Origin: Psilocybe cubensis
Taxonomy: Eukaryota
Reading direction: 5' to 3'
DNA length: 64,000 bases
NCBI GenBank assembly: GCA_017499595.2
Contig: CM039003.1
Location: forward strand, 2,790,001-2,854,000
In this document: positions 1-64,000 of the stretch, one piece after another
How the letters are laid out: each line of letters starts with the position of its first letter
Position numbering within the stretch: the stretch's first letter is position 1
Notes under the pieces: generated by a model
Told to the model about the DNA's origin: nothing
The model's input: the letters and a program-made list of their open reading frames with translations, nothing else
Database searches by the model: none
Position numbers and translations under genes: made by a program

Positions 1-1757
1 CAATCACTCCGTAACTCGCCATCTCCCGTTCTGAATGCTTGATTTGTCGTCTCGGCAACTCGTCACTGTGGGGACACGTCAAACATAATGACAGTGAGCT
101 CAGAAATCAAGTTAGCATCGATTCGAGGATATAAACCTACGGTTCAACATAGAATTATTAGCCTTTCATTTTTGACTGTAGCCTTGACGTATGATACCGT
201 ACTTGACTACAAGAACTCGTACAGTAGTTCTGAGTCGAATTTTTTGACACAACTTGCGGCTATGCGCACTCGAGTAACAAACATATTATTACCTCATTAT
301 TGTACAATATCCTGGGTTTGCGCTCAAAAAACATAGTAAAACCTAGATACCAATGTAATACACATATGGAATCCTCCAAACAGTCCAACAGATATCGATG
401 AAAATGTGAATTCTCTAAAAATGGACATGTTTGCCTCAAGTCCCGCCTGACCCATTCGCTAGTTTATTCGCAAAAAAGCATTTCAGATAGACTCCGAGGA
501 CCCTATAGAGGTAATATATTGTTGGTTCAAACGCACCTGACAATAATACAGCGCCCCATTCATGCTGTGAGCCGAGATAAAAGTGGCACCACATACATCT
601 CCTCCTCCCCCAAATCACAAAATTACATGACTGCAAACGTTTGCTGCATCTACCCAGCATTCAAACGTTACATAAAGGTACCCGGGACATCCGAAGTCAA
701 GATGTAAAGAAGCTTGATGAACGTTAATTGAAGTTGAACATGTATCAAAGTGATACATCTGTTTTAGACGTACCTGGGCACTAAACGAACAAATCCGGGT
801 CCGCGTTGGAGATTCTGGATAAAATCAAGTTACAGTTTGGAAGGATATATGCAAGATAAGATAAATAAACTACTCACACAACATCCAAATGAAAATTGAG
901 ACTGACATTCGTTAAGCGCCCAAACCGTCTCCGAGACGGTAATCTCGTATATTTCATTCATAGCGACTCTATTTCCTATGAATTCAGTCAGAAAACGATA
1001 CATTGTGAAGGGGTACAGGCTATAGACATGATCTGCAGAGCTACAGCCTTGCTCCATGAATTTTGCAAAGAGGATGACGAGAACAAGGGGATGCCATGTC
1101 ATCCAGCCTTGTCCTCCAGCTCCAAATCCGCGTTTCTAGCGTAAAAAAACGACTTCCTTGCATCTCGGGCGAGCATCACGTCATGCTGTCATCGGTAGAC
1201 ACATGCCGTGAACGTTTGTACGAGATTGGCGGAGACATTTTGAATGCGAGAATTTGTTGAATTGAAGATACGAAGGGTTACATACCTTTCATTTCGCCTC
1301 GATTTTGAGCCTGAACGGCAAATAGACGTTGGATTGAGTGTTCAGGACGCCTTCCAAGTCCAATGTAGCAAAGAGAATGAGTCTAGTACAAGAATTCAAA
1401 ATTTTTTGAATACTCGCCATAATGATTTTCATTGTCCTCCAACTCGTATTTTTCCAAATTCACTGTAATTGCGCATGCATGTGAGCTTAGTATAGCACAT
1501 GGTAGTAATACTTACCCATTCTATCACGATTACAGCCCACAGACAAACGTTGGACTCGACAACGTACTCGAAATGCCAAGTAACCCAGGCTTCTCCTCCT
1601 GCCCCATTTCGCCGTTTCACGACATTCCAAACGCCGTCTCTTCTGGAACACATGTGAGTATCTCTACATCTCACCATATGCATCCGGATGACGTGAGTTG
1701 GAATGCTAGGTAGATGGTTAATTAGTAGACTCGAGATTGAAGGGGAATGAAGGCACA
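1..1757. repeat. Left part of segmental-repeat copy 0 (homologous to ~28790-30549 and ~45745-47504)
   Basis: 1-~1140 aligns with clear divergence to ~28790-29930. ~1150-1757 is nearly identical to ~29945-30549 (identical ORF-track peptides at 1244/30036/46991). Confidence 0.9.
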
Positions 1758-1772
1758 CATCAGCAATACCGG
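1758..1772 (+). repeat. Left terminal inverted repeat
   Basis: CATCAGCAATACCGG matches the reverse complement of 20004-20018 (CATCAGTAAATCCGG) at 12/15 positions. Confidence 0.8.
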
Positions 1773-1970
1773 GGCCAAGTAGGTAATGATCCGTAGTGAT
1801 ACGTAATTCTGTAGTGCCCATAGTAACGGTCCCATTTGGGTAACACACACTGATGTACCTGTAGCTTGGTACCAACGCTGTCATGGTATCTGTATTGTAA
1901 CGCGAGTGCTGTGTAGCGGCGTGTAGCATGCTTACCATCCATACCCCTCTGTATACAACTGACATACAAA

Positions 1971-2062
1971 TTGTAGCATACTACCACAGATTTGTAGCAT
2001 GCTACCACAGATTTGTAGCATGCTACCACAGATTTGTAGCATGCTACCACAGATTTGTAGCA
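1971..2062 (+). repeat. Subterminal 21-bp tandem repeat (TTGTAGCATGCTACCACAGAT, ~4.4 copies)
   Basis: Directly visible. Core GTAGCATGCTAC is palindromic. TGTAGC also occurs at ~1860, ~1913 and ~1922, and inverted ATGCTACA occurs at 19888 and 19956. Confidence 0.9.
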
Positions 2063-2330
2063 CATCATAACACACTGCAAATAGGTACAAAGGCATATAT
2101 AGTATCCACTTTCATTTGTATAGTGTTGTGTGGCTATTCCTGCAAGTGCCAATATCACACTGAAAACCGAACCATTTTTGACTAAAATGGGCAATTTTAA
2201 AAATAGATAATCTATGTTTGGATCGGACCAAACATGTTTCTATTAGTAGATGCATAACTATTAATACGTGACGATCTAAATATGGTATCTTCTAATCCAC
2301 ACCCGGCAGCTGCCCCGCTCATTCACCCAA

Positions 2331-5072
2331 CTACCCTTCTGGACCGTAATCTAGTTCCTCCTGTGGGATAGAATGGAGAGTCATCCTATAAGGGTTGGGG
2401 GGGTTCTTCGTAGGCCTCATAATAGCACTGATTATGGAGATCTAAATGATGCAAAGAAAGAAATGAATAAAAAAAGATACACACCATCCTTCCTCAGCCA
2501 CTTCCCTACATAAGCAAGCCAAGCGAGGACCTTGGTTCAAGGTATCCTTCTCTGCCTCTGCTGCAACCAACATGCAGGCATCATACCTCAGGGAGTACTC
2601 CTCTCCCTTGAATTCAATACCCGAACACGGACCACCTCTTGCAGGGTCAATCCCATCCCTCCACTCCTCAAGACAGTTGTGGATCTACAGCAAAATGCTT
2701 GTTAGCAAGGCAGTGCCAATAGCAGGAGAGAAATCAGAACTACACAACTGGCCACAAGCGCAAATGCTTTGTGGGGAAGCGATGTCTTGAAGAAATCCGT
2801 CTTTGTCTCCAGACCTTTGATGGGGACTGCAACCCCTTTTGTAGGATGGTAGAAGAAGTCCAGACAGATCTTCTTCACAAAAGGATGTCCAAATGGGACA
2901 TCGTGATACTGGAAACAAATCAATGAGTGGTAAGCCAGGTAAAATGGACGGCGAACTCACTCGGGTTTTGGCAACACCCCGGTGGTATTTACCATTGAGT
3001 AGCCAATATGCTACCCTGTCCTTGATGTATTCGATCTCCCCCATCTGATTTTCAAACATATTGGGGTTCGCGGCGATGACCTCCGACGGGACTTCGAGGC
3101 CATACGCATTTTTGACCAGGGGTCTGATCATCGTCTTCAGTCTTCCCCGGAAGGTTGACGCGTAGACAAATGCCTAATGAGAACAGACACGTTAGTACAA
3201 TATCCTTAAAAGAACACGCTAAAAATATACCGTTACGGCGGTATTCCTGTCTAGGAGCGTTTTTTTCTCTGCAAAGTTATGTAAACCAATTAACTAAAAT
3301 CACAGAAGACAGAACTTACTATCAGGCAACACTTTATCCGTGTTCATTCTTTCAAACACGGTTACTGCCATCTTCACACATCCATCGGCGACTAATAAGT
3401 GATTTTCCCGAGTGGGAAAGGGGACCTCCTCTACTACATACAGGCACATCAGTTTGCGTGCAATTTTGAGCACATCTTTCCAGTAACCAGTAAAGGATGC
3501 AACTGAATGCTTGGATACTTCCCTAGCAGAAGAAGTACTGGACTTCTTATGAGCGATGTGTGCCTCACCAAGCACCTCATCATCGTCAGATGCTTCGTTG
3601 TTCTCCCTTGTCAAACCTTGGGATACGGCTCCTTGCGAAACAGCCGCCTTGCGCAATGCCTCAGGGCGAGGTGGCTTGTTCGCCCGATTACGACGACGGT
3701 GTTCTTGAAGAACATCCTCTACTTCCACAACCTATATCAATAATACATTAGCTAGACATTAAATACAGCAGAGAAATGATTACATGGGGGGAAGGCTGGC
3801 GGAGCAATGCCCTTGCTCTCCTCTCCTCTTCATCATCGGAAACTTCATCAACCACTGTCAAACATAGGTGGTAAGCAAACACGACATAAAGGTGGAGTTA
3901 AACCAACGCTGGGCAGCAGGCTCTTCATCATCTTGACCCGCGTCGTCGTAACCTTCATCACCGTCGACATATTGGAGAGCTTCTTCATCCCCAATATTCT
4001 CTTCATCAATTCCTTGCATGCATTCGTCCCCTGATGCTTCCTCAGATCGCCTTTCACCGTCACTATCCCCCTCTTCCTCCTCCTCATCTTCCTCCTGCTC
4101 TATGCCTTCGTAATCTTGTTGCTCCTCCTCGTCTTGATGGCTGATGCTAGCCTCTTGGTGGGCGTTATAGGCTGCTGGATGCACTGGCTGTTGTACGGGG
4201 GCATGTTGTGTTACAGGATGCACTGGTTGTTGTACGGGGGCATCGTAGTATTGGACAGAATTCTCTGCCGCAGGGGCAGCGTAACGCTGAACAGGATTTG
4301 CTGCGTGTTGTACAGGGCGCGGGACAGGATGTGCTGCATGTTGTACGGGGCGCGGGACAGGATGTGCTGGCTGTTGTACCGGAGCAGCGGGGCGCTGGAT
4401 GGGGGCAGTGGGTCTTTGGACAGCATGATCAAGCTCTGAGTGCTCCTGATTTCTCTGAGCTGCACGTTGGATCTGGACAGGAGGGGGGGCACCCTGAGAT
4501 TGTCGTGGGCTTGGTTGGACTTGTTGGACATCCCAAGGAGCAACTGAAGGCGTTGGCCTTGGTTGCATTTGAATAGGGGGACCTACATGCGACACAACGG
4601 TAACCTAGACGTGCTTGGAAGATAGCAAATTTAAGATTAGAACAGTAGACTCACCCCATTGCGAGGTTTCTTCAAGGGAGGCGCCATCTCATTTTCAGGC
4701 ATGGCGCTAGTATCCACATTGGCGGCCCTTGACTTCCTCTTCCCAGCCTTCTCGAAGTCAATAAAAATGATGTTAGATGTTTTCTCCTGCCGAGCATTTA
4801 CTCCACCAAGACCACGGGTGCTTCGGATAGGACGGCCATTGTGGTCTTTTTAATAAGGAGTTCAGTGAATCTCAACAAAGAAAATGCTAGTACAGACCTG
4901 CTTCAGGAGCCTGAGGTGGCTCGTTTTCTGCCACGGAGCTCGGACCCTGTTCAACCTCTTGTCCTAGATGGATAAAACATTAAGTATGCGGATGTAATGA
5001 GGATATATAGATGATACCTTCAACCGTGGCATTGACAACCGCCTTTTTCTTTTTGGATCCTTTAGGTGGCAT
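2331..5072 (-). CDS. Multi-exon hypothetical protein: basic N-terminus, Pro/Gln-rich and acidic middle, DUF6532-like C-terminal domain
   Basis: Starts MPPKGSKKKK (ATG 5072). GT-AG splicing joins ORFs 3858-4595, 3300-3728, 2685-3131 and 2702-2923. The C-terminal PFGHPFVKKICLDFFY...FALVASC IHNCLEEWRDG...F...Y...Y pattern resembles TE-associated DUF6532. Stop TAG at 2331-2333. Confidence 0.7.
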
Positions 5073-5343
5073 ATTGGGCTGGTTTGACGGTTGTAATGCA
5101 GAAATAGAGACAAGGGGTGGTGAATTATGTCAAGCTACGATCCGGAGGTATGCGAAATTAGCCTCTTTTCAAAATTTAAGGCGACGGACATCAGTCAAAA
5201 ATATATCGTGCCATATAGAAATTACAGGTACTGAAACAGTACCCCTATCTACTACAATATATCACATATACATTATAGTCAGATTCCATGTCCTACTTAG
5301 AGTTAAGTAAAGTTACATCTCAGAGGGGAAAAGACTGCACCTA

Positions 5344-5699
5344 TCATGATCGCGGATTATCCTGAGGGTGCATTAGAATAGGTATTCCCCGACTAATGAG
5401 GGATACCCGTAGACGGGCGATTTCGAGCTGGGTTTCAAACAGAAGATCTTCATTGGATTTATATGCTCGCATAATGTCGTCCATATAACAACGTAGCTCT
5501 GCCTGAACTTCTAGACACCTCTGTTCAGTGAGTTGAAATTGGTCAAGAGCCTTTTTAACGGCCTCTATGCCTTGATTCTAGAGGAAGGTGGATTAAAACA
5601 TGAAAATAGACCTAAAACGAAGAACTCTGCCTCTTCGGGTATGCTAGGGAGGCGGCGACTTTGAGGTTGCGAAGCGTTGTTGCTATTGGAATGGTTCAT
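5344..5699 (-). CDS. Small putative coiled-coil protein (~100 aa, one intron, donor uncertain)
   Basis: MNHSNSNNASQPQSRRLPSIPEE, then a pyrimidine-rich TAG acceptor and an open helical exon NQGIEAVKKALDQFQLTEQRCLEVQAELRCYMDDIMRAYKSNEDLLFETQLEIARLRV...*. Confidence 0.45.
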
Positions 5700-5866
5700 G
5701 ATAAAGATAGGCAACAATTTGGTGTGGTGGTGGTGGCTTAAGTTCAAGACGATCAACACATTACGAACCATTAGCACTGTTGATTGCCGAAATACACTTA
5801 AATAGAATGACATAAAACCCGTATATGTCTACAAGTCCGTGTTCGAGATACAAGTAATGCTGCACC

Positions 5867-8226
5867 CTACATATTTACAACTTTGACACCACGGGACGGG
5901 GGGAAGATTTGAATCAAAGATGTTGTCGGAAAAGTTGGGAATGTATCACCGCGTTTCATACGAGTAACGGGATATTTATGTACAACGCAAATATCCTTGT
6001 CTATTGATCGTATCCTGAATATAATCCCCATTGAATCGCCCTCAAGCGGTGTAACGAAGTCGTCCTTTTTTACAGGATGAATTGGAAACAACACTGATTT
6101 CGGTAATGTCAGTGTACGTCCCAGTAATGCTAGGTGGGCAGTATCGTCGGTAAGGCTGAGAAGTTCCATCGCCACTTGATGGTCGCCCTTGGATTTGTCT
6201 ACGACTTTTAATCGTAATCCTTTCAGCTTATCGTATTTCGTATCTAGCCAGTGAGCGACGGTTGAGGGTAGTTCTGCGATTTCCACCGCCGAGTGTACAG
6301 GTATTGCTGAATACGGATTCCATGCAGGAGACAGAAAACTTGCTACTGTGGACGGCATTGGAGTTGCTCCACCAGAAGGCCCGGGGTCTTGAGCGGAATT
6401 TATATGTTCTCGGTTGCTTGAAACAATGTCAGTAAGCACCTGACAGTCAACGAATCAAGTGAAACCACATACTGTATAATTAAATGTGATATTTTAATAC
6501 GTTCCACCCTCTGGTTACGAGCTTCCAGCTCAACGTCTGCAAAGCCGTCGGGGGTAGTGCTTTTAACGATGCCATAGTACCCCTTGAATGTATTATTCCC
6601 GACAACGATGACACTCAAACCTATATAGACGTCGTTGTGGTCTCTTTCTCCAAGCTTTGACGAATGACGCTTTCGCGGGCGAAGAGTAGCATGGGCAGGG
6701 GGGACGTAGAATATGACTGTGTGGATGGGCACAATGACCTGAAAAATGTGTTGAACACTACTGAGACAAAGAGAATGACAGTTCACCTACTTCGCGTTCG
6801 TGCTCTGGGGCGATAATACAAACAGATCTTCCATCAAAGTCTGACACCCATCCATGGAGATCTTTGTGATCCCCTTCAACGACTTCAACACTATCGCCTA
6901 TCTGGAAAGCTGCACGTAGATCGTGTAGTGCAACTGCTTGTGTTATACCTTGGGAGGGGATGTGCACTTCCACCTCAGCGTCAGAAACACTCTTGACCGT
7001 TCCAAAAAGACCTAAGTATTCTCCACCAATAATTTTGACTCGATCATATCGTTTCAGTCGAGTCATGGAGATGGCTTTCGAGGCTTGCGCTAAGGTCTCC
7101 GTCGTTACAAATGGACACTCGCGAAATTGCTCCAACTCGGACGATGTTGGGAGGACATTGGAAAGATATTTGAGATCAATGGCGTCGAAATCCGTGATAA
7201 TAAATCCATCCTGGAATATCCTGTCGAGGTGCGATTTCTTGATGTTGTCCGGAGGTCTGGGGATAAGAACAACACTTTTCCGACCCTGGAATGTGAACAC
7301 AAGGCCGGTAGCATTTGCGTAGGTCGTCCAAGCCTTACGCTTTCCAGCAACCTTGACCCACGATTGGTCTTCAGGGCGTGAGGGTGGGGGATGAGATAGG
7401 ATCTCCATACATCTCTCCGAGGATAGCCTAACTAAATGTGTCGGATTAAGCTCTCTAACGAGGCAGGCTAACGTATGCGCATGTTGCATTGATGGTGCCT
7501 CGACGTAGATTCTCCCAGGAATTGAGGATTGAGCGAAGACAGACCGGGCAAGGATGATGGGAAATGTAGGGTTCGTTGACATCTGCATAATTTTGAAAGC
7601 GACGGCCTCTTCGCGTCCAACCTATCACTCGTAAGGTGATCAATAAATGCTGACTGAAGACTTATATTATTTTTGCGTACCTTGCAACCTATTTCATACA
7701 TGATATCAGTCGCGGAAGGCATATAATTATTATCACCAAGTCCTCCTGGTTGGGGATTGCCATATTTCTGTATAAGTTCTCGTGAACTAGATGGCTCTAT
7801 ATCATTGTCAGGATGAATTTTCATGCGTGAAGGCAGAAGCATGGGCAACAAATCGCTCCATTCATCAGCGTTATCTGTATTTTGCATGGCATGATATAGC
7901 CGAGAGTGTGCAACACGTTCCTCATCCTCAGAGTATTCATCGTTATCATTCACTGTATGTCAGAACCCATTAGCATCAGTACATATTGAGCAGAATATAT
8001 GTAAATTATTGGAACATACGTAGTTGGCCCCCTTCATAATCAAGCTCTTCCGAACTTTCATCATCATCGGAAACCGCTGCTTCAATGTCTATGAAGGGAT
8101 TAATGTCCTGATTTTTTGAGATCATAATTAAATTTCCCTGAAGTTAGTGATTAGATGGAGGGTTGGATTAGTACACACTGTGCGGTTGCCTAGGCTGTCA
8201 AGTCGTCTGCGTTTATAACTAGACAT
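5867..8226 (-). CDS. Spt5/NusG-like transcription elongation factor homologue (acidic N-terminus, NGN domain, KOW domains)
   Basis: Spliced model: MSSYKRRRLD...NPFIDIEAAVSDDDESSEE (Spt5 N-terminal motif); PSATDIMYEIGCKVGREEAV...SVFAQSSIPGRIYVEA (NGN); KOW motifs YDRVKIIGGEYLGLFGTV, GDSVEVVEGDHKDLHGWV and GLSVIVVGNNTFKGYYGIV; short TP/SP patch (GATPMP...SPAWNP). Confidence 0.8.
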
Positions 8227-8330
8227 TGTGGGTCTTAAAGACTGTTAATCGATGTTCATCTCACTTAATTTATCATCTTAACTTGTGATAATTTATTTTT
8301 AGATACTACACAACCTATTACTATGATAAG

Positions 8331-8597
8331 ACGCTATGATGAACGGAAAGAGAAAACATATGGTGAGAAACACGCTATTTCCGGAGCGATTCTTTAGGGT
8401 AGGTTTCCCGTCCTGAAGTCACGAGTTGGTTAAAAAAACGCCCCCTTACATCAGCCGCATCACCGTGATGCGGCTGATGTAAGGGGGCGTTTTTTTAACC
8501 AACTCGTGACTTCAGGACGGGAAACCTACCCTAAAGAATCGCTCCGGAAATAGCGTGTTTCCAACTTGATTGTTTTTCTTTCCGTTCGTCATAGCGT
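8331..8597. repeat. Long palindrome: perfect 97-bp arms (8367-8463 / 8465-8561), 1-nt spacer, imperfect outer arms
   Basis: gaaacacgctatttccgg...gcatcac c gtgatgc...ccggaaatagcgtgtttc. Outer arms acgctatgatgaacggaaag (8331) and ctttccgttcgtcatagcgt (ends 8597). Confidence 0.97.
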
Positions 8598-8737
8598 AGT
8601 ACCCCTCCCCATAGATTTAACATACATTCTAATAAAATAGACATAGACAATACTCTAGACACTCTATAATAGTTTTCGTTCAGTTAAAATTCATCTAGTT
8701 GAAAATTTGAGACACCAGAAAAAAACACACAAAAAAA

Positions 8738-11700
8738 AGTAAGTACACAAAGAAATAGAATGCAGGGTGAGACATTGAAGTTTTGTAGTGCAAGCCCAGA
8801 AGATTTCCCCCGTTGCCCGACTCCAAGCTGAAGAAATTCTGGCGTTTCCCTTCGAAACGCAGGTCGTTCGTCAGACTCTGGAAAACATGTTGCCAGAGTC
8901 GCACCCACTCCGCGTAGGTCTTAATTGGATTGCCATTTATGGTACTAATATCAAGTTTCTGTAGAGGATGGTGGATTTCCTCCGACGATATGAGGACTTC
9001 ACCTTTTTGAATTACGATGTTTCATCATCGAGCATGCGAGCGGCCATCAAGTATAGGCAAAGCTTGGCTGCCCTTCAGAACAGCATCGTAGAGACACCCT
9101 GCGTAACCTCGGCTACATGGGAGCAGGCGGGTAGCTTATTTGCAGCATACCGTCTACTCGATCTCGTAGCGTTGTGGCCAGCAGCCTTTGGACCATCGTT
9201 GCCGGTGACCGTGCCCCTGAATGAAATACAGGCCAGCACAGGAACTAAGGAAATATTTTCACGGTTCAAGGTATGCGATCATGAAGTCACTCAATGTTAA
9301 TTCTTAATTTTCAAACAATTATTGTAGCTTGTAGATGACTTGAAGGACTGGCCGGCAATGCTCTGCTCTGCCAGGAAGCGCATCCTCAGAGCCGACTCTA
9401 AGTCGCACAGAAACATCAACACCCCTTCTATCAGTGACACGCCGTCATCCGCTTTCACCCAGGGCGGGCCCTCGGAATCAACGCTATTACTCTGTCTGGC
9501 GCGTAACCACTTCAAGGGTGTTGTGGGGAAAATAATCGGGAATGTGTACTGCGCCTCGCTACACTACCAAATCTTGTCAGGAATGCGCGGTATGAAGGAC
9601 GATGAACACATTCTACCAGACATTCCAACGGACACGGCTACTCTTGCAAATCTCTAGTAAGTTTTCTTTCCTCTATTCATTGATACAATCTGCTCAACAT
9701 ACCCTAGTGCAAGCGGCCATCCTGATGCTGCGTTGTTCCTCTCAGAGGTCACGCCATCTCATTTAAAAATTCCTCTGCATGTCGCCCTTTTCATATCCCC
9801 CATCCTTCTTTTTGTGAATAAATCTTGGTATTCTAAGAAATGTGACCGGGAGCAGCTGCTTAAAGTAGGTGTATCCACATCCTCCCAGTTTAACTTGGAT
9901 TAACGCACTCCTTTAGGCCTCAAAAGCGCTCGGTAATTGTCGCCCCCGTGTTCTGCGTGAAGTGGAGATGGAAATTTGGAAAATCATTGCAGCGCAAAAT
10001 TGCGACATCCAGTCAGCCTTATATAAACTTGTTATCTCAGACTGCTGGATGGAATGCGAGCGGGTAATTGCACAAGATCCCGCATTTCACTTTTTCATAT
10101 GTGTGTTCTACGTACTGTAACAAAATAACAATTTAAACTAATAATTGGCCAGCGTCAACGAGCAGCGCCGAGGTTACAGCAAATTCTAACCTAGCAAGGC
10201 GCAGCACTGAACCACACGGTAAGTTATAAGCAAAGTCTGCGTCAATTACATGATTTAAATCCGTTTAAAACAGCTCAACTTCAGACCGTTTCCCATCATG
10301 GTGAAAAAACCACCTGTGAAGGGTCCGACGCAGACGCGGAGGGTGACGATGATCACGAAGTGGACACGACGGAAATGGTCAGCATGGGTCAACGGGAGAA
10401 CGGGGACAATACGGTCCCTACCTCAAATATACAGCCTCCGGAAGACACGTCTTCAGTGGCTGGCAAGGATGTCAGCATGGGTCAACAGGAGAACGGGGAC
10501 AATACGGTCCCTACCTCAGATATACAGCCTCCGGAAGACACATCTTCGGTGGCTGGCAAGGATGTGCCCACGGACGAGCAACCTGGTTTGCCGCGGAGTG
10601 ATGATATTGGATCTGGTCTACTTCAGACTGAGAATACTGGGCCCTCAACTGCAGGGGATTGTGAGATGAACGTCGATCCGGAGCAAGCTGATGTCGACCA
10701 TCAAATGGAGGATGGTCCACATACCAATGGTCCAGAAAATTTGGGAGACGGCGGGGCTGGACAAGGAGCTGAAGGGTCTTCTGACGAGGCAAATCGTATG
10801 TCGGAAGTTCACGAGGGCGAAAAGCAGGGGCAAGACGGAGAACGACCCGACGAGGAGAACCGAATGTCAGAAGATGGTGAGGAGGAAAGGCCAGACGACA
10901 GTTCGTCGGACAATGAGACCGAGAAGCAGGGGCAAGGGGATGTTCCACCAGTCCAGGAGGACAGAATGTCGGTCGATGGAGAGGGGGTAGGCCCAGAGCA
11001 AAACAATGATTCCTCAGACATGGAGAGGAATACATTGGAAGACAGCCAAGGCGAAAAGGAGGGGGAGAACGCACCTCCTGCTCCTCTTATTTTGAGGATT
11101 CCTCCTGTTTCCCAGATAAACAGGAGCAAAAACACCACGGCTGACTCCTCTCAGAAAGGGAAAGGGAAGGGCCGGCAGGGCCTTTCCAAGCGGCCTCCCA
11201 AACGCAAGCCGACGCAGGCTACCGACACATTTGATTCGGACGACGACCTGTGTATTGATGTCGATCTGTACGACAGCAACACTACCCTTGATGTCGTCAG
11301 CACTCCGGAGAAGGTGTATGGCACCAAAGTTTGGTCCACCTACAACGGTCGTGGCCAACTTAAAAGTTTCTGCGTTGTTGCCCATGTAAGTCATTCTCAA
11401 TATTGATTTTTTCGTCATTTATTTATTCTCCAAACAAGAGTCAAGCCGACGTGGATCGTGTTGAAAGGGTTCTGGAATTGGTCGAGAATGACTACGTCGA
11501 TGGAGTTCCATTGCACATAGCACGTCCCGAAGAATCATGTTTTGCGGTATTCGACCGCAGCACCACGAAATCCATGTATCTGATGGAGTCTTTCTCTGAA
11601 AGGAACGTCGTCCTTATGTCTCCTTCTCAAGAGGAGTCTATTTCAACTTGCTCCGACGAGTTCTACAGCCAGGTACGTCGCCATATGGGTGATATGACGA

Positions 11701-13450
11701 GCACCAGGTCAATCCAAGGTGTGTTTCCTCTTCGATGTTTTGATTTTTCTTTCTGCGTCTCATGCTAATGGCCGTAACAGATATGTCGACCATGTCGTCT
11801 AACCCCATCGAGAGGATTAAGCGTGGGTCCCTCTCTCAGGTCATGGAAGCAGCGAGGATGAAAGGCAAAAGAGGAAAGATCCTCAATGCCCTCGACATCC
11901 CTTTACCTCATGCAGGCGCTCACTCTTTTGACTTGAGTACTGAGGCGGCTGCTCTTCGGGCTACATCTGGTAGCTGGAAGTATAGTACCCCCGTCCCATT
12001 TGGTGATATGTCGTGGGGACTCGTAGCTACAGAGGGGGCATTTTCAGATATCCATATCGATGCCAATGGTTTCTGTTCCTTCATCCAACCTCTTCATGGA
12101 CTGAAGCTGTGGATTATCATGTATCCCAGACGGTTGGATGTTGACCTTTCTTCTGACCGCCGTGTATTTCTGGGAGACAAGCTGGATTACGGGGAAACGC
12201 ACCACCAAGACTGGATTTACGAGGCGATTGTTCTCGATAACCAGTCAGAACTGTATGTGATTTTTGAATGTCCTACCCATTTGATTATATTGACGCTACT
12301 TTGAAAAACAGCTTCATGAGACCGAATACTCTACATATGGCGTATTCTATCTCCTCAGTGGTTTGCCGTGGCGGACATTTTTACTCCTCCACTTCCTTCG
12401 AAGAAACCCTGACAGGAATCATTCACTGTTTTACCGCTGGATACAGGGCAACGAATACGAATCATTCAACGTCCCGATTTTTCCTGCAGCAAACCATACA
12501 TTGGTTCTACAAGGTTTTGGTTGAAGGTGACAGCGACCCAGAAGGTATGAGGTTTTTTACCGTTTCCTACAAGATATCTGATTCTTTTCTTCTATTTTCT
12601 CTCAGATTTTTATGAAATGTACCATGTCCCATTCTACAGTACGCAGTCCGGATACTCGAGCTTGATAGCTCTGTGCGTGTGCATGATCTTGGCAAATGCG
12701 CTCGACTACGAGACCTATCGAAATCCCGATCAGATGTTCTCCACCAAGACTTCGGCACAGTTAGACGCATGGATGCGGTGGGATACCAACAGCCTGAGCA
12801 ACGAAGAGCGCAAGGCGTGCATCTTTGCCCGTGGCGAAGCCTTGGCTATTCTAGAGTGGCTATGTCATCGCACGAAGTCCATCCACTACATGATTGAGAC
12901 GGACAAAAACAAGGATGCACAAAATATCATGGCGACAGAAAAGTTCCATGAAATGATACTTTGCCGCTATGCCCGTATGATTCTAGCCTACGACGCAGAA
13001 GCCAAACATAACAACATTGGTGGTGCCCCTTGCTGTACCGACACCAGTTTGCTTTTTGTCCAGCTTCAGGGCGTCTGCAGCGGAGAATTGAACAAGGTTA
13101 TATGTCGCAGTATCGACCAGCTTCCTCGTTCCTCGGTCCCAAAGATGCTCAAGTTACCCGTAATCACTCTCATTGACTGTGATGCCTGTGCGGATTCCTC
13201 AACGCAATTGAGTAGGTGGACCAGTGTCTGCCTTTGGATATTCACTAACCACGTCACAAACTAGGAACTCCCAAGGAGATTCTGGAACTTGGTACGAGTG
13301 TGAGGGATAAACTGTATCTGGATGGCATGAAAGTCAAGCTGGAGAGCACAAATCTGAGTACGTGTGTTCGATTATGCCTTTACGTCGCAAATGCTTATCT
13401 CTTCATCAGAATCAGAGTCTGTTCCGCCTTCTAAACGACGGCGACTTTGA
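8738..13450 (+). CDS. Large multi-exon JmjC-domain (2OG-Fe(II) dioxygenase) protein with acidic low-complexity middle
   Basis: GT-AG splicing gives one continuous frame through ORFs 8968, 9340, 10360, 11403, 11762, 12268 and 12617. JmjC motifs GAFSDIHIDANGF...GLKLWII (HxD) and FMRPNTLH...CRGGHFY (distal His). Ends in NLS-like PPSKRRRL*. The start codon appears split A|TG by intron 8739-8788. Confidence 0.75.
10378..10563 (+). repeat. 93-bp in-frame tandem duplication (31 aa x2) inside the JmjC gene
   Basis: VSMGQ(R/Q)ENGDNTVPTS(N/D)IQPPEDTSSVAGKD repeated at 10378-10470 and 10471-10563. Confidence 0.95.
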
Positions 13451-13921
13451 TATTGTACAACACATTGACACACATCTTGATTTACATACATGCCATGTTT
13501 TATTTAGTACTGAAAGGCGTGTATGTCCTGTAACATAATGACGATTGTTTTATTATCTGTAGTTGTGTGCTGCTCGTATCGCCAGACCAATACGCAAATT
13601 CTCGCTGGGATGAAAGCTTCTGGCTTTACTGTAACTGCTGTGCGTTTGAATTTATCATCAAGGTCAATGAAATCAACTAACTTACGTTTGTTGATGCTTC
13701 TTCCACCCACTTCAAAAAATGTGTTAGTGTCTTTGTTCTGGTGCGTATATACAGTAAAGCTCTTCCGAAGCCCTCCTTGGATTGTACTACGGATTGGTTG
13801 AATACTAACCCATGTGAAATTTGTTTGTATTAACGGAGACATAATCAGATAACATTTATAGACCCACTGCACGTTACTGAACATTACATTATCAGTTTTT
13901 TTTTCGTATCTTCGCTTTTGT

Positions 13922-16900
13922 ATGAGTCGTTGTTTCAACATGGGAAAGGGCAAGGGCAAGAGAACTCAGGAAATCTGTGTGCGTTGTCCTCGATGCAACA
14001 AGCCATTCGCTAAGCATGCAGATGTCCAAAATCACATCAATCAACCAAAATCGGCATGTCGTTTTCAATATGAGAACGTTATGCATTTTCAGTCCAATCG
14101 TTCAAGCTCTACATCTAGATCAGCAACCCCCGTATCTCGAGACCCTTCTCCCGAAATTGGTAATTTTATGGAAGTGGACTATATCGACAATTTTCTTGGC
14201 GCGTCATCAGAGATGGAAGATGACCCACCCCCCAAGGCATCAAAATACAACTATCCGTACGTGAAGGAGGATTATAACGGGGCTGGAAGAGCATTTGGAA
14301 CAGGCCTTACATTCATGGATCAGCTCAAACAGGATCAATTCGAACCCCAGCGGGCGGAAAATTTGTACTATCCTTTTGCCTCGAAAGATGAATGGGAGCT
14401 CTCCCTGTTCCTACTTCGCTCTGACATGAGCGTAGGAATGCTGAATGATTTTTTGAAACTTGAACTGGTAATTGAGCGTACATTCCCATCATTATTTATT
14501 TCAGCTGAGTCGATCCCGTATAGATAAAAAAACTCAACTTGTCCTACAAGTCGGCAAAAGATCTACGCAACCGGGCAGAGATCCTTCCCTCTGGTCCGCA
14601 GTGGAAGAGTCAAACGATCATACCAGAAATACCAAGCAAAAATCAGCTAACGCTTTTTTACCGCGATGGATTGGAATGTATCAAGGCGCTTCTCATCAGT
14701 CCCTTGCTCCAAGATAGCATGCACTTTAGCCCATTCAAGCTCTTCGACAAGTGCAACGAGATGATGCGGGTATACACTGAGTGGTTTAGCGGTGACATTG
14801 CGCATTTTATGCAGGTTAGTAGCAATGCCTTTGTCCAAGTTTGACGACAGTATAACAAGGTTCCCAAGGACCAGCTCCCAAAAGGAGCAACACTTGTACC
14901 TCCTATTATTTCCACGGATAAAACCAACATTTCCAACATGACCGGAGGCCGTGTCGCCTACCCTGGCCTTATCAGCATTGCCAACATAATGATGAACGTT
15001 AGAAACAAATCGTCAAATCATTTATTCCTTCTTTTTGTTCTTCTTCCCATACCAAAGTTTCTTCATCGCTCCAAAGCTGTGAATGGGATGATGGCAGCAC
15101 GGCTATATCACCAGTGCATGGACATTGCTCTAGAATCGGTCAAACAAACTGCGAGGGTGGGAACCACCATGGCAGATGCATTGGGGAATAATCGTTTCTG
15201 CTTTACACCGCTTGCTGCCCTTATCGTTGATACTCCAGAATCTGCTCTGGCGGCTTGCGTCGCAGGATCCACATCCTCTGTGACGTTGGCACAATACGAG
15301 ACGTTTGGGGATTCCTTTCGCCACCCTTCCCGAACTGCAGATCATACAATCAACACCATCATGGCCATCAACAATGTTAAGCCCCCTAATCATCTCGAAC
15401 CATATCTAAAAGAAAGCAAAAAGCACCGTCTCAATGGGGTTCACCTACCGTTTTGGAGAGATTGGCCCTTGTCTGATCCTTCTGCATTCCTTACGCCTGA
15501 ACCCCTTCATCACTGGCACAAGATGTTCTGGGATCATGATGCAAAATGGTGCATTGCTGCAGTCGGAGGTTCCGAATTGGATTTTCGATTTTCGATTTTA
15601 CAGCACCGCACTGGTTTCCGACACTTCAAGGAAGGGATTTCTTCCTTGAAACAAGTGACCGGTAGGGAACATCGGGACGTTCAGCGATGCATTGTTGCTC
15701 TCATTGCAGACACAGTCAGTACACCCTTTATCTTAGCCATCCGGTCTCTGATGGACTTTCGGTATCTCGCACAATCTCAAACAATCTCCGAGGCAATGTG
15801 TCTCAGAATTGAGCAGGCACTGCAAGATTTCCATGCCAATAAACAAGCCATCCTTGACGCGGGAGCACGTCGAGGTAAAAAAAACAACCCAATTGATAAT
15901 TTCTATATTCCAAAACTCGAGTTTTTGCAAAGTGTAGTACACGCAATTAGACTAAATGGATGTGCAATCCAATGGTCTGCAGACACGACAGAGCATGCAC
16001 ATATCGAGGTGGTCAAAGCCCCTTCCAGTTCCAGCAATAATCAAAGATACGAGCCTCAAGTTTGTCGATACCTTGATCGTCGTGACAAATTGCGCAATTT
16101 CGATTTGTTTACAGCTATACGAGAAATGAGGATCGATTTTCGGGCTATACACTCTGCAACAATTACGGATGAGGAGGAGCAGGAGGAGGGGGATGAGGGG
16201 GAGGAAAACGGCGAGGTTGTGATGGACACAACGTCAGAACTTCTTTCAACAATCATGCCGATGACAACCTTTCAATCAGCAAAGTCCAATCGCATTGTGG
16301 ATTACTTCTACAAAGCTAGTCTCTATGAGCGTGGCGTATTGGAAGGCCCAGTCCCCTACAGAACATTTTCTTGCAGCAAAAACGTTGTTGCCCATTTATC
16401 TAGGGATGCTAGTTCCAAAAGATTGCATATCGACGAGGTTGCGAGCATTTTTAAAATTCCCGACCTACGACCAGCAATTGCCGATTATGTGTCACTCATC
16501 AATAAGGAATCAAATCCGAGACACACCAATTCTCGAGGTTATCACATCAAGGGGATAACTGGCAGGCGTGTTTCTCCTCCCGGTTGTCCGTTGCCGTATT
16601 CAAAACTTGAGGTATGGCATAAGGTCCGTATACAGTCGACTGCGTACCAATACCCTCATGAGATCCTGGAGGCAGTCACACTTAATGCATATCCGCCATC
16701 TAACAAACATCCTTTTGGATACTTCGATTCAGCAATCATAAACGTGGATGAATCTGAGGAGTGGCCTCGCAGCGGGCTTCAAGGTAGTACTTCTTGGTGA
16801 CTTTTTTCCGAACCCCGTTGACCAGCCAATATTGTAGGCCATTCTGTCGTCGACATTCGTATTATTTTTCGCATTGTCGGAGAGACACCCAGTACTGTGT

Positions 16901-17226
16901 CTCCCGATATTACTGGAAGATTTCTCGCATACGTCCAACGTTTTGAGGTTTTAAATCAGCCACAGTCTCTAGGTTCTGCGATCCGTGGACCTTACCCAGA
17001 GCCAATAACCGGCATGTATAAATTAAAACGAAGTCAACGTACAGATAACACCATTATGGGTGGAATTTTACCATTGAATCAAATACGCTCCCTGGTTGAT
17101 CTGGTCCCTCAGATGGGCGAGAAGGCAAGGCGAAGCCTTACTACACATAACAGTCATTCCACTAGCACCGAGTTCCGATTAAACAAATATTTTGACAAAG
17201 AACTCTATTTGGCCCTGTCATCATAA
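13922..17226 (+). CDS. Plavaka-family transposase (N-terminal CxxC-H-C zinc finger, catalytic core, DUF6830-like C-terminus), 3 introns
   Basis: Motifs CPRCNKPF...H...C, YYPFASKDEWEL, LFYRDGLECIKALL, RVYTEWFSGD, PPIISTDKT (catalytic D), VDTPE, EPLHHWHK, IPKLEFLQ and SADTTEHAHI (catalytic E). Exons join in frame. Confidence 0.88.
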
Positions 17227-17266
17227 CATATCCACCTCAGGAAACCCACAAAGTTTTCAATCCCTA

Positions 17267-17790
17267 ATGCACATTGCCACTCAAATTATCACCCAACACG
17301 CCGGCCTCGTTGTACACAAAGACGACTCGGATCAATATCAACAGCCGCTTCTCACCAGTCCCGCTTTCTCACACTGTATCATCGTCACCTACTGCATATC
17401 CCTCCATCCATCTCATCTCTGCAGAATCAAGTCGTTCTCGCTCATCTTCCGCTCACCACCGCCCAAACTCCAAAGGATTCTTCCCAGAGTGCCTCTTCCT
17501 CTAAACAAAAATTCGCCTCCAGTCTTGTCGGTCCGTCCTGTCCTCAATTAGCGCCCATCTTGCCGGAGATACTCACTTTATTTTTTCAATTCCATTGCAG
17601 ATTAAGCTGTCAGCACCTTATCTGAGATCTGGCGCCCTCAAGACATTCCCTCCCTATTTCTACCCACTGAAGTCCTTTGAGGATTGAGGACATCTGGAAA
17701 CATACTGCAGACAGCACTATGTTATCTCGAAGCCATTCGTCCCAAGGTTCCCAAAATTTGCAAGAGGAAAGCATTGGCCTCTCTCCCACA
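17267..17790 (+). pseudogene. Degenerate, internally deleted upstream duplicate of the cyclin gene
   Basis: ~17390-17660 is a diverged direct repeat of ~17820-18100. 17684-17780 encodes the cyclin-box fragment NILQTALCYLEAIRPKVPKI. It contains a stop (TGA ~17622) and frameshifts. Confidence 0.7.
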
Positions 17791-18910
17791 ATCCATACCT
17801 GCCATGCCTCTGTATCATTACCTACTGAATACCCCTCCATCCGTCTCATTTCTGCAGAATCAAGTCGTTCTCACTCATCTATTCCACCCACCACTGCGCA
17901 AATTCCAAAGGATTCTTCCCAGAGCGCCTCTTCTTCTAAACAAAAATTTTTTTCAAGGCTTGCCGGTCCGTCCTGTCCTCAATTAGCGCCCACCTTGCCA
18001 GAGATACTCACTTTATTTTTTAAATTCCATTGCAGATCAAGCTGTCAGCACCTTGTCCGAGATCTGGCACCCTCAGGATATTCCTTCCGTGTTCCTACCC
18101 CCCGCCAAAGTAGGGGGTAGCTCTTTTCCTCCTACTCATTCCCGTCCAACTTCCAAGCAGATCTCTTCCGATTTGCAATCCATAGCGTCTCATACACATC
18201 CAATACATCCACACAACAGTCATCCCTCCGTATCCGGCCATAACCCTTCCCCGACCCTCTTGCTTGCCTCGGGCACCAAATCCGATCAGATATTACCCCT
18301 CAAGTCTTTTGTTTATAAAGTCCTTCGCCACTCAAGGACATCTAAAAACGTACTGCAGATAGCACTATGTTATCTAGAATCCATTCGTCCCAAGGTCCCA
18401 CAGATTTTGCAAGAGGAAAACATTGGCATTCGCTCTTATGCTCAGCCCAAAAGCAGTATTCAGAAAGCTACCCCAGAAGAGCTGGCGATGGATGCTGAGC
18501 TTACTGCTCTTGAGAACTCCAGCAAGATCAACATCATCAATAATTTCATTGACAATTCTATGCAAACATTCCGTGTTGCCGATTCTGGTTCACAAGATCT
18601 GGCTGAATCGTGCATCTATCCACAAGACTCTCTGTCCAGCGTAGATGTGCAGGTCTCAACGGCTCCTCTTTCCACCACCCTTTCTTTGCCATCTCCCCTC
18701 CTGTGTCCCCGTAGAGCCTTTCTGGCATCCCTCATCCTGGCCTCCAAATTTTCACAAGAAAAGTGTTATTCTAACCGTGCTTGGGCAAGGTTATCTGGTC
18801 TCCCACCTCGTGAAATTGGTCGCTGCGAACGTGCCCTCGCACAAGCCTTGCAATGGCGACTCTGGGTCGGCAAATGCGCCTTTGGTGAGAGTGCTGCAAC
18901 TGCCACATAG
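17719..18910 (+). CDS. PCL/Pho80-family (Pcl5/Pas1-like) cyclin; start codon uncertain
   Basis: Cyclin box LPLKSFVYKVLRHSRTSKNVLQIALCYL...PSPLLCPRRAFLASLILASKFSQEKCYSNRAWARLSGLPPREIGRCERAL...LQWRLWV. Intron 17966-18035 gives KFFSRLADQAVSTLSEIWHPQDIP. Confidence 0.8.
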
Positions 18911-19154
18911 TCTCAATAAGTTTCAACTTTCACGACCGCGCCATGTAGTACGCATTCTCAATAATCACTCTTTTGCTTGCCACCACTACGCGCGCTCCTC
19001 CCGCATTCAGTTAGATAGGCATCTTCTTAGACTAGCCTAGAAAAATCTATAGAACTTTGTTTTACGTATACAGAACCCCTGAAGAATTTTTATACCCGCG
19101 AAGTTTGTTTTCAGCTTGAATTCCAACTACGACAAAGTGAGCGTATCACACACC

Positions 19155-19705
19155 ATGCAAATCATCAGCTATGAGGAAATTTTACGAATCGAAGCAGAAG
19201 TATTGGCCCCTACTTTCCCAGATCTAATACATCCTACAACTTTCCCAGAGGCCGCCTCACTTGCTTCTCAAAGACAGCAATACGACTTGGAAATGGCTCA
19301 GTTAGTTGAGCAGACCCAAAAAATGGTCCTTTTGACCGAGAACAGGCTGATACTGGCCATCCTGGCCCTTTTCAACGAAATTAACTGGACCACCCTGGAC
19401 CCAAGGTTACTATCGTTGGCTAAAGCCAAGATTACCGAGGGTGACCAGTGGCTCAAAGCACGAGCCGTGAGTTTTCTGTTTCTTCAAGTTTCAAGTTGAT
19501 ACTCTTGCTTAAGATAACTAGGAGGAGACACTTCGGGATGCAGACTCAGGCAGCCCCGAGCACATATTGACCCAAGGGATGTCCATTATAGCCAACGGCC
19601 AGATTCATATTCGAACGGTAGAGGTGAGTCACAGTGATAACTACTTTGTTTCTACACTTTCTTAGTAATGGGCAGGATCTCATACGAGAATGTCAGGATC
19701 ATTAA
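19155..19705 (+). CDS. Small alpha-helical hypothetical protein (~147 aa, 2 introns)
   Basis: MQIISYEEILRIEAEV...WLKARA|EETLRDADSG...IRTVE|DLIRECQDH*, with GTGAGT donors and in-frame AG acceptors. Confidence 0.6.
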
Positions 19706-20003
19706 TAGGGTCAAGATACTACATTGTAAATAGACACTTAATTGCCTTTAAAAATGTACATTTTATTGCTTGATATGATTGAAGAGCTTTACTGAGACCA
19801 ATCACATTGGACATCAAACTCTCCTAAGTCTGGAATCGTACATAGAGATAGCTAGGAAAATCCAAAGCTCGCAGTAGTAATGTTGGAATGCTACAGAGCT
19901 CAACGGAGCATCCCGCCGATGACACATGACGCTATACTGTCTACAGCCCACTTTGATGCTACATCCGGTTGGCAGGACAATACGTTGAGTTACCTCCGAA
20001 AAT

Positions 20004-20018
20004 CCGGATTTACTGATG
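20004..20018 (-). repeat. Right terminal inverted repeat
   Basis: CCGGATTTACTGATG followed by the CA TSD. Confidence 0.8.
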
Positions 20019-23000
20019 CATACATGTTATCCGCGTTGTCTGGACTTTATGCCGTGTCTGCGAGCGATGTATGTGCACTAGAAGGAATAGATCTAAGGTA
20101 AAGGTGTTAAATATTACCTGCACATGTTTTGAACAAGACCAGAAATCGAGTGGTGAAGAATGAAGGTGATACGTACATTGATATTACAGTTGCATTCACC
20201 AAGTATTACCGGCATTGCACATGGTGTGCCATTGAAATACATGGTCGTATATCTGCTCTATAGTGTAGTCGAGTATACGAAGCACCACCAAAGTTGATCT
20301 CCGACTCACCAAACGTGTGTTTGTATAATCTCGATTCTAACATTTCTCCATCCCCCATTCGCCCTAGCACTCGTTTCCAAACGTTTGCTTCGGTTCCGGG
20401 TGTCTGATATATTCCCATCAGACCTAAACATTGTTACAACACCTGTCAGTAGAGATGTAACTGAGAACCAACGAAAAAACAAACGAAATTTGTTTGAATG
20501 CGAGGGGGACCTGGACAGCGGATCTACATGGAGAACGGCGCTTGTCGTCGTAATTCAGGTGTGGTGCGCATTTGAAACATTCGAGCGTTACGATACCTTG
20601 AACATTATCGTTCATGGGAGAGGCTGGAGCCGAGTGAAGTCGAAATTGGATCGACGCTTGTATTCGAAGTATAATGCACAATAGACAAATCGTAGAATAC
20701 ACGCAATTGGAATTATCCAGGTAATTGGGTGGACCAGGAACAATTATCGCCACCTAGTATACCATAGCGAAGACGGTTTGTTATTCCAGAATATCAACCC
20801 AACCTCAAATCATCAACATACCTGTGCAAATACGACATGCTCCTCCTCCCCCAATACATCCATTTTCCGCGCTCAAAACGCTTGTTCCTCACGCGGACCT
20901 GAGTTCCTTGCATCACGGAGTTACATATGGACGCATCACAGCATGCTGGAATGAAAAGTAGACTGTTGAATATTGAAGACGCACCACAATTGCAGGTGCC
21001 GTATGGTGCGATTAGGATGATCGCCCCGGGTTGTCTATGTTTCCAGGGCAAATATCGGCACGTAAAGTGTTTAGTTTGATGTGAGAATGCCCAGAGATAC
21101 TCTGAGCGAGCGATGGAGTGGATAACATAGCCCGGCAGAGACAGAGATTGACAGTTTAAAGCTCATGTAGCCATTAATCCGAGTTCCATAGCAGCAAAAC
21201 ATATGATTTTCAAGGCAAATCCACAAAGCAGCAGCAGCAGCACAGAACAGATAGATCCCATAGAGCTAACCATCCATAGCAAAGCAATTCAAATCTCGAA
21301 TCTCGAAATCTAACAAACAGGGAACGGGGAGATGCAAGTCGAATGAAAGACGAACCACACATGTTGCGCAACCTCTCGCTTAGCGCCCGCTTGTCTCGTT
21401 CGCGTCTTTCCCCTTTCAAACATGGGCGTCACGTTTGCGTTTTCAACATACACACGAATGCGGATATACATGCCAGCAGAGAGAGGTACGGAATTGTATA
21501 AAAGGAGGGGTGAGAGCTGACCGGATTTCCTCATCCCCCTCTCCCATTCGCACTCTGCCTCCAGCTCCCTTGTCCGCTCTCTTCTCTCGACGCTTTTGGT
21601 GAGTTTGTACACCATTTCCCGTTGTTCAGGACTGACGCAGTCGTACAGGGAAGGCTATGAGGTACCAAGGTAAGTACCTTGTCACTGGTGTACACACTAT
21701 CACTCACCTAGGCCGATCAACGCGTCCAGAGTGTTCTCCCAGCGATAGCCCATCCAACTTGAAGGCACGGTAAGCGGTTTGCATCCTGATTGTTCAGAAT
21801 TCCAGTGCTGACCTCTTTACTCCTGCGTCGTGATTGGATCCCCGTAGCCCCTCGAGAGTGGTCTTGCCGGGTGAGGTACTCGCAGGCTTGCGCAGTATAC
21901 CAGCAGCTCCTAAAACGCGCCGTCGCTGCGATTTGACCGCCCAACAATGCCCCCGCGTTCCTTCATGCTGCCCCGCCTTGAAACACAAGCATGTCAAAGG
22001 CCATACAAAGTGTTAGTGTGCTCGACAACCCCATTTTGATGCTGTACTCACCAATGTCATGCACAACTAGAAAACATGGTACTGACGCACCTTGTCAGCA
22101 CATCCACCATTGACGACGGTCCTTGTGACCCCCACAAGAACCGCCAACGCCACCTTGCTCCCCGAGCACAATCTTGATGCGGCATTGTCGTGTTGGGCAG
22201 CATCCAATGTACGTGCACCAGCAGATTACATAGCAGTAGCGTGCAACTGATGCTATGCAAGCGTGACAGCGCTATCCCATGTTGGAATGGACCTTTCCGT
22301 TCTCAACACTGTTCTGGATGACCGGCATGTTGGATGATGCAGACCGAGAGGCGGGAGATAGGTCACTGTTCTTGATGACCGGCCAATGACACGATGGAGG
22401 GTGCAGACGGAGATGCGGGAGAGACAGGTATGTGAGTGAATTGTGATGACCATGCGCATGTTGCTTACCCTGTGCAGAACATTCCCCTCGAGTCATGGTT
22501 CTGGACAGTAACAACGACCTTGCGAGAGTGCCGTCAGAACCCGTGCTCGAGTGGCGGCCCTTGAATCAATCCGACAGCTGTGTTGAGGCCAATTTGTGGT
22601 GTATCTAGCAGTGACAACAGACCTCCAGAGTGTCGTCAGAACCCGCGCTCGAGTGTTGACCATCTTGTCAGCCCGAAAGGTGTGTGGTGGTGAGTGTGTT
22701 GAGTCCAGGTTTTGGTGAGTGACCTCAACGACACGGTAAGCAGACCAAGCCCATATATGCGATCAATGTGACTAACGTACCTGTCCTCTTGTCAACAGTT
22801 GTGCTGATAGAATGTGGCAAGATATATGTGAGTTTGACGGGATTGTGGCGGACGCAGAATGGCAAAGCGAAGACGGATGGAATGAGGACAGAGAGCGGGA
22901 GTATGAGAAAGGCACGAGTGAGTGGAGGGATACATGCCAGCGAGGATGACTGTTGTGCACGGCGCGATGGGAGGGACAAGCAAGACAAAGGGATGGGAGT

Positions 23001-25242
23001 ATCAGTAGTTCACTAATACACGGCTTCGTCGGTCGCCTTGCAATCTTTGAGTTTGATGGGCATTATCCGCCGCCTAAACTGACTTTGCATGCTGTTTTCA
23101 CACCACAAGTTGCAAGAACCGCTGCCTGACTAGGGCTCACCACCTTTGATAGTGCCAGAAGGGTGTCACGGGGTCCTTCTCCCAGGAAAATTTGATCCAC
23201 GATTCCATGTGCTCACACTGCCAACAACAATGGAGATCAAGTTGCAACATTGGACCATCTTATATTTGTACCTTCTCCGCTCCATGAAAGTTTGTGGGAA
23301 GGGGAACATTCGGACGCAGCTTTGACTCACCCCTTTACGCGTCAAAAGCTGACGGAAATTCAAACTTTTCACTGATCTTCAAGCAATCGACAACCAGAAT
23401 TCTCGTATATCCGACTGCAATCATGACCTCGATCTTTGTCAACCAGGCCGGAGACGGTGGTGGGGGTACACAACTTCAATTTTACGAGGCTGGCGACGCG
23501 TGAGTTGTAGCAGATACTCTGTACGTATTGATAGAGTCTTTAACATTCTCTAGCTTTTGGAAGGACCCACGATACATACCCTTGCTTCTATCCGGAATTT
23601 TCTCCTTCTCCCAGTTGACGCACGCTGTGTGCAGCCGCTTCAAGTACGGAAGGAGACCAAACGAGGCAGCCGCGTCAACGGAGGAGCGTAGGGGATTTCT
23701 TGCAAGGTGGCGCTGGCACATTCATTTACATGGAGGATATGTAATCTATGCGTATATGGTTGCTCGTTTGGTGGGTTCGGTCGCGTTACTGTATATTTTC
23801 TTTACTACCGCCATTGCCGACTGCGAGAAGGCCGCTGGGAACAATGGGTGGACGTTTTTTCCGTTATGTGTTCAGACAGCTCTGACCATTGCACATGTAA
23901 GTCGTTAACAAGATCATCTCTCACTCCACGTTTTCTTATCCTGTCGTAGGCCTACGCAACCTTATTAGCCGTAACGACCTTCTCCCTGAATTTCAGGCCA
24001 TTAGCTCCAGCTAGATTCCATGTCACCATTCTCTGTTCCATTCTTGCAATATACGCTTACCGCGATATCTGGCCCCTGGCAAACTATGGCTCAGTTCCAA
24101 AAGATCAAGCGGAAGGGAATATCCTCTGGGTTAAGATTGCGCTTCTTGTCGTCACAGGAGTGATCATTCCTTTGTTCATACCCCATCCATATGTTCCAGT
24201 GGACCCTAAGGTACGTTCCCATCAGATTTTGGCGCGTCAAGGTTCAAACTTCTTTTTAGAATCCTTCTCCTGTTCCCAACCCCGAGCAAACTGCTTCATG
24301 GATCTCAGCATTAACATATACATACGCGGACCCTATTATCATTTTGGCAAACAAGGTCGCTCATCTTCGACACGACCAGTTGCCACCGCTATCCGATTAC
24401 GACTTTGCTCAGTATCTTTCGGAAAGCGCTGCCAAGGTATGGTCTTACCATTTGAACCCACATATTAGTTATGAATATGGCATAGTATGTCGACCCTTTC
24501 GCTGGAGCAAAACGTCGCCATTTGTTCTTTGGCTTGTTAAGCTTTTTCCGTGAGTTTGAGGCAAATTTCTCCAAAACCTTTCAGTGAACTCTTATGCACG
24601 AACGTGAATAGGAAGAGAATATATAATTATATCTCTCAGTATTGTATTTCATGGGTTAATGAGTTTTGTTGCCCCTATTGGCATCAACAAAACACTCAAG
24701 TAAGCGTCAAAAGTTTGATTGTTTTCATCGCTCTCATTATCTGTCAGCTATCTGGAAAACCGTCAATTCGGTACAGATTCTTCTGTAAAACCCTGGGTCT
24801 GGGTCTTATTCATGTTCGTTGGGCCCGTCGCGCAGTCTGGTTTTGAGCATTGGAATCTTTATATCCAAACCCAGGCTCGAGTGCGTCTGCAAGCAGTGTT
24901 GACTCAGCTCTTCTTTGAGCACAGTCTGCGCATCAGGATGAAAGCTGAAACTTCAAATGACGGTGTCGAATCCACACCGACGCCGTCCGAGGCAGGGGAT
25001 AATCGCAGTGTCGTAGGTGGCGAGAGCATTGCATCGGGGCCAAATCAAAGCCGCGAGGATGCTGAGAGTCAGATTACGCAGGCTTCGACTGCTGTCGGGA
25101 CCACCGAAGCGTCGGCTTCTACTGTGCAAGATAACACGCCTGAGAGTTCTGGACAGGCAAAACCTCAAGCGGATGAAGGGCCCCCAGTGAAGAAGAGCTC
25201 CGGGGATGCCGAGAATCTTATCGGGAAGATTAACAATTTGGT
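20019..25242. repeat. Right part of segmental-repeat copy 0
   Basis: Colinear with 30548-31756 + 38155-42197 and with 47503-52766. Confidence 0.95.
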
Positions 25243-25258
25243 GTCCACAAGCGCTTAA
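23423..25258 (+). pseudogene. 5' fragment of ABCC/MRP transporter gene (copy 0), truncated
   Basis: Near-identical to 50936-52766. Homology breaks after ...KINNLV (25242), and the frame stops 5 codons later. Confidence 0.92.
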
Positions 25259-25392
25259 ATGCGCAGGTTTGTCTCGCTTGCTAGTTTTTCTGGCGAGTTT
25301 TGACTCGGTAGAGCGTGTTTAGATGATGAAATCTAATTATATCTCAAAAAAACAGCGTAGTCCATACAACACAACACCTTTCATTTATCGTA

Positions 25393-25437
25393 CAAGCAGA
25401 GGTTAGCCCCGCCCGAAGGCCAAGCAGGGGCGTAACC
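25393..25437 (-). mobile_element. Possible Helitron-like 3' terminus (GC hairpin followed by CTTG|T); second copy at 42348-42392
   Basis: Stem-loop ggttagcccc...ggggcgtaacc (25401-25437). The minus strand then reads tctgCTTG|T. No RepHel gene or 5' end identified. Confidence 0.3.
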
Positions 25438-26168
25438 GGTCTATCTACTGGTACAAAGACTTACCTCCAGGCTGTCATTCGTGATATCCTGTAACAAAAT
25501 GTGAATCAACGCGCATGAACAAGGTAAAACACTCACAAGGTAGTGGGTGCTTCGTGGGAACGGGCTCGCGGTCTGCGCAGATGTTGGGGAAGTGGTCGGG
25601 TATTCCGTGCACGGGCCATGGACGCGTCGACACGTATACACAAGTCCTGGCCGTCAGCCCAGGCAATATCTGCGAGGCAACACCATGAGACCGTAAGCAC
25701 GGCGGGTCGGGGGGCTTCTCTTGTGTCGCCAACAAGTCCCATGTACTTTGCGTCATTGCAAAGTGGACTACGTGTCTCTCCTTCAACAAGGCTTCTCTTC
25801 TTGGAATGCCGCTGCAGCAGAGTGCACGGGCCGTCGACTTGCACTACGTATCATCTGAAACTGCTGTTAGCATCCACTACATTTAATGTAAGAATATAAT
25901 ACGTACTTTTTAGACAAATTCTCTACCACCGGACGGCGATCTCTCAAACAACCTGCCCATGCCGCCGGATTTCCATATGTTGTGTCGTCGTCCTGGCGTC
26001 GAGTTCTGTGTCTAACGCCTAACCCTTGGATCGACAGTGGTATGGAGTCCGTACAAGGGACGTTCACAACTTCGTGATGTGGGACAAGGTGGGCGGCTCC
26101 TGGACTGGGTGATGACACAGAGCGACCACAGGACTTTGACAAGTCGCGTCGATACGTGTTCGCTGGTC

Positions 26169-26840
26169 GGGGGACGTCGATACATAGCGTCAGGCCGACG
26201 CATGAGTCCTGCTTGCCATCGAGTGACACTCTTCATCCCATCAAGGCGCCGACGTGTCAGGGCAAGGGTATCACATCACAACACAAACGCGTATGCAGCT
26301 CGATGAATGTCGATAACGAGCACAGATTCCGGCCGCCGAATTTTGATACGTTGCGTCAGAGCCAAATGGGACGCGTGCGCGGGTTGGGGGACGTCGATAC
26401 ATAGCGTCAGGCCGACGCATGAGTCCTGCTTGCCATGGGATCGTGGATTGACATTCTTCATCCCATTACAGCAGCGACAGAGACCCCAGCCGCCAGATTT
26501 CGACACATTGCGTCAGGGAAAGACGAGGGGGTATGGTGTCACGGAAACAACGCGCATGCAGCTCGATGGATGTCGATAACGTGCACAAATCCCGGACGCC
26601 GGATTTCGATACGTTACGTCAGAGCAAAATGGGATGCGTGCGCGGGTCGGGGGACGTCAACACATAGTGTCACGGATGAATCCCGACGTATATGTGAGTT
26701 TGAGCAGGTCGGGGGACGTCGATACATAGCGTCAGCGACATATATGTGAATAGTCGGGAGGCGATAGGCCAGTCCAATGGTTTTTCTTGTTCAAGAACGC
26801 GGAACCCTGGTCGGCGGACGTCGATATGTTGCGTCAGGAC
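26169..26840. repeat. CpG-rich degenerate tandem repeat with core GGGGGACGTCGATACATAGCGTCAG; second copy at 43124-43795
   Basis: Core at ~26169, 26386, 26649, 26711 and 26814. Higher-order ~220-260-bp duplication between 26169 and 26670. Confidence 0.85.
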
Positions 26841-28779
26841 ATGTATCGCGGGGAATACGAGGTAATTCCACTAGAAAGCATCAAATAGCATACGGTCAGG
26901 GGTGTTAGGTGAAAAAAAGACTTGAAGCATACCTGAGGTTCATAGAGTCAATCTTCTTCAACATATTATGACCGATTTTTGTGCAAGAAACTATGATAAA
27001 GTCAGGATATAATTGAGCAACAGGTAGACATAAACGTACCAGAGACTTATTAGACTCTGCGGAACCGCAAAAATGCGCGCTCGGCCTTAATCCCAGTCGC
27101 AGAACTTGGAATGACATGAGGAGAGTCTGTGGATAGGTCAGGAAGGTGGGAGAAAAGCGAGAGGGAGGACTTACAGAGGCGGGATGAGTTCGAATGAAAA
27201 GCAAAAGTATGAAGATGGTCGAGTCCTGGATTCGTTTTTCAGCTCTTTGTTTGGCAAGGTCACGACGTGCAAACATACCAAACAGGACACAAGTTATCGT
27301 TGTCGGACTTGCAGCTTGCGGATGGCCACAAAGACGCCCAGCATAACGGGCATTATCTGAAAAAAGGTATGTTCCTTTACTCCTCCTTATATACCTTTTC
27401 TCTACCAAGTAATTACATGATTTGTTAGCTTTTGTTGACGCGTCGAGCTCGCGCGTTTCATTCAACAATCATTGTTGATTCAAGGTACACATTCGGTGGT
27501 TATGGAGGTATGTTGTATTCTACTCCGGCTGAGCACATATTTCCGTGACGTTATCGGGTACAGTGCAGCCTAATCTGTTTGCAAAGTTTATGCCGAATCC
27601 TCATCCTCAATCCTCCTCCCTGAACATCCGTATTTCCTCCATGTTTCAGAAGTTTCCATCCAAATCCCAGATCCCAATATCGAGTCCAAGTCATCCTTCC
27701 TGCAGCAGAAATCTCTTGGAGGTATGCTCCATTTTTTTTTTTCATTAACTCCGGGAACAAATCAAGGCAACCAGTACCTCAAGTCCAATTGGTCGACTGA
27801 TGACTTCCTTACAACGGATTTCTTAACAGGTCTGTCCTTTCACCTCTACTCAGGCTGTGTTGTGCGCTCAGCAAATAGTGTATTCACAGGTCAATATCTA
27901 CTCTTTATGTGCTTAAGACCCTCCATCCCATCGGATACAAATACCTTCAAGAAAATCCAGCTTGAACTGGTGAGCAGCGCTATTGAATCAGGGTCGTTAC
28001 ATATATGTATTCTAATTTTTGATAGGTTTGCCGATTCCCCAAGCGAGCTTCCGAAATCGTCACCCTGACCCCAGCTTTTTTCATCCACTGCCACGTCTCT
28101 CCCTCCCCCCTCACAATGTTCCACGCGTTCCATCTCATTGTCTTCAAGCCATACCAGGTCAGCTCCTGTATTTTAAAGACCGGAAGCTACTCATCATCTT
28201 TGTCACAGCCACAGAAACATGGTCGCGTTGGACAGTCTACGCAGGTGAGTGGCTTTCTTCAAGCAGGTGACAGATTCACAACGTCTGGAACACATATAAG
28301 CATGCTGCAAATTCGACTCAAGGCGCTTGCTCTCGCTTCCAAGGTCTGAGGGGACCCTCTCTTCACAAATATCCAAATTACTCACTGTGTTTGATAGAAT
28401 GACATGCAACAGGAGCTTTGAATTAAATGACGCGATACGAGTTGAGTATTTTCTCTGTTAAATTCTGTCTAATTGTTTCCACTGAAATCCATACATCTTG
28501 AGATCGACCGTTTGGCAGCTTCTGCAGGATAGTTTAGCTGGATGTGGGAACAACATGGACATTGAATGCGAGGAGCCGATGAGATCGACGCGGGGAAAGC
28601 GGTGAGTATTGTTCTGTTACTGGCAAATCTGTATCAATATATTTATTCTATCTCCTTGTTTAGGCGGTTCTACTACTTAGGGCGCTAATATCACCCGCGT
28701 GAGTAAGCATCCCACTCTCAGAATGATGTAACCATGTCTAAATACCGCGTCAGAATCTCTAGATTTCCATTCCAGCGTT

Positions 28780-31420
28780 TAAACATGCCTCCGCCCCCTC
28801 GCTCCCACTTTGAACGCACTCTTGTGTTTTCAGCAACTCGGCATTGTGAGTACACGTCACCTCGGCAAGACTTAACTGACCGACTTTAACCTCGATGGCG
28901 CGGAGCTGCGCATACTTAATGTTGGACAGTCAAACATTGACCTAGCGTGAATTTGAGGACCTTACGGTTCAACGTCAAATCCTAGGTCTTTCACGTCGTT
29001 CCCGCTTTGAGTAATGAGAACTGTAAAGGTTTTGATAATAGAATAGGTAGAGCTTTGAGTCGGACCTGCATTTCGACACCATTTCCGGCTATGCGCACAT
29101 ATTACGCCTGTAAATATCATGATTTGGCACTCAAAAACATAGTCTAACCTAGCTACCGATGTAATACACACATGTAAACCTCTAGATATCAATGAAAGTT
29201 TGAAAATTCCAAAATTACTCATGTTCGCCTCGAGTCCCGCCTCATTCATTTGCTAGTCTATTTACAAAATAGCATCTCAGATTGCCTACAAAGACCTATA
29301 GCGGCAGTAAAGTGTCGGTTCAAACTCACCTAACCGTAATTCAACGCCCCATTCATGCTGTGAGCCGAGAGAAAAGAAGCACCACATACATCTCCTCCTC
29401 CCCCAAATCACGAAATTACACGATTGCAAACGTTTGCTGCATCTACCTGGCATTCAAGCATTGCATAACGGGACCGGGTACCTCCAAAGGCAAGATGTAG
29501 AGAAGCTAGATGCAAGTCAATCGAAGTTGAACATGTATCAAAACATTACATTCCATTTAGACGCACCTGATCACAAAACGAGAAAATCCGGGTCTTCCAT
29601 GAAGATCCTGAATAAAATGAAATTATACATTGGAGGAGATTATGTGAGATAAGATAAAAAGGGATCTCACACGGCATCCAGATGAAAATTGGGACTGTCA
29701 TTCGTTAAGCGCCCAAAACGACTCCAAGACGGTACTCTCATATATTTAACACATAGCGTCTCTATTTCCCCACCAATCAGTGACAAAGCAGTACATTAGG
29801 AGGGGACTATGGATACACACACGATATACAGAGCTACAAGTCAGCTCCATGAAGATTGCGAAGGGAATGACGAGAATTCACGGATGTATGTCATCCGGTC
29901 TACTCCTCCAGCTCCAATTCCGCGTTTCTAGCGTAAAAACACGGTTTCCTCGCATCTCGGGCGAACATCACGTCATGCTGTCATCAATAGACACATGCCG
30001 TGAACGTTTGTACGAGATTGGCGGAGACATTTTGAATGCGAGAATTTGTTGAATTGAAGATACGAAGGGTTACATACCTTTCATTTCGCCTCGATTTTGA
30101 GCCTGAACGGCAAATAGACGTTGGATTGAGTGTCCAGGACGCCTTCCAAGTCCAATGTAGCAAAGAGAATGAGTCTAGTACAAGAATTCAAAATTTTTTG
30201 AATACTCGCCATAATGATTTTCATTGTCCTCCAACTCGTATTTTTCCAAATTCACTGTAATTGCGCATGCATGTGAGCTTAGTATAGCACATGGTAGTAA
30301 TACTTACCCATTCTATCACAATTACAGCCCACAGACAAACGTTGGACTCGACAACGTACTCGAAATGCCAAGTAACCCAGGCTTCTCCTCCTGCCCCATT
30401 TCGCCGTTTCACGACATTCCAAACGCCGTCTCTTCTGGAACACATGTGAGTATCTCTACATCTCACCATATGCATCCGGATGACGTGAGTTGGAATGCTA
30501 GGTAGATGGTTAATTAGTAGACTCGAGATTGAAGTGGAATGAAGGCACATACATGTTGTCCTCGTTTTTTGGACGTCGTGCCGTGTCCGTGAGCGATGTA
30601 TCTGCACTAGAAGGAGTGGATTAAAGGTAAAGGTGCTAAATATTACCTACAAACGTTTTGAACAAGAGCAGAAATTGTGCGGCGAAGAATGAAGCTGGTA
30701 CGTACACTGAAATCATAGTTGCATTCACTGAGTGTATACCGGCATTGCACATGGTGTGCCATTGAAATACATGGTCGTATATCTGCTCTATAGTGTAGTC
30801 GAGTATACGAAGCACCACCAAAGTTGATCTCCGACTCACCAAACGTGTGTTTGTATAATCTTGATTCTAACGTTTCTCCATCCCCCATTCGCCCTAGCAC
30901 TCGTTTCCAAACGTTTGCTTCGGTTCCGGGTGTCTGATATATTCCCATCAGACCTAAACATTGTTACAACACCTGTCAGTAGAGATGTAACTGAGAACCA
31001 ACGAAAAAACAAACGAAATTTGTTTGAATGCGAGGGGGACCTGGACAGCGGATCTACATGGAGAACGGCGCTTGTCGTCGTAATTCAGGTGTGGTGCGCA
31101 TTTGAAACATTCGAGCGTTACGATACCTTGAACATTATCGTTCATGGGAGAGGCTGGAGCCGAGTGAAGTCGAAATTGGATCGACGCTTGTATTCGAAGT
31201 ATAATGCACAATAGACAAATCGTAGAATACACGCAATTGGAATTATCCAGGTAATTGGGTGGACCAGGAACAATTATCGCCACCTAGTATACCATAGCGA
31301 AGACGGTTTGTTATTCCAGAATATCAACCCAACCTCAAATCATCAACATACCTGTGCAAATACGACATGCTTCTCCTCCCCCAATACATCCATTTTCCGC
31401 GCTCAAAACGCTTGTTCCTC
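28780..31420 (-). pseudogene. Degenerate spliced ORF with a recurring V-x8-G[GAD]G[GE] motif; copies at ~45735-48375 and split across 1-1757 / 20019-20890
   Basis: Introns 30646-30607 and 30552-30498 (minus strand, GT-AG) join ORF 30643-30948 in frame to ...DGVWNVVKRRNGAGG. The motif recurs about every 500 bp. In-frame stops are present elsewhere. Confidence 0.4.
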
Positions 31421-31756
31421 ACGCGGACCTGAGTTCCTTGCATCACGGAGTTACATATGGACGCATCACAGCATGCTGGAATGAAAAGTAGACTGTTGAA
31501 TATTGAAGACGCACCACAATTGCAGGTGCCGTATGGTGCAATTAGGGTGATCGCCCCGGGTTGTCTATGTTTCCAGGGCAAATATCGGCACGTAAAGTGT
31601 TTAGTTTGATGTGAGAATGCCCAGAGATACTCTGAGCGAGCGATGGAGTGGATAACATAGCCCGGCAGAGACAGAGATTGACAGTTTAAAGCTCATGTAG
31701 CCATTAATCCGAGTTCCATAGCAGCAAAACATATGATTTTCAAGGCAAATCCACAA

Positions 31757-32206
31757 TGTCAGGGCAACACTATAATCAGTGTGACAAGGCCACCAACAAA
31801 GATTAAGCAAGAAAGAGAAAGAGAGAGCAGAGGGAGAGTAAGAGAGCAAAGAGAGAATAAGAGAGTGAGAGAGATTCAATGGTTCTAAGAGATCACACCA
31901 ATGATAGTGGATATCCTAAGAGATTGAAGCTGAAGCTACAGCTACCTACAAGTCCAGTATTTATACTCTACAGCTATTCTAGAATATTCCCTACATTACA
32001 TCATAAAGGAAGGTTAAAGAATAAAAGTGACATCATATAGAAAAAGGATGAGTAAGACTAGGAATCATATAGAATTTACTAGAAAGAAGTGGAGCAAGAA
32101 GGCTGTGATGAAAGAAATAAACTATCTAATCAGATAATTGATAAGATAATGAAAGGATAAGATAATTCTGTGAAGATAAAGAGGGGAAACTGGAGAAACC
32201 CTGACA
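31757..32206 (-). repeat. 3' LTR
   Basis: Appears identical to 37700-38149. Confidence 0.97.
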
Positions 32207-32220
32207 TCACCCCCTCTCTA
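32207..32220 (-). other. Polypurine tract, overlapping the pol stop codon
   Basis: Minus strand TAGAGAGGGGGTGA immediately precedes the 3' LTR. Confidence 0.85.
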
Positions 32221-35200
32221 AGGCACATTTTCCACAATGTGCACATGGATGGGTTAGTTTAGAGGGTTTAAGAAGAGGAGGAGGTTCAGTAAAGTTAATA
32301 ATAGGAGTGAAAGAAAGTCTATCAAAGGTCACAGCAGAAATCCTTCTAGGTGCTGAAGGATGTTTGGCATGGAAGTCCTTGATAGCCTTAGAAGCATTTT
32401 TCAAATGCTCTGCAGGCTCCCAAGTGCATTCTTCATTAGGATAGTTCTTCCACTTGACCAAATATTGAAGTTTGTTTCTAAAAAGTCTGCTGTCCTTGAT
32501 AAATTCAACTTCCCACTCAGGATTTTCTCCTTGAATGACAGGAGGTGGTCTAGAAGGAGGCTTTCTTCCTACAATATCTGGGTAATAAGGTAGAAGTTTA
32601 ACCACATTGAACACTGGATGGATTTTCATGGTAGATGGCAGCTTAAGCTCATAGGCATTAGGGCTAATAACTTTGGTAATTTTGTAAGGCCCATATCTTT
32701 TATCATCCAATTTCTTGGAGGGCCTATCAGTTTTGAGGTCCTTGCCATCTAACCATACCAAATCCCCAACTTTGTACTGAGTTGGAGTACCTCTGTGTCT
32801 ATTATAGAATTTAGCCATATCATCAGCAGCTTTTCTAAGTGCAGACTCTGCTTCTTTTCTGGCTTCTTCCATATTTTTCACAAAGGTATCCACAGTGTCC
32901 ATTTTACTATCTCTAAGGGGTTCAGTGCCCATTCTGGGATGTCTGCCATTATTGAGCATGAATGGTGTCTGCCTGGTTGAAGCCTGAACTCTATTGTTAT
33001 AAGAGAATTCAGCTAGAGCTAACCATTCAACCCAATCATCTTGTCTATGGTTTATAAAGAGTCTAAGATACTGCTCAATTTCTTGGTTAACTCTTTCAGT
33101 CTGACCATCAGTTTGGGGATGGTAGGCTGTAGATGAGGCTGTCTGGATACCAAGTATTGAGTTGAGTTCTTTCATAAACCTTGAGACAAACTGTGGACCT
33201 CTATCACACAGAATTTTAATGGGTAAGCCATGGTGTTTCCAGATATAATCTCTGTATAGTCTGGCTGTCCCTTCAGAAGTGACTTCATCTGTAGTAGGGA
33301 TAATGTGGATCATTTTACTAAGTCTATCCACAACCACCATAATGGCATTATACCCTTGACATTCTGGTAACCCCATAATAAAGTCCACAGAGATGCATTG
33401 CCAGACATCAGAGGGAATCTCAGTAGGAATTAAAAGGCCAAGAGGTTTGGCTGGAAAGGTTTTGGTTCTGTTGCATCTATCACAACCTCTGGTATAGGCT
33501 GCAATAAAATGTGACATTCCTGGCCACCAATAATTCCTAGAGACTAGCTCAATTGTCTTCCATTTCCCTGGATGTCCAGCAATGAAGGCATCATGGTGCA
33601 GTTCCACAATCTTTCTTCTAAGATCTTTGTCCTTGGGAACATACACCTTCCCCCTGTAGAGAATAAGGCCTTGTTCTTCTGACCATTCCTGTCCTTCAAT
33701 CTTCTTGGTAGAAGATTTCTTGAGCTCCTGAACTGCCTTGACCACCTTTTCATCCATCTCCTTAGCTTCTCTAATCTTCTTAAGAAGATCATTTTCTGCA
33801 CCAGTAATGGTAGCATGGCCCTGCTTGAGAGCCTGGATTTTAAAGTAGGAAGGTTTGAGGAGAACTACATTTTGGTTATCATTCTCTCCCTTTTTATGAT
33901 CTGGTCTCCTAGACAAAGCATCTGGCTTAAGAGATCTTTTACCAGGCCTATGATGAAGAGTAAAATCAAATCTGGACAGGAAGAGTGACCATCTGGCTTG
34001 CCTTCTGCTGAGCTTTTGGGCAACCATAAAGTACTCTAAGTTTTTGTGGTCTGTCCAAATCTCAAAGGAATGTTGGGTTCCTTCAAGATAATGTCTCCAT
34101 TCATCTAGTGCTCTGATAATAGCCAGCATCTCTTTGTCATGGATCTCATAATTCCTTTCTACTTCAGATAGACTCTTAGACATAAAGGCTACAGGATGCC
34201 ATTTCCCATCTGATCCTTCCTGAGATAAAACAGCCCCAGTAGCATAATCTGAACTGTCTGCTTCAACTTTATATGGCTTGTTATCATCAGGGAAAATCAA
34301 GACAGGTGAAGAAGTGACTTTCTTCTTTAACTGGTCAAAGGCTTCCTGCTGTCTAAGACTCCATCTCCAGACTGTTCCTTTCTTTGTCAATTCATGAAGG
34401 GGCTTAGCAATGTCTGCAAAATCCTCTATGAACCTTCTATAAAAATTAACAAATCCCAAGAATGATTGGACATCCTTGACATTTTCAGGTTCAGGCCATT
34501 TAGAAACTCCCTCTACCTTGACAGGATCCATCTCAATCCTGCCTTGTGAAATGATTAGTCCAAGATATTCAATCTTTTCCTTTTCAAATTCACATTTCTC
34601 TGCTTTAAGGTAGAGTTTGTTCTGTTCTAAGATTTGCAGAACTTGCTTGACTACCTCTCTATGATGATCAAGAGTCTCAGTGAAAATTAAAATGTCATCC
34701 ATGTAGACAATGACAACATTTCCATCAATGAGCTCAATAAAGATATCATTCATCATAGTTTGGAAGGTAGCAGGACTATTGGTTAAACCAAAGAACATGA
34801 CCAATGGTTCAAACAGCCCTCTATTGGTTCTAAAGGCTGCTTTCCATTCATCTCCCTTTTTGATTCTGACATTGTTAAATCCCCACCTAACATCAAGTTT
34901 GGTGAAGTATTTGGCTTTGCTGAGTTTGGTGATGATGTCAGAAATCAATGGAAGGGGGTAGGAGTTCTTGATGGTCATTTCATTCAGTTTCCTATAGTCC
35001 TGGACAAGCCTAAGAGATCCATCCTTCTTCTTGACAAAGAATACAGGGGAGGCCATAGGTGACTTGGAGGGTCTAATCCTGCCAGACTTCAGATTTTCCT
35101 CTAAAAAGGCATCAAGTTCCTTTTGTTCATTGGGAGAAAGAGGATAAATCTTGGATCTGTAAGGTTCAGAACCAGGTTTCAGCTCAATAGCATGATCCCA

Positions 35201-36094
35201 AGGCTTTCTGTCTGGTAGCCTATCAAAAGATTCCTTTGAAAAAACACCTTTAAACTGATGATAGTGCTTAGGAACAGTTTCTTCAAAGGTTTTCTTAGGG
35301 GAATCAGCTTGCTGATGAGACTCTTCTGCTAATCTTTGAGACATAGTAGAAGTAGCATTAATAGACTGCTTCTGAGGATGAAGGTATGAGATAAAAATTC
35401 TATCCTCAGGCTCAATCTCAGAATCAGAAGAATCTTCAATAGAATCATCTTCTTCTTCATCAAATTGAGGGAGTTTCCTCCTTTTGACTGCAGCTATTCT
35501 CTGCCTCTTTCTTCTGGCTCTTTTGGCTTCCATTTGGCAGTCAGAGGGACATCTAATAAACTGGACATCCCCTGTCTTCCAATCAACATCTGGATTATGG
35601 TGCCAAAGCCAAGTATGTCCAATGATAGCAGATTTGTCTCCCAAGTCACAAACAGCAAAGGTGGCCCTTTCTGTATGGTTTTTGTGTACCATAATTAAGT
35701 CTACTTCCTCATGGATAGAGCCACTCTTGTTGAGAGTACCATCAACATTATAGACTGGAATGGCTCTAGGAAGTTTCCTTGTGTTGAGATTATGATACTT
35801 CACAAAACCAGAATGCAGAAAGAGGCCAGTAGCTCCAGAATCAAGCAAAGCATCAACAGATAACCTTTTCTCTGTGTCCATTGTCTTTAAGATGACAGAC
35901 AAATGGGTAGAGGTTTTAGGATTATGGTTGAGGATGTAGATCTTTTCAGGGAAGGTAGAAAGAGAGGAAGAAGAAGACATGATTTCTGCACCAGAATCTG
36001 AAGACTGAGGATCAAGTCTGTCAATTTCATTTTCTAGTACATTAAATCTATTCCATTGGGACATGTCTTTCACCAATGGTGCTTCTAAAAATTT
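32207..36094 (-). CDS. pol: Pol polyprotein: aspartic protease, RT, RNase H, integrase, chromodomain (expressed by -1 frameshift)
   Basis: LLDSGAT (PR), YMDDILI (RT), EADSSDYA / WTDHKNL (RNase H), H..GHPG...CDRC and SVDFI / CDRGPQF / GQTERVNQ (IN), WEVEFI...YLVKWKNY...TWEP (chromodomain). Confidence 0.97.
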   Translation of the reverse strand, partial: KFLEAPLVKDMSQWNRFNVLENEIDRLDPQSSDSGAEIMSSSSSLSTFPEKIYILNHNPKTSTHLSVILKTMDTEKRLSVDALLDSGATGLFLHSGFVKYHNLNTRKLPRAIPVYNVDGTLNKSGSIHEEVDLIMVHKNHTERATFAVCDLGDKSAIIGHTWLWHHNPDVDWKTGDVQFIRCPSDCQMEAKRARRKRQRIAAVKRRKLPQFDEEEDDSIEDSSDSEIEPEDRIFISYLHPQKQSINATSTMSQRLAEESHQQADSPKKTFEETVPKHYHQFKGVFSKESFDRLPDRKPWDHAIELKPGSEPYRSKIYPLSPNEQKELDAFLEENLKSGRIRPSKSPMASPVFFVKKKDGSLRLVQDYRKLNEMTIKNSYPLPLISDIITKLSKAKYFTKLDVRWGFNNVRIKKGDEWKAAFRTNRGLFEPLVMFFGLTNSPATFQTMMNDIFIELIDGNVVIVYMDDILIFTETLDHHREVVKQVLQILEQNKLYLKAEKCEFEKEKIEYLGLIISQGRIEMDPVKVEGVSKWPEPENVKDVQSFLGFVNFYRRFIEDFADIAKPLHELTKKGTVWRWSLRQQEAFDQLKKKVTSSPVLIFPDDNKPYKVEADSSDYATGAVLSQEGSDGKWHPVAFMSKSLSEVERNYEIHDKEMLAIIRALDEWRHYLEGTQHSFEIWTDHKNLEYFMVAQKLSRRQARWSLFLSRFDFTLHHRPGKRSLKPDALSRRPDHKKGENDNQNVVLLKPSYFKIQALKQGHATITGAENDLLKKIREAKEMDEKVVKAVQELKKSSTKKIEGQEWSEEQGLILYRGKVYVPKDKDLRRKIVELHHDAFIAGHPGKWKTIELVSRNYWWPGMSHFIAAYTRGCDRCNRTKTFPAKPLGLLIPTEIPSDVWQCISVDFIMGLPECQGYNAIMVVVDRLSKMIHIIPTTDEVTSEGTARLYRDYIWKHHGLPIKILCDRGPQFVSRFMKELNSILGIQTASSTAYHPQTDGQTERVNQEIEQYLRLFINHRQDDWVEWLALAEFSYNNRVQASTRQTPFMLNNGRHPRMGTEPLRDSKMDTVDTFVKNMEEARKEAESALRKAADDMAKFYNRHRGTPTQYKVGDLVWLDGKDLKTDRPSKKLDDKRYGPYKITKVISPNAYELKLPSTMKIHPVFNVVKLLPYYPDIVGRKPPSRPPPVIQGENPEWEVEFIKDSRLFRNKLQYLVKWKNYPNEECTWEPAEHLKNASKAIKDFHAKHPSAPRRISAVTFDRLSFTPIINFTEPPPLLKPSKLTHPCAHCGKCALERG

Positions 36095-37194
36095 TTCTTT
36101 TCCTCATCTTTCTGCTCCTTGCCTTCCAAGATTAATTTCCCAAAGTAGTCAGCCAGTTCTTCATGGGTCATAGCATTGATGTTAACTGATGACCTGCAGT
36201 TTACAGCCTTATGACCAGGTTTTCTGCACTTGAAGCAAACAATTGGCCTAACTGACTTCCATCCAGAGTCAACCTCCATGGGAACTACATCTGGTTGCTT
36301 TGCCTGAGCACCAAAGGTCCTTGAGCTGCTGTTGGAAAAGACTGGAGGATTTGGAGTAGGCTTAGGAACAGCCTTGGGAGTTGGGGCTTTAAGGAAGGGA
36401 GAAGAAGAGGAGGAGGAAAGAGACTTGGTAAAGGCCTCACTCTGTCTCCACTGCCTATCTAGCCTAGTACTCCATTTAATCCATCCATCCAAGGTTTTGG
36501 GCATGTCAGGAACATAGTAGACTGCATTCCTAAGATTTTCATTAAGCCCAGCCTTGAATTGGTCTACCAAAGCAGCATCATTATACCCAGTATCTGAGAT
36601 CAGAGCCCTGAAGCTAGCAACATACTCATCAGCAGTCTGTCTGCCTTGCTTGAGCATGTGCATTTTATGCTTAGCTGTGTTGGAGGGGTCTGGATCTGCA
36701 AACACTTCCCTAAATTCATAAACAAAATCAGCCCAAAGACCTTCTTGGGACTGAGCATTGTCTATTACTTTAGTCTTCTCATATGCCCACTTCCCAGCAG
36801 TACCTCCTTTCATATGAGATAGAGCACAAATAACTTTCTGAAAGTCATCTGTAATCCCTTTCCCATAGAAATATAATTTAAGCTGACTGAGGAAGTTTTC
36901 TGCCTTCTCCATAGAACCATCAAATGGATCTGGAGGTGAGACTTTAATGGCAGAGTGTGAACAGGAAGGGGCAACATGAGGAGTAGGGAAAGAGTGAATA
37001 TCTAGAGCAGCAGGTGGTGGTGGTGGTGGTGGTGATGGTGACTGACTGACTGGTTGCTGAGGGTGTGGTGGAGTGGATAATGACTGCTGCTGCTGTCTAA
37101 GAAAATTCAACTCTTGGGTAAGGAGCTGGACCTGATGCATGAGCTCTTCCACAGAAGGAGTGGTGGGAGGCAATTGGGAGGGGTCCATGTCCAT
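36085..37194 (-). CDS. gag: Gag protein with CCHC zinc knuckle
   Basis: PDPFDG motif, LKQG, VVPMEVD, CFKCRKPGHKAVNC. Confidence 0.95.
   Translation of the reverse strand: MDMDPSQLPPTTPSVEELMHQVQLLTQELNFLRQQQQSLSTPPHPQQPVSQSPSPPPPPPPAALDIHSFPTPHVAPSCSHSAIKVSPPDPFDGSMEKAENFLSQLKLYFYGKGITDDFQKVICALSHMKGGTAGKWAYEKTKVIDNAQSQEGLWADFVYEFREVFADPDPSNTAKHKMHMLKQGRQTADEYVASFRALISDTGYNDAALVDQFKAGLNENLRNAVYYVPDMPKTLDGWIKWSTRLDRQWRQSEAFTKSLSSSSSSPFLKAPTPKAVPKPTPNPPVFSNSSSRTFGAQAKQPDVVPMEVDSGWKSVRPIVCFKCRKPGHKAVNCRSSVNINAMTHEELADYFGKLILEGKEQKDEEKKNF
36088..36094 (-). promoter_or_regulatory. -1 ribosomal frameshift slippery heptamer A-AAT-TTT
   Basis: X-XXY-YYZ heptamer directly before the gag TAG; the -1 frame is the pol frame. 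Confidence 0.8.
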
Positions 37195-37686
37195 GGGTAG
37201 GGGTAGGTAGGCTCTCTGATGTGTGTGTGGGAGAAGCTATCTACTGAAAGTGCCCTTGAAACTATACTAAGTATTCTAAAAAAAATATCTATCTACTGGA
37301 TACCCAGTTGTCACACCACTCAGGGCTCTAAACCTAGGATCACAGGGTTACTGGATATTTCCTAGACCACCAAAAACAGAACACTAGTAGGACTGTGTCT
37401 GCCCCAACAGTTGGTATCCCTATCTACTAAGTTCACACACAGCACACAACAGAGAGTAGGAAAGATGATGAGCCAAAGGTCTTGAGGAAAGGTCTTGAGG
37501 AAAGGTTTTGAGGAGGATGTTGAAGATTGGTGGAGATGTAGAGATTGGTAAGAAGATTGGTGAAGAGGTTGATGAAGAGGTTGGTGGGTTGGAAGTGGAG
37601 GAAGAAGGTTGAGGTGATGGTGTTGAAGAGGTTGAAGAGGTGAAGAGTTTGGTGTTGAAAGAGAGATGGTGGAGTTGTCTTGAGAG

Positions 37687-37697
37687 AGCTTCAATCT
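37687..37697 (-). other. Self-priming primer-binding site (AGATTGAAGCT)
   Basis: Lies 2 nt inside the 5' LTR boundary, lacks TGG, and is complementary to AGCTTCAATCT at 37874-37864 in the LTR. Confidence 0.75.
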
Positions 37698-37699
37698 TC

Positions 37700-38149
37700 T
37701 GTCAGGGCAACACTATAATCAGTGTGACAAGGCCACCAACAAAGATTAAGCAAGAAAGAGAAAGAGAGAGCAGAGGGAGAGTAAGAGAGCAAAGAGAGAA
37801 TAAGAGAGTGAGAGAGATTCAATGGTTCTAAGAGATCACACCAATGATAGTGGATATCCTAAGAGATTGAAGCTGAAGCTACAGCTACCTACAAGTCCAG
37901 TATTTATACTCTACAGCTATTCTAGAATATTCCCTACATTACATCATAAAGGAAGGTTAAAGAATAAAAGTGACATCATATAGAAAAAGGATGAGTAAGA
38001 CTAGGAATCATATAGAATTTACTAGAAAGAAGTGGAGCAAGAAGGCTGTGATGAAAGAAATAAACTATCTAATCAGATAATTGATAAGATAATGAAAGGA
38101 TAAGATAATTCTGTGAAGATAAAGAGGGGAAACTGGAGAAACCCTGACA
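37700..38149 (-). repeat. 5' LTR (TATAAATA at 37908-37901)
   Basis: 450-bp direct repeat of 31757-32206 with 8-bp terminal inverted repeats. Confidence 0.97.
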
Positions 38150-40378
38150 CACAAAGCAGCAGCAGCAGCACAGAACAGATAGATCCCATAGAGCTAACCA
38201 TCCATAGCAAAGCAATTCAAATCTCGAATCTCGAAATCTAACAAACAGGGAACGGGGAGATGCAAGTCGAATGAAAGACGAACCACACATGTTGCGCAAC
38301 CTCTCGCTTAGCGCCCGCTTGTCTCGTTCGCGTCTTTCCCCTTTCAAACATGGGCGTCACGTTTGCGTTTTCAACATACACACGAATGCGGATATACATG
38401 CCAGCAGAGAGAGGTACGGAATTGTATAAAAGGAGGGGTGAGAGCTGACCGGATTTCCTCATCCCCCTCTCCCATTCGCACTCTGCCTCCAGCTCCCTTG
38501 TCCGCTCTCTTCTCTCGACGCTTTTGGTGAGTTTGTACACCATTTCCCATTGTTCAGGACTGACGCAGTCGTACAGGGAAGGCTATGAGGTACCAAGGTA
38601 AGTACCTTGTCACTGGTGTACACACTATCACTCACCTAGGCCGATCAACGCGTCCAGAGCGTTCTCCCAGCAATAGCCCATCCGACTTGAAGGCACGGTA
38701 AGCGGATTGCATCCTGTTTGTTCAGAATTCCAGTGCTGACCTCTTTACTCCTGCGTCGTGATTGGATCCCCGTAGCCCCTCGAGAGTGGTCTTGCCGGGT
38801 GAGGTACTCGCAGGCTTGCGCAGTATACCAGCAGCTCCTAAAACGCGCCGTCGCTGCGATTTGACCGCCCAACAATGCCCCCGCGTTCCTTCATGCTGCC
38901 CCGCCTTGAAACACAAGCATGTCAAAGGCCATACAAAGTGTTAGTGTGCTCGACAACCCCATTTTGATGCTGTACTCACCAATGTCATCCATGCCCATAA
39001 AGTCACGCTAAACACATGTTGCCGACGCGTCCTGTAACCATCTCTGCGCATCCGCCAGTGTCCTGTCCCTGCCGTGCTTCCAGCCTCAAAATACGGCGCA
39101 CTGTTCCATGTTGAAGTGCTTACAGAGTGTGAGTAGCGCTGACAACCTTCTCTTGATGCCGTACTCACCGATGTGACCAGTGCACCCAGCATAATGCTGT
39201 AAACACCTGGCCGACGATCGATGGAGCGTGTGCAAGATCACACTCGACTGACGCTGAAAAAAGTGATTGGCCGTGACCTGGTTAGTGATTTTTAGCACAT
39301 TTTGATAAGATACTCACCGACCGCGGTTGCCTATATGCACAGAAAGTCGCTTTGTAGGATCCATGGCTGCACTTTTGCGTGCCGCCTTGAAGAGAACATG
39401 CTCATTTCACGTTGAAAGGGCTGAAGAAGGTTAGTGATAGGTTACCCTGATTGTGATGCGATACTTACCAGAACATGGAAGATTGCACGATGGCGGAGCT
39501 GTTGTGGGTGGTCAAGGTGGGATTGGGATGGTGAGCAAGGACAGCGGCTGGCGTGGGGTGGGATGAGGGTCAAGGACAGCTGCTGGAAGACGCGTCTCGT
39601 TGATGGCATTGACAGCGGTGTGGGGTTCTGATACTCAGATTGTAGGATCAACGTTGTGACGAATGCAAGGTCTACGGTGAGCAAAAAAAGCACAACTAGA
39701 AAACATGGTACTGACGCACCTTGTCAGCACATCCACCTTGTGACCCCCACAAGAACCGCCAACCCCTCTCAATGTCGAGCCCACACTTGATGTGGCGGAC
39801 GCAGAATGGCAAAGCAAAGACGGATGGAATGAGGACAGAGGGCGGGAGTATGAGAAAGGCACGAGTGAGTGGAGGGATACGTGCCAGCGAGGATGACTGT
39901 TGTGCACGCGATGGGAGGGACAAGGAGTATCAGTTTCTATAGCTTATTCATAGTTCACTAATACACGGCTTTGTCGGTCGCCTTGCAATCTTTGAGTTTG
40001 ATCTTTCCGCTCAGGGGCATTATCCGCCGCCTAAACTGACTTTACACGCTGTTTTCACACAAGTTGCAAGAACCGCTGCCTGACTAGGGCTCACCACCTT
40101 TGATAGTGCCAGAAGGGGTGTCACGGGGTCCTTCTCCCAGGAAAATTTGATCCACGATTCCATGTGCTCCCACTGCCAACAACAATGGAGATCAAGTTGC
40201 AGCATTGGACCATCTTATATTTGTACCCTCTCCGCTCCATGAAAGTTTGTGGGAAGGGGAACATTCGGACGCGCTTTGACTCATCCCTTTACGCGTCAAA
40301 AGCAGACGGAAATTCAACAACTTTTCACTAATCTTCAAGCAATCGACAACCAGAATTCTCGTATATCCGACTGCAATC

Positions 40379-42213
40379 ATGACCTCGATCTTTGTCAACC
40401 AGGCCGGAGACGGTGTTGGGGGTACACAACTTCAATTTTACGAGGCTGGCGACGCGTGAGTGTAGCAGATACTCTGTACGTATTGATAGAGTCTTTAACA
40501 TTCTCTAGCTTTTGGAAGGACCCACGATACATACCCTTGCTTCTATCCGGAATTTTCTCCTTCTCCCAGTTGACGCACGCTGTGTGCAGCCGCTTCAAGT
40601 ACGGAAGGAGACCAAACGAGGCAGCCGCGTCAACGGAGGAGCGTAGGGGATTTCTTGCAAGGTGGCGCTGGCACATTCATTTACATGGAGGATATGTAAT
40701 CTATGCGTATATGGTTGCTCGTTTGGTGGGTTCGGTCGCGTTACTGTATATTTTCTTTACTACCACCATTGCCGACTGCGAGAAGGCAACTGGGAACAAT
40801 GGGTGGACGTTTTCTCCGTTATGTGTTCAGACAGCTCTGACCATTGCACATGTAAGTCGTTAACAAGATCATCTCTCACTCCACGTTTTCTTATCCTGTC
40901 GTAGGCCTACGCGACCTTATTAGCCGTAACGACCTTCTCCCTGAATTTCAGGCCATTAGCTCCAGCTAGATTCCATGTCACCATTCTCTGTTCCATTCTT
41001 GCAATATACGCTTACCGCGATATCTGGCCCCTGGCAAACTATGGCTCAGTTCCAAAAGATCAAGCGGAAGGGAATATCCTCTGGGTTAAGATTGCGCTTC
41101 TTGTCGTCACAGGAGTGATCATTCCTTTGTTCATACCCCATCCATATGTTCCAGTGGACCCTAAGGTACGTTCCCATCAGATTTTGGCGCGTCAAGGTTC
41201 AAACTTCTTTTTAGAATCCTTCTCCTGTTCCCAACCCCGAGCAAACTGCTTCATGGATCTCAGCATTAACATATACATACGCGGACCCTATTATCATTTT
41301 GGCAAACAAGGTCGCTCATCTTCGACACGACCAGTTGCCACCGCTATCCGATTACGACTTTGCTCAGTATCTTTCGGAAAGCGCTGCCAAGGTATGGTCT
41401 TACCATTTGAACCCACATATTAGTTATGAATATGGCATAGTATGTCGACCCTTTCGCTGGAGCAAAACGTCGCCATTTGTTCTTTGGCTTGTTAAGCTTT
41501 TTCCATGAGTTTGAGGCAAATTTCTCCAAAACCTTTCAGTGAACTCTTATGCACGAACGTGAATAGGAAGAGAATATATAATTATATCTCTCAGTATTGT
41601 ATTTCACGGGTTAATGAGTTTTGTTGCCCCTATTGGCATCAACAAAACACTCAAGTAAGCGTCAAAAGTTTGATTGTTTTCATCGCTCTCATTATCTGTC
41701 AGCTATCTGGAAAACCGTCAATTCGGTACAGATTCTTCTGTAAAACCCTGGGTCTGGGTCTTATTCATGTTCGTCGGGCCCGTCGCGCAGTCTGGTTTTG
41801 AGCATTGGAATCTTTATATCCAAACCCAGGCTCGAGTGCGTCTGCAAGCAGTGTTGACTCAGCTCTTCTTTGAGCACAGTCTGCGCATCAGGATGAAAGC
41901 TGAAACTTCAAATGACGGTGTCGAATCCACACCGACGCCGTCCGAGGCAGGGGATAATCGCAGTGTCGTAGGTGGCGAGAGCATTGCATCGGGGCCAAAT
42001 CAAAGCCGCGAGGATGCTGAGAGTCAGATTACGCAGGCTTCGACTGCTGTCGGGACCACCAAAGCGTCGGCTTCTACTGTGCAAGATAACACGCCTGAGA
42101 GTTCTGGACAGGCAAAACCTCAAGCGGATGAAGGGCCCCCAGTGAAGAAGAGCTCCGGGGATGCCGAGAATCTTATCGGGAAGATTAACAATTTGGTGTC
42201 CACAAGCGCTTAA
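40379..42213 (+). pseudogene. 5' fragment of ABCC/MRP transporter gene (copy 1), truncated
   Basis: Same breakpoint as copy 0 (42197) and the same 12-bp deletion. Confidence 0.92.
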
Positions 42214-45200
42214 ATGCGCAGGTTTGTCTCGCTTGCTAGTTTTTCTGGCGAGTTTTGACTCGGTAGAGCGTGTTTAGATGATGAAATCTAATTATATCTC
42301 AAAAAAACAGCGTAGTCCATACAACACAACACCTTTCATTTATCGTACAAGCAGAGGTTAGCCCCGCCCGAAGGCCAAGCAGGGGCGTAACCGGTCTATC
42401 TACTGGTACAAAGACTTACCTCCAGGCTGTCATTCGTGATATCCTGTAACAAAATGTGAATCAACGCGCATGAACAAGGTAAAACACTCACAAGGTAGTG
42501 GGTGCTTCGTGGGAACGGGCTCGCGGTCTGCGCAGATGTTGGGGAAGTGGTCGGGTATTCCGTGCACGGGCCATGGACGCGTCGACACGTATACACAAGT
42601 CCTGGCCGTCAGCCCAGGCAATATCTGCGAGGCAACACCATGAGACCGTAAGCACGGCGGGTCGGGGGGCTTCTCTTGTGTCGCCAACAAGTCCCATGTA
42701 CTTTGCGTCATTGCAAAGTGGACTACGTGTCTCTCCTTCAACAAGGCTTCTCTTCTTGGAATGCCGCTGCAGCAGAGTGCACGGGCCGTCGACTTGCACT
42801 ACGTATCATCTGAAACTGCTGTTAGCATCCACTACATTTAATGTAAGAATATAATACGTACTTTTTAGACAAATTCTCTACCACCGGACGGCGATCTCTC
42901 AAACAACCTGCCCATGCCGCCGGATTTCCATATGTTGTGTCGTCGTCCTGGCGTCGAGTTCTGTGTCTAACGCCTAACCCTTGGATCGACAGTGGTATGG
43001 AGTCCGTACAAGGGACGTTCACAACTTCGTGATGTGGGACAAGGTGGGCGGCTCCTGGACTGGGTGATGACACAGAGCGACCACAGGACTTTGACAAGTC
43101 GCGTCGATACGTGTTCGCTGGTCGGGGGACGTCGATACATAGCGTCAGGCCGACGCATGAGTCCTGCTTGCCATCGAGTGACACTCTTCATCCCATCAAG
43201 GCGCCGACGTGTCAGGGCAAGGGTATCACATCACAACACAAACGCGTATGCAGCTCGATGAATGTCGATAACGAGCACAGATTCCGGCCGCCGAATTTTG
43301 ATACGTTGCGTCAGAGCCAAATGGGACGCGTGCGCGGGTTGGGGGACGTCGATACATAGCGTCAGGCCGACGCATGAGTCCTGCTTGCCATGGGATCGTG
43401 GATTGACATTCTTCATCCCATTACAGCAGCGACAGAGACCCCAGCCGCCAGATTTCGACACATTGCGTCAGGGAAAGACGAGGGGGTATGGTGTCACGGA
43501 AACAACGCGCATGCAGCTCGATGGATGTCGATAACGTGCACAAATCCCGGACGCCGGATTTCGATACGTTACGTCAGAGCAAAATGGGATGCGTGCGCGG
43601 GTCGGGGGACGTCAACACATAGTGTCACGGATGAATCCCGACGTATATGTGAGTTTGAGCAGGTCGGGGGACGTCGATACATAGCGTCAGCGACATATAT
43701 GTGAATAGTCGGGAGGCGATAGGCCAGTCCAATGGTTTTTCTTGTTCAAGAACGCGGAACCCTGGTCGGCGGACGTCGATATGTTGCGTCAGGACATGTA
43801 TCGCGGGGAATACGAGGTAATTCCACTAGAAAGCATCAAATAGCATACGGTCAGGGGTGTTAGGTGAAAAAAAGACTTGAAGCATACCTGAGGTTCATAG
43901 AGTCAATCTTCTTCAACATATTATGACCGATTTTTGTGCAAGAAACTATGATAAAGTCAGGATATAATTGAGCAACAGGTAGACATAAACGTACCAGAGA
44001 CTTATTAGACTCTGCGGAACCGCAAAAATGCGCGCTCGGCCTTAATCCCAGTCGCAGAACTTGGAATGACATGAGGAGAGTCTGTGGATAGGTCAGGAAG
44101 GTGGGAGAAAAGCGAGAGGGAGGACTTACAGAGGCGGGATGAGTTCGAATGAAAAGCAAAAGTATGAAGATGGTCGAGTCCTGGATTCGTTTTTCAGCTC
44201 TTTGTTTGGCAAGGTCACGACGTGCAAACATACCAAACAGGACACAAGTTATCGTTGTCGGACTTGCAGCTTGCGGATGGCCACAAAGACGCCCAGCATA
44301 ACGGGCATTATCTGAACAAAGGTATGTTCCTTTACTCCTCCTTATATACCTTTTCTCTGCCAAGTAATTACATGATTTGTTAGCTTTTGTTGACGCGTCG
44401 AGCTCGCGCGTTTCATTCAACAATCATTGTTGATTCAAGGTACACATTCGGTGGTTATGGAGGTATGTTGTATTCTACTCCGGCTGAGCACATATTTCCG
44501 TGACGTTATCGGGTACAGTGCAGCCTAATCTGTTTGCAAAGTTTATGCCAAATCCTCATCCTCAATCCTCCTCCCTGAACATCCGTATTTCCTCCATGTT
44601 TCAGAAGTTTCCATCCAAATCCCAGATCCCAATATCGAGTCCAAGTCATCCTTCCTGCAGCAGAAATCTCTTGGAGGTATGCTCCATTTTTTTTTTTCAT
44701 TAACTCCGGGAACAAATCAAGGCAACCAGTACCTCAAGTCCAATTGGTCGACTGATGACTTCCTTACAACGGGTTTCTTAACAGGTCTGTCCTTTCACCT
44801 CTACTCAGGCCGTGTTGTGCGCTCAGCAAATAGTGTATTCACAGGTCAATATCTACTCTTTATGTGCTTAAGACCCTCCATCCCATCGGATACAAATACC
44901 TTCAAGAAAATCCAGCTTGAACTGGTGAGCAGCGCTATTGAATCAGGGTCGTTACATATATGTATTCTAATTTTTGATAGGTTTGCCGATTCCCCAAGCG
45001 AGCTTCCGAAATCGTCACCCTGACCCCAGCTTTTTTCATCCACTGCCACGTCTCTCCCTCCCCCCTCACAATGTTCCACGCGTTCCATCTCATTGTCTTC
45101 AAGCCATACCAGGTCAGCTCCTGTATTTTAAAGACCGGAAGCTACTCATCATCTTTGTCACAGCCACAGAAACATGGTCGCGTTGGACAGTCTACGCAGG

Positions 45201-48200
45201 TGAGTGGCTTTCTTCAAGCAGGTGACAGATTCACAACGTCTGGAACACATATAAGCATGCTGCAAATTCGACTCAAGGCGCTTGCTCTCGCTTCCAAGGT
45301 CTGAGGGGACCCTCTCTTCACAAATATCCAAATTACTCACTGTGTTTGATAGAATGACATGCAACAGGAGCTTTGAATTAAATGACGCGATACGAGTTGA
45401 GTATTTTCTCTGTTAAATTCTGTCTAATTGTTTCCACTGAAATCCATACATCTTGAGATCGACCGTTTGGCAGCTTCTGCAGGATAGTTTAGCTGGATGT
45501 GGGAACAACATGGACATTGAATGCGAGGAGCCGATGAGATCGACGCGGGGAAAGCGGTGAGTATTGTTCTGTTACTGGCGAATCTGTATCAATATATTTA
45601 TTCTATCTCCTTGTTTAGGCGGTTCTACTACTTAGGGCGCTAATATCACCCGCGTGAGTAAGCATCCCACTCTCAGAATGATGTAACCATGTCTAAATAC
45701 CGCGTCAGAATCTCTAGATTTCCATTCCAGCGTTTAAACATGCCTCCGCCCCCTCGCTCCCACTTTGAACGCACTCTTGTGTTTTCAGCAACTCGGCATT
45801 GTGAGTACACGTCACCTCGGCAAGACTTAACTGACCGACTTTAACCTCGATGGCGCGGAGCTGCGCATACTTAATGTTGGACAGTCAAACATTGACCTAG
45901 CGTGAATTTGAGGACCTTACGGTTCAACGTCAAATCCTAGGTCTTTCACGTCGTTCCCGCTTTGAGTAATGAGAACTGTAAAGGTTTTGATAATAGAATA
46001 GGTAGAGCTTTGAGTCGGACCTGCATTTCGACACCATTTCCGGCTATGCGCACATATTACGCCTGTAAATATCATGATTTGGCACTCAAAAACATAGTCT
46101 AACCTAGCTACCGATGTAATACACACATGTAAACCTCTAGATATCAATGAAAGTTTGAAAATTCCAAAATTACTCATGTTCGCCTCGAGTCCCGCCTCAT
46201 TCATTTGCTAGTCTATTTACAAAATAGCATCTCAGATTGCCTACAAAGACCTATAGCGGCAGTAAAGTGTCGGTTCAAACTCACCTAACCGTAATTCAAC
46301 GCCCCATTCATGCTGTGAGCCGAGAGAAAAGAAGCACCACATACATCTCCTCCTCCCCCAAATCACGAAATTACACGATTGCAAACGTTTGCTGCATCTA
46401 CCTGGCATTCAAGCATTGCATAACGGGACCGGGTACCTCCAAAGGCAAGATGTAGAGAAGCTAGATGCAAGTCAATCGAAGTTGAACATGTATCAAAACA
46501 TTACATTCCATTTAGACGCACCTGATCACAAAACGAGAAAATCCGGGTCTTCCATGAAGATCCTGAATAAAATGAAATTATACATTGGAGGAGATTATGT
46601 GAGATAAGATAAAAAGGGATCTCACACGGCATCCAGATGAAAATTGGGACTGTCATTCGTTAAGCGCCCAAAACGACTCCAAGACGGTACTCTCATATAT
46701 TTAACACATAGCGTCTCTATTTCCCCACCAATCAGTGACAAAGCAGTACATTAGGAGGGGACTATGGATACACACACGATATACAGAGCTACAAGTCAGC
46801 TCCATGAAGATTGCGAAGGGAATGACGAGAATTCACGGATGTATGTCATCCGGTCTACTCCTCCAGCTCCAATTCCGCGTTTCTAGCGTAAAAACACGGT
46901 TTCCTCGCATCTCGGGCGAACATCACGTCATGCTGTCATCAATAGACACATGCCGTGAACGTTTGTACGAGATTGGCGGAGACATTTTGAATGCGAGAAT
47001 TTGTTGAATTGAAGATACGAAGGGTTACATACCTTTCATTTCGCCTCGATTTTGAGCCTGAACGGCAAATAGACGTTGGATTGAGTGTCCAGGACGCCTT
47101 CCAAGTCCAATGTAGCAAAGAGAATGAGTCTAGTACAAGAATTCAAAATTTTTTGAATACTCGCCATAATGATTTTCATTGTCCTCCAACTCGTATTTTT
47201 CCAAATTCACTGTAATTGTGCATGCATGTGAGCTTAGTATAGCACATGGTAGTAATACTTACCCATTCTATCACGATTACAGCCCACAGACAAACGTTGG
47301 ACTCGACAACGTACTCGAAATGCCAAGTAACCCAGGCTTCTCCTCCTGCCCCATTTCGCCGTTTCACGACATTCCAAACGCCGTCTCTTCTGGAACACAT
47401 GTGAGTATCTCTACATCTCACCATATGCATCCGGATGACGTGAGTTGGAATGCTAGGTAGATGGTTAATTAGTAGACTCGAGATTGAAGTGGAATGAAGG
47501 CACATACATGTTGTCCTCGTTTTTTGGACGTCGTGCCGTGTCCGTGAGCGATGTATCTGCACTAGAAGGAGTGGATTAAAGGTAAAGGTGCTAAATATTA
47601 CCTACAAACGTTTTGAACAAGAGCAGAAATTGTGCGGCGAAGAATGAAGCTGGTACGTACACTGAAATCATAGTTGCATTCACTGAGTGTATACCGGCAT
47701 TGCACATGGTGTGCCATTGAAATACATGGTCGTATATCTGCTCTATAGTGTAGTCGAGTATACGAAGCACCACCAAAGTTGATCTCCGACTCACCAAACG
47801 TGTGTTTGTATAATCTTGATTCTAACGTTTCTCCATCCCCCATTCGCCCTAGCACTCGTTTCCAAACGTTTGCTTCGGTTCCGGGTGTCTGATATATTCC
47901 CATCAGACCTAAACATTGTTACAACACCTGTCAGTAGAGATGTAACTGAGAACCAACGAAAAAACAAACGAAATTTGTTTGAATGCGAGGGGGACCTGGA
48001 CAGCGGATCTACATGGAGAACGGCGCTTGTCGTCGTAATTCAGGTGTGGTGCGCATTTGAAACATTCGAGCGTTACGATACCTTGAACATTATCGTTCAT
48101 GGGAGAGGCTGGAGCCGAGTGAAGTCGAAATTGGATCGACGCTTGTATTCGAAGTATAATGCACAATAGACAAATCGTAGAATACACGCAATTGGAATTA

Positions 48201-51200
48201 TCCAGGTAATTGGGTGGACCAGGAACAATTATCGCCACCTAGTATACCATAGCGAAGACGGTTTGTTATTCCAGAATATCAACCCAACCTCAAATCATCA
48301 ACATACCTGTGCAAATACGACATGCTCCTCCTCCCCCAATACATCCATTTTCCGCGCTCAAAACGCTTGTTCCTCACGCGGACCTGAGTTCCTTGCATCA
48401 CGGAGTTACATATGGACGCATCACAGCATGCTGGAATGAAAAGTAGACTGTTGAATATCGAAGACGCACCACAATTGCAGGTGCCGTATGGTGCAATTAG
48501 GGTGATCGCCCCGGGTTGTCTATGTTTCCAGGGCAAATATCGGCACGTAAGGTGTTTAGTTTGATGTGAGAATGCCCAGAGATACTCTGAGCGAGCGATG
48601 GAGTGGATAACATAGCCCGGCAGAGACAGAGATTGACAGTTTAAAGCTCATGTAGCCATTAATCCGAGTTCCATAGCAGCAAAACATATGATTTTCAAGG
48701 CAAATCCACAAAGCAGCAGCAGCAGCACAGAACAGATAGATCCCATAGAGCTAACCATCCATAGCAAAGCAATTCAAATCTCGAATCTCGAAATCTAACA
48801 AACAGGGAACGGGGAGATGCAAGTCGAATGAAAGACGAACCACACATGTTGCGCAACCTCTCGCTTAGCGCCCGCTTGTCTCGTTCGCGTCTTTCCCCTT
48901 TCAAACATGGGCGTCACGTTTGCGTTTTCAACATACACACGAATGCGGATATATATGCCAGCAGAGAGAGGTACGGAATTGTATAAAAGGAGGGGTGAGA
49001 GCTGACCGGATTTCCTCATCCCCCTCTCCCATTCGCACTCTGCCTCCAGCTCCCTTGTCCGCTCTCTTCTCTCGACGCTTTTGGTGAGTTTGTACACCAT
49101 TTCCCGTTGTTCAGGACTGACGCAGTCGTACAGGGAAGGCTATGAGGTACCAAGGTAAGTACCTTGTCACTGGTGTACACACTATCACTCACCTAGGCCG
49201 ATCAACGCGTCCAGAGCGTTCTTCCAGCGATAGCCCATCCGACTTGAAGGCACGGTAAGCGGATTGCATCCTGTTTGTTCAGAATTCCAGTGCTGACCTC
49301 TTTACTCCTGCGTCGTGATTGGATCCCCGTAGCCCCTCGAGAGTGGTCTTGCCGGGTGAGGTACTCGCAGGCTTGCGCAGTATACCAGCAGCTCCTAAAA
49401 CGCGCCGTCGCTGCGATTTGACCGCCCAACAATGCCCCCGCGTTCCTTCATGCTGCCCCGCCTTGAAACACAAGCATGTCAAAGGCCATACAAAGTGTTA
49501 GTGTGCTCGACAACCCCATTTTGATGCTGTACTCACCAATGTCATCCATGCCCATAAAGTCACGCTAAACACATGTTGCCGACGCGTCCTGTAACCATCT
49601 CTGCGCATCCGCCAGTGTCCTGTCCCTGCCGTGCTTCCAGCCTCAAAATACGGCGCACTGTTCCATGTTGAAGTGCTTACAGAGTGTGAGTAGCGCTGAC
49701 AACCTTCTCTTGATGCCGTACTCACCGATGTGACCAGTGCACCCAGCATAATGCTGTAAACACCTGGCCGACGATCGATGGAGCGTGTGCAAGATCACAC
49801 TCGACTGACGCTGAAAAAAGTGATTGGCCGTGACCTGGTTAGTGATTTTTAGCACATTTTTATAAGATACTCACCGACCGCGGTTGCCTATATGCACAGA
49901 AAGTCGCTTTGTAGGATCCATGACTGCACTTTTGCGTGCCGCCTTGAAGAGAACGTGCTCATTTCACGTTGAAAGGGCTGAAGAAGGTTAGTGATAGGTT
50001 ACCCTGATTGTGATGCGATACTTACCAGAACATGGAAGATTGCACGATGGCGGAGCTGTTGTGGGTGGTCAAGGTGGGATTGGGATGGTGAGCAAGGACA
50101 GCGGCTGGCGTGGGGTGGGATGAGGGTCAAGGACAGCTGCTGGAAGACGCGTCTCGTTGATGGCATTGACGGCGGTGTGGGGTTCTGATACTCAGATTGT
50201 AGGATCAACGTTGTGACGAATGCAAGGTCTACGGTGAGCAAAAAAAGCACAACTAGAAAACATGGTACTGACGCACCTTGTCAGCACATCCACCTTGTGA
50301 CCCCCACAAGAACCGCCAACCCCTCTCAATGTCAAGCCCACACTTGATGTGGCGGACGCAGAATGGCAAAGCGAAGACGGATGGAATGAGGACAGAGGGC
50401 GGGAGTATGAGAAAGGCACAAGTGAGTGGAGGGATACGTGCCAGCGAGGATGACTGTTGTGCACGCGATGGGAGGGACAAGGAGTATCAGTTTCTATAGC
50501 TTATTCATAGTTCACTAATACACGGCTTTGTCGGTCGCCTTGCAATCTTTGAGTTTGATCTTTCCGCTCAAGGGCATTATCCGCCGCCTAAACTGACTTT
50601 ACACGCTGTTTTCACACAAGTTGCAAGAACCGCTGCCTGACTAGGGCTCACCACCTTTGATAGTGCCAGAAGGGGTGTCACGGGGTCCTTCTCCCAGGAA
50701 AATTTGATCCACGATTCCATGTGCTCCCACTGCCAACAACAATGGAGATCAAGTTGCAGCATTGGACCATCTTATATTTGTACCCTCTCCGCTCCATGAA
50801 AGTTTGTGGGAAGGGGAACATTCGGACGCGCTTTGACTCATCCCTTTACGCGTCAAAAGCAGACGGAAATTCAACAACTTTTCACTAATCTTCAAGCAAT
50901 CGACAACCAGAATTCTCGTATATCCGACTGCAATCATGACCTCGATCTTTGTCAACCAGGCCGGAGACGGTGTTGGGGGTACACAACTTCAATTTTACGA
51001 GGCTGGCGACGCGTGAGTGTAGCAGATACTCTGTACGTATTGATAGAGTCTTTAACATTCTCTAGCTTTTGGAAGGACCCACGATACATACCCTTGCTTC
51101 TATCCGGAATTTTCTCCTTCTCCCAGTTGACGCACGCTGTGTGCAGCCGCTTCAAGTACGGAAGGAGACCAAACGAGGCAGCCGCGTCAACGGAGGAGCG

Positions 51201-52766
51201 TAGGGGATTTCTTGCAAGGTGGCGCTGGCACATTCATTTACATGGAGGATATGTAATCTATGCGTATATGGTTGCTCGTTTGGTGGGTTCGGTCGCGTTA
51301 CTGTATATTTTCTTTACTACCGCCATTGCCGACTGCGAGAAGGCCGCTGGGAACAATGGGTGGACGTTTTTTCCGTTATGTGTTCAGACAGCTCTGACCA
51401 TTGCACATGTAAGTCGTTAACAAGATCATCTCTCACTCCACGTTTTCTTATCCTATCGTAGGCCTACGCGACCTTATTAGCCGTAACAACCTTCTCCCTG
51501 AATTTCAGGCCATTAGCTCCAGCCAGATTCCATGTCACCATTCTCTGTTCCATTCTTGCAATATACGCTTACCGCGATATCTGGCCCCTGGCAAACTATG
51601 GCTCAGTTCCAAAAGATCAAGCGGAAGGGAATATCCTCTGGGTTAAGATTGCGCTTCTTGTCGTCACAGGAGTGATCATTCCTTTGTTCATACCCCATCC
51701 ATATGTTCCAGTGGACCCTAAGGTACGTTCCCATCAGATTTTGGCGCGTCAAGGTTCAAACTTCTTTTTAGAATCCTTCTCCTGTTCCCAACCCCGAGCA
51801 AACTGCTTCATGGATCTCAGCATTAACATATACATACGCGGACCCTATTATCATTTTGGCAAACAAGGTCGCTCATCTTCGACACGACCAGTTGCCACCG
51901 CTATCCGATTACGACTTTGCTCAGTATCTTTCGGAAAGCGCTGCCAAGGTATGGTCTTACCATTTGAACCCACATATTAGTTATGAATATGGCATAGTAT
52001 GTCGACCCTTTCGCTGGAGCAAAACGTCGCCATTTGTTCTTTGGCTTGTTAAGCTTTTTCCATGAGTTTGAGGCAAATTTCTCCAAAACCTTTCAGTGAA
52101 CTCTTATGCACGAACGTGAATAGGAAGAGAATATATAATTATATCTCTCAGTATTGTATTTCACGGGTTAATGAGTTTTGTTGCCCCTATCGGCATCAAC
52201 AAGACACTCAAGTAAGCGTCAAAAGTTTGATTGTTTTCATCGCTCTCATTATCTGTCAGCTATCTGGAAAACCGTCAATTCGGTACCGATTCTTCTGTAA
52301 AACCCTGGGTCTGGGTCTTATTCATGTTCGTCGGGCCCGTCGCGCAGTCTGGTTTTGAGCATTGGAATCTTTATATCCAAACCCAGGCTCGAGTGCGTCT
52401 GCAAGCAGTGTTGACTCAGCTCTTCTTTGAGCACAGTCTGCGCATCAGGATGAAAGCTGAAACTTCAAATGACGGTGTCGAATCCACACCGACGCCGTCC
52501 GAGGCAGGGGATAATCGCAGTGTCGTAGGTGGCGAGAGCATTGCATCGGTGGAGGAAACGGGGCCAAATCAAAGCCGCGAGGATGCTGAGAGTCAGATTA
52601 CGCAGGCTTCGACTGCTGTCGGGACCACCGAAGCGTCGGCTTCTACTGTGCAAGATAACACGCCTGAGAGTTCTGGACAGGCAAAACCCCAAGCGGATGA
52701 AGGGCCCCCAGTGAAGAAGAGCTCCGGGGATGCCGAGAATCTTATCGGGAAGATTAACAATTTGGT
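42198..52766. repeat. Segmental-repeat copy 2 (no nested insertion; runs into the full-length ABC gene)
   Basis: Colinear with copy 1 minus the LTR element. Confidence 0.97.
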
Positions 52767-55700
52767 AACGAGCGACCTGGAAAATATGGTGGAGGGCTGC
52801 GATTTCCCTTCATTTAGTAAGTGGTGACTGTTGGATATGTGTTGACACAACGTTTATCGTGCTTTTCAGTTATTCTTGTACCATTGCAGATCACATTTGC
52901 GATTATCTTCCTCTATAATATTCTTGGTTGGAGGTTAGTATACTCGCTTCCTTGTGACAGCTTGCCAGGAGCTGATCGGTTTGCAGTGCCATAGCTGGTC
53001 TCTTTACTACTATTGCCCTTAGTCCTATCGCTGGCTATTTTGGGAAAATCGTTCAGGACGTACAAGTGACGAAAATGAAGCTTGTAAGATCCCCCTATAA
53101 TCGTTTACTAACTTGCTCTAATCCTCCTATACAGACTGACGCCAGGGTTCAGACCATTTCTGAGGGTAAGACATACCGTCACATTTATGTTCAAATAATT
53201 GACCGGTGCTCAATTAATAGCTGTCGGAGTTCTGCGTATGATTAAATTATTTGGTTGGGAAGGGAAGATGACGAATCGCTTGGATGCTAAGCGTGAAGAA
53301 GAGCTTTCGTGGCTTTGGAAACTAAAGGTGAACATCATAATTTCTCGCTACACAACCAATTGGCTTATTTGTCATATCTCCAGCAACTCAGGCTCGTCAA
53401 TGAACTATCCAGGTTGGTGTATCAATATTATGTATTGTTCTCTATTCTGAAGGGTCAATAGCATGCTCGCTCCAATGTTATCAATGATGGTCACCTATGC
53501 ATCTTACACTGTGGTTATGAAAGAAGGTCTAACTGGTACTAAAATCAAAATACCCTATTTTCCCGCCATTATTGCTGATTGGTTTTAGCATCTAAAATTT
53601 TCTCGAGCATGGCCGTTTTCTCTATTCTCCAGGAACAACTCCACAGAATATCCTGGCAGTATTCTTTGTTGATTGAAGGTTAGTCAATCATTGATGTTCT
53701 AAAAATAGATGACTGATACGGTCCTCACTATATAGCCAAGGTTTCCTTAGATCGCGCCAACTCCTTTTTGCAGAACAGCGAACTTCTGGACAGGTATGCA
53801 AAGCAGCATGATCCGTCCTCGTCATTCCTTTTGCCCGAAGAGGAAGCCGACGATGAACGTGCAACGGAGATTGGCTTCAAGAATGCGACGTTCTCCTGGT
53901 CTGATGAGGAGAACGATGGATCACTTACCCCTTCAAGCAGGAAGTACAGACTTCATGTCGAAGGAGAGTTGTTATTCAAACGAAATTGTATTAATTTGAT
54001 CATTGGACCTACGTGAGTGACTGCCCTTGACCTCCAGCCTGTTCAGCGCTCATCGTAACTAGCGGTTCCGGAAAGACGTCTATGCTTATGGCTTTGTTAG
54101 GTAGGTATTGACGTGTCTAATGCGAAGCTTATTAAATTACATTCTACTTAGGCGAGATGCACTTCTTACCCTCGCAAGCCGACTCCTGGTATAACCTTCC
54201 TCGAGCGGGCGGCATTGCATATGCTGCGCAAGAATCATGGGTTCAAAACGCAACGATTCGTGAGAATATTGTCTTCGGGTCTCCATTCGATGAAGAGCGC
54301 TACGCGCAAGGTGCTTATTTTTATACTTGTGATCCATCCGCTAAATCTCATATGATAACAGTAATAAAACAATGTGCTCTGGAACACGATCTTACTCTCT
54401 TCGATGCTGGTGATAATACGGAGGTCGGTGAACGAGGTTTGACATTGAGGTTTGTGATTATCTTCTCTTTTTTTTGCCTCTGGCTGAGTCATTTTTGTAG
54501 CGGTGGCCAAAAGGTAATTGCTGCTACAATACCGCTCAGCGCAATTTTAATGGATTTCAGGCCCGAGTCACACTTGCGAGAGCTATCTACTCGTCGGCAG
54601 AAATCATCCTCTTGGATGATGTGCTTGCCGCGTTGGATGTCCATACGTACGTTGATTGTATATTTTTAATATTAATATTGATCAACATATAGGTCGGCTT
54701 GGATCATCGATAATTGTTTCCGAGGAGACCTTGTGAAAGGCCGTACGATCTTGTTGGTTGTGAGTATATTTAGATTCGATACTTCTGTATAATTTCGATG
54801 TACTGATAGAACTTCTATACCAGACTCATAATGTCGCTTTGGCCGGACCCGTTGCAGAATATATCATTACTATGGGGTTGGATGGCAGCATCGTTACTCG
54901 CCATAATGAAGTTACTCCCCTAACAAAAGTCGAAGAAGTTCTGGCTGAAAATATCGACGATGCGGCGGAGATCTCTCAGGAGGAACACGCTGACAAGGCG
55001 GCACCCACAGCAGCTAAAGATGGCAAGCTTGTTATGGCGGAAGAAATCGTTCAGGGTCATATCACATGGAAATCTATCAAATTGCTCCTGTCAGGACTAG
55101 CCGGAAACCGGCCTATCGTATTTTGTCTACTCTGGATTGGAGGATTGATTGCATCTGAAAGCATCTCTATGTTCTCGCCGTGGTTCCTTGGTTTATGGGG
55201 ATCTCAATATGAAAGACACGCACCATCTGATGTCAACCTTCTATAGTCAGTCAAAGTTTCCTCCTAACTCCTCGCCAATTGCATTAACCTCTTTACAGTT
55301 ACCTATCCATCTTTGCAACCGTTCTTTTGTTGCGGCTCACCATATACGCTGCAGTGAACTTCTACTACCAGTGGCGCTCCGTCAAAGCGTCAAAGGTTAT
55401 ACATGCAAAGATCGTTGATTCAGTATTTTCGAGTACATTGCGGTGCGCACTGTGTCATATCCCTTTACCTTAACCTTTTCAACGTTTGTGTTCAGGTGGC
55501 TGGATGAGACACCCACAGCTCGTATCATCGCGCGATGTACCCAAGATATCCGTACCGTTGACGGTCCAATTTCACAGTCGCTCATGTGGGTTGTACAGCA
55601 ATTCATTGGGATGTTCATCTCTCTAGGGAGCATAGTGTTATTTACGCCAGTTTTTTTGCTGCCTGGTGTCGTGGTCGCGATATCTGGAATTGTCGTGGGA

Positions 55701-57605
55701 AACTTATACCTAAAAGCCCAGCTTTCCCTCAAGAGAGAGATGAGGTATGTCTCTATCGGTCCCGGAATGTATGTATACCAACTCTTGCCTTTAGCAATGC
55801 ACGATCCCCGTTGTTGGCTCACTTCAGCGCTGCAATCCATGGCCTTGGTACCTATTTCCCCTTCTCGCCCTGCACATATTCCTAACTCTGTTTTCTAGTC
55901 TCGATTCGCGCGTATGGCGCACAGAGGGCTTTTGCTCATGAGTCATACAAACGCATCAACCATTACTCTCGCACAGCTCGAACATCATGGACCATCAATA
56001 GATGGGTCGGGTTCCGAATTGATACACTGGGCGCATTGTTCACATCGGCACTCGCACTATATCTCGTATATGCATCCAGTACTAACGCAGCGAACACCGG
56101 ATTTTCACTCAATATGGCTGTTAGGTTCTGTCTCTACATCTTTTGGCTGATTCGGATTTTCAATGAACTTGAGGTGGAGTCGAACAGGTGAGCTTCCTTA
56201 CCTATGCTAACGTTGCCGCCGCCTCAATTCTTTCGTAATAGCTTGGAGCGTATACAAGGGTACATTGATATCGAGCACGAGCCCAAACCGACACCATCTG
56301 GGTTGCCACCTGCCGCCTGGCCAATGAGTGGTGATGTCCGCGTCGAAAATCTATCTGCTCGTTATTCTCAGGTGAGGATACGTTCATTTCTTGAGGCGTC
56401 GGTGATCCCATCTATCTTCGCAGACTGGTCCCAAAGTTCTGCACAATCTTTCGTTCCACATTTCTTCCGGTCAGCGAATAGGAGTCGGCAAGTTCTCTTC
56501 TCTTTATTGGCATACAGTTTGAATTAACCCCATTTTGTTTAGTCGGCCGCACTGGCAGCGGAAAGGTAGTATGCAATTGCTCTTCATCTTCCGTATTGTT
56601 AATTGGATTGCTCTGCCCAGAGTTCCCTTACCCTCGCTCTGTTGAGGTGCATCCTGACGGAGGGCACTGTGTTTTATGATGGCATTGCTACCAACACTCT
56701 TAACCTTGATGCATTGAGGTCGAATATCACAATTATTCCGCAAACAGTGAGTGCAATGTACTGTTTATGTTTAAAAGATGCTCACTGAACAATAATCATA
56801 GCCCGAACTTCTCAGCGGTGAGCTACTAAATGTCGTGAGATTGAAGCATTTGTTAAATTTACCCTGCAGGCACCCTTCGTCAAAATCTCGATCCTTTCGA
56901 TCAAAATGATGATGCTACTTTGAACGATGCTCTTCGAGCTTCTGGCTTGTTCTCGTTGCAGGAAGAAGCAGGGGAAGCCAGTCTCACTTTGGATAGTAAA
57001 ATTGCAGGTGGTGGAAACAACCTTTCAGTTGGTCAGAGACAGATCATTGCACTCGCCAGGGCCATGGTTCGCGGTAGCAAGTTATTGATTCTGGATGAAG
57101 GTCCGCCCTCGGTCTAACTTTAATGCTGTCTACTATACTTACCCTACCTATCACACAGCAACATCGGCGATTGGTATGTATTTCGCTCATGGCTGACCGA
57201 CAGTGATATTGACCAAAATCATCGCAGACTATAAAACGGATGCTGTGATTCAGAGTACTCTCCGGAGTAAGCTTGGTGCCGATGTGACTGTGATCACTGT
57301 TGCCCATAGGCTCCAGACAATAATGGACGCCGACAAAATTGTATGCTTCAATCTCTCTAAGTTTCGACGCTATACAGACTAATAACCCTTGCGTAGATGG
57401 TTCTTGATAACGGAAAAATTGTAAGAAAAATCTTATTTAAACTTCTATTAGATTATTGATTCCTTCCTCTCTCCAACAGGCCGAATTTGACTCCCCGAGA
57501 ATTTTGTTAGAACGCCCACAAGGCATCCTTCGAGCATTAGTCGATGGAAGCGGAGATCAAGCAATTCTACACGAATTGGCAGGATACAAAGAGAGAGAGA
57601 CTTGA
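50936..57605 (+). CDS. ABCC/MRP-type ABC transporter, full length, many introns; one splice donor mutated (possible pseudogene)
   Basis: NBD1 [43 protein letters not shown]2 VGRTGSGKSS, NLSVGQRQ, LILDEATS. Stop TGA at 57603-57605. Confidence 0.9.
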
Positions 57606-58430
57606 CTTCAGAGCGTCTTGGCCAGTCTTACAAAACTTTCTCATCTGAACCAGTATACTTCCTCAAGACACAAATCCTTCACGAGTTTAGATTGATATAC
57701 AAGTTACGCGTATATATATGAAATTTGTTTGGAGCCTTGGTCCTTTTTAGGTTGATGCATGCTGGTAGGCCGAGTCATGTATGGAGGAAATCAAACTAAC
57801 GCGGAATTCACATATGATGGGGAGGATCTCAGCTTCCAAGGTTTTGGAGGTTTTGAGCCTTTGAGGAGCGTTGAGGGCCAAGCCCGTCTAGTCACGTGTG
57901 TACATAAGGGCAGGTATTTCGGAGGCTGCGAAGCAACGCTTCGTCGCTTACCCACTGGCCAGGTATTCTTACTTACCTACGATGAAACCTTGAATCAAGT
58001 CTCTCTATTCTGCTTACCCATGCCATGACACACTTGTCAACGGAACTTCTCGTACATTGCATCCATGATTGACGTTAACAGATACCATATCTCCCGAATC
58101 CCAGGCCAAACCGCGGAAGGCATTGGTATTTATTGTGTTTCAGTTCAACTGACAGCCATTACCGGCTGGCTGATCTTTATTAACGCATATATTTATCCCC
58201 AATCCCAAGTTTAGCAGAACTACCCACGATGTCTCATGTGGAAAACGATAGCCTCATGTTTGCCTCGAGGCTCGCGTAACCAACTTGTCAACATATCTTT
58301 AGACGCGAATATTTTTGAACAGGGTTCGCGATGAATTCCGTACACTATGTTACAATTTAATATAAAACCAAAGGTTCGTTATTATTTTTTTCAACGGTCA
58401 GCTATATCATCTTCCCCAACCAAAGTCCCC

Positions 58431-64000
<5,570 letters not shown>

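What the first reader, a model, noticed from the sequence alone, without database searches (positions are those of the whole stretch)
1758..20018. 18-kb Plavaka transposon with exact ends carrying a chromatin/transcription toolkit (Spt5-like + JmjC + cyclin)
Seen: both ends are fixed to the base by two empty alleles in this window (CA TSD, CATCAG/CTGATG termini). The element holds a transposase plus six apparently intact spliced genes. Established: Plavaka transposases occur in basidiomycetes; Spt5 promotes Pol II elongation and is regulated by cyclin-CDK phosphorylation; some JmjC proteins (Epe1, IBM1) antagonise heterochromatin. Inference: this is a cargo-carrying giant transposon encoding its own anti-silencing/expression module, analogous to but unrelated to ascomycete Starships. 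Its normal CpG content, beside repeats showing CpG decay, fits that idea but also fits a recent insertion.
Basis: partly seen in the sequence, partly recalled or inferred. Interest (0 to 1): 0.92.

Follow-up and report, generated by a model that had tools for sequence, protein, structure and literature searches.

The report
Active mushroom transposon carrying chromatin-type genes
This is a real, recently active 18-kb "Plavaka" jumping gene present in roughly 7-16 near-identical copies, and it carries its own copy of a transcription-elongation-factor-like gene plus two other regulator-like genes, though nothing yet shows that they protect it from silencing.

Summary
The element runs from 1758 to 20018 with CATCAG/CTGATG ends and a CA duplication. 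Two empty paralogous sites in the window fix both ends. Raw reads of a public run fix them again: depth jumps about 7-fold exactly at the ends and reads run into many different flanks. Termini and the 2-bp duplication match the published PlavakaB lineage (PMC12730594, passages).

It encodes an intact Plavaka transposase. It also encodes an NGN+KOW Spt5-like protein (Pfam above cut-off), a probable JmjC-like oxygenase (motif and language-model evidence only; HMM and fold tests failed), a divergent PHO80-type cyclin (sub-threshold) and a DUF6532-like gene.

The Spt5-like gene is not the host's SPT5. It belongs to a large multi-paralog Agaricales family that lies in repeats, beside other transposases, and is under purifying selection (dN/dS 0.19-0.64).

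The anti-silencing reading is untested. One result argues against it: 15 of 22 differences private to this copy are CpG-to-TpG changes. The Starship analogy is not supported.

Verdict: a new variant of a known kind, of moderate-to-high interest.

The parts
1756..1757 (.). Left copy of the 2-bp target-site duplication (CA)
   Evidence: the empty sites read ...gaaggcaca|tacatg...; the filled site has CA on both sides.
1758..20018 (+). Whole PlavakaB transposon (18,261 bp)
1758..1772 (+). Left terminal inverted repeat (CATCAGCAATACCGG); 11 of the first 15 bases match the reverse complement of the right end, and the first 6 match perfectly
1950..2075 (+). Subterminal array of five to six 21-bp tandem repeats, each holding TGTAGCAT(GCTAC); probable transposase-binding sites (inference)
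   Evidence: family D2; all 5 forward TGTAGCAT in the window lie at 1922-2035.
2331..3731 (-). DUF6532-like gene (approximate model; borderline Pfam hit on one exon)
   Evidence: PF20149, E 7.2e-5, 23.2 bits against cut-off 24, on ORF 2685-3173; model.
3748..5072 (-). Pro/Gln-rich and acidic open reading frame; may be the N-terminal part of the DUF6532 gene or a separate gene
   Evidence: own splice models; no Pfam hit.
5344..5699 (-). Small predicted gene of about 100 aa; weak model, uncertain
   Evidence: score 5.1.
5867..8226 (-). Spt5-like gene (acidic N-terminus, NGN, at least 3 KOW; about 685 aa; several short introns)
   Evidence: Pfam; collinear end to end with 688-703-aa homologues of Agrocybe chaxingu and with deposited copies P0174, P0023 and P0173.
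8331..8597 (.). Near-perfect palindrome (two 133-nt arms, 93% complementary) between the divergently oriented Spt5-like and JmjC-like genes. Its centre reads TA-CATCAG...CTGATG-TA.
   Evidence: (I1). Depth dips and odd joints occur here.
8760..13450 (+). JmjC-like gene (conserved N-terminal region, acidic repeat region, C-terminal HID...GLKLW...GGHFY region). The start codon is uncertain.
13941..16800 (+). Plavaka transposase with C-terminal DUF6830. Exons 13941-14467, 14524-14814 and 14860-16800.
   Evidence: P0017, 890 aa, ends at 16794.
16822..19009 (+). Cyclin-like gene region. The main exon is about 18036-18884. A diverged internal duplicate lies at 17381-17778, matching 17814-18427. Gene limits are uncertain.
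19085..19705 (+). Terminal predicted gene with no recognised domain
   Evidence: P0014 covers 19113-19623.
19888..19963 (-). Two inverted copies of the subterminal motif (ATGCTACA) near the right end
20004..20018 (-). Right terminal inverted repeat (...CCGGATTTACTGATG)
20019..20020 (.). Right copy of the target-site duplication (CA)
30548..30549 (.). Empty paralogous target site (single CA) in tandem unit B
47503..47504 (.). Empty paralogous target site (single CA) in tandem unit C

Best explanation
The element is an autonomous cut-and-paste DNA transposon of the PlavakaB lineage (EnSpm/CACTA-related). It amplified very recently to roughly 7-16 nearly identical full-length copies.

Shown: exact ends, a 2-bp CA duplication, an intact DDE-type Plavaka transposase gene, inverted subterminal TGTAGCAT repeats, many insertion sites, and a few internally deleted derivatives.

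Inferred: the transposase binds the subterminal repeats, cuts at CATCAG/CTGATG and integrates with a 2-bp stagger.

Besides the transposase, the element carries long-standing transposon genes rather than freshly captured host genes. These are an Spt5-like NGN-KOW protein, a probable JmjC-type oxygenase with its metal and 2-oxoglutarate residues in place, a divergent PHO80-type cyclin, and a DUF6532-like protein. The Spt5-like gene belongs to a large Agaricales family that sits in repeated DNA, next to other kinds of transposase or TET/JBP genes, and evolves under purifying selection.

My best guess, at about 30%, is that these proteins act for the element. The Spt5-like protein would dock on RNA polymerase II through its NGN domain and help transcription across the 18-kb element or through repressive chromatin. 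The oxygenase and cyclin would modulate chromatin or timing. Any such protection is incomplete, because this copy already bears CpG-to-TpG damage.

The confidence given here (0.8) is for the structural part: a PlavakaB transposon, multi-copy, with transposon-borne accessory genes. It does not cover the functional guess.
For: - Ends and duplication.
- Copy number and many flanks: X13 summed depth is 397-613 in the 27 bins wholly inside the element and 381-442 in the two end bins, against 80 in the left flank. 58,133 of 70,183 laid reads are >=99% alike. Loose ends at 1757/1758 and 20018 have consensus agreement of only 0.37-0.42. X7 contig k-mer depth is 150-216 against 11.4 for the flank contig.
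- Deposited near-identical proteins: one cluster of 39 proteins. The 15 listed lie on 8 different contigs of 2.6-4.2 Mb.
- Same gene order in another copy: consecutive locus tags run Spt5-like, Spt5-like, JmjC-gene N-terminus, JmjC-like, transposase.
- PlavakaB features: 2-3-bp duplication and 5'-CATCA..TGATG-3' termini (PMC12730594, passages).
- Transposase; intron reading.
- Spt5-like: Pfam. 382 relatives at E<=1e-3, the best non-self at 36-41% identity. The named relatives come from Cyclocybe, Agrocybe, Panaeolus, Galerina, Tricholomella and Arthromyces, with several per species.
- Tree: a clade of 35 of 43 rows (SH-like support 99) lies apart from the canonical-like rows.
- One Agrocybe model fuses KOW with Tet_JBP.
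- Metagenome loci: 25 of 25 hold the gene, in families 80-94% alike. An EnSpm Transposase_21 ORF lies upstream in L021. Two stretches in the same order, part of that transposase region and the Spt5-like gene, recur in L016 at 82-87% identity. A Helitron ORF lies in L025.
- dN/dS is 0.19-0.64 in all 49 listed pairs and 0.20-0.33 where dS>=0.25.
- JmjC-like: ESM Atlas 0.98 with 209 shared features; motif. A second multi-copy paralogue family at 53-62% identity shares the intron-exon layout.
Against: - No RNA evidence of any kind, so splicing and expression are unverified.
- JmjC is not recognised by Pfam or by a PDB profile search. The AlphaFold model was unusable (mean pLDDT 28.3).
- The paralogue family (P0004) has lost the H, D and K residues, so catalysis is dispensable in at least one lineage.
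- The cyclin is below Pfam cut-offs and has no PDB sequence match.
- None of the other genes of this element was found beside Spt5-like genes in the 25 metagenome loci: 0 of 7 other queries hit, and 124 of 127 tblastx segments lie in the Spt5-like gene. The gene set as a whole is therefore not a conserved module.
- Only 2 of the 72 neighbouring ORFs scanned matched any Pfam family; both were transposon families.
- Of 22 listed sites where >=75% of reads differ from this copy, 17 are C-to-T type and 15 lie at CpG, although CpG makes up 8.6% of positions. This is the mark of methylation-linked mutation, so the copy is not immune.
- The copy-number figure depends on which baseline is taken: about 7x against the left flank, and about 14-16x against the run average or the X7 flank contig.
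Confidence: 0.8

Rival explanations
1. One reading: the accessory genes form an effective self-encoded anti-silencing and expression module (Spt5 + cyclin-CDK + JmjC). This module keeps the element free of heterochromatin and DNA methylation, making it a basidiomycete counterpart of Starships.
For: - CpG observed/expected is 0.81 in the element. The neighbouring young Gypsy element has 0 CpG of 267 expected.
- The accessory genes are intact and are retained in nearly all copies.
- The Spt5-like family is under purifying selection.
- There is precedent for transposon-borne TET/JBP and other chromatin genes (PMC12730594 and bioRxiv 10.1101/2025.02.11.637652, passages).
Against: - 15 of 22 private differences of this copy are CpG transitions, so the CpG-directed process does reach the element.
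- CpG is already lower at the element's two ends (0.64-0.67).
- The cyclin is of the PHO80 type, not the type that (by my recollection) drives Spt5 phosphorylation, and no Spt5 C-terminal repeat was detected.
- The genes do not travel together elsewhere.
- None of the 30 ORFs scanned matched a tyrosine-recombinase family, and nothing marks any gene as host-beneficial cargo, so the element is unlike Starships.
Confidence: 0.2
2. Neutral passengers: the extra genes were picked up by a Plavaka ancestor and simply hitch-hike. They look intact only because the family is very young, and they do nothing for the element.
For: - Copies are >=99% alike, so intactness within the family says little.
- No RNA evidence.
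- The JmjC-like paralogue family lost its catalytic residues.
- The gene set is not conserved as a block in other loci.
Against: - The JmjC-like gene keeps an open frame and its intron layout across two families only 53-62% identical.
- The Spt5-like gene is collinear over about 680 aa with homologues at 27-29% identity.
- Its relatives have dN/dS of 0.19-0.64.
- Few deletion derivatives lacking the genes are seen: joints of 7-27 reads against a depth of about 550.
Confidence: 0.2
3. The accessory proteins serve the mechanics or regulation of transposition itself, in the manner of the second protein (TnpA) of maize En/Spm. That protein binds subterminal repeats and is needed for excision (recalled, not checked here). 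On this view they do not remodel chromatin.
For: - Plavaka is EnSpm-related (PMC12730594, passages).
- The element has subterminal repeat arrays.
- A relative of the Spt5-like gene lies beside an EnSpm transposase in L021 and L016.
Against: - No DNA-binding domain was recognised in the accessory genes.
- NGN-KOW, JmjC and cyclin folds have no known role in DDE transposition.
- Relatives of the Spt5-like gene also lie next to a Helitron gene and a TET/JBP gene, which use different mechanisms.
Confidence: 0.1
4. The 18 kb is a nested composite of two or more elements that happens to be bounded by Plavaka ends, for example a Plavaka with other transposons inserted inside it.
For: A palindrome at 8331-8597 has a CATCAG...CTGATG core flanked by TA. 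A 98-bp CATCAG...CTGATG stretch sits at the very left end, 1758-1855.
Against: - Depth is flat over the whole length.
- The strong multi-flank loose ends listed lie at 1757/1758 and 20018 (492 further loose-end rows were not shown).
- No second transposase was found among the 30 ORFs scanned.
Confidence: 0.05

Closest known systems
PlavakaB DNA transposons of Agaricomycotina, including the TET/JBP-carrying families of Agaricus bisporus and Gymnopus confluens (PMC12730594; passages read, supplements not seen)
   Same: Plavaka transposase; 5'-CATCA..TGATG-3' termini; 2-3-bp target duplication; an accessory gene of the 2-oxoglutarate oxygenase kind with a presumed role against silencing.
   Different: No Tet_JBP domain was found in the 30 ORFs scanned here. 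The oxygenase candidate has HxD and a JmjC-like G-x-K-x-W context, not the HxE that marks the PE type. The paper's main text holds none of the words Spt5, KOW, JmjC or cyclin. Its supplementary family sequences, which I could not see, might already include this family.
Giant Plavaka elements of red algae with accessory genes PAG1-3 (bioRxiv 10.1101/2025.02.11.637652; passages read)
   Same: Size of 17-19 kb; a Plavaka transposase plus several accessory genes of chromatin or DNA-modification type, including a 2OG-oxygenase-like one; inverted repeats next to an accessory gene.
   Different: The accessory genes differ (6mA methylase + SET, and ParB + oxygenase there). The host kingdom differs. 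That paper states that only TET/JBP was known as a Plavaka accessory gene in basidiomycetes.
Maize En/Spm (CACTA) with TnpA, and Arabidopsis VANDAL21 with VANC (En/Spm recalled from memory; VANDAL as mentioned in the passage)
   Same: DNA transposons that encode a non-transposase protein acting on their own expression or methylation state; subterminal repeat arrays.
   Different: The proteins are unrelated, and no activity has been shown for this element.
Specialised Spt5 paralogues: plant SPT5L/KTF1 and Paramecium Spt5m (titles and abstracts seen in the listing; otherwise recalled)
   Same: An NGN-KOW paralogue set apart from the housekeeping Spt5 and tied to transposon-related or non-coding transcription.
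   Different: Those are host genes that serve silencing or genome editing. Here the paralogue is carried by the transposon itself.
Starship elements of ascomycetes
   Same: Mobile DNA that carries extra genes.
   Different: By my recollection, Starships move by a tyrosine-recombinase 'captain', are tens to hundreds of kb long and carry host-relevant cargo. Here the enzyme is a DDE-type Plavaka transposase, the size is ordinary for CACTA-like elements, and none of the 30 ORFs scanned matched a tyrosine-recombinase family.

Membership tests
PlavakaB transposons | Plavaka transposase domain (PF18759) | tested here: met
   E 1.1e-16 (profile positions 1-99) plus 5.6e-64 (103-325) on two adjacent exons; DUF6830 at 4e-45.
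PlavakaB transposons | Termini 5'-CATCA..TGATG-3' | tested here: met
   the definition comes from PMC12730594.
PlavakaB transposons | Target-site duplication of 2 or 3 bp | tested here: met
   CA on both sides and a single CA at two empty sites.
PlavakaB transposons | Transposase falls in the PlavakaB clade of the published tree | not tested
   The reference transposase sequences are in supplements that I could not read.
Canonical Spt5 (host elongation factor) | NGN domain followed by KOW domains | tested here: met
   Spt5-NGN 23.8 bits (cut-off 22.4), KOW 32 bits, KOW2_Spt5 51.1 bits, KOW5_SPT5 27.7-31 bits.
Canonical Spt5 (host elongation factor) | Canonical-only parts (Spt5_N, KOW1_SPT5, KOWx, C-terminal repeat region) | tested here: not met
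   None was detected on the exons scanned. Among 40 long relatives, only 8 carry KOW1_SPT5, 3 carry Spt5_N and 1 carries CTD.
Canonical Spt5 (host elongation factor) | Single-copy orthologue grouping with SPT5 of other fungi | tested here: not met
   It has the same multi-copy depth as the rest of the element. In the tree it falls in a 35-row clade apart from the canonical-like rows (FastTree, long branches).
JmjC / cupin 2OG oxygenases | Match to a JmjC, JmjC_2 or Cupin_8 profile | tested here: not met
   No Pfam hit at E<=0.1 or E<=10. A PDB profile search gave 0 hits at E<=10.
JmjC / cupin 2OG oxygenases | HxD/E ... H metal triad with a Lys about 15-18 residues after the first His | tested here: met
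   HIDANGF...GLKLW...GGHFY, read. The spacing rule is recalled, not computed. Paralogue P0004 reads ARIS...GLNLC...GGHFY.
JmjC / cupin 2OG oxygenases | Double-stranded beta-helix fold | tested here: inconclusive
   The AlphaFold2 model of P0005 had mean pLDDT 28.3, so no fold search was run. ESM Atlas features: best hits are JmjC clusters at 0.98-0.92.
PHO80-like cyclins (PF08613) | Profile match above the curated cut-off | tested here: inconclusive
   17.8 bits against 21 (Cyclin) and 17.6 against 23 (Cyclin_N). ESM Atlas 0.93 to PF08613 clusters. Depositors named fused models 'G1/S-specific cyclin pas1'. No PDB sequence match.
TET/JBP-carrying transposons | A Tet_JBP (PF12851) gene inside the element | tested here: not met
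   No hit in 30 of the 72 ORFs of >=80 aa. The smaller ORFs were not scanned.
Starships | Tyrosine-recombinase captain gene at one end | tested here: not met
   None of the 30 ORFs scanned matched a tyrosine-recombinase family. The mobilising enzyme here is a Plavaka DDE transposase.

The most novel reading that the evidence does not exclude
Agaricales DNA transposons of several superfamilies (Plavaka here; EnSpm-, Helitron- and TET/JBP-linked relatives elsewhere) recurrently carry their own paralogue of the RNA polymerase II elongation factor Spt5. This transposon-encoded NGN-KOW protein would be a dedicated factor that lets the polymerase transcribe the element through repressive chromatin. 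In this family it would act together with a JmjC-type demethylase and a cyclin. That would be a previously unrecognised class of transposon counter-defence aimed at the transcription machinery rather than at DNA methylation.
Probability: 0.25. Interest if true: 0.85.

Novelty: new variant of a known kind. Interest (0 to 1): 0.62.

Why it matters
Transposons that encode tools against host silencing are rare and informative; TET/JBP genes in fungi, VANC in Arabidopsis and the PAG genes of red algae are examples. This element is exactly bounded and evidently still active. Its accessory set differs from the known ones and includes a paralogue of a core RNA polymerase II elongation factor.

The relatives of that paralogue are widespread in mushroom genomes, sit in repeats, and are under purifying selection. 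This suggests a recurrent transposon gene that genome annotations currently label as 'SPT5'.

Roughly 7-16 near-identical copies sit beside a retrotransposon that is completely free of CpG. That makes the species a convenient system for asking whether, and how, a DNA transposon escapes or fails to escape CpG-directed genome defence.

On the practical side, these copies inflate and distort gene annotation: deposited models fuse the transposase with the 'cyclin' and JmjC-like genes.

Tried and rejected
- Whole genome: none is held, so copies could not be collected directly.
- rDNA as the nature of the 10.5-kb tandem unit: no Rfam hit in the window.
- RNA evidence: no RNA holder was listed for the element. 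The one presumed RNA contig set laid (X15) gave 0 records. This says nothing about expression.
- Earlier scan notes: nothing relevant.
- Spt5-like exon against longer proteins by the word-index search: no hit. The full HMMER search then found 382.
- JmjC-like homologues outside one species: two word-index searches found only Psilocybe cubensis proteins. That index is insensitive, so this is weak evidence of restriction.
- Structure of the JmjC-like protein: unusable (pLDDT 28.3), so no fold search was made. The deposited model used (P0005) is truncated and half disordered.
- PDB sequence searches for the JmjC-like profile and the cyclin-like exon: nothing meaningful.
- PE-type TET/JBP as the identity of the oxygenase: rejected on the HxE hallmark against HID here.
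- Linkage of the whole gene set in other fungi: 7 other queries gave 0 hits in 25 metagenome loci. A tblastx comparison gave only 3 short segments outside the Spt5-like gene.
- Pfam on 62 further neighbouring ORFs: 0 families.
- A first metagenome query with 16 sequences was too diverse. It was repeated with 5.
- An IQ-TREE 'quick' run did not finish; FastTree was used instead.
- Iyer et al. 2014 (PMC3918813) is not held, so I could not check whether it already lists these neighbours.
- Literature searches for a transposon-borne Spt5 found none: 'spt5 + transposon + kyakuja', 'spt5 / transposon-encoded / kow / fungi', 'spt5 / transposable element / agaricomycetes / paralog', and the 16 listed of the 20 papers that hold the word 'Plavaka'.

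Full report
**1. The observation**

CATCAG begins at 1758 and CTGATG ends at 20018, each next to a CA.

A local BLAST of the 600 bases on either side shows the following. The left flank recurs at 29952-30549 and 46907-47504 (99.0%). The right flank recurs at 30548-31148 and 47503-48103 (94.2%). The two matches overlap by exactly two bases. Printed side by side, the filled site reads ...gaaggcaCA|CATCAG...CTGATG|CAtacatg... and both empty sites read ...gaaggcaCAtacatg.... The ends and the 2-bp duplication are therefore fixed to the base.

The 'empty alleles' are really paralogous sites. The window is a tandem array of ~10.5-kb units:
- Unit A runs to 22844 and holds this insertion.
- Unit B runs 22844-39791 and holds a 6.4-kb LTR element.
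- Unit C runs 39791-50348.
- A partial unit D follows.

The unit is not rDNA. Five of its larger ORFs have no Pfam match.

**2. Mobility and copy number**

I laid raw Illumina DNA reads of run X13 and contigs of X7, X10 and X15 on 900-20899.

In X13 the summed depth is 80 in the left flank bin and 140 in the right one. It is 397-613 in the 27 bins wholly inside the element and 381-442 in the two bins that straddle its ends. Of 70,183 laid reads, 58,133 are >=99% alike.

Loose read ends pile up exactly at the ends: 140 and 224 reads at 1757/1758 'before' and 345 at 20018 'behind'. Their consensus agreement is only 0.37-0.42, which means many different flanks. The 123 reads that leave the left flank at 1757 agree at 0.92 on the empty-site sequence.

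X7 contigs carry the element at k-mer depth 150-216, against 11.4 for the flank contig.

The copy number is about 7 relative to the left flank. It is about 14-16 relative to the X7 flank contig, or relative to the X13 run average if the genome is 40-47 Mb. That genome size is my assumption from the contig totals.

A few deletion derivatives exist. Joints 14202>15577, 14631>19906, 14192>14322 and 15192>15251 have 27, 7, 19 and 19 reads. Joint 9111>11950 appears in an X7 contig.

Deposited proteins give independent support. Those nearly identical to this element form one cluster of 39, all named Psilocybe cubensis. The 15 listed lie on 8 contigs of 2.6-4.2 Mb. Consecutive locus tags in one copy run Spt5-like, Spt5-like (NGN), JmjC-gene N-terminus, JmjC-like, transposase.

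**3. Anatomy**

I scanned 30 of the 72 stop-to-stop ORFs of >=80 aa. I also built splice models with a small predictor of my own. These models have no RNA support, but they agree with deposited models of other copies.

*Transposase.* It starts at ATG 13941, with exons 13941-14467, 14524-14814 and 14860-16800. It matches Plavaka PF18759 at 1.1e-16 and 5.6e-64, and DUF6830 at 4e-45. The in-frame TGA at 14842-14844 sits in a 45-nt GTTAGT...AG intron, so the gene is intact.

*Ends.* The terminal inverted repeats match at 11 of the first 15 bases. An array of 21-bp repeats at 1950-2075 holds all five forward TGTAGCAT of the window. The only two reverse copies lie at 19888 and 19956.

*Minus strand.*
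- A DUF6532-like gene (borderline, 23.2 bits against 24).
- A Pro/Gln-rich acidic ORF that may be part of the same gene.
- A weak small ORF.
- The Spt5-like gene (5867-8226). It has Spt5-NGN, KOW and KOW2_Spt5 above cut-off. It is collinear end to end with 688-703-aa homologues.

*Plus strand.*
- A long gene (~8760-13450) with a conserved N-terminus, an acidic repeat region and a C-terminal region reading HIDANGF...GLKLW...GGHFY.
- The transposase.
- A cyclin-like gene with a diverged internal duplicate.
- A terminal ORF without a recognised domain.

A 133-nt-arm palindrome (8331-8597) lies between the divergent Spt5-like and JmjC-like genes.

**4. How good are the three names?**

*Spt5-like: solid as a domain call, but it is not the host SPT5.*
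- HMMER over 1.84 billion representatives found 382 relatives at E<=1e-3. The best non-self relatives are 36-41% identical.
- The named relatives come from Cyclocybe aegerita, Agrocybe chaxingu, Panaeolus cyanescens, P. papilionaceus, Galerina marginata, Tricholomella and Arthromyces. Several species contribute more than one.
- Of 40 long relatives, 28 have NGN. Only 8 have KOW1_SPT5, 3 have Spt5_N and 1 has the CTD repeat.
- In a FastTree tree the window protein lies in a clade of 35 of 43 rows (support 99), apart from the canonical-like rows. Branches are long, and no bootstrap was run.

*JmjC-like: probable, not proven.*
- Against: Pfam finds nothing even at E<=10. A PDB profile search finds nothing. 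The AlphaFold2 model of the only submittable deposited model (P0005) was unusable (pLDDT 28.3).
- For: the ESM Atlas feature search returned JmjC clusters at 0.98-0.92, and all ten of the best family-bearing hits fall in that clan. The H-x-D, K and H residues are in the spacing I recall for JmjC enzymes.
- A paralogue family (P0004, 53-62% identical, on two contigs) has lost H, D and K.
- It is not the PE-type TET/JBP, which has HxE.

*Cyclin: a divergent PHO80-type cyclin is likely.*
- Pfam gives 17.6-17.8 bits, below the cut-offs.
- ESM Atlas gives 0.93 to PF08613 clusters.
- Depositors used the name 'G1/S-specific cyclin pas1'.
- There is no PDB sequence match.

**5. Are the extra genes transposon genes or captured host genes?**

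A metagenome scan with a five-sequence Spt5-like alignment gave 25 loci. All 25 hold the gene. They fall into families 80-94% identical at the DNA level, several within one sample set.

All 15 loci examined keep an open exon of 324-345 codons. All 49 listed pairs have dN/dS of 0.19-0.64, and the value is 0.20-0.33 where dS>=0.25.

Of 10 large neighbouring ORFs, one in L021 matches EnSpm Transposase_21 (3.2e-10) and one in L025 matches Helitron_like_N (8.4e-29). Two stretches in the same order, part of the L021 transposase region and the Spt5-like gene, recur in L016 at 87% and 82% identity. The other 62 ORFs had no Pfam match. One Agrocybe model fuses KOW with Tet_JBP (6e-7, below cut-off).

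Against a conserved 'toolkit': none of the seven other proteins of this element hits any of the 25 loci, and 124 of 127 tblastx segments lie in the Spt5-like gene.

My reading is that the Spt5-like gene is a recurrent, selected transposon-associated gene. The particular combination seen here is specific to this Plavaka lineage.

**6. Does it escape silencing?**

CpG observed/expected is 0.81 in the element (0.64-0.67 in the end windows) and 0.88-1.02 in the flanks. The neighbouring Gypsy element has exactly 0 CpG of 267 expected.

That Gypsy copy is itself young and intact. Its LTRs are 99.78% identical, and it has a 1298-aa pol ORF and a 383-aa gag ORF. Its CpG loss is therefore a long-term property of that family, and the contrast with Plavaka is real at family level.

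However, the displayed table of differences points the other way. One search showed 40 of 243 rows, and I took the 22 rows inside the element where >=75% of X13 reads differ from the window. Of these, 17 are C-to-T type and 15 fall at CpG, although CpG makes up 8.6% of positions. This copy is therefore being hit by CpG-directed mutation.

The simplest reading is a young family that has not yet decayed. An effective shield is not supported, and a partial one is not excluded.

**7. Comparison with what is known**

PMC12730594 (passages read; supplements closed) defines PlavakaB by 2-3-bp duplications and 5'-CATCA..TGATG-3' termini, and describes TET/JBP-carrying Plavaka in Agaricales. Its text does not contain Spt5, KOW, JmjC or cyclin.

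The Bostrychia preprint (passages) describes 17-19-kb Plavaka families with three chromatin or DNA-modifying accessory genes. It states that in basidiomycetes only TET/JBP was known as an accessory gene.

Three searches for a transposon-borne Spt5 in fungi found nothing. Iyer et al. 2014 could not be read.

The element is thus a clear member of PlavakaB with a new accessory set. It is not a Starship analogue: it has a DDE transposase, its size is ordinary for CACTA-like elements, and none of the 30 ORFs scanned matched a tyrosine-recombinase family.

**8. Verdict**

- Novelty: a new variant of a known kind.
- The most interesting lead is the transposon-borne Spt5 paralogue family.

Noticed in passing
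window 31757-38152: An apparently intact Ty3/Gypsy chromovirus: pol ORF of 1298 aa, gag ORF of 383 aa, and 454-bp LTRs 99.78% identical. It contains not a single CpG, where 267 are expected from its base composition. Total CpG avoidance in a young, coding-competent copy suggests long-term adaptation of the family to CpG-directed mutation rather than decay of this copy.
   Followed up: partly
window 1-52766: The host sequence is a tandem array of ~10.5-kb units (at least three and a half copies, 87-99% alike). It has no rRNA, and five of its larger ORFs have no Pfam hit. Two different transposons have landed in different units.
   Followed up: partly
window 8331-8597: A palindrome with 133-nt arms (93% complementary) lies in the divergent promoter region between the Spt5-like and JmjC-like genes. 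Its centre is a 31-bp perfect mini-palindrome, CATCAG...CTGATG, flanked by TA on each side. It looks like a minimal Plavaka-type end pair, or it may be chance. Read depth dips here, and inverted or skipping joints occur.
   Followed up: partly
window 1757-1764: In run X13, 121 reads follow the left flank through CATCAGC and then agree (0.92) on a different sequence. This suggests that another element with the same 7-bp terminus sits at the same CA site in a paralogous unit of that strain, so the site may be an insertion hot spot.
   Followed up: no
L021:1849-5012 with L021:9740-10963; L016:1-1097 with L016:1711-4186: In metagenome contigs, an EnSpm-type transposase (Transposase_21 + DUF4218) lies upstream of an Spt5-like gene. 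Two stretches in the same order, part of that transposase region and the Spt5-like gene, recur in a second contig only 82-87% identical. A 53-nt-arm inverted repeat lies about 700 bp upstream of the Spt5-like gene in L021.
   Followed up: partly
L025:423-1874: A Helitron helicase-like ORF lies about 5 kb from a rearranged Spt5-like gene copy.
   Followed up: no
window 17381-17778 and 17814-18427: A partial internal duplication (81-90% identity) lies in front of and inside the cyclin-like gene. The upstream copy may be a decayed duplicate of its first exon region.
   Followed up: no
proteins P0004, P0021, P0022 (not in the window): A second multi-copy family of the JmjC-like gene exists in the same species, 53-62% identical. 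The presumed metal- and cofactor-binding H, D and K residues are replaced (ARIS...GLNLC), while the rest of the protein is conserved.
   Followed up: partly
window 1877-1937: Most copies of the family carry small insertions relative to this copy in the left subterminal region (for example about 12 extra bases around 1877-1887 and TGG after 1937).
   Followed up: no

Follow-up and report, generated by a model that had tools for sequence, protein, structure and literature searches.

A shortened Spt5 paralogue carried by a PlavakaB DNA transposon of Psilocybe cubensis

The transposon and its gene content

The window analysed here is a stretch of 64,000 nucleotides from Psilocybe cubensis (contig CM039003.1, assembly GCA_017499595.2). 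Near its left end lies a complete PlavakaB transposon, which carries a transposase gene and, on the opposite strand, a gene for a shortened Spt5 paralogue (Table 1). The element is delimited as an insertion by collinear flanks elsewhere in the window. Positions 301-1757 and the sequence from 20019 onward are collinear with 29109-30549 and 30548 onward, and again with 46064-47504 and 47503 onward, respectively. The window therefore contains two empty paralogous sites, 30548-30549 and 47503-47504, with one CA each. The termini of the element read CATCAG...CTGATG. PlavakaB elements are described, in the part of PMC12730594 available, as having CATCA..TGATG termini and target duplications of 2-3 bp; the termini in the window and the CA duplication fit this description of a PlavakaB-type element, a member of the CACTA/EnSpm-Mirage-Chapaev-Transib group.

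Raw reads from two strains covered the element, including the Spt5-like gene, at 6.8x and 6.1x the depth of the left flank. Heterogeneous loose read ends begin precisely at 1758 (224 and 194 reads in the two strains) and at 20018 (341 and 376 reads), and their consensus agreement of merely 0.37-0.42 indicates many different flanks. No indel present in at least 10% of the reads was listed within the Spt5-like gene in the two strains. The Spt5-like gene is carried as an accessory inside an autonomous PlavakaB transposon present in several copies, and its transposon-borne nature, claimed in the initial annotation, is established by the termini, the target duplication, the empty sites and the read depth.

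The core of the Plavaka-type DDE transposase combines a Plavaka domain, whose N-terminal part is matched at 14524-14844 (PF18759, 1.1e-16), with DUF6830. Three plus-strand open reading frames (10195-11406, 12551-13264 and 13862-14527) may represent upstream transposase exons. The word TGTAGC is concentrated at the left end, with eight of its nine forward copies in the element lying within 300 bp of that terminus; of the six reverse copies, two are found in the last 130 bp at the right end. By analogy with CACTA elements, these subterminal repeats may act as transposase-binding sites. The Spt5-like and transposase genes are divergent; the palindrome separates them, with the Spt5-like ATG about 105 bp downstream of it. 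The centre of the palindrome repeats the terminal words CATCAG/CTGATG, and the raw reads show variant joints at the palindrome. The 31-nt centre was considered as a miniature Plavaka and set aside, its flanks being palindromic too and the case therefore undecidable. Two of the 77 element ORFs match DUF6532; the one at 2688-3173 probably forms part, as an exon, of a third gene that lies downstream of the Spt5-like gene and shares its strand, and the ORF at 3858-4604 may also belong to this third gene. No Spt4-like ORF was detected among the 77 scanned, and no TET/JBP in the element of the window.

Table 1. Features of the transposon and of its Spt5-like gene (window coordinates)
Feature	Position	Strand	Basis or remarks
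Complete PlavakaB (CACTA/EnSpm-like) DNA transposon, 18,261 bp	1758..20018	+	Strand by transposase gene
Target-site duplication CA, left copy	1756..1757	.	Junction sequences
Target-site duplication CA, right copy	20019..20020	.	Junction sequences
Subterminal tandem array, 21-bp unit with TGTAGC	1950..2075	+	Repeat scan
ORF with weak DUF6532 match	2688..3173	-	PF20149 7.2e-5, 23.2 bits vs cut-off 24
248-aa ORF, P/Q-rich and acidic, no family	3858..4604	-	
Spt5-like gene	5867..8226	-	Six exons, intact open frame
Exon 1	8226-8179	-	
Exon 2	8107-8020, or 8137-8020	-	
Exon 3	7952-7681	-	
Exon 4	7621-6791	-	
Exon 5	6738-6473	-	
Exon 6	6416-5867	-	Stop included
N-terminus, basic patch (KRRR) then Spt5-type acidic motif	8020..8226	-	Consensus-line comparison
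NGN domain	7436..7704	-	Split by intron 7680-7622; PF03439, AF2 helix/strand pattern, Foldseek
KOW1-like barrel with insert	7061..7369	-	Model and sequence comparison
KOW2 and KOW3	6791..7045	-	PF00467, PF23284; phmmer alignment to Komagataella Spt5 residues 408-571
KOW5-like domain (exon 5)	6505..6591	-	PF23290
Single CTR-like unit, conserved T-P then SPAWNP	6311..6364	-	Family alignment, motif count
C-terminal tandem beta-barrel, KOW6-KOW7-like	5906..6253	-	AF2 model, structure search
Palindrome, 267 bp, 133-nt arms, 93% complementary	8331..8597	.	Repeat scan
Transposase core, Plavaka domain and DUF6830	14524..16800	+	PF18759 5.6e-64, PF20722 4e-45
307-aa ORF, sub-threshold cyclin-like matches only	17987..18910	+	

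Architecture of the Spt5-like protein

The six exons are separated by GT..AG introns of 41-71 nt. The product has 684 aa with the acceptor at 8107, the choice of the database models for 98.8%-identical proteins (P0001 and P0152), and 694 aa with the alternative acceptor. Exon 5, skipped in one database model, is backed by family homology. Close copies have been labelled 'Transcription elongation factor SPT5' by database annotators, and two separate large contigs bear annotated proteins near-identical to this one. The gene encodes an intact, shortened Spt5 paralogue, a streamlined paralogue having been proposed in the initial annotation.

From the N-terminus, the protein has a basic patch with an acidic motif, then NGN and KOW1-3. 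A KOW5-like domain follows, and after it come a single CTR-like SPAWNP unit and a tandem resembling KOW6-7. The Pfam scan was run on the exon ORFs, and each of the following hits exceeded its own curated cut-off: KOW2_Spt5 (PF23284, 1.2e-13), KOW (PF00467, 9.4e-8), KOW5_SPT5 (PF23290, 1.7e-7 in exon 4, 1.9e-6 in exon 5) and Spt5-NGN (PF03439, 4.3e-5, 23.8 bits vs a cut-off of 22.4). No family was matched on the N-terminal or C-terminal exon ORFs. All 13 sequence matches in the PDB were Spt5. The AlphaFold2 model of exon 4 (pLDDT 88.6) aligned along its full length with Spt5 from Pol II elongation complexes, with a best Foldseek E of 9.4e-15. Its top 24 matches were all chains from such complexes, among them the SPT5 chains 5oik_Z, 9j0n_Z, 5xon_W and 6ir9_W; the SPT5 chains 7nky_Z and 7nkx_Z ranked 39 and 46. 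Exon 6 was modelled with a pLDDT of 82.7, rising above 90 for residues 55-170. Its nearest structure is the human DSIF KOW6-KOW7 crystal (E 5.6e-6, TM 0.73 on the target), and weaker-scoring matches extend to Tudor and Agenet reader domains. The NGN and several KOW motifs noticed in the initial annotation are recovered both by Pfam and by the structural models, and the folds hold, so that the objection it named itself, unsupported NGN/KOW folds, does not apply. The Spt5-type N-terminal motif it also described fared less evenly. The basic patch followed by N-P-F-I-D-I-E-A-A-V and an acidic run agrees by eye with the consensus of four canonical Spt5 proteins and with that of the family, but Spt5_N (PF11942) had no Pfam match on the exon-3 ORF, the short exon 2 lying outside the scan.

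Canonical Spt5/DSIF shares with this protein an N-motif similar by eye, NGN, KOW1 with its insert, KOW2-3, KOW5 and the KOW6-7-like tandem in the same order, as well as a CTR-type [ST]PAW[ND] unit in the equivalent position. It differs in being longer (about 1000-1100 aa vs about 690 aa) and in possessing the KOWx-KOW4 module, present in all four canonical comparators. In the window exons there is no KOWx or full KOW4 match, only one sub-threshold KOW4 overlap of 20 residues, and the spacing of about 50 residues between KOW3 and the KOW5-like domain leaves no room for the module. The second loss concerns the C-terminal repeat (CTR). Canonical fungal Spt5 carries [ST]PxW units at nine-residue spacing at the position of SPAWNP, two to six of them in the 10 canonical rows counted (fungal or unnamed), whereas the window copy has one. 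The remaining T-P site and SPAWNP follow the KOW5-like domain and precede the C-terminal tandem. In 25 family rows, T18 is nearly invariant and P19 invariant, and one [ST]PxW unit is kept in 17 of 30 family rows, one of these 17 having two. What had been described as a vestigial TP/SP patch thus proves to be conserved, with one T-P and one SPAWNP in place of a CTR array. Sequence divergence affects the retained domains as well. The window copy shares 19 of the 39 columns that are near-invariant in canonical Spt5, and the canonical Y-x-G-D-L motif of KOW1 is degenerate, its G-D being gone; both changes could weaken Pol II binding.

Relatives and distinction from the housekeeping factor

The library searched contains 360 relatives at E<=1e-3 and 90 at E<=1e-10. 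Of the best 150, 137 score at least 20 bits higher on a family profile, whose training set included 28 of those 137 proteins, than on the canonical Spt5 profile; eight of the others are canonical-like and five ambiguous. The genera represented by name are Psilocybe, Cyclocybe, Agrocybe, Arthromyces, Tulosesus and Panaeolus. One genome holds several members that are mutually less than 50% identical. NGN (PF03439) is matched in 29 of 39 long relatives, and 19 of the 39 canonical near-invariant columns retain their residue in 70% or more of the family rows. In the tree, the 82 family rows fall on one side of a single branch (SH-aLRT 99) and the 18 canonical Spt5 rows all on the other. By sequence, the family is a large, old and deeply diverged set of Agaricales paralogues, distinct from the housekeeping Spt5. 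Word-based searches returned nothing among longer proteins for exon 4, and with the full-length relative P0007 as query they recovered just P0007 and three canonical Spt5. Such searches lack the sensitivity that so diverged a family demands, and these blanks mean little.

A search with the canonical profile gave 745 hits, and the best 120 contained no Agaricales, coming from plants and early-diverging fungi. This result, together with the annotators' label for close copies, would favour the view that the gene is the host's own or only Spt5, or a host paralogue merely lying beside a transposon. Such a view is extremely improbable, as the gene lies within the termini of an insertion flanked by target duplications whose empty site occurs twice in the window, its depth is 6-7x that of the flank like the rest of the element, and near-identical proteins occupy two contigs. 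A housekeeping role is very unlikely for a gene that is multi-copy, whose product has neither KOWx-4 nor a CTR array, and that groups separately from the 18 canonical rows.

Capture of host gene fragments is known for CACTA-type elements, and the domain losses could be read as erosion in a functionless passenger, a piece of host Spt5 carried along by the transposon. This we regard as very improbable. Sequence identity with canonical Spt5 is low (E about 1e-8 to 1e-9, vs up to 1e-45 for family members), the family is deep and monophyletic against the canonical rows, and the full architecture (N-motif, single CTR unit and C-terminal tandem) recurs across genera at 25-40% identity. Moreover, a frame of 326 codons is open in all eight diverged metagenomic copies, with dN/dS values of 0.26-0.64 (median about 0.31, 26 informative pairs), well below 1. 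The copies in the source species are about 99% identical and young, so their intactness says little about selection there. For a core transcription factor, far stronger constraint than a dN/dS near 0.3 would be expected, and we count this value against the Pol II-binding role considered below.

The genomic setting of relatives appears heterogeneous. With one relative as the query, 11 metagenome loci were retrieved. The window transposase had no tblastn match in the five long loci (L001, L002, L007, L008 and L011), and this failure to reproduce the Plavaka linkage is likewise counted against that role. Among 10 ORFs neighbouring relatives, Pfam gave one match only, Helitron_like_N, and no element termini could be defined around the metagenome relatives. 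One locus, L011, contains rearranged pieces of the unit found in L001, which suggests repeated DNA. Among 39 members, fused parts include Tet_JBP in one, a weak RTC4-like match in two and WD40 in one; the Tet_JBP member is predicted as a fusion with the dioxygenase, or lies adjacent to it. The fused parts of relatives P0006, P0021, P0033 and P0098 have no counterpart in the window. Since fused neighbours vary among members, the family may ride several element types or include host genes.

Possible roles on RNA polymerase II

To our knowledge, no transcription factor other than Spt5/NusG is conserved across all domains of life. The specialised bacterial paralogues of Spt5/NusG are textbook cases of locus-specific control, and the specialised eukaryotic paralogues known to us are all host genes. 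A copy carried by a transposon suggests that the element adjusts host transcription to its own benefit. We found no description of a transposon-borne Spt5 in the literature. The terms Spt5, KOW and NGN do not occur in the available text of PMC12730594, nor Spt5 or KOW in that of 10.1101/2025.02.11.637652 and PMC9674265; a mention in the founding Plavaka/KDZ paper (PMC3918813) or in supplements is possible.

We lean slightly towards the reading in which the paralogue encoded by the PlavakaB element binds Pol II and evades the control that the host exerts through the CTR. The protein would enter the nucleus by means of its N-terminal basic patch and bind Pol II at the place of Spt5, with or without host Spt4. 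NGN and KOW1 would lie over the cleft and clamp, accompanied by KOW2-3, and KOW5 would sit near the RNA exit. Binding at this place would displace host Spt5 on some polymerases. As KOWx-KOW4 is missing and one CTR unit remains, these polymerases would be uncoupled from host controls that act through the CTR. Among the controls bypassed might be the phospho-dependent recruitment of Paf1C/Rtf1 and of the capping enzyme. Signals for pausing and termination might go unheeded as well, as might the heterochromatin regulation tied to the CTR. For the element, the gain could be that its long genes stay transcribed or that it withstands co-transcriptional silencing. Two modes are conceivable, an RfaH-like recruitment specific to the element or a general competition with host Spt5.

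The first of these modes corresponds to the RfaH-like private elongation factor of the initial annotation, which according to it could drive transcription through silenced chromatin or escape host CTR control, a role that stays putative. According to the accessible parts of PMC11880322 and 10.64898/2026.02.23.707533, conjugative IncX plasmids encode the RfaH-like NusG paralogues PrfaH and ActX, which activate transfer genes against H-NS-type silencing. The plasmids and the fungal transposon have in common that each carries a paralogue, encoded by the element itself, of the universal NusG/Spt5 elongation factor. The plasmid proteins differ in being bacterial, with two domains, and are recruited by an ops-like DNA site. 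The homology lies at the NusG/Spt5 superfamily level only, and the fungal side is known from sequence and models. A mushroom transposon family that forms element-specific Pol II complexes with its own Spt5, recruited in cis and deaf to host cues, is on the whole unlikely. The promoter palindrome and the subterminal repeats are candidates only for cis recruitment sites, and without the CTR platform and KOWx-4 such complexes would ignore host pausing, termination and heterochromatin cues. If they exist, eukaryotes would have an equivalent of the RfaH carried by plasmids, and transposons a new means of countering silencing at the polymerase itself.

Another parallel is offered by the TET/JBP dioxygenases of Plavaka/KDZ elements and VANC of VANDAL elements, accessory genes acting on chromatin (PMC12730594; 10.1101/2025.02.11.637652). 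The predicted Tet_JBP fusion of one Spt5-like family member links the family to such cargo and speaks for the Pol II-binding reading. Like the Spt5-like gene, they are non-transposase genes kept in autonomous DNA transposons, plausibly against silencing. They belong to other protein families, and the presumed target here is the polymerase instead of DNA methylation. The available part of 10.1101/2025.02.11.637652 states TET/JBP as the one accessory gene reported for basidiomycete Plavaka elements. If the Pol II-binding role is correct, mobile DNA would target the elongation machinery directly, beyond DNA methylation.

The same protein might instead be a tethering factor, an adaptor on elongating Pol II that brings the transposase or transpososome to transcribed and open chromatin, where targets would be chosen, or couples excision to transcription, elongation itself not being altered. 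The retention of Pol II-docking domains with loss of the CTR regulatory platform is consistent with such an adaptor, and so are the Tudor and Agenet matches of the C-terminal tandem barrel. Canonical Spt5 recruits the DNA-modifying enzyme AID to stalled polymerase, and the relative fused or adjacent to a TET/JBP enzyme, a known Plavaka/KDZ cargo in the part of PMC12730594 available, would be in keeping with this. However, the accessory genes beside relatives vary, a pattern more in line with a general role in transcription or chromatin than with dependence on one transposase as partner, and tethering seems distinctly unlikely. A complex prediction for the exon-6 tandem barrel with the transposase ORF scored 0.00 and counts neither way.

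A further possibility is a silencing or self-limiting factor that dampens or times the activity of the element, marking non-coding or transposon transcription for small-RNA or chromatin pathways. The plant paralogue SPT5L acts through Argonaute-binding GW/WG repeats. The window protein has one such dipeptide, a GW, in 684 residues, and hence no Argonaute-hook repeats. A gene that silences its carrier would also be hard to keep in about seven near-identical, active-looking copies, and we hold this role to be improbable. In its favour, the eukaryotic Spt5 paralogues described, SPT5L/KTF1 of plants and Spt5m of Paramecium, are lineage-specific and act in transposon-related silencing or non-coding transcription, as far as the accessible parts of PMC3111484, PMC5416832 and PMC8934623 go; these are host genes, unlike the transposon-borne copy.

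Under the preferred Pol II-binding reading, the protein would represent a natural 'minimal Spt5' of NGN, KOW1-3, KOW5, one CTR unit and KOW6-7, with which it becomes testable what KOWx-4 and the CTR array do in pausing, in termination and at heterochromatin. The assignment also corrects database annotation, in which proteins of the family bear the name of the elongation factor SPT5 or are broken up into fragments.

Reduced Spt5 architecture of the predicted protein

Spliced across five GT..AG introns (41-67 nt), the minus-strand stop-to-stop ORFs between 5867 and 8226 make up an uninterrupted reading frame of 694 aa. An acceptor at 8107, 30 nt further on, is used by the database models of near-identical proteins and yields 684 aa; with it, the basic patch stands at a distance from the N-P-F-I-D motif that suits the family of Agaricales Spt5-like paralogues better. 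Proteins with 98.8% identity are annotated on two different large contigs of Psilocybe cubensis. Some public models are faulty: in P0001/P0151/P0152, one locus of the gene is split in two (329 aa and 204 aa), and a second model, named 'Transcription elongation factor SPT5', lacks exon 5 with the KOW5-like domain.

The initial annotation had described NGN and KOW motifs, and several lines of evidence agree on them. In Pfam, exon 4 matches Spt5-NGN (4.3e-5, just over the curated cut-off), KOW (9.4e-8), KOW2_Spt5 (1.2e-13) and KOW5_SPT5 (1.7e-7), and exon 5 matches KOW5_SPT5 (1.9e-6), all over the curated cut-offs; the ORFs of exons 3 and 6 match no Pfam family. Phmmer matched 13 PDB sequences, every one of them Spt5, and the alignment to Komagataella Spt5 spans the KOW1 insert, KOW2 and KOW3. 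The AlphaFold2 model of exon 4, built on an alignment of 28 relatives (A2), has a mean pLDDT of 88.6 and gives 49 Foldseek matches in the PDB at E<=1e-3 (best E 9.4e-15). The best 24 of these 49 all come from Pol II elongation complexes, with about 300-390 aligned columns, and include the SPT5 chains 5oik_Z, 9j0n_Z, 5xon_W and 6ir9_W. Exon 6, modelled with 24 relatives (A3), forms two beta-barrels with pLDDT >90 at residues 55-170; its best match is the human DSIF KOW6-KOW7 crystal structure 5ohq (E 5.6e-6, TM 0.73 on the target), followed by KOW2-3 and KIN17-type tandem SH3 domains, with Tudor and Agenet tandems scoring lower.

The stretch from the KOW5-like domain to the C-terminal tandem holds a T-P and a single SPAWNP. 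In the A3 alignment (25 rows) the T of T-P hardly varies and its P is invariant, which upholds the vestigial TP/SP patch reported initially. Counted as [ST]PxW, CTR units number 2-6 at the same position in ten canonical Spt5 (fungal or unnamed), with nine-residue spacing, and zero in the three plant Spt5 examined. In the family, a SPAW[DN]-type unit occurs in 17 of 30 rows, one of which has two. Four canonical comparators all contain KOW1_SPT5, KOWx, KOW4 and Spt5_N, and one has the CTD repeat family. The architecture is thus that of a reduced Spt5, devoid of KOWx-KOW4 and of the repeat array, and no random assortment of KOW motifs.

An Agaricales family and its constraint

An exhaustive HMMER search of a protein library with exon 4 matched 360 proteins at E<=1e-3, 90 at <=1e-10 and 10 at <=1e-30. 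Among the best 150 of the 360, 137 score at least 20 bits more on the family profile, which 28 of them had trained, than on one made from four canonical Spt5; 8 are canonical-like and 5 ambiguous. Members from Psilocybe, Cyclocybe, Agrocybe, Arthromyces, Tulosesus and Panaeolus are among the 20 proteins looked up. Several members occur within single genomes, each representing a different 50%-identity cluster, and short contigs are frequent. Nine of ten clusters listed by the ESM Atlas are Basidiomycota-dominated (50-168 members; best score 0.95). The whole architecture is common to full-length members at 25-40% identity.

A tree of 100 rows was inferred by a quick IQ-TREE search (LG+G4, SH-aLRT only) from 84 rows covering at least 85% of the 306-position profile, those below being left out, and 16 canonical rows trimmed to the same region. 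A branch with SH-aLRT 99 puts all 82 non-canonical rows together on one side, so that the phylogenetic comparison with fungal Spt5 proposed initially sets the family apart from the canonical proteins. With plants as outgroup, the family and early-diverging fungal Spt5 form an unresolved fork in this tree, which is without Dikarya canonical Spt5.

Eight copies on metagenome contigs share 81-100% identity among themselves and about 32% with the window protein, and a 326-codon frame is open in all eight. Nei-Gojobori dN/dS ranges from 0.26 to 0.64 (median about 0.31) over 26 informative, non-independent pairs; two near-identical pairs gave no information. Among the 39 columns that hardly vary over 18 canonical rows, 19 are retained by 70% or more of family rows; the copy in the window likewise retains 19 and has lost the KOW1 G-D. 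The family is old and under moderate purifying selection; that the gene is a functionless passenger is quite improbable.

Host transposon and copy number

The element carries a Plavaka transposase, and the preceding ORF contains the N-terminal third of the PF18759 domain. The sequence at 301-1757 runs straight on into that at 20019 in two other copies of the tandem unit; therefore 1758-20018 is an insertion. Its junctions read ...CA/CATCAG......CTGATG/CA..., with CA present once in each of the two empty copies. These termini and the duplication match the PlavakaB description (5'-CATCA..TGATG-3', 2-3 bp duplication; Kojima 2025, PMC12730594), and TGTAGC words cluster subterminally at both ends. 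The gene was thus rightly called transposon-borne, and its being a host gene is hardly credible. No Spt4-like ORF was found among 77 element ORFs of at least 65 aa, those over the Spt5-like gene and transposase core excepted.

Main features of the window
Feature	Position	Strand	Remarks
Tandem-unit piece	301-1757		more diverged (87%)
PlavakaB element	1758-20018		inserted in one tandem unit
Probable third gene of element	2445-5828	-	downstream of Spt5-like gene
Weak DUF6532 match	2688-3173	-	part of probable third gene
P/Q-rich acidic ORF	3858-4604	-	part of probable third gene
Coiled-coil-looking ORF	5344-5577	-	part of probable third gene
Spt5-like gene	5867-8226	-	six exons
Palindrome	8331-8597		267 bp, near-perfect; 133-nt arms, 93% complementary
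Plavaka transposase ORF	14845-16800	+	PF18759 (5.6e-64), with DUF6830
Tandem units, ~10.5 kb	20019-30547, 30548-47502, 47503-52766 (partial)		97-99% alike
Ty3/Gypsy-type LTR retrotransposon	31757-38149		apparently intact; within second tandem unit
LTRs	31757-32056 and 37700-37999		identical, 300 bp
pol ORF	32207-36103	-	1298 aa: protease, RT, RNase H, integrase, chromodomain
gag ORF	36085-37236	-
206-aa ORFs of tandem unit	40243-40863, 50800-51420		no Pfam family found

Raw genomic reads of two strains (X16 and X17), which bear the species label of the best-matching data sets and differ from the window at fixed sites, cover the left flank about 79-fold and 82-fold and the element interior 534-fold and 500-fold on average (ratios 6.8 and 6.1). 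Depth stays within 396-605 in each of the 26 interior bins, four of which cover the Spt5-like gene. Loose read ends start at precisely 1758 (224 and 194 reads) and right after 20018 (341 and 376 reads). At 0.37-0.42, the consensus agreement among them is low, so the flanks are many and different. No indels at 10% or more of reads were listed within the gene in either run. The element, an autonomous DNA transposon, is multi-copy with the Spt5-like gene on board: it encodes an intact Spt5-fold protein and has amplified the gene along with itself.

Minority reads join 14202 to 15577 within the transposase (1374 bp deleted; 27 and 22 reads) or, in both strains, lack 85 bp at 4154-4240 in the P/Q-rich ORF. 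These deleted forms are non-autonomous derivatives in which the Spt5-like gene region is kept at full depth. Against X16 reads, 79 of 98 listed kinds of change across the element are transitions (C>T plus G>A, 48), an excess such as deamination of methylated cytosines would produce in repeated DNA. The palindrome is found some 105 bp upstream of the start codon of the Spt5-like gene, in the interval that separates this accessory gene from the divergently oriented transposase gene; the terminal words CATCAG/CTGATG recur at its centre, and variant joints occur there, e.g., 8304 to 8474 (169 bp skipped, about 10 reads per run).

In the available flanks of metagenomic relatives, no Plavaka transposase was found. 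Pieces of an ~11-kb unit that carries a relative on contig L001 recur, inverted and shuffled, on contig L011 (2100-10100 and 423-1874; 72-92% identity) and adjoin a Helitron_like_N ORF (8.4e-29); L011 resembles a copy of repeated DNA that has decayed or been rearranged. Fused neighbours in 39 long matches comprise one Tet_JBP, two weak RTC4-like and one WD40. The predicted fusions from Agrocybe and Cyclocybe involve a Tet_JBP oxygenase domain (P0006, residues ~1026-1110, 6e-7) and C-terminal RTC4-like domains just below the cut-off (P0021 and P0033, ~1e-4). In these models neighbouring genes have probably been merged, and other combinations of accessory genes are hinted at. The link between gene and transposon is firm for this element; for the whole family it is only suggested, by copy number, short contigs, decayed and rearranged copies and the Tet_JBP link.

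Proposed function and precedents

Spt5 is universal, and a canonical Spt5 is therefore expected elsewhere in the same genome. The Spt5-like protein would bind Pol II where Spt5 does. Having neither KOWx-4 nor the CTR array, it would uncouple the polymerases that carry it from CTR-dependent host control, to the benefit of the element. A tether coupling transposition to transcription is an unlikely role, and a silencing-type paralogue slightly more so. The comparison drawn initially with RfaH, which is defined by a cis-acting site for its recruitment and by its excluding the housekeeping factor, holds as an analogy. In bacteria, such a role is filled by the plasmid-borne RfaH-like factors PrfaH and ActX (PMC11880322; 10.64898/2026.02.23.707533).

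No description of a transposon-encoded Spt5 was found in the literature, and a mention in the founding Plavaka/KDZ paper (PMC3918813) or its supplements is possible. Public databases already contain such sequences under automatic names. The gene is akin to two known groups, NusG/Spt5 paralogues with specialised roles and transposon accessory genes directed at chromatin.

Follow-up and report, generated by a model that had tools for sequence, protein, structure and literature searches.

How does a transposon come to carry a long and perfect DNA palindrome between two of its own genes, and what keeps that palindrome intact when such sequences are normally short-lived? The question arises at one locus of Psilocybe cubensis, within a 64-kb stretch of contig CM039003.1 that was analysed as a whole (64,000 nucleotides; hereafter the window). 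A first-pass annotation had described a 195-bp perfect palindrome with 97-bp arms and a 1-nt spacer, from which decayed outer arms extend to 267 bp, and both descriptions were reproduced (Table 1). An inverted-repeat search recovered arms of 133 nt (8331-8463 and 8465-8597) that are 93% complementary around a 1-nt spacer, giving a total of 267 bp (8331-8597). The perfect core of 97 + 1 + 97 = 195 bp occupies 8367-8561, with the first mismatch at offset 98 from the central C at 8464. Nine mismatches lie at offsets 98-133, eight of them among the 15 positions at offsets 98-112, where a gapped alignment also places single-base indels, and one among the 21 positions at offsets 113-133. The sharp change from core to edge (0/97 versus 9/36 mismatches; Fisher p = 3.5e-6) is genuine in the statistical sense. 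Past offset 133 there is no inverted similarity (local score 15 versus a shuffle mean of 18.9), and the palindrome is the sole inverted repeat of at least 40 nt across the window. Its DNA fold reaches -157.2 kcal/mol versus -33.3 +/- 4.05 for shuffled sequences (z = -30.6), and 0 of 100 shuffles equalled it.

Table 1. Coordinates of the palindrome, its host element and the flanking genes; positions are those of the window.
Feature	Position	Strand	Basis or remark
Host element, PlavakaB-type DNA transposon, 18,261 bp	1758-20018	+	CATCAG...CTGATG termini, empty sites, transposase
TSD CA, left copy	1756-1757	.	Right copy 20019-20020; both junctions aligned with two empty sites
Spt5-like gene, exon 1 (MSSYKRRRLDSLGNRT)	8179-8226	-	tblastn with annotated paralogue P0001, 15/16 residues; NGN/KOW Pfam matches further down the gene
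TATA-like CTAAAAATAAAT	8291-8302	-	Precedes the Spt5-like ATG, beyond the arms; read from the sequence, putative function
Outer 21-nt inverted repeat ACGCTATGAyGAACGGAAAGA	8331-8351	.	Partner 8577-8597; 20/21 pair, sole mismatch at offset 124
Diverged 15-nt patch, left half (offsets 98-112)	8352-8366	.	Partner 8562-8576; mismatched 8/15
Left perfect arm, 97 nt	8367-8463	.	Without variants >=10% in run X16 reads
A7 tract, left arm	8432-8438	.	Mirror T7 at 8490-8496
Apex 31-mer CATCAG-CCG-CATCAC-C-GTGATG-CGG-CTGATG	8449-8479	.	TA flanks at 8447-8448 and 8480-8481; layout like a PlavakaB end pair
Centre base	8464	.	C in the window
Right perfect arm, 97 nt	8465-8561	.	Equals one 97-nt unitig in run X1 contigs
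TATA-like TATAA within CTCTATAATAG	8665-8669	+	Precedes the plus-strand gene, beyond the arms; putative function
Cupin/JmjC-like gene, first long ORF	8968-9300	+	ATG 8968 in frame with annotated exon of paralogue P0002
Plavaka transposase ORF	14938-16800	+	PF18759 E 6.1e-53, 180.6 bits versus cut-off 26.3; DUF6830 E 3.6e-45

The palindrome is real. Among the independent raw Illumina reads of run X16, 125 cover the centre base away from the read ends. The de Bruijn contigs of run X1 break as a perfect palindrome predicts, the left-flank contig stopping at 8396 and the right-flank contig beginning at 8532, while one 97-nt unitig equals 8465-8561 and a 61-nt unitig (8434-8494) crosses the centre. 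A contig of run X10 spans 8185-8468 with 0 differences; those of run X11 skip 8006-8861 and are uninformative on the palindrome. The concern that the structure might be an artefact of assembly is therefore rejected by the raw reads and contigs of independent short-read runs.

The palindrome belongs to the body of a PlavakaB transposon that is young and multi-copy. It sits 6,706 bp inside the element and occupies the central part of the spacer that separates two divergently oriented accessory genes. We defined the ends of the element from empty sites, a search of the window for longer CATCA-starting TIR pairs having given nothing useful. At two paralogous empty sites in the window (30548 and 47503) the homologues of the flanks are contiguous, reading GGCA-CA-TACATG. 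The termini, CATCAG at 1758 and CTGATG at 20013-20018, conform to the definition of PlavakaB in section 3.2.2 of PMC12730594, namely 5'-CATCA..TGATG-3' with a 2- or 3-bp TSD. Judged by its termini, TSD and transposase, the host is a PlavakaB element, and it shares all three with the PlavakaB described in that part of Kojima 2025 (PMC12730594). The text of that paper never mentions Spt5, JmjC or hairpin and uses the word stem "palindrom" once, and the left end of the host family is not among the starts listed from its Data S1.

The palindrome had been proposed as the core of a divergent promoter, centred 238 bp and 274 bp from the starts of an Spt5-like and a JmjC gene. The first distance was confirmed: the Spt5-like gene starts on the minus strand with an ATG at 8226, which is 238 bp away from the centre of the palindrome and 105 bp away from its edge, and the exon that this ATG opens agrees with the annotated paralogue. 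The second was not, as 8738 precedes a GTAAGT at 8739 and there is no start codon there. Candidate ATGs of the plus-strand gene are 8760 (296 bp from the centre), 8968 (504 bp) or positions further down, as in the annotated paralogues. The divergent starts are less than 1 kb apart, 534 bp from ATG 8226 to 8760 or 742 bp to 8968, the plus-strand start being uncertain. What stands of the promoter proposal is that the palindrome is centred in the spacer of two divergent genes, whereas the TATA-like boxes lie outside both arms; if regulatory, the palindrome would consequently act from upstream of the promoters instead of forming their core. Its position would fit a shared upstream element, given the 238 bp to the ATG, the flanking TATA-like boxes, the symmetric A7/T7 tracts and a GC content of 0.497 in the core versus 0.38 in the whole spacer, and from these features of the sequence we infer a possible role in shared control.

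Searches with the plus-strand gene returned nothing meaningful from Pfam at E up to 10 and nothing from PDB, and the JmjC label, which thus has no sequence support from either, survives as a language-model lead. At rank 8 of an Atlas feature search, after unnamed fungal clusters, came a JmjC/Cupin_8 cluster (score 0.92, 172 shared features), and an HxD motif is visible in the ORF at 11744-12304. Protein searches found only near-identical paralogues from Psilocybe cubensis: for the Spt5-like ORF, 0 in the search termed "longer" and 1 in that termed "near", and for the plus-strand gene 3. Among metagenomes, 70 sequences matched the pattern set for relatives of the Spt5-like ORF, 0 of which were confirmed, and the central 31-mer of the palindrome had 0 matches.

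In run X16 (1,631.7 M letters read) the depth is ~536 over the left flank and ~506 over the right. With the genome size taken from the 30-47 M letters of contigs obtained from 8 of the 9 best read sets, one copy corresponds to ~35-40x, so that read depth suggests of the order of 10-15 near-identical copies of the element. At least 99% alike are 3,875 of the 5,278 reads aligned to the region, and the main lineage shows almost no variation throughout the 1.5 kb aligned, which leaves no power to detect constraint. Equally, in a family this young neither the perfection of the palindrome nor its retention needs selection. Depth falls to 188-198 at the centre, ~36% of that of the flanks, and such a drop in Illumina depth is expected at palindromes. 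The same drop would also fit a situation in which part of the copies lack the palindromic form.

Across these copies the palindrome is a fragile, fast-changing site: its centre differs among copies, and a few have lost one arm. The centre base, C in the window, is G in 50 of 125 reads of run X16. In 18 of 159 reads of the same run, GTGACG is inserted behind 8464, which yields CATCACCGTGACGGTGATG, again a perfect palindrome; the chance of such a symmetric outcome for a random central 6-mer is estimated at 1/64. One joint skips 8305-8473 (8304 to 8474; 10 reads), and an opposite-strand joint, 8355/8464 (8 reads), reads the same as a loss of 8356-8463 with a G at the centre. The symmetry-keeping centre variants fit ongoing hairpin- or arm-templated change. 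The first-pass annotation had read the perfect core and decayed edges as a sign of arm-to-arm homogenisation or selection, and this reading holds in part. The step between core and edge is significant and the centre variants agree with it, but co-variation of the arms among copies was not seen, since none of the right-arm variants is mirrored on the left arm at >=10% in run X16.

Taken together, we tentatively favour the explanation that the palindrome is an inverted duplication borne by the element and re-perfected by hairpin-templated copying, which would constitute both a symmetric upstream region shared by the two genes and a fragile site. Fold-back or template-switch copying of the DNA upstream of the plus-strand gene would have generated a quasi-palindrome with arms of 133 nt, and its inner 97 bp would later have been re-perfected by the same hairpin-templated copying or by arm-to-arm copying. 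Template switching, as described in the sections of PMC10710096 that bear on hairpins, can produce perfect hairpin stems in one event, convert quasi-palindromes into perfect ones and invert hairpin loops. The source of the duplication was probably the right side. A minority lineage makes up ~13-27% of reads at 13 sites between 8541 and 8644, and 40 reads have a loose end just before 8529. This lineage has the outer part of the right arm and the right flank to 8776 in common with the main one, but no mirror variants on the left arm. Two loose-end consensus 30-mers, relating to this lineage and to a locus with a solo arm, are absent from the window, in which neither could be placed. As a result of the duplication, both genes would see the same A7/T7 tract, GC-rich block and CATCA motifs, in the same orientation and 30-70 bp upstream of their own TATA-like box. 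With identical sequence facing each gene, the two would be driven or silenced together.

The strongest competitor to re-perfection and shared control is a neutral passenger. A single inverted duplication, in the founding copy of a lineage that amplified recently, would since have hitch-hiked in a non-regulatory form, eroding through centre changes and one-arm deletions. We consider this possible, though rather unlikely. Its appeal lies in the youth of the family, in which perfection can be had without selection, in the presence of variants with the left arm deleted (the 10 and 8 reads above), in the position of both TATA-like boxes outside the arms and in the lack of visible co-variation between the two arms. 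However, a single duplication leaves the step between core and edge unexplained, since that step requires a second event or ongoing homogenisation. The nearly central placement of the palindrome between the two genes also speaks against a mere passenger, as does the observation, a single one, that the palindrome-bearing lineage is apparently the one that was amplified, the other being confined to its minority of the reads.

A different set of explanations starts from the apex. The first-pass annotation was right that the terminal hexamers of the element recur there: CATCAG at 8449 and CTGATG ending at 8479 match the ends at 1758 and 20013-20018, and the 31-mer carries CATCA..TGATG in the left-end/right-end orientation of the PlavakaB terminal motif. 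That these end-like hexamers arose by chance is unlikely; in shuffle tests, which were post hoc, at least two CATCA[GC] per arm had a chance of 0.0032 and a CATCAG within 20 nt of the centre one of 0.005. The origin by templated copying does not by itself account for them. The 31-mer could be a pair of internal pseudo-ends left by a nested PlavakaB-type element that has shrunk, or else an operator to which the element's transposase binds, ideas to which we give little weight. Besides the orientation and rarity of the motif and the TA on both sides of it, one observation points in this direction: a solo inner-arm copy elsewhere (a 3,450-nt contig of run X1, 8462-8542, 8 differences and 1 gap) stops exactly at the centre of symmetry and runs on into unrelated DNA, which has a CCGGGG block in common with the left end of the host. 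Nevertheless, the likeness between the apex and the host termini is over after 6-7 nt. The apex also lacks the AAA run that is present in the first 12 nt of 12 of the 13 PlavakaB consensus starts listed in Kojima's Data S1. The TA flanks are uninformative on a TSD, as TA is its own reverse complement. The two halves have near-equal depths and no well-supported loose ends occur at 8448/8480, so there is no sign of half-elements moving. Arrays of TGTAGC, the subterminal motif of the element, are absent from the palindrome, and the 8-mers shared number 2 versus 5.6 expected, both of which count further against pseudo-ends. On the same two results we rejected the idea that subterminal binding motifs of the element are clustered in the palindrome.

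Should the apex serve as an operator for the transposase, it would couple the expression of the accessory genes, or the assembly of the transpososome, to the level of transposase; we hold this version to be just as improbable. In a related and similarly speculative form, the palindrome would be a symmetric control module. A factor acting as a dimer, for which the transposase of the element itself would be the most attractive candidate, would bind the four CATCA motifs of the apex and switch both accessory genes on or off together, which is something of a long shot. If true, the element would sense the dose of its own transposase and hairpin-templated repair would keep the module perfect. Such an internal "pseudo-end operator" would be a regulatory device not known from eukaryotic cut-and-paste transposons.

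Slighter still are the prospects of the palindrome as a source of hairpin RNA, in which read-through transcription would give a perfect hairpin of ~97 bp, and RNAi fed by it would silence the promoter that the genes share. The strand does fold into a long perfect stem. All 11 Rfam matches with E up to 1 fall well short of their gathering scores (best 40.1 bits versus 90), so that the likeness is a sub-threshold one to generic, miRNA-precursor-like families. There is also a precedent in the Mu killer of maize, an inverted duplication of the MuDR promoter and 5' sequence that was proposed as a source of hairpin RNA in the portion of PMC3440606 concerned with it. Against this, the genes on either side of the palindrome are oriented outward, so no known promoter reads across it, and the amplification of the family argues against strong self-silencing.

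It is very unlikely that an independent miniature element landed in the spacer, as in the first-pass proposal of a possible dispersed, nested foldback MITE. A palindrome has long terminal inverted repeats by construction, and AG stands on both sides of this one (8329-8330 and 8598-8599), a possible 2-bp TSD that would be expected by chance in 1/16 of cases. Dispersal, however, should raise depth over the palindrome, where run X16 has a depth below and not above that of the flanks. Among the best 10 of 57 loose ends (13-48 reads), none falls at 8330/8331 or 8597/8598. The joint of an empty site, 8330 to 8598, was not seen, and the joints 8304 to 8474 and 8355/8464 ignore the borders of the palindrome. 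There is no second copy within the 64-kb window, and the outer ends are unlike those of PlavakaA or PlavakaB. A single ancient insertion of a MITE before the burst of the family is the form of this idea that remains. Finally, although long-read chimeras can create palindromes, a misassembly is scarcely credible here, as independent short reads and contigs of four runs agree with the palindrome wherever they cover it. A replication origin or a resolution site is no more credible, as nothing in an element with a DDE-type Plavaka transposase calls for either.

The locus has implications for palindromes in general and for this group of transposons in particular. Here a transposon has multiplied a long perfect palindrome to about ten or more copies, and it persists with a limited range of centre variants. 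This offers natural multi-copy material for studying how palindromes are made, corrected, inverted and lost in eukaryotic cells. The palindrome may also mark the place from which two unstudied genes are controlled, one encoding an Spt5 paralogue and the other a cupin/JmjC-like protein, which look like tools for influencing transcription or chromatin. If it co-regulates the pair, or binds transposase through its apex, it would represent a form of self-regulation new to the CACTA-related superfamily. A literature search found no paper joining Plavaka with a palindrome or with Spt5, and for the combination of perfect palindrome, bidirectional promoter and transposon the sole match was not about transposon promoters.

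Several known systems resemble this locus in part. Foldback elements and MITEs likewise consist of nearly nothing but inverted arms, whereas here no dispersed copies, convincing TSD or empty sites were seen. In MuDR, the promoters within the terminal inverted repeats form two inverted copies, one per gene; the repeats are the ends of the element, and the genes converge. The present locus likewise has two inverted copies of one sequence, but here the repeats abut internally and the genes diverge. The human PATRRs carry polymorphisms of centre and arms between alleles. As far as the pertinent parts of PMC1851657 describe them, PATRR11, PATRR17 and PATRR22 share with our locus a length of a few hundred base pairs, a near-zero spacer and a proneness to secondary structure. 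They are AT-rich single loci, whereas the palindrome described here is multi-copy, has a core GC content of ~50% and lies in the gene spacer of a transposon. Set against PATRR-like features, it has at least 100 bp of near-perfect palindrome, a spacer of 1 nt and polymorphism of centre and arms among copies, but it is not AT-rich. Mu killer, in the account given in that portion of PMC3440606, shares the inverted duplication of promoter-proximal transposon sequence; it forms a rearranged locus of its own, ~4 kb long, with transcription coming from a flanking gene, whereas here 267 bp lie within the copies of the element. The closest parallel to the proposed origin is the correction of quasi-palindromes by template switching (the Ripley model; Monttinen, Frilander and Loytynoja 2023, PMC10710096). 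The events in the relevant sections of that study are tens of bases long, whereas the perfect arms here measure 97 nt, are borne by a transposon and recur in multiple copies, the event itself being one that we infer. In both, nevertheless, a neighbouring sequence is copied in inverted form with perfect pairing, a sharp border separates it from imperfect outer pairing, and the loop of the hairpin is found inverted, here as the C or G at the centre.

The palindrome between the minus-strand Spt5-like gene and the plus-strand cupin/JmjC-like gene is an integral, multi-copy and structurally unstable part of a PlavakaB-type transposon. The first-pass annotation had described arms perfect over 97 bp, a 1-nt spacer and decayed edges reaching 267 bp, and the sequence bears this out (Table). 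Counted outward from the centre base C at 8464, the first non-complementary pair lies at offset 98, and mismatches are concentrated in the edges rather than the core (9/36, all within offsets 98-133, versus 0/97; Fisher p = 3.5e-6). Single-base indels are also present in the diverged patch in a gapped alignment, 20 of the outermost 21 positions pair, and no inverted similarity was detected past offset 133 (local score 15 versus a shuffle mean of 18.9). The palindrome is the sole inverted repeat of at least 40 nt in the 64-kb window, where the others among seven close-armed inverted pairs of at least 16 nt are at most 33 nt long and 72-76% complementary. Its predicted single-strand fold reaches -157.2 kcal/mol, compared with -33.3 +/- 4.05 for shuffles (z = -30.6).

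Table. Coordinates of the palindrome and of features in its host element.
Feature	Position	Strand	Description
Whole palindrome	8331-8463 and 8465-8597		Arms of 133 nt each, 93% complementary, 1-nt spacer; one inverted pair in the repeat search
Perfect core	8367-8561		97+1+97 bp
Diverged 15-nt patch	8352-8366 versus 8562-8576		Offsets 98-112; 8 of the 9 outer mismatches
Spt5-like exon 1	8226-8179	minus	MSSYKRRRLDSLGNRT; 15/16 residues identical to P0001, an annotated Psilocybe cubensis paralogue
TATA-like box	8291-8302	minus	Just outside the left arm
TATA-like box	8665	plus	Just outside the right arm
Tandem repeat in left subterminal region	1971-2062		4.4 units of 21 bp, TTGTAGCATGCTACCACAGAT; unit core GTAGCATGCTAC is a 12-bp palindrome
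Tandem repeat in minus-strand ORF 3858-4604	4291-4379		33 bp, 2.7 copies; encodes proline/histidine-rich …HPVPRPVQHAA…
Tandem duplication in plus-strand gene	10378-10565		93 bp, 2.0 copies, 95% identical, in an acidic low-complexity part

Sequencing runs confirm that the structure is real. Thirteen of 19 listed runs contain the 4-kb stretch wholly or partly, nine of them, from three studies, with 0.92-0.93 of the sampled words; none carries an RNA label. Four runs were aligned to 7700-9200. In X16, a raw Illumina run from a different study that carries the same species label, a total of 5,278 reads aligned (3,875 at least 99% alike), and 125 of them cover 8464 away from their ends. Contigs of run X1 break as expected of a de Bruijn graph over a perfect palindrome: on the left a 6,364-nt contig runs up to 8396, on the right a 1,893-nt contig begins with 8532, and of two short unitigs one, of 97 nt, is identical to 8465-8561 and the other, of 61 nt, spans 8434-8494. 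Run X10, under another organism label, includes a 284-nt contig equal to 8185-8468 with no difference, while contigs of X11 have nothing between 8006 and 8861. Given the X16 reads through the centre and the X1 and X10 contigs, an assembly artefact is therefore rejected. Summed X16 depth declines symmetrically from about 536 on the left flank and about 506 on the right to a minimum of 188-198 at the centre. From X16 1,631.7 M letters were read, and eight of the nine best-matching runs contain 30-47 M letters of contigs. If these contig letters are taken to equal the genome size, each copy should be covered about 35-40x, and on that assumption we estimate roughly 10-15 copies from the flank depth. 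Fifteen X16 molecules start at 8451 on one strand (neighbouring depth 74), which may reflect breakage or polymerase stalling close to the tip of the hairpin, or else an artefact of the library. At 7814, 8747 and 8774, X16 differs from the window in 526/539, 514/515 and 530/530 reads, as do the X1 contigs and, where they cover these sites, X10 and X11; these are either private changes of the window copy or assembly errors.

Homologues of 301-1757 and of 20019 onward directly adjoin at about 30548 and 47503, and 1758-20018 is therefore an insertion. Its junctions (GGCACA/CATCAG... and ...CTGATG/CATACATG), compared with the empty sites (GGCA-CA-TACATG), delimit an element of 18,261 bp with ends CATCAG...CTGATG and a CA duplication, and its ORF 14938-16800 matches the Plavaka transposase PF18759 (E 6.1e-53) and DUF6830. 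As PlavakaB is defined by 5'-CATCA..TGATG-3' termini and 2-3-bp TSDs in section 3.2.2 of Kojima 2025 (PMC12730594), the host element is PlavakaB by its termini, TSD and transposase. Both subterminal regions (1758-2100 and 19700-20018) carry scattered (C/T/G)TGTAGC(A) motifs, which probably serve to bind the transposase or one of the accessory proteins. The element sits in a large segmental repeat (20019-53000) with blocks of 9, 4 and 2 kb at 97-99% identity, spaced 16,955 and 10,557 bp, and the empty target site is preserved in two repeats.

Variation in X16 was read at the level of reads, whose variants are not assignable to single copies. The centre base 8464 is G instead of C in 50/125 reads, some without any other difference. 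For any read that does not extend beyond the perfect core, a placement with C on the other strand is available, so we reason that the G reads must be anchored in the asymmetric edges. The centre is present in both orientations among the copies. In 18/159 reads GTGACG is inserted after 8464, which makes the centre CATCACCGTGACGGTGATG; the palindrome stays perfect, each arm gains three bases and G stands in the middle; we estimate the chance that a random central 6-mer would keep the palindrome perfect at 1/64. The C and G forms can both be derived from the form longer by 6 nt through mirror-image 6-nt deletions between GTGA/TCAC repeats, or alternatively be interconverted by loop inversion. Under either route the centre changes are of the kind produced by hairpin-templated processes. 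Template switching has been documented as a source of perfect stems, of perfected quasi-palindromes and of inverted hairpin loops (PMC10710096). In two rare joints the left arm is lost: one skips 8305-8473 (10 reads), and the other connects 8355 with 8464 across opposite strands (8 reads), which cannot be told in sequence from a deletion of 8356-8463 that has G at the centre. A third joint, 8468/8503, again across opposite strands, has 3 reads. At a threshold of 10%, none of the right-arm variants in X16 was mirrored on the other arm, so the arm co-variation that was to be looked for did not appear at that level.

A minority lineage (about 13-27% of X16 reads) differs at 13 sites in 8541-8644, with loose ends before 8529 (40 reads) and behind 8776 (38 reads). 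The outer right arm and the right flank are common to this lineage and the window. Its variants are not mirrored on the left arm in X16, which suggests that the left arm was copied from the right. At 8529-8540 the arm motif CCCTAAAGA(AT) stands three times in tandem in this lineage and once in the window. A solo arm is found in a 3,450-nt X1 contig (depth 77 versus 550), which contains 8462-8542 with eight differences and one gap, and whose likeness stops exactly at the symmetry centre. The 30 letters adjoining it at this other locus share a CCGGGG block with the left end of the host element, and a PlavakaB-type end may start there.

The gene to the left carries Spt5 NGN and KOW domains. Agreement of its exon 1 with P0001 therefore places its ATG (8226) 238 bp from the centre, reproducing the distance first proposed, and 105 bp from the palindrome edge; ORF 3858-4604 may be its C-terminal part. 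The 274 bp proposed for the plus-strand start did not hold: it leads to 8738, where GTAAGT follows and no start codon stands. The first downstream ATG is 8760, an ORF whose ATG is at 8968 shares its reading frame with an exon of the paralogue P0002, and annotated paralogues begin at the equivalents of 9166 or 10375. The 5' leader of the plus-strand gene may contain an intron (8739-8964), bounded by GTAAGT at 8739, a consensus 5' splice site, and by a CTGTAG that ends at 8964, shortly upstream of ATG 8968. Pfam and PDB sequence searches gave no support for a JmjC identity, and in an Atlas feature search a JmjC/Cupin_8 cluster ranked eighth (score 0.92), which serves as a lead only. Both genes have protein matches labelled Psilocybe cubensis, with 99% identity across the 67-92% of the query that aligns. 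P0002 (1,973 aa; 9166-16533) combines the cupin/JmjC-like gene with the Plavaka transposase in one protein, which reflects either a genuine fusion transcript or an annotation that reads through; two other models, P0003 and P0004, end before the transposase.

We propose that the palindrome arose when DNA lying upstream of the plus-strand gene was copied in inverted orientation, that its inner 97 bp were later re-perfected, and that it may serve both genes as a shared symmetric upstream region. The two arms offer their respective genes an identical A7/T7 tract and an identical GC-rich block, with TATA-like boxes just outside the arms, and GC is 0.50 in the core against 0.38 in the spacer. Given the youth of the family, neither perfection nor retention proves selection, and a neutral passenger with no regulatory role, although doubtful in itself, is therefore nearly as likely as this best explanation. 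As an unlikely alternative, analogous to Mu killer (PMC3440606), the palindrome might be a source of hairpin RNA; no known promoter reads across it. The apex, TA-CATCAG-CCG-CATCAC-C-GTGATG-CGG-CTGATG-TA, does contain the hexamers of the host termini, as first noticed, in the layout of a 31-bp PlavakaB 'mini-element', and it seems improbable that these are real PlavakaB ends or a transposase site. Post hoc, two CATCA[GC] motifs per arm arose in 0.32% of 20,000 shuffles and a CATCAG no more than 20 nt away from the centre in 0.5%; however, likeness to the host ends ceases after 6-7 nt, the apex lacks the AAA run found in the first 12 nt of 12/13 PlavakaB consensus starts listed (Kojima Data S1), the subterminal TGTAGC arrays, including the 21-bp repeat, are absent from the palindrome, 2 shared 8-mers were counted versus 5.6 expected, and X16 depths of the left and right halves are nearly equal. 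A nested MITE, as a dispersed family, would predict surplus depth, loose ends and empty-site joints at 8330/8598, and X16 instead has minimal depth over the palindrome, no border loose ends among the best 10 of 57 (13-48 reads) and no such joint among those listed, which rules it out; a single extra standalone copy would be compatible with these data. A replication origin or resolution site found no support.

The literature search returned no link of Plavaka with a palindrome or with Spt5, and the text of Kojima 2025 contains no Spt5, JmjC or hairpin. The palindrome is real and unusual, and its function is testable though unproven. In its structure-prone behaviour it resembles the human PATRRs (PMC1851657), although these are AT-rich and the Psilocybe palindrome is not; in origin it resembles the template-switch hairpins of PMC10710096, but is several times longer.

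What the first reader, a model, noticed from the sequence alone, without database searches (positions are those of the whole stretch)
31757..38149. Intact, recently inserted retrotransposon with no CpG dinucleotide in 6.4 kb
Seen: reading every line of 31757-38149 I found no CG, against roughly 200 or more expected from base composition (rough estimate), while the flanks are CpG-rich. Yet gag and pol are fully open and the LTRs look identical. Established: basidiomycetes methylate transposons mainly at CpG, and 5mC deaminates to T. Inference: this lineage has purged every CpG while staying functional, making it invisible to CpG methylation and its mutagenesis. That is a second escape strategy beside the CpG-normal, cargo-bearing Plavaka element.
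Basis: partly seen in the sequence, partly recalled or inferred. Interest (0 to 1): 0.85.

Follow-up and report, generated by a model that had tools for sequence, protein, structure and literature searches.

The report
Intact mushroom retrotransposon without any CpG
A complete, recently inserted, multi-copy jumping gene in a mushroom genome contains not one CG dinucleotide although about 267 are expected, so the usual fungal way of marking and mutating such elements has nothing to act on.

Summary
Window 31757-38149 (minus strand) has 0 CG against 267 expected, while the 10-kb flanks have CpG observed/expected 0.96. CG is the only missing 2- to 4-letter word.

The element is an intact Ty3/Gypsy chromovirus of the Tf1/sushi type:
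- identical 450-bp LTRs, and a 5-bp target duplication CACAA with two empty paralogous sites in the window;
- open gag and pol joined by a -1 slippery site;
- an 11-nt self-priming site.

All 92 Arg codons are AGR. None of 482 codons before a G-starting codon ends in C.

Independent raw reads put it at 5-10 times the depth of its multi-copy flanks, with many different insertion junctions.

Among 94 relatives (30-60% protein identity) CpG loss goes with broken ORFs and TpG/CpA excess. Only this element is both intact and CpG-free.

Best reading, 0.5: a retrotransposon lineage filtered over a long time until it lost every target of CpG methylation and mutation.

Not tested: methylation, expression, and the CpG content of the closest relatives (68-85% protein identity), whose DNA was out of reach. 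The host is probably Psilocybe cubensis. This is a new variant of a known kind.

The parts
31752..31756 (.). Left copy of the 5-bp target-site duplication CACAA
   Evidence: The same pentamer occurs once at the empty paralogous sites 21222-21226 and 48707-48711.
31757..32206 (-). 3' LTR (in the element's own orientation), 450 bp, with TGTCAGGG...CCCTGACA termini and 0 CpG
   Evidence: It is 450 of 450 identical to 37700-38149. The LTR sequence is printed.
32210..32219 (-). Polypurine tract AGAGAGGGGG, three bases before the 3' LTR and overlapping the end of pol
   Evidence: read directly from the sequence.
32207..36103 (-). pol frame of 1298 codons (P0001): protease DSGA, RT (YMDD), RNase H, integrase (H2C2, core, SH3_Tf2-1) and a C-terminal chromodomain
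   Evidence: Translation. Pfam hits RVT_1 1e-37, RT_RNaseH 5e-39, Integrase_H2C2 7e-20, rve 2e-10, SH3_Tf2-1 6e-18 and Chromo 2.5e-15. Motifs.
36088..36094 (-). Candidate -1 frameshift heptamer A_AAT_TTT, just before the gag stop; pol lies in the -1 frame
   Evidence: frames computed. That this site causes slippage is inferred from its form, not tested.
36085..37194 (-). gag CDS from its first ATG to TAG (P0002 frame 36085-37236), with Ty3 capsid-like domain and CCHC zinc knuckle
   Evidence: Translation. Pfam hits Ty3_capsid 3e-10, Retrotrans_gag 4e-9 and zf-CCHC 3.5e-4. ATG position.
37687..37697 (-). Primer-binding site AGATTGAAGCT, 2 nt after the 5' LTR and complementary to the predicted 5' end of the transcript (self-priming)
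   Evidence: An 11 of 11 complement was found, with coordinates. It pairs in both the MFE and the centroid fold.
37864..37874 (-). Self-primer AGCTTCAATCT inside the 5' LTR, at the predicted start of R, 34 nt downstream of TATAAA
37903..37908 (-). TATAAA box in the LTR (U3)
   Evidence: Its role as a promoter is inferred.
37700..38149 (-). 5' LTR, 450 bp
38150..38154 (.). Right copy of the target-site duplication CACAA
21222..21226 (.). Empty paralogous target site in tandem unit A
48707..48711 (.). Empty paralogous target site in tandem unit C

Best explanation
The element is an autonomous, recently transposed Ty3/Gypsy chromovirus of the Tf1/sushi (self-priming) type, in a genome that is most likely Psilocybe cubensis.

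Shown: its lineage has lost every CpG, in coding sequence, LTR and leader alike, while all its parts stay intact.

Inferred mechanism: in Agaricomycetes cytosine methylation sits almost only at CpG in transposons, and methylated CpG mutates faster. Copies that carry CpG are therefore silenced and eroded. The copies that go on transposing are those whose CpG sites have been replaced by harmless alternatives. Arg is written AGR, no codon has the form NCG, and no codon ends in C before a G. This is always possible without changing a protein.

Repeated over many cycles, this filter leaves a master lineage with no target left. Such a copy cannot be CpG-methylated or CpG-mutated within its own 6.4 kb. 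That would fit its high copy number and youth.
For: CpG absence:
- 0 of 267 expected CpG; the flanks have o/e 0.96.
- CG is the only missing word.
- The absence covers 955 nt of non-coding LTR plus leader (34 expected) as well as the ORFs, so it is a DNA-level property and not a codon-usage habit.
- 92 of 92 Arg codons are AGR. 0 of 482 codons before a G-codon end in C, against 316 of 1199 elsewhere.

Not plain deamination:
- The closest relatives with DNA in hand (54-60% protein identity: L001, L002, L004, L007, L040, L092) use CGN for 66-85% of Arg. They use it at 33-45 conserved Arg positions where this element has AGR. C-to-T or G-to-A changes cannot produce that difference.
- TpG+CpA o/e is 1.18, the same as in host tandem unit A.

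Off the decay trend:
- In 94 related loci CpG o/e and TpG+CpA o/e correlate at r = -0.82.
- The 8 loci with a pol ORF of at least 1100 aa have CpG o/e 0.65-1.30.
- None of the 29 loci with o/e below 0.5 has an ORF over 748 aa.
- This element is the only one that is both intact and CpG-free.

Intact and mobile:
- Identical LTRs, TSD and empty sites.
- All domains present.
- Self-primer and PBS.

Abundant and young in independent raw reads (X19):
- Depth is about 1300-1700 on the element against 147-310 on the flanks.
- 45576 of 75061 laid reads are at least 99% alike.
- Hundreds of loose ends at the LTR edges have low consensus agreement (0.35-0.39), meaning many insertion sites.

Literature, passages read:
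- CpG is the dominant methylation context in basidiomycete TEs (PMC6191308).
- CpG transitions are over-represented in Agaricomycotina repeats, and Microbotryum TE lineages are poor in the TCG hypermutation target at non-synonymous positions (PMC3318451).
Against: - No methylation or expression data were available. No whole genome is held and no listed holder is on record as RNA.
- The same window shows no strong CpG erosion of other repeated DNA. The 10.5-kb tandem units have CpG o/e 0.95, and their differences show only a 1.7- to 2.0-fold excess of CpG transitions per site (polarity is uncertain, as 347 of 370 singletons fall in unit A). The Plavaka transposase ORF has o/e 0.82. The pressure needed for a total purge is therefore not visible here.
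- A neutral balance between CpG loss and gain would need CpG transitions to be at least about 150 times faster than ordinary ones to give zero among 909 TpG+CpA. This is my arithmetic on the counts. Ordinary 5mC decay alone is not enough, so selection or a stronger mutator has to be assumed.
- DNA of the nearest relatives (68-85% protein identity) could not be fetched. Whether the state is old and maintained is unknown.
- Once it is purged, the state could persist for a while by inertia without any present advantage.
Confidence: 0.5

Rival explanations
1. One-off or continuing CpG-specific hypermutation, with no adaptive value. A RIP-like, repeat-directed process with a CpG target converted every CpG of an ancestor. 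A copy that happened to stay functional then expanded, and the CpG-free state is a scar.
For: - CpG-biased or TCG-biased hypermutation of repeats is reported in basidiomycetes (passages read in PMC3318451, and PMC4014442).
- Near-total CpG loss by mutation does occur in retroelement DNA. L094 has 2 CpG in 8962 nt against 367 expected.
- Zero is hard to reach by ordinary 5mC decay.
Against: - Where mutation clearly did it, TpG and CpA are in excess and the ORFs are gone. L094 has TpG and CpA o/e of 1.35 each and no ORF of 150 aa or more. Across the 94 loci the trend is r = -0.82.
- Here TpG+CpA equals the host background and both ORFs are open.
- 33-45 conserved Arg positions are AGR where relatives have CGN. 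Transitions would give Cys, Trp, His, Gln or stop, not AGR.
- PMC3318451 found no clear RIP-like pattern in three Agaricomycotina.
- The tandem repeat around the element keeps CpG o/e 0.95.
Confidence: 0.17
2. The purge happened elsewhere and the state persists by inertia. The lineage became CpG-free in another host or at an earlier time. It arrived vertically or by horizontal transfer and burst recently, and the state persists only because new CpGs arise slowly.
For: - The element has 41.0% G+C against 47.5-47.8% in the flanks.
- Near-identical copies occur in runs under at least 5 coded organism labels: a share of sampled words of 0.77-0.92 for labels A-E, across 8 studies among all holders.
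- The family is young.
- By my arithmetic, about 4-5 new CpGs are expected per 1% divergence, so a young burst would still be near zero.
Against: - This only moves the question, because a complete purge with retained function still has to be explained.
- The protein relatives named by a source are from Agaricales (Lyophyllum shimeji, 55-57%), so there is no sign of a distant donor.
- The coded labels may be strains or close species.
- In a diverged relative (83-87% nucleotide identity, run X13), 0 of the 28 differences shown create a CG, and 11 of them are changes to C or G. This is weak, since about 2.4 would be expected, but it hints that the state is kept across divergence.
Confidence: 0.15
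3. The selection acts on the RNA or the cDNA, not on chromosomal DNA. A host factor that recognises CpG in retroelement transcripts, or that edits cDNA, selects for CpG-free genomic RNA. This would be comparable to CpG suppression in vertebrate retroviruses (recalled, not read here).
For: - The whole element, LTRs included, is represented in the genomic RNA, so absence everywhere fits.
- A DNA transposon (Plavaka ORF, o/e 0.82) and a tandem repeat in the same window keep their CpG. The effect could therefore be specific to retroelements.
Against: - No such fungal factor turned up in any paper I read.
- No strand asymmetry or deaminase-type context bias was seen: TC, CT and CC are over-represented, not depleted.
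- 8 of 94 related chromoviruses are intact with CpG o/e 0.65-1.30, so CpG-bearing RNA is tolerated in related fungi.
Confidence: 0.1
4. Assembly or base-calling artefact, in which methylated CpGs were mis-called.
For: None was found. It was considered because methylated sites can cause systematic errors in some long-read assemblies (recalled).
Against: - Illumina raw reads of another study (X19) cover the element at depth of about 1500. In the rows shown, no difference inside the element exceeds 3% of X19 reads, while differences carried by all X19 reads were listed for the flanks (552 rows were not shown).
- Logan contigs of 11 runs hold at least half of its sampled words.
- Conversion errors would have turned CGA into TGA stops, yet both ORFs are open.
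Confidence: 0.02

Closest known systems
Tf1/Tf2 (Schizosaccharomyces pombe), Tj1 (S. japonicus) and the Tf1/sushi group of self-priming Ty3/Gypsy elements
   Same: - Domain order PR-RT-RH-IN, with a Tf2-1-type SH3 and a chromodomain at the integrase C-terminus.
- A PBS complementary to the 5' end of the element's own transcript, not to a tRNA (11 of 11). This is the mechanism described for Tf1 and Tj1 in passages read from PMC4600332.
   Different: - gag and pol are separate frames with a candidate -1 slippery site. [quoted passage not shown] That Tf1 has a single ORF is recalled, not read.
- The host is an Agaricales mushroom.
- CpG is completely absent.
Ordinary CpG depletion of methylated transposons (5mC deamination decay), as seen in its relatives
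   Same: The dinucleotide affected is the same. The relatives span CpG o/e from 0.008 to 1.29.
   Different: In the relatives CpG loss comes with TpG/CpA gain (r = -0.82) and broken ORFs. Here the loss is total, TpG/CpA is at host background and every part is intact.
Depletion of the TpCpG hypermutation target in transposon lineages of Microbotryum (Pucciniomycotina), as discussed in Horns et al. 2012 (PMC3318451, passages read)
   Same: A transposon lineage becomes poor in the very motif that the host's mutating defence attacks, especially where a hit would change the protein.
   Different: There it is a paucity of a trinucleotide in another subphylum. Here it is the complete absence of the dinucleotide, in non-coding parts too, in an Agaricales genome where that paper saw no RIP-like process.
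CpG suppression in vertebrate retroviruses and RNA viruses, and restriction-site avoidance in phages (both recalled, no paper read here)
   Same: A mobile genome sheds the short word that a host defence recognises.
   Different: The defence systems and hosts are different. No RNA-level CpG sensor is known to me in fungi.

Membership tests
Ty3/Gypsy LTR retrotransposon (Metaviridae) | Two direct LTRs with TG...CA ends, flanked by a 4-6 bp target duplication | tested here: met
   450-bp LTRs, 100% identical, with ends TGTCAGGG...CCCTGACA. TSD CACAA, with empty sites at 21222-21226 and 48707-48711.
Ty3/Gypsy LTR retrotransposon (Metaviridae) | gag with capsid and CCHC knuckle; pol in the order PR-RT-RNase H-integrase | tested here: met
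   Pfam hits in that order along P0001 and P0002. The protease is seen only as a DSGA motif at residue 88, with no Pfam protease hit at E of 0.001 or better.
Chromovirus | [quoted passage not shown] | tested here: met
   PF00385 Chromo at residues 1197-1246 of 1298, E 2.5e-15.
Tf1/sushi self-priming group | PBS complementary to the first bases of the element's own mRNA; no tRNA-type TGG PBS | tested here: met
   An 11 of 11 complement between window 37687-37697 and 37864-37874, the latter 34 nt after TATAAA. It is paired in the MFE and centroid folds. The transcription start is inferred and was not mapped.
Tf1/sushi self-priming group | Phylogenetic placement of RT/IN within the group | not tested
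   There is only the PF24626 SH3_Tf2-1 hit. No tree was built.
Methylation-decayed (CpG-eroded) transposon copy | CpG deficit accompanied by TpG/CpA excess | tested here: not met
   CpG o/e is 0, but TpG+CpA o/e is 1.18, equal to host unit A at 1.18. Decayed relatives reach 1.35-1.5.
Methylation-decayed (CpG-eroded) transposon copy | Loss of reading frames and diverged LTRs | tested here: not met
   The ORFs of 383 and 1298 codons are open and the LTRs are identical.
Ascomycete-type RIP product | CpA-to-TpA bias with TpA excess and AT-rich sequence | tested here: not met
   TpA o/e is 0.69 and CpA is 1.22.
Transposon unmethylated for lack of CpG ('methylation-stealth') | The host methylates CpG in other transposons, while this family carries no 5mC and is transcribed | not testable with these tools
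   No genome is held, there are no methylation data and no RNA holder is listed.

The most novel reading that the evidence does not exclude
The family is held at exactly zero CpG by selection. Because the host's transposon silencing and its mutagenic side effect both need CpG, CpG-free copies stay transcribed and un-eroded wherever they land. On this reading the lineage, unlike its CpG-bearing relatives, is intact, young and present in tens of copies. It would be a eukaryotic counterpart of restriction-site avoidance in phages, and the trait should be shared by its 68-85% identical relatives in other mushrooms.
Probability: 0.35. Interest if true: 0.8.

Novelty: new variant of a known kind. 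Interest (0 to 1): 0.68.

Why it matters
CpG methylation is the main known mark on basidiomycete transposons. It has usually been read as a one-way road to decay, and the 94 relatives examined here follow that road. An intact, abundant element with no CpG at all shows that a retrotransposon can leave the road entirely at no protein cost.

It also gives a clean natural test case. Does silencing in these fungi need CpG inside the element? Can heterochromatin or small RNAs silence a CpG-free copy? How fast do new CpGs disappear? Each question can be answered with existing long-read methylation calling and RNA-seq on a cultivable mushroom.

Tried and rejected
- Whole genome: none is held for this window, so CpG content, age and copy number of other TE families could not be compared.
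- Rfam on the window: no hit, so the 10.5-kb tandem unit is not rDNA.
- Closest relatives: proteins of 68-85% identity exist, but their DNA was out of reach. The viral and prokaryote collections gave 11 and 3 distant loci.
- Expression: no RNA holder is listed. Run X14 is only guessed to be RNA; it holds 6 short contigs, 5 of them at least 99% alike. It was not used as evidence.
- Variants among copies in X19: 552 rows of differences were not shown, so CpG-creating variants could not be counted.
- Host identification from an SPT5-like ORF: no long homologue at E of 1e-20 or better. Pfam on 19 further ORFs of the window gave only a weak, below-cut-off ABC-transporter hit.
- Earlier findings of this scan: nothing on this genome or on similar sequence. 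One search returned only unrelated phage and bacterial cases.
- Literature: 10 full-text searches were run. None of the listed titles or abstracts, nor the passages I read, described an intact CpG-free transposon in a fungus. Papers outside the held library, and all supplements, were not seen.
- The second CpG-free stretch, 1920-2168: a 21-nt tandem repeat unrelated to the element.
- Rejected as explanations: rDNA context, ascomycete-type RIP and a sequencing artefact (see the rivals and the membership test).
Full report
**Observation**

A direct count gives 0 CG in window 31757-38149 (6393 nt, 41.0% G+C) against 267.0 expected from base composition. The 10-kb flanks have 542 against 564 and 551 against 571, an o/e of 0.96 on both sides. 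The CG-free gap (31710-38225, 6515 nt) is 26 times longer than the next longest in the window, which is 248 nt. That second gap is a trivial 21-nt tandem repeat.

The absence holds in every part of the element:
- pol: 0 against 158.
- gag: 0 against 60.
- LTR: 0 against 13.
- leader: 0 against 21.

CG is the only absent word; no other 3- or 4-mer is missing. The flanks are CpG-normal and not CpG-rich.

**What the element is**

It lies on the minus strand.

*LTRs and target site.* The LTRs (31757-32206 and 37700-38149) are 450 of 450 identical and end in TGTCAGGG...CCCTGACA. It is flanked by a 5-bp duplication, CACAA.

The surrounding DNA is a ~10.5-kb unit present in 2.5 tandem copies (20019-52766, 97-99% identical). 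Because of that, the window itself holds two empty copies of the target site (21222-21226 and 48707-48711), each with a single CACAA. This shows a clean insertion that is younger than the duplication of the unit.

*Coding capacity.* gag (first ATG at 37194, stop codon 36085-36087) has a Ty3 capsid-like domain and a CCHC knuckle. pol (1298 codons, 32207-36103) has, in order:
- a DSGA protease motif;
- RT (YMDD);
- RNase H;
- integrase zinc, core and Tf2-1-type SH3 domains;
- a C-terminal chromodomain.

pol is in the -1 frame relative to gag. The heptamer A_AAT_TTT sits just before the gag stop. That it causes frameshifting is inferred from its form.

*Priming signals.* A polypurine tract abuts the 3' LTR. 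There is no tRNA-type PBS. Instead, the 11 nt starting 2 nt after the 5' LTR are perfectly complementary to LTR positions 276-286, which lie 34 nt downstream of a TATAAA box. Both the minimum-energy fold and the centroid fold of the predicted 5' RNA pair these two segments and extend the helix. This is the self-priming arrangement described for Tf1 and Tj1 (passages read in PMC4600332).

The element is therefore a complete chromovirus of the Tf1/sushi type.

**Host**

The neighbouring Plavaka transposase ORF (14845-16800, Pfam) is 99-100% identical to two UniRef proteins of Psilocybe cubensis. The window therefore most likely comes from that species or a very close relative. This rests on a transposon protein, so it is probable and not certain.

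**Copy number and independent confirmation**

Sampled 31-mers of the element occur in 16 listed runs from 8 studies. Eleven of them hold at least half of the words.

Raw Illumina reads of one of the listed runs (X19, added for its species label) were laid at 80% or more likeness:
- Summed depth is about 1300-1700 on the element against 147-310 on the flanks, which are themselves multi-copy.
- 45576 of 75061 laid reads are at least 99% alike.
- Hundreds of reads run off each LTR edge into unlike sequence with low consensus agreement (0.35-0.39), so there are many insertion sites.
- 51 reads join 31751 to 38150, which is the empty site.
- In the rows shown, no difference inside the element exceeds 3% of X19 reads, whereas differences carried by all X19 reads were listed for the flanks. 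552 rows were not shown.

A rough copy number can be derived. About 1632 million letters were read. This is an estimate only.

An artefact is excluded for practical purposes. Mis-called CpGs would also have turned CGA codons into TGA stops.

**How the sequence avoids CpG**

All 92 Arg codons are AGA or AGG. No Ser, Pro, Thr or Ala codon ends in G. None of the 482 codons that precede a G-starting codon ends in C, while 316 of 1199 other codons do. Every amino acid and every codon pair can be written without CG, so the purge costs nothing at the protein level.

**Comparison with relatives**

DNA could be obtained for 94 relatives of 30-60% protein identity:
- 11 IMG/VR loci;
- 3 loci in prokaryote MAG records.

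Over the matched pol stretch their CpG o/e runs from 0.008 to 1.29, and none has zero CG there. The eight with the highest best-segment identity to P0001 (57-60%: L040, L007, L067, L093, L001, L092, L048, L053) have o/e 0.74-1.29. Six of the nearest with long matches (L001, L002, L004, L007, L040, L092; 54-60%) write 66-85% of Arg as CGN. That includes 33-45 conserved Arg positions where this element has AGR.

Across the 94 loci, CpG o/e (measured on the longest ORF) and TpG+CpA o/e correlate at r = -0.82. The 8 loci with a pol ORF of at least 1100 aa have CpG o/e 0.65-1.30. None of the 29 loci below 0.5 has an ORF longer than 748 aa. One caveat is that contig ends and assembly of multi-copy families can shorten ORFs.

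The extreme case is L094, with 2 CG in 8962 nt, TpG and CpA each at 1.35, and no ORF of 150 aa or more. That is the classical picture: methylated CpG decays to TpG/CpA and the element dies.

The element studied here is off this trend in all three respects:
- It has zero CpG.
- Its TpG+CpA o/e is 1.18, exactly the host background (unit A 1.18).
- Every part is intact.

**Mechanism**

*Shown.* The CpG absence is specific, complete, at the DNA level and compatible with full function. It cannot be the product of C-to-T and G-to-A transitions alone. CGN-to-AGR changes at conserved arginines need transversions, and the deamination products are not in excess.

*Inferred.* A long-running filter acted on the lineage. 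In basidiomycetes 5mC is predominantly at CpG in transposons (PMC6191308, passages), and CpG transitions are over-represented in Agaricomycotina repeats (PMC3318451, passages). Copies that carry CpG are therefore silenced and eroded. The copies that keep transposing are those whose CpGs have been replaced by harmless alternatives, until none is left.

The same paper notes that Microbotryum transposon lineages are poor in the TCG hypermutation target at non-synonymous positions. That is the closest precedent I read.

A simple balance calculation on the counts shows the limit of plain decay. With 909 TpG+CpA and zero CpG, CpG transitions would have to be at least about 150 times faster than ordinary ones. 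Ordinary 5mC decay is therefore insufficient by itself. Either selection against CpG-bearing copies or a much stronger CpG-directed mutator is needed.

**Evidence against, and open points**

- The window gives no sign of such a strong pressure on other repeated DNA. The tandem units keep CpG o/e 0.95. Their differences show only a 1.7- to 2.0-fold excess of CpG transitions per site (polarity uncertain). The Plavaka transposase ORF has o/e 0.82.
- The effect may therefore be specific to retroelements (a rival: selection at the RNA or cDNA stage). Or it may have been acquired earlier or elsewhere and persist by inertia. By my arithmetic about 4-5 new CpGs arise per 1% divergence, so a young burst would still be near zero.
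- There is a weak hint against pure inertia. In a relative of 83-87% nucleotide identity in run X13, none of the 28 differences shown creates a CG. Eleven of them are changes to C or G, where about 2.4 CG-creating changes would be expected by chance.
- Methylation, chromatin state and expression were not testable. No genome is held and no RNA holder is listed.

**Novelty**

CpG depletion of methylated transposons, and depletion of a hypermutation target in transposon lineages, are both known. An intact, multi-copy retrotransposon with no CpG at all in a CpG-normal fungal genome was not described in any listing, abstract or passage returned by the 10 full-text searches. Papers outside the held library and all supplements were not seen. 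I rate it a new variant of a known kind.

That the element is intact, recent and purged without loss of function is shown. That it is invisible to methylation follows logically for CpG methylation within the element, but it was not measured. The comparison with a Plavaka 'escape strategy' has no support.

**Verdict**

This is a real and striking feature with a plausible but unproven adaptive reading. Interest is 0.68, and confidence in the filter explanation is 0.5.

Noticed in passing
window 20019-52766: A ~10.5-kb unit is present in 2.5 tandem copies, 97-99% identical and CpG-normal. Its ORFs have no Pfam domain. In the raw reads of X19 its depth (147-310) suggests several more copies than one. 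The retrotransposon landed in the middle unit.
   Followed up: partly
L094 1-8962: A record titled as the chromosome of an actinobacterial MAG (Lapillicoccus) holds 9 kb of 40% G+C DNA with only 2 CG (367 expected). TpG and CpA o/e are both 1.35, and it contains a decayed Ty3/Gypsy remnant with no ORF of 150 aa or more. It looks like eukaryotic DNA inside a bacterial record.
   Followed up: partly
L092 and L093: A fungal-type chromovirus (58-59% identical to this pol, CpG o/e 1.2-1.3), with an intact 1304-aa pol ORF on L092, lies on contigs of a MAG titled Pyrinomonadaceae. This is probably fungal contamination of the bin.
   Followed up: no
window 14845-16800 (+) and 6758-7621 (-): There is a Plavaka transposase ORF with DUF6830 (99-100% identical to Psilocybe cubensis UniRef entries, CpG o/e 0.82). 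About 7 kb away lies an SPT5-like NGN/KOW ORF, for which no long homologue was found at E of 1e-20 or better.
   Followed up: partly
window 8331-8597: A 133-nt inverted repeat, 93% complementary, with a 1-nt spacer.
   Followed up: no
run X13 laid on window 33000-36200: A relative of the element at 83-87% nucleotide identity appears in contigs with word depth of about 3000-9000 in a run under another organism label. It is a very abundant sister family somewhere else.
   Followed up: partly
window 37278, 37495, 37640 (leader of the element): In the X19 reads, 41-43% carry a 1-nt deletion at 37278 and a 13-nt deletion at 37495, and 17% carry a T insertion at 37640. The family therefore has at least two leader subtypes in that isolate.
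   Followed up: no
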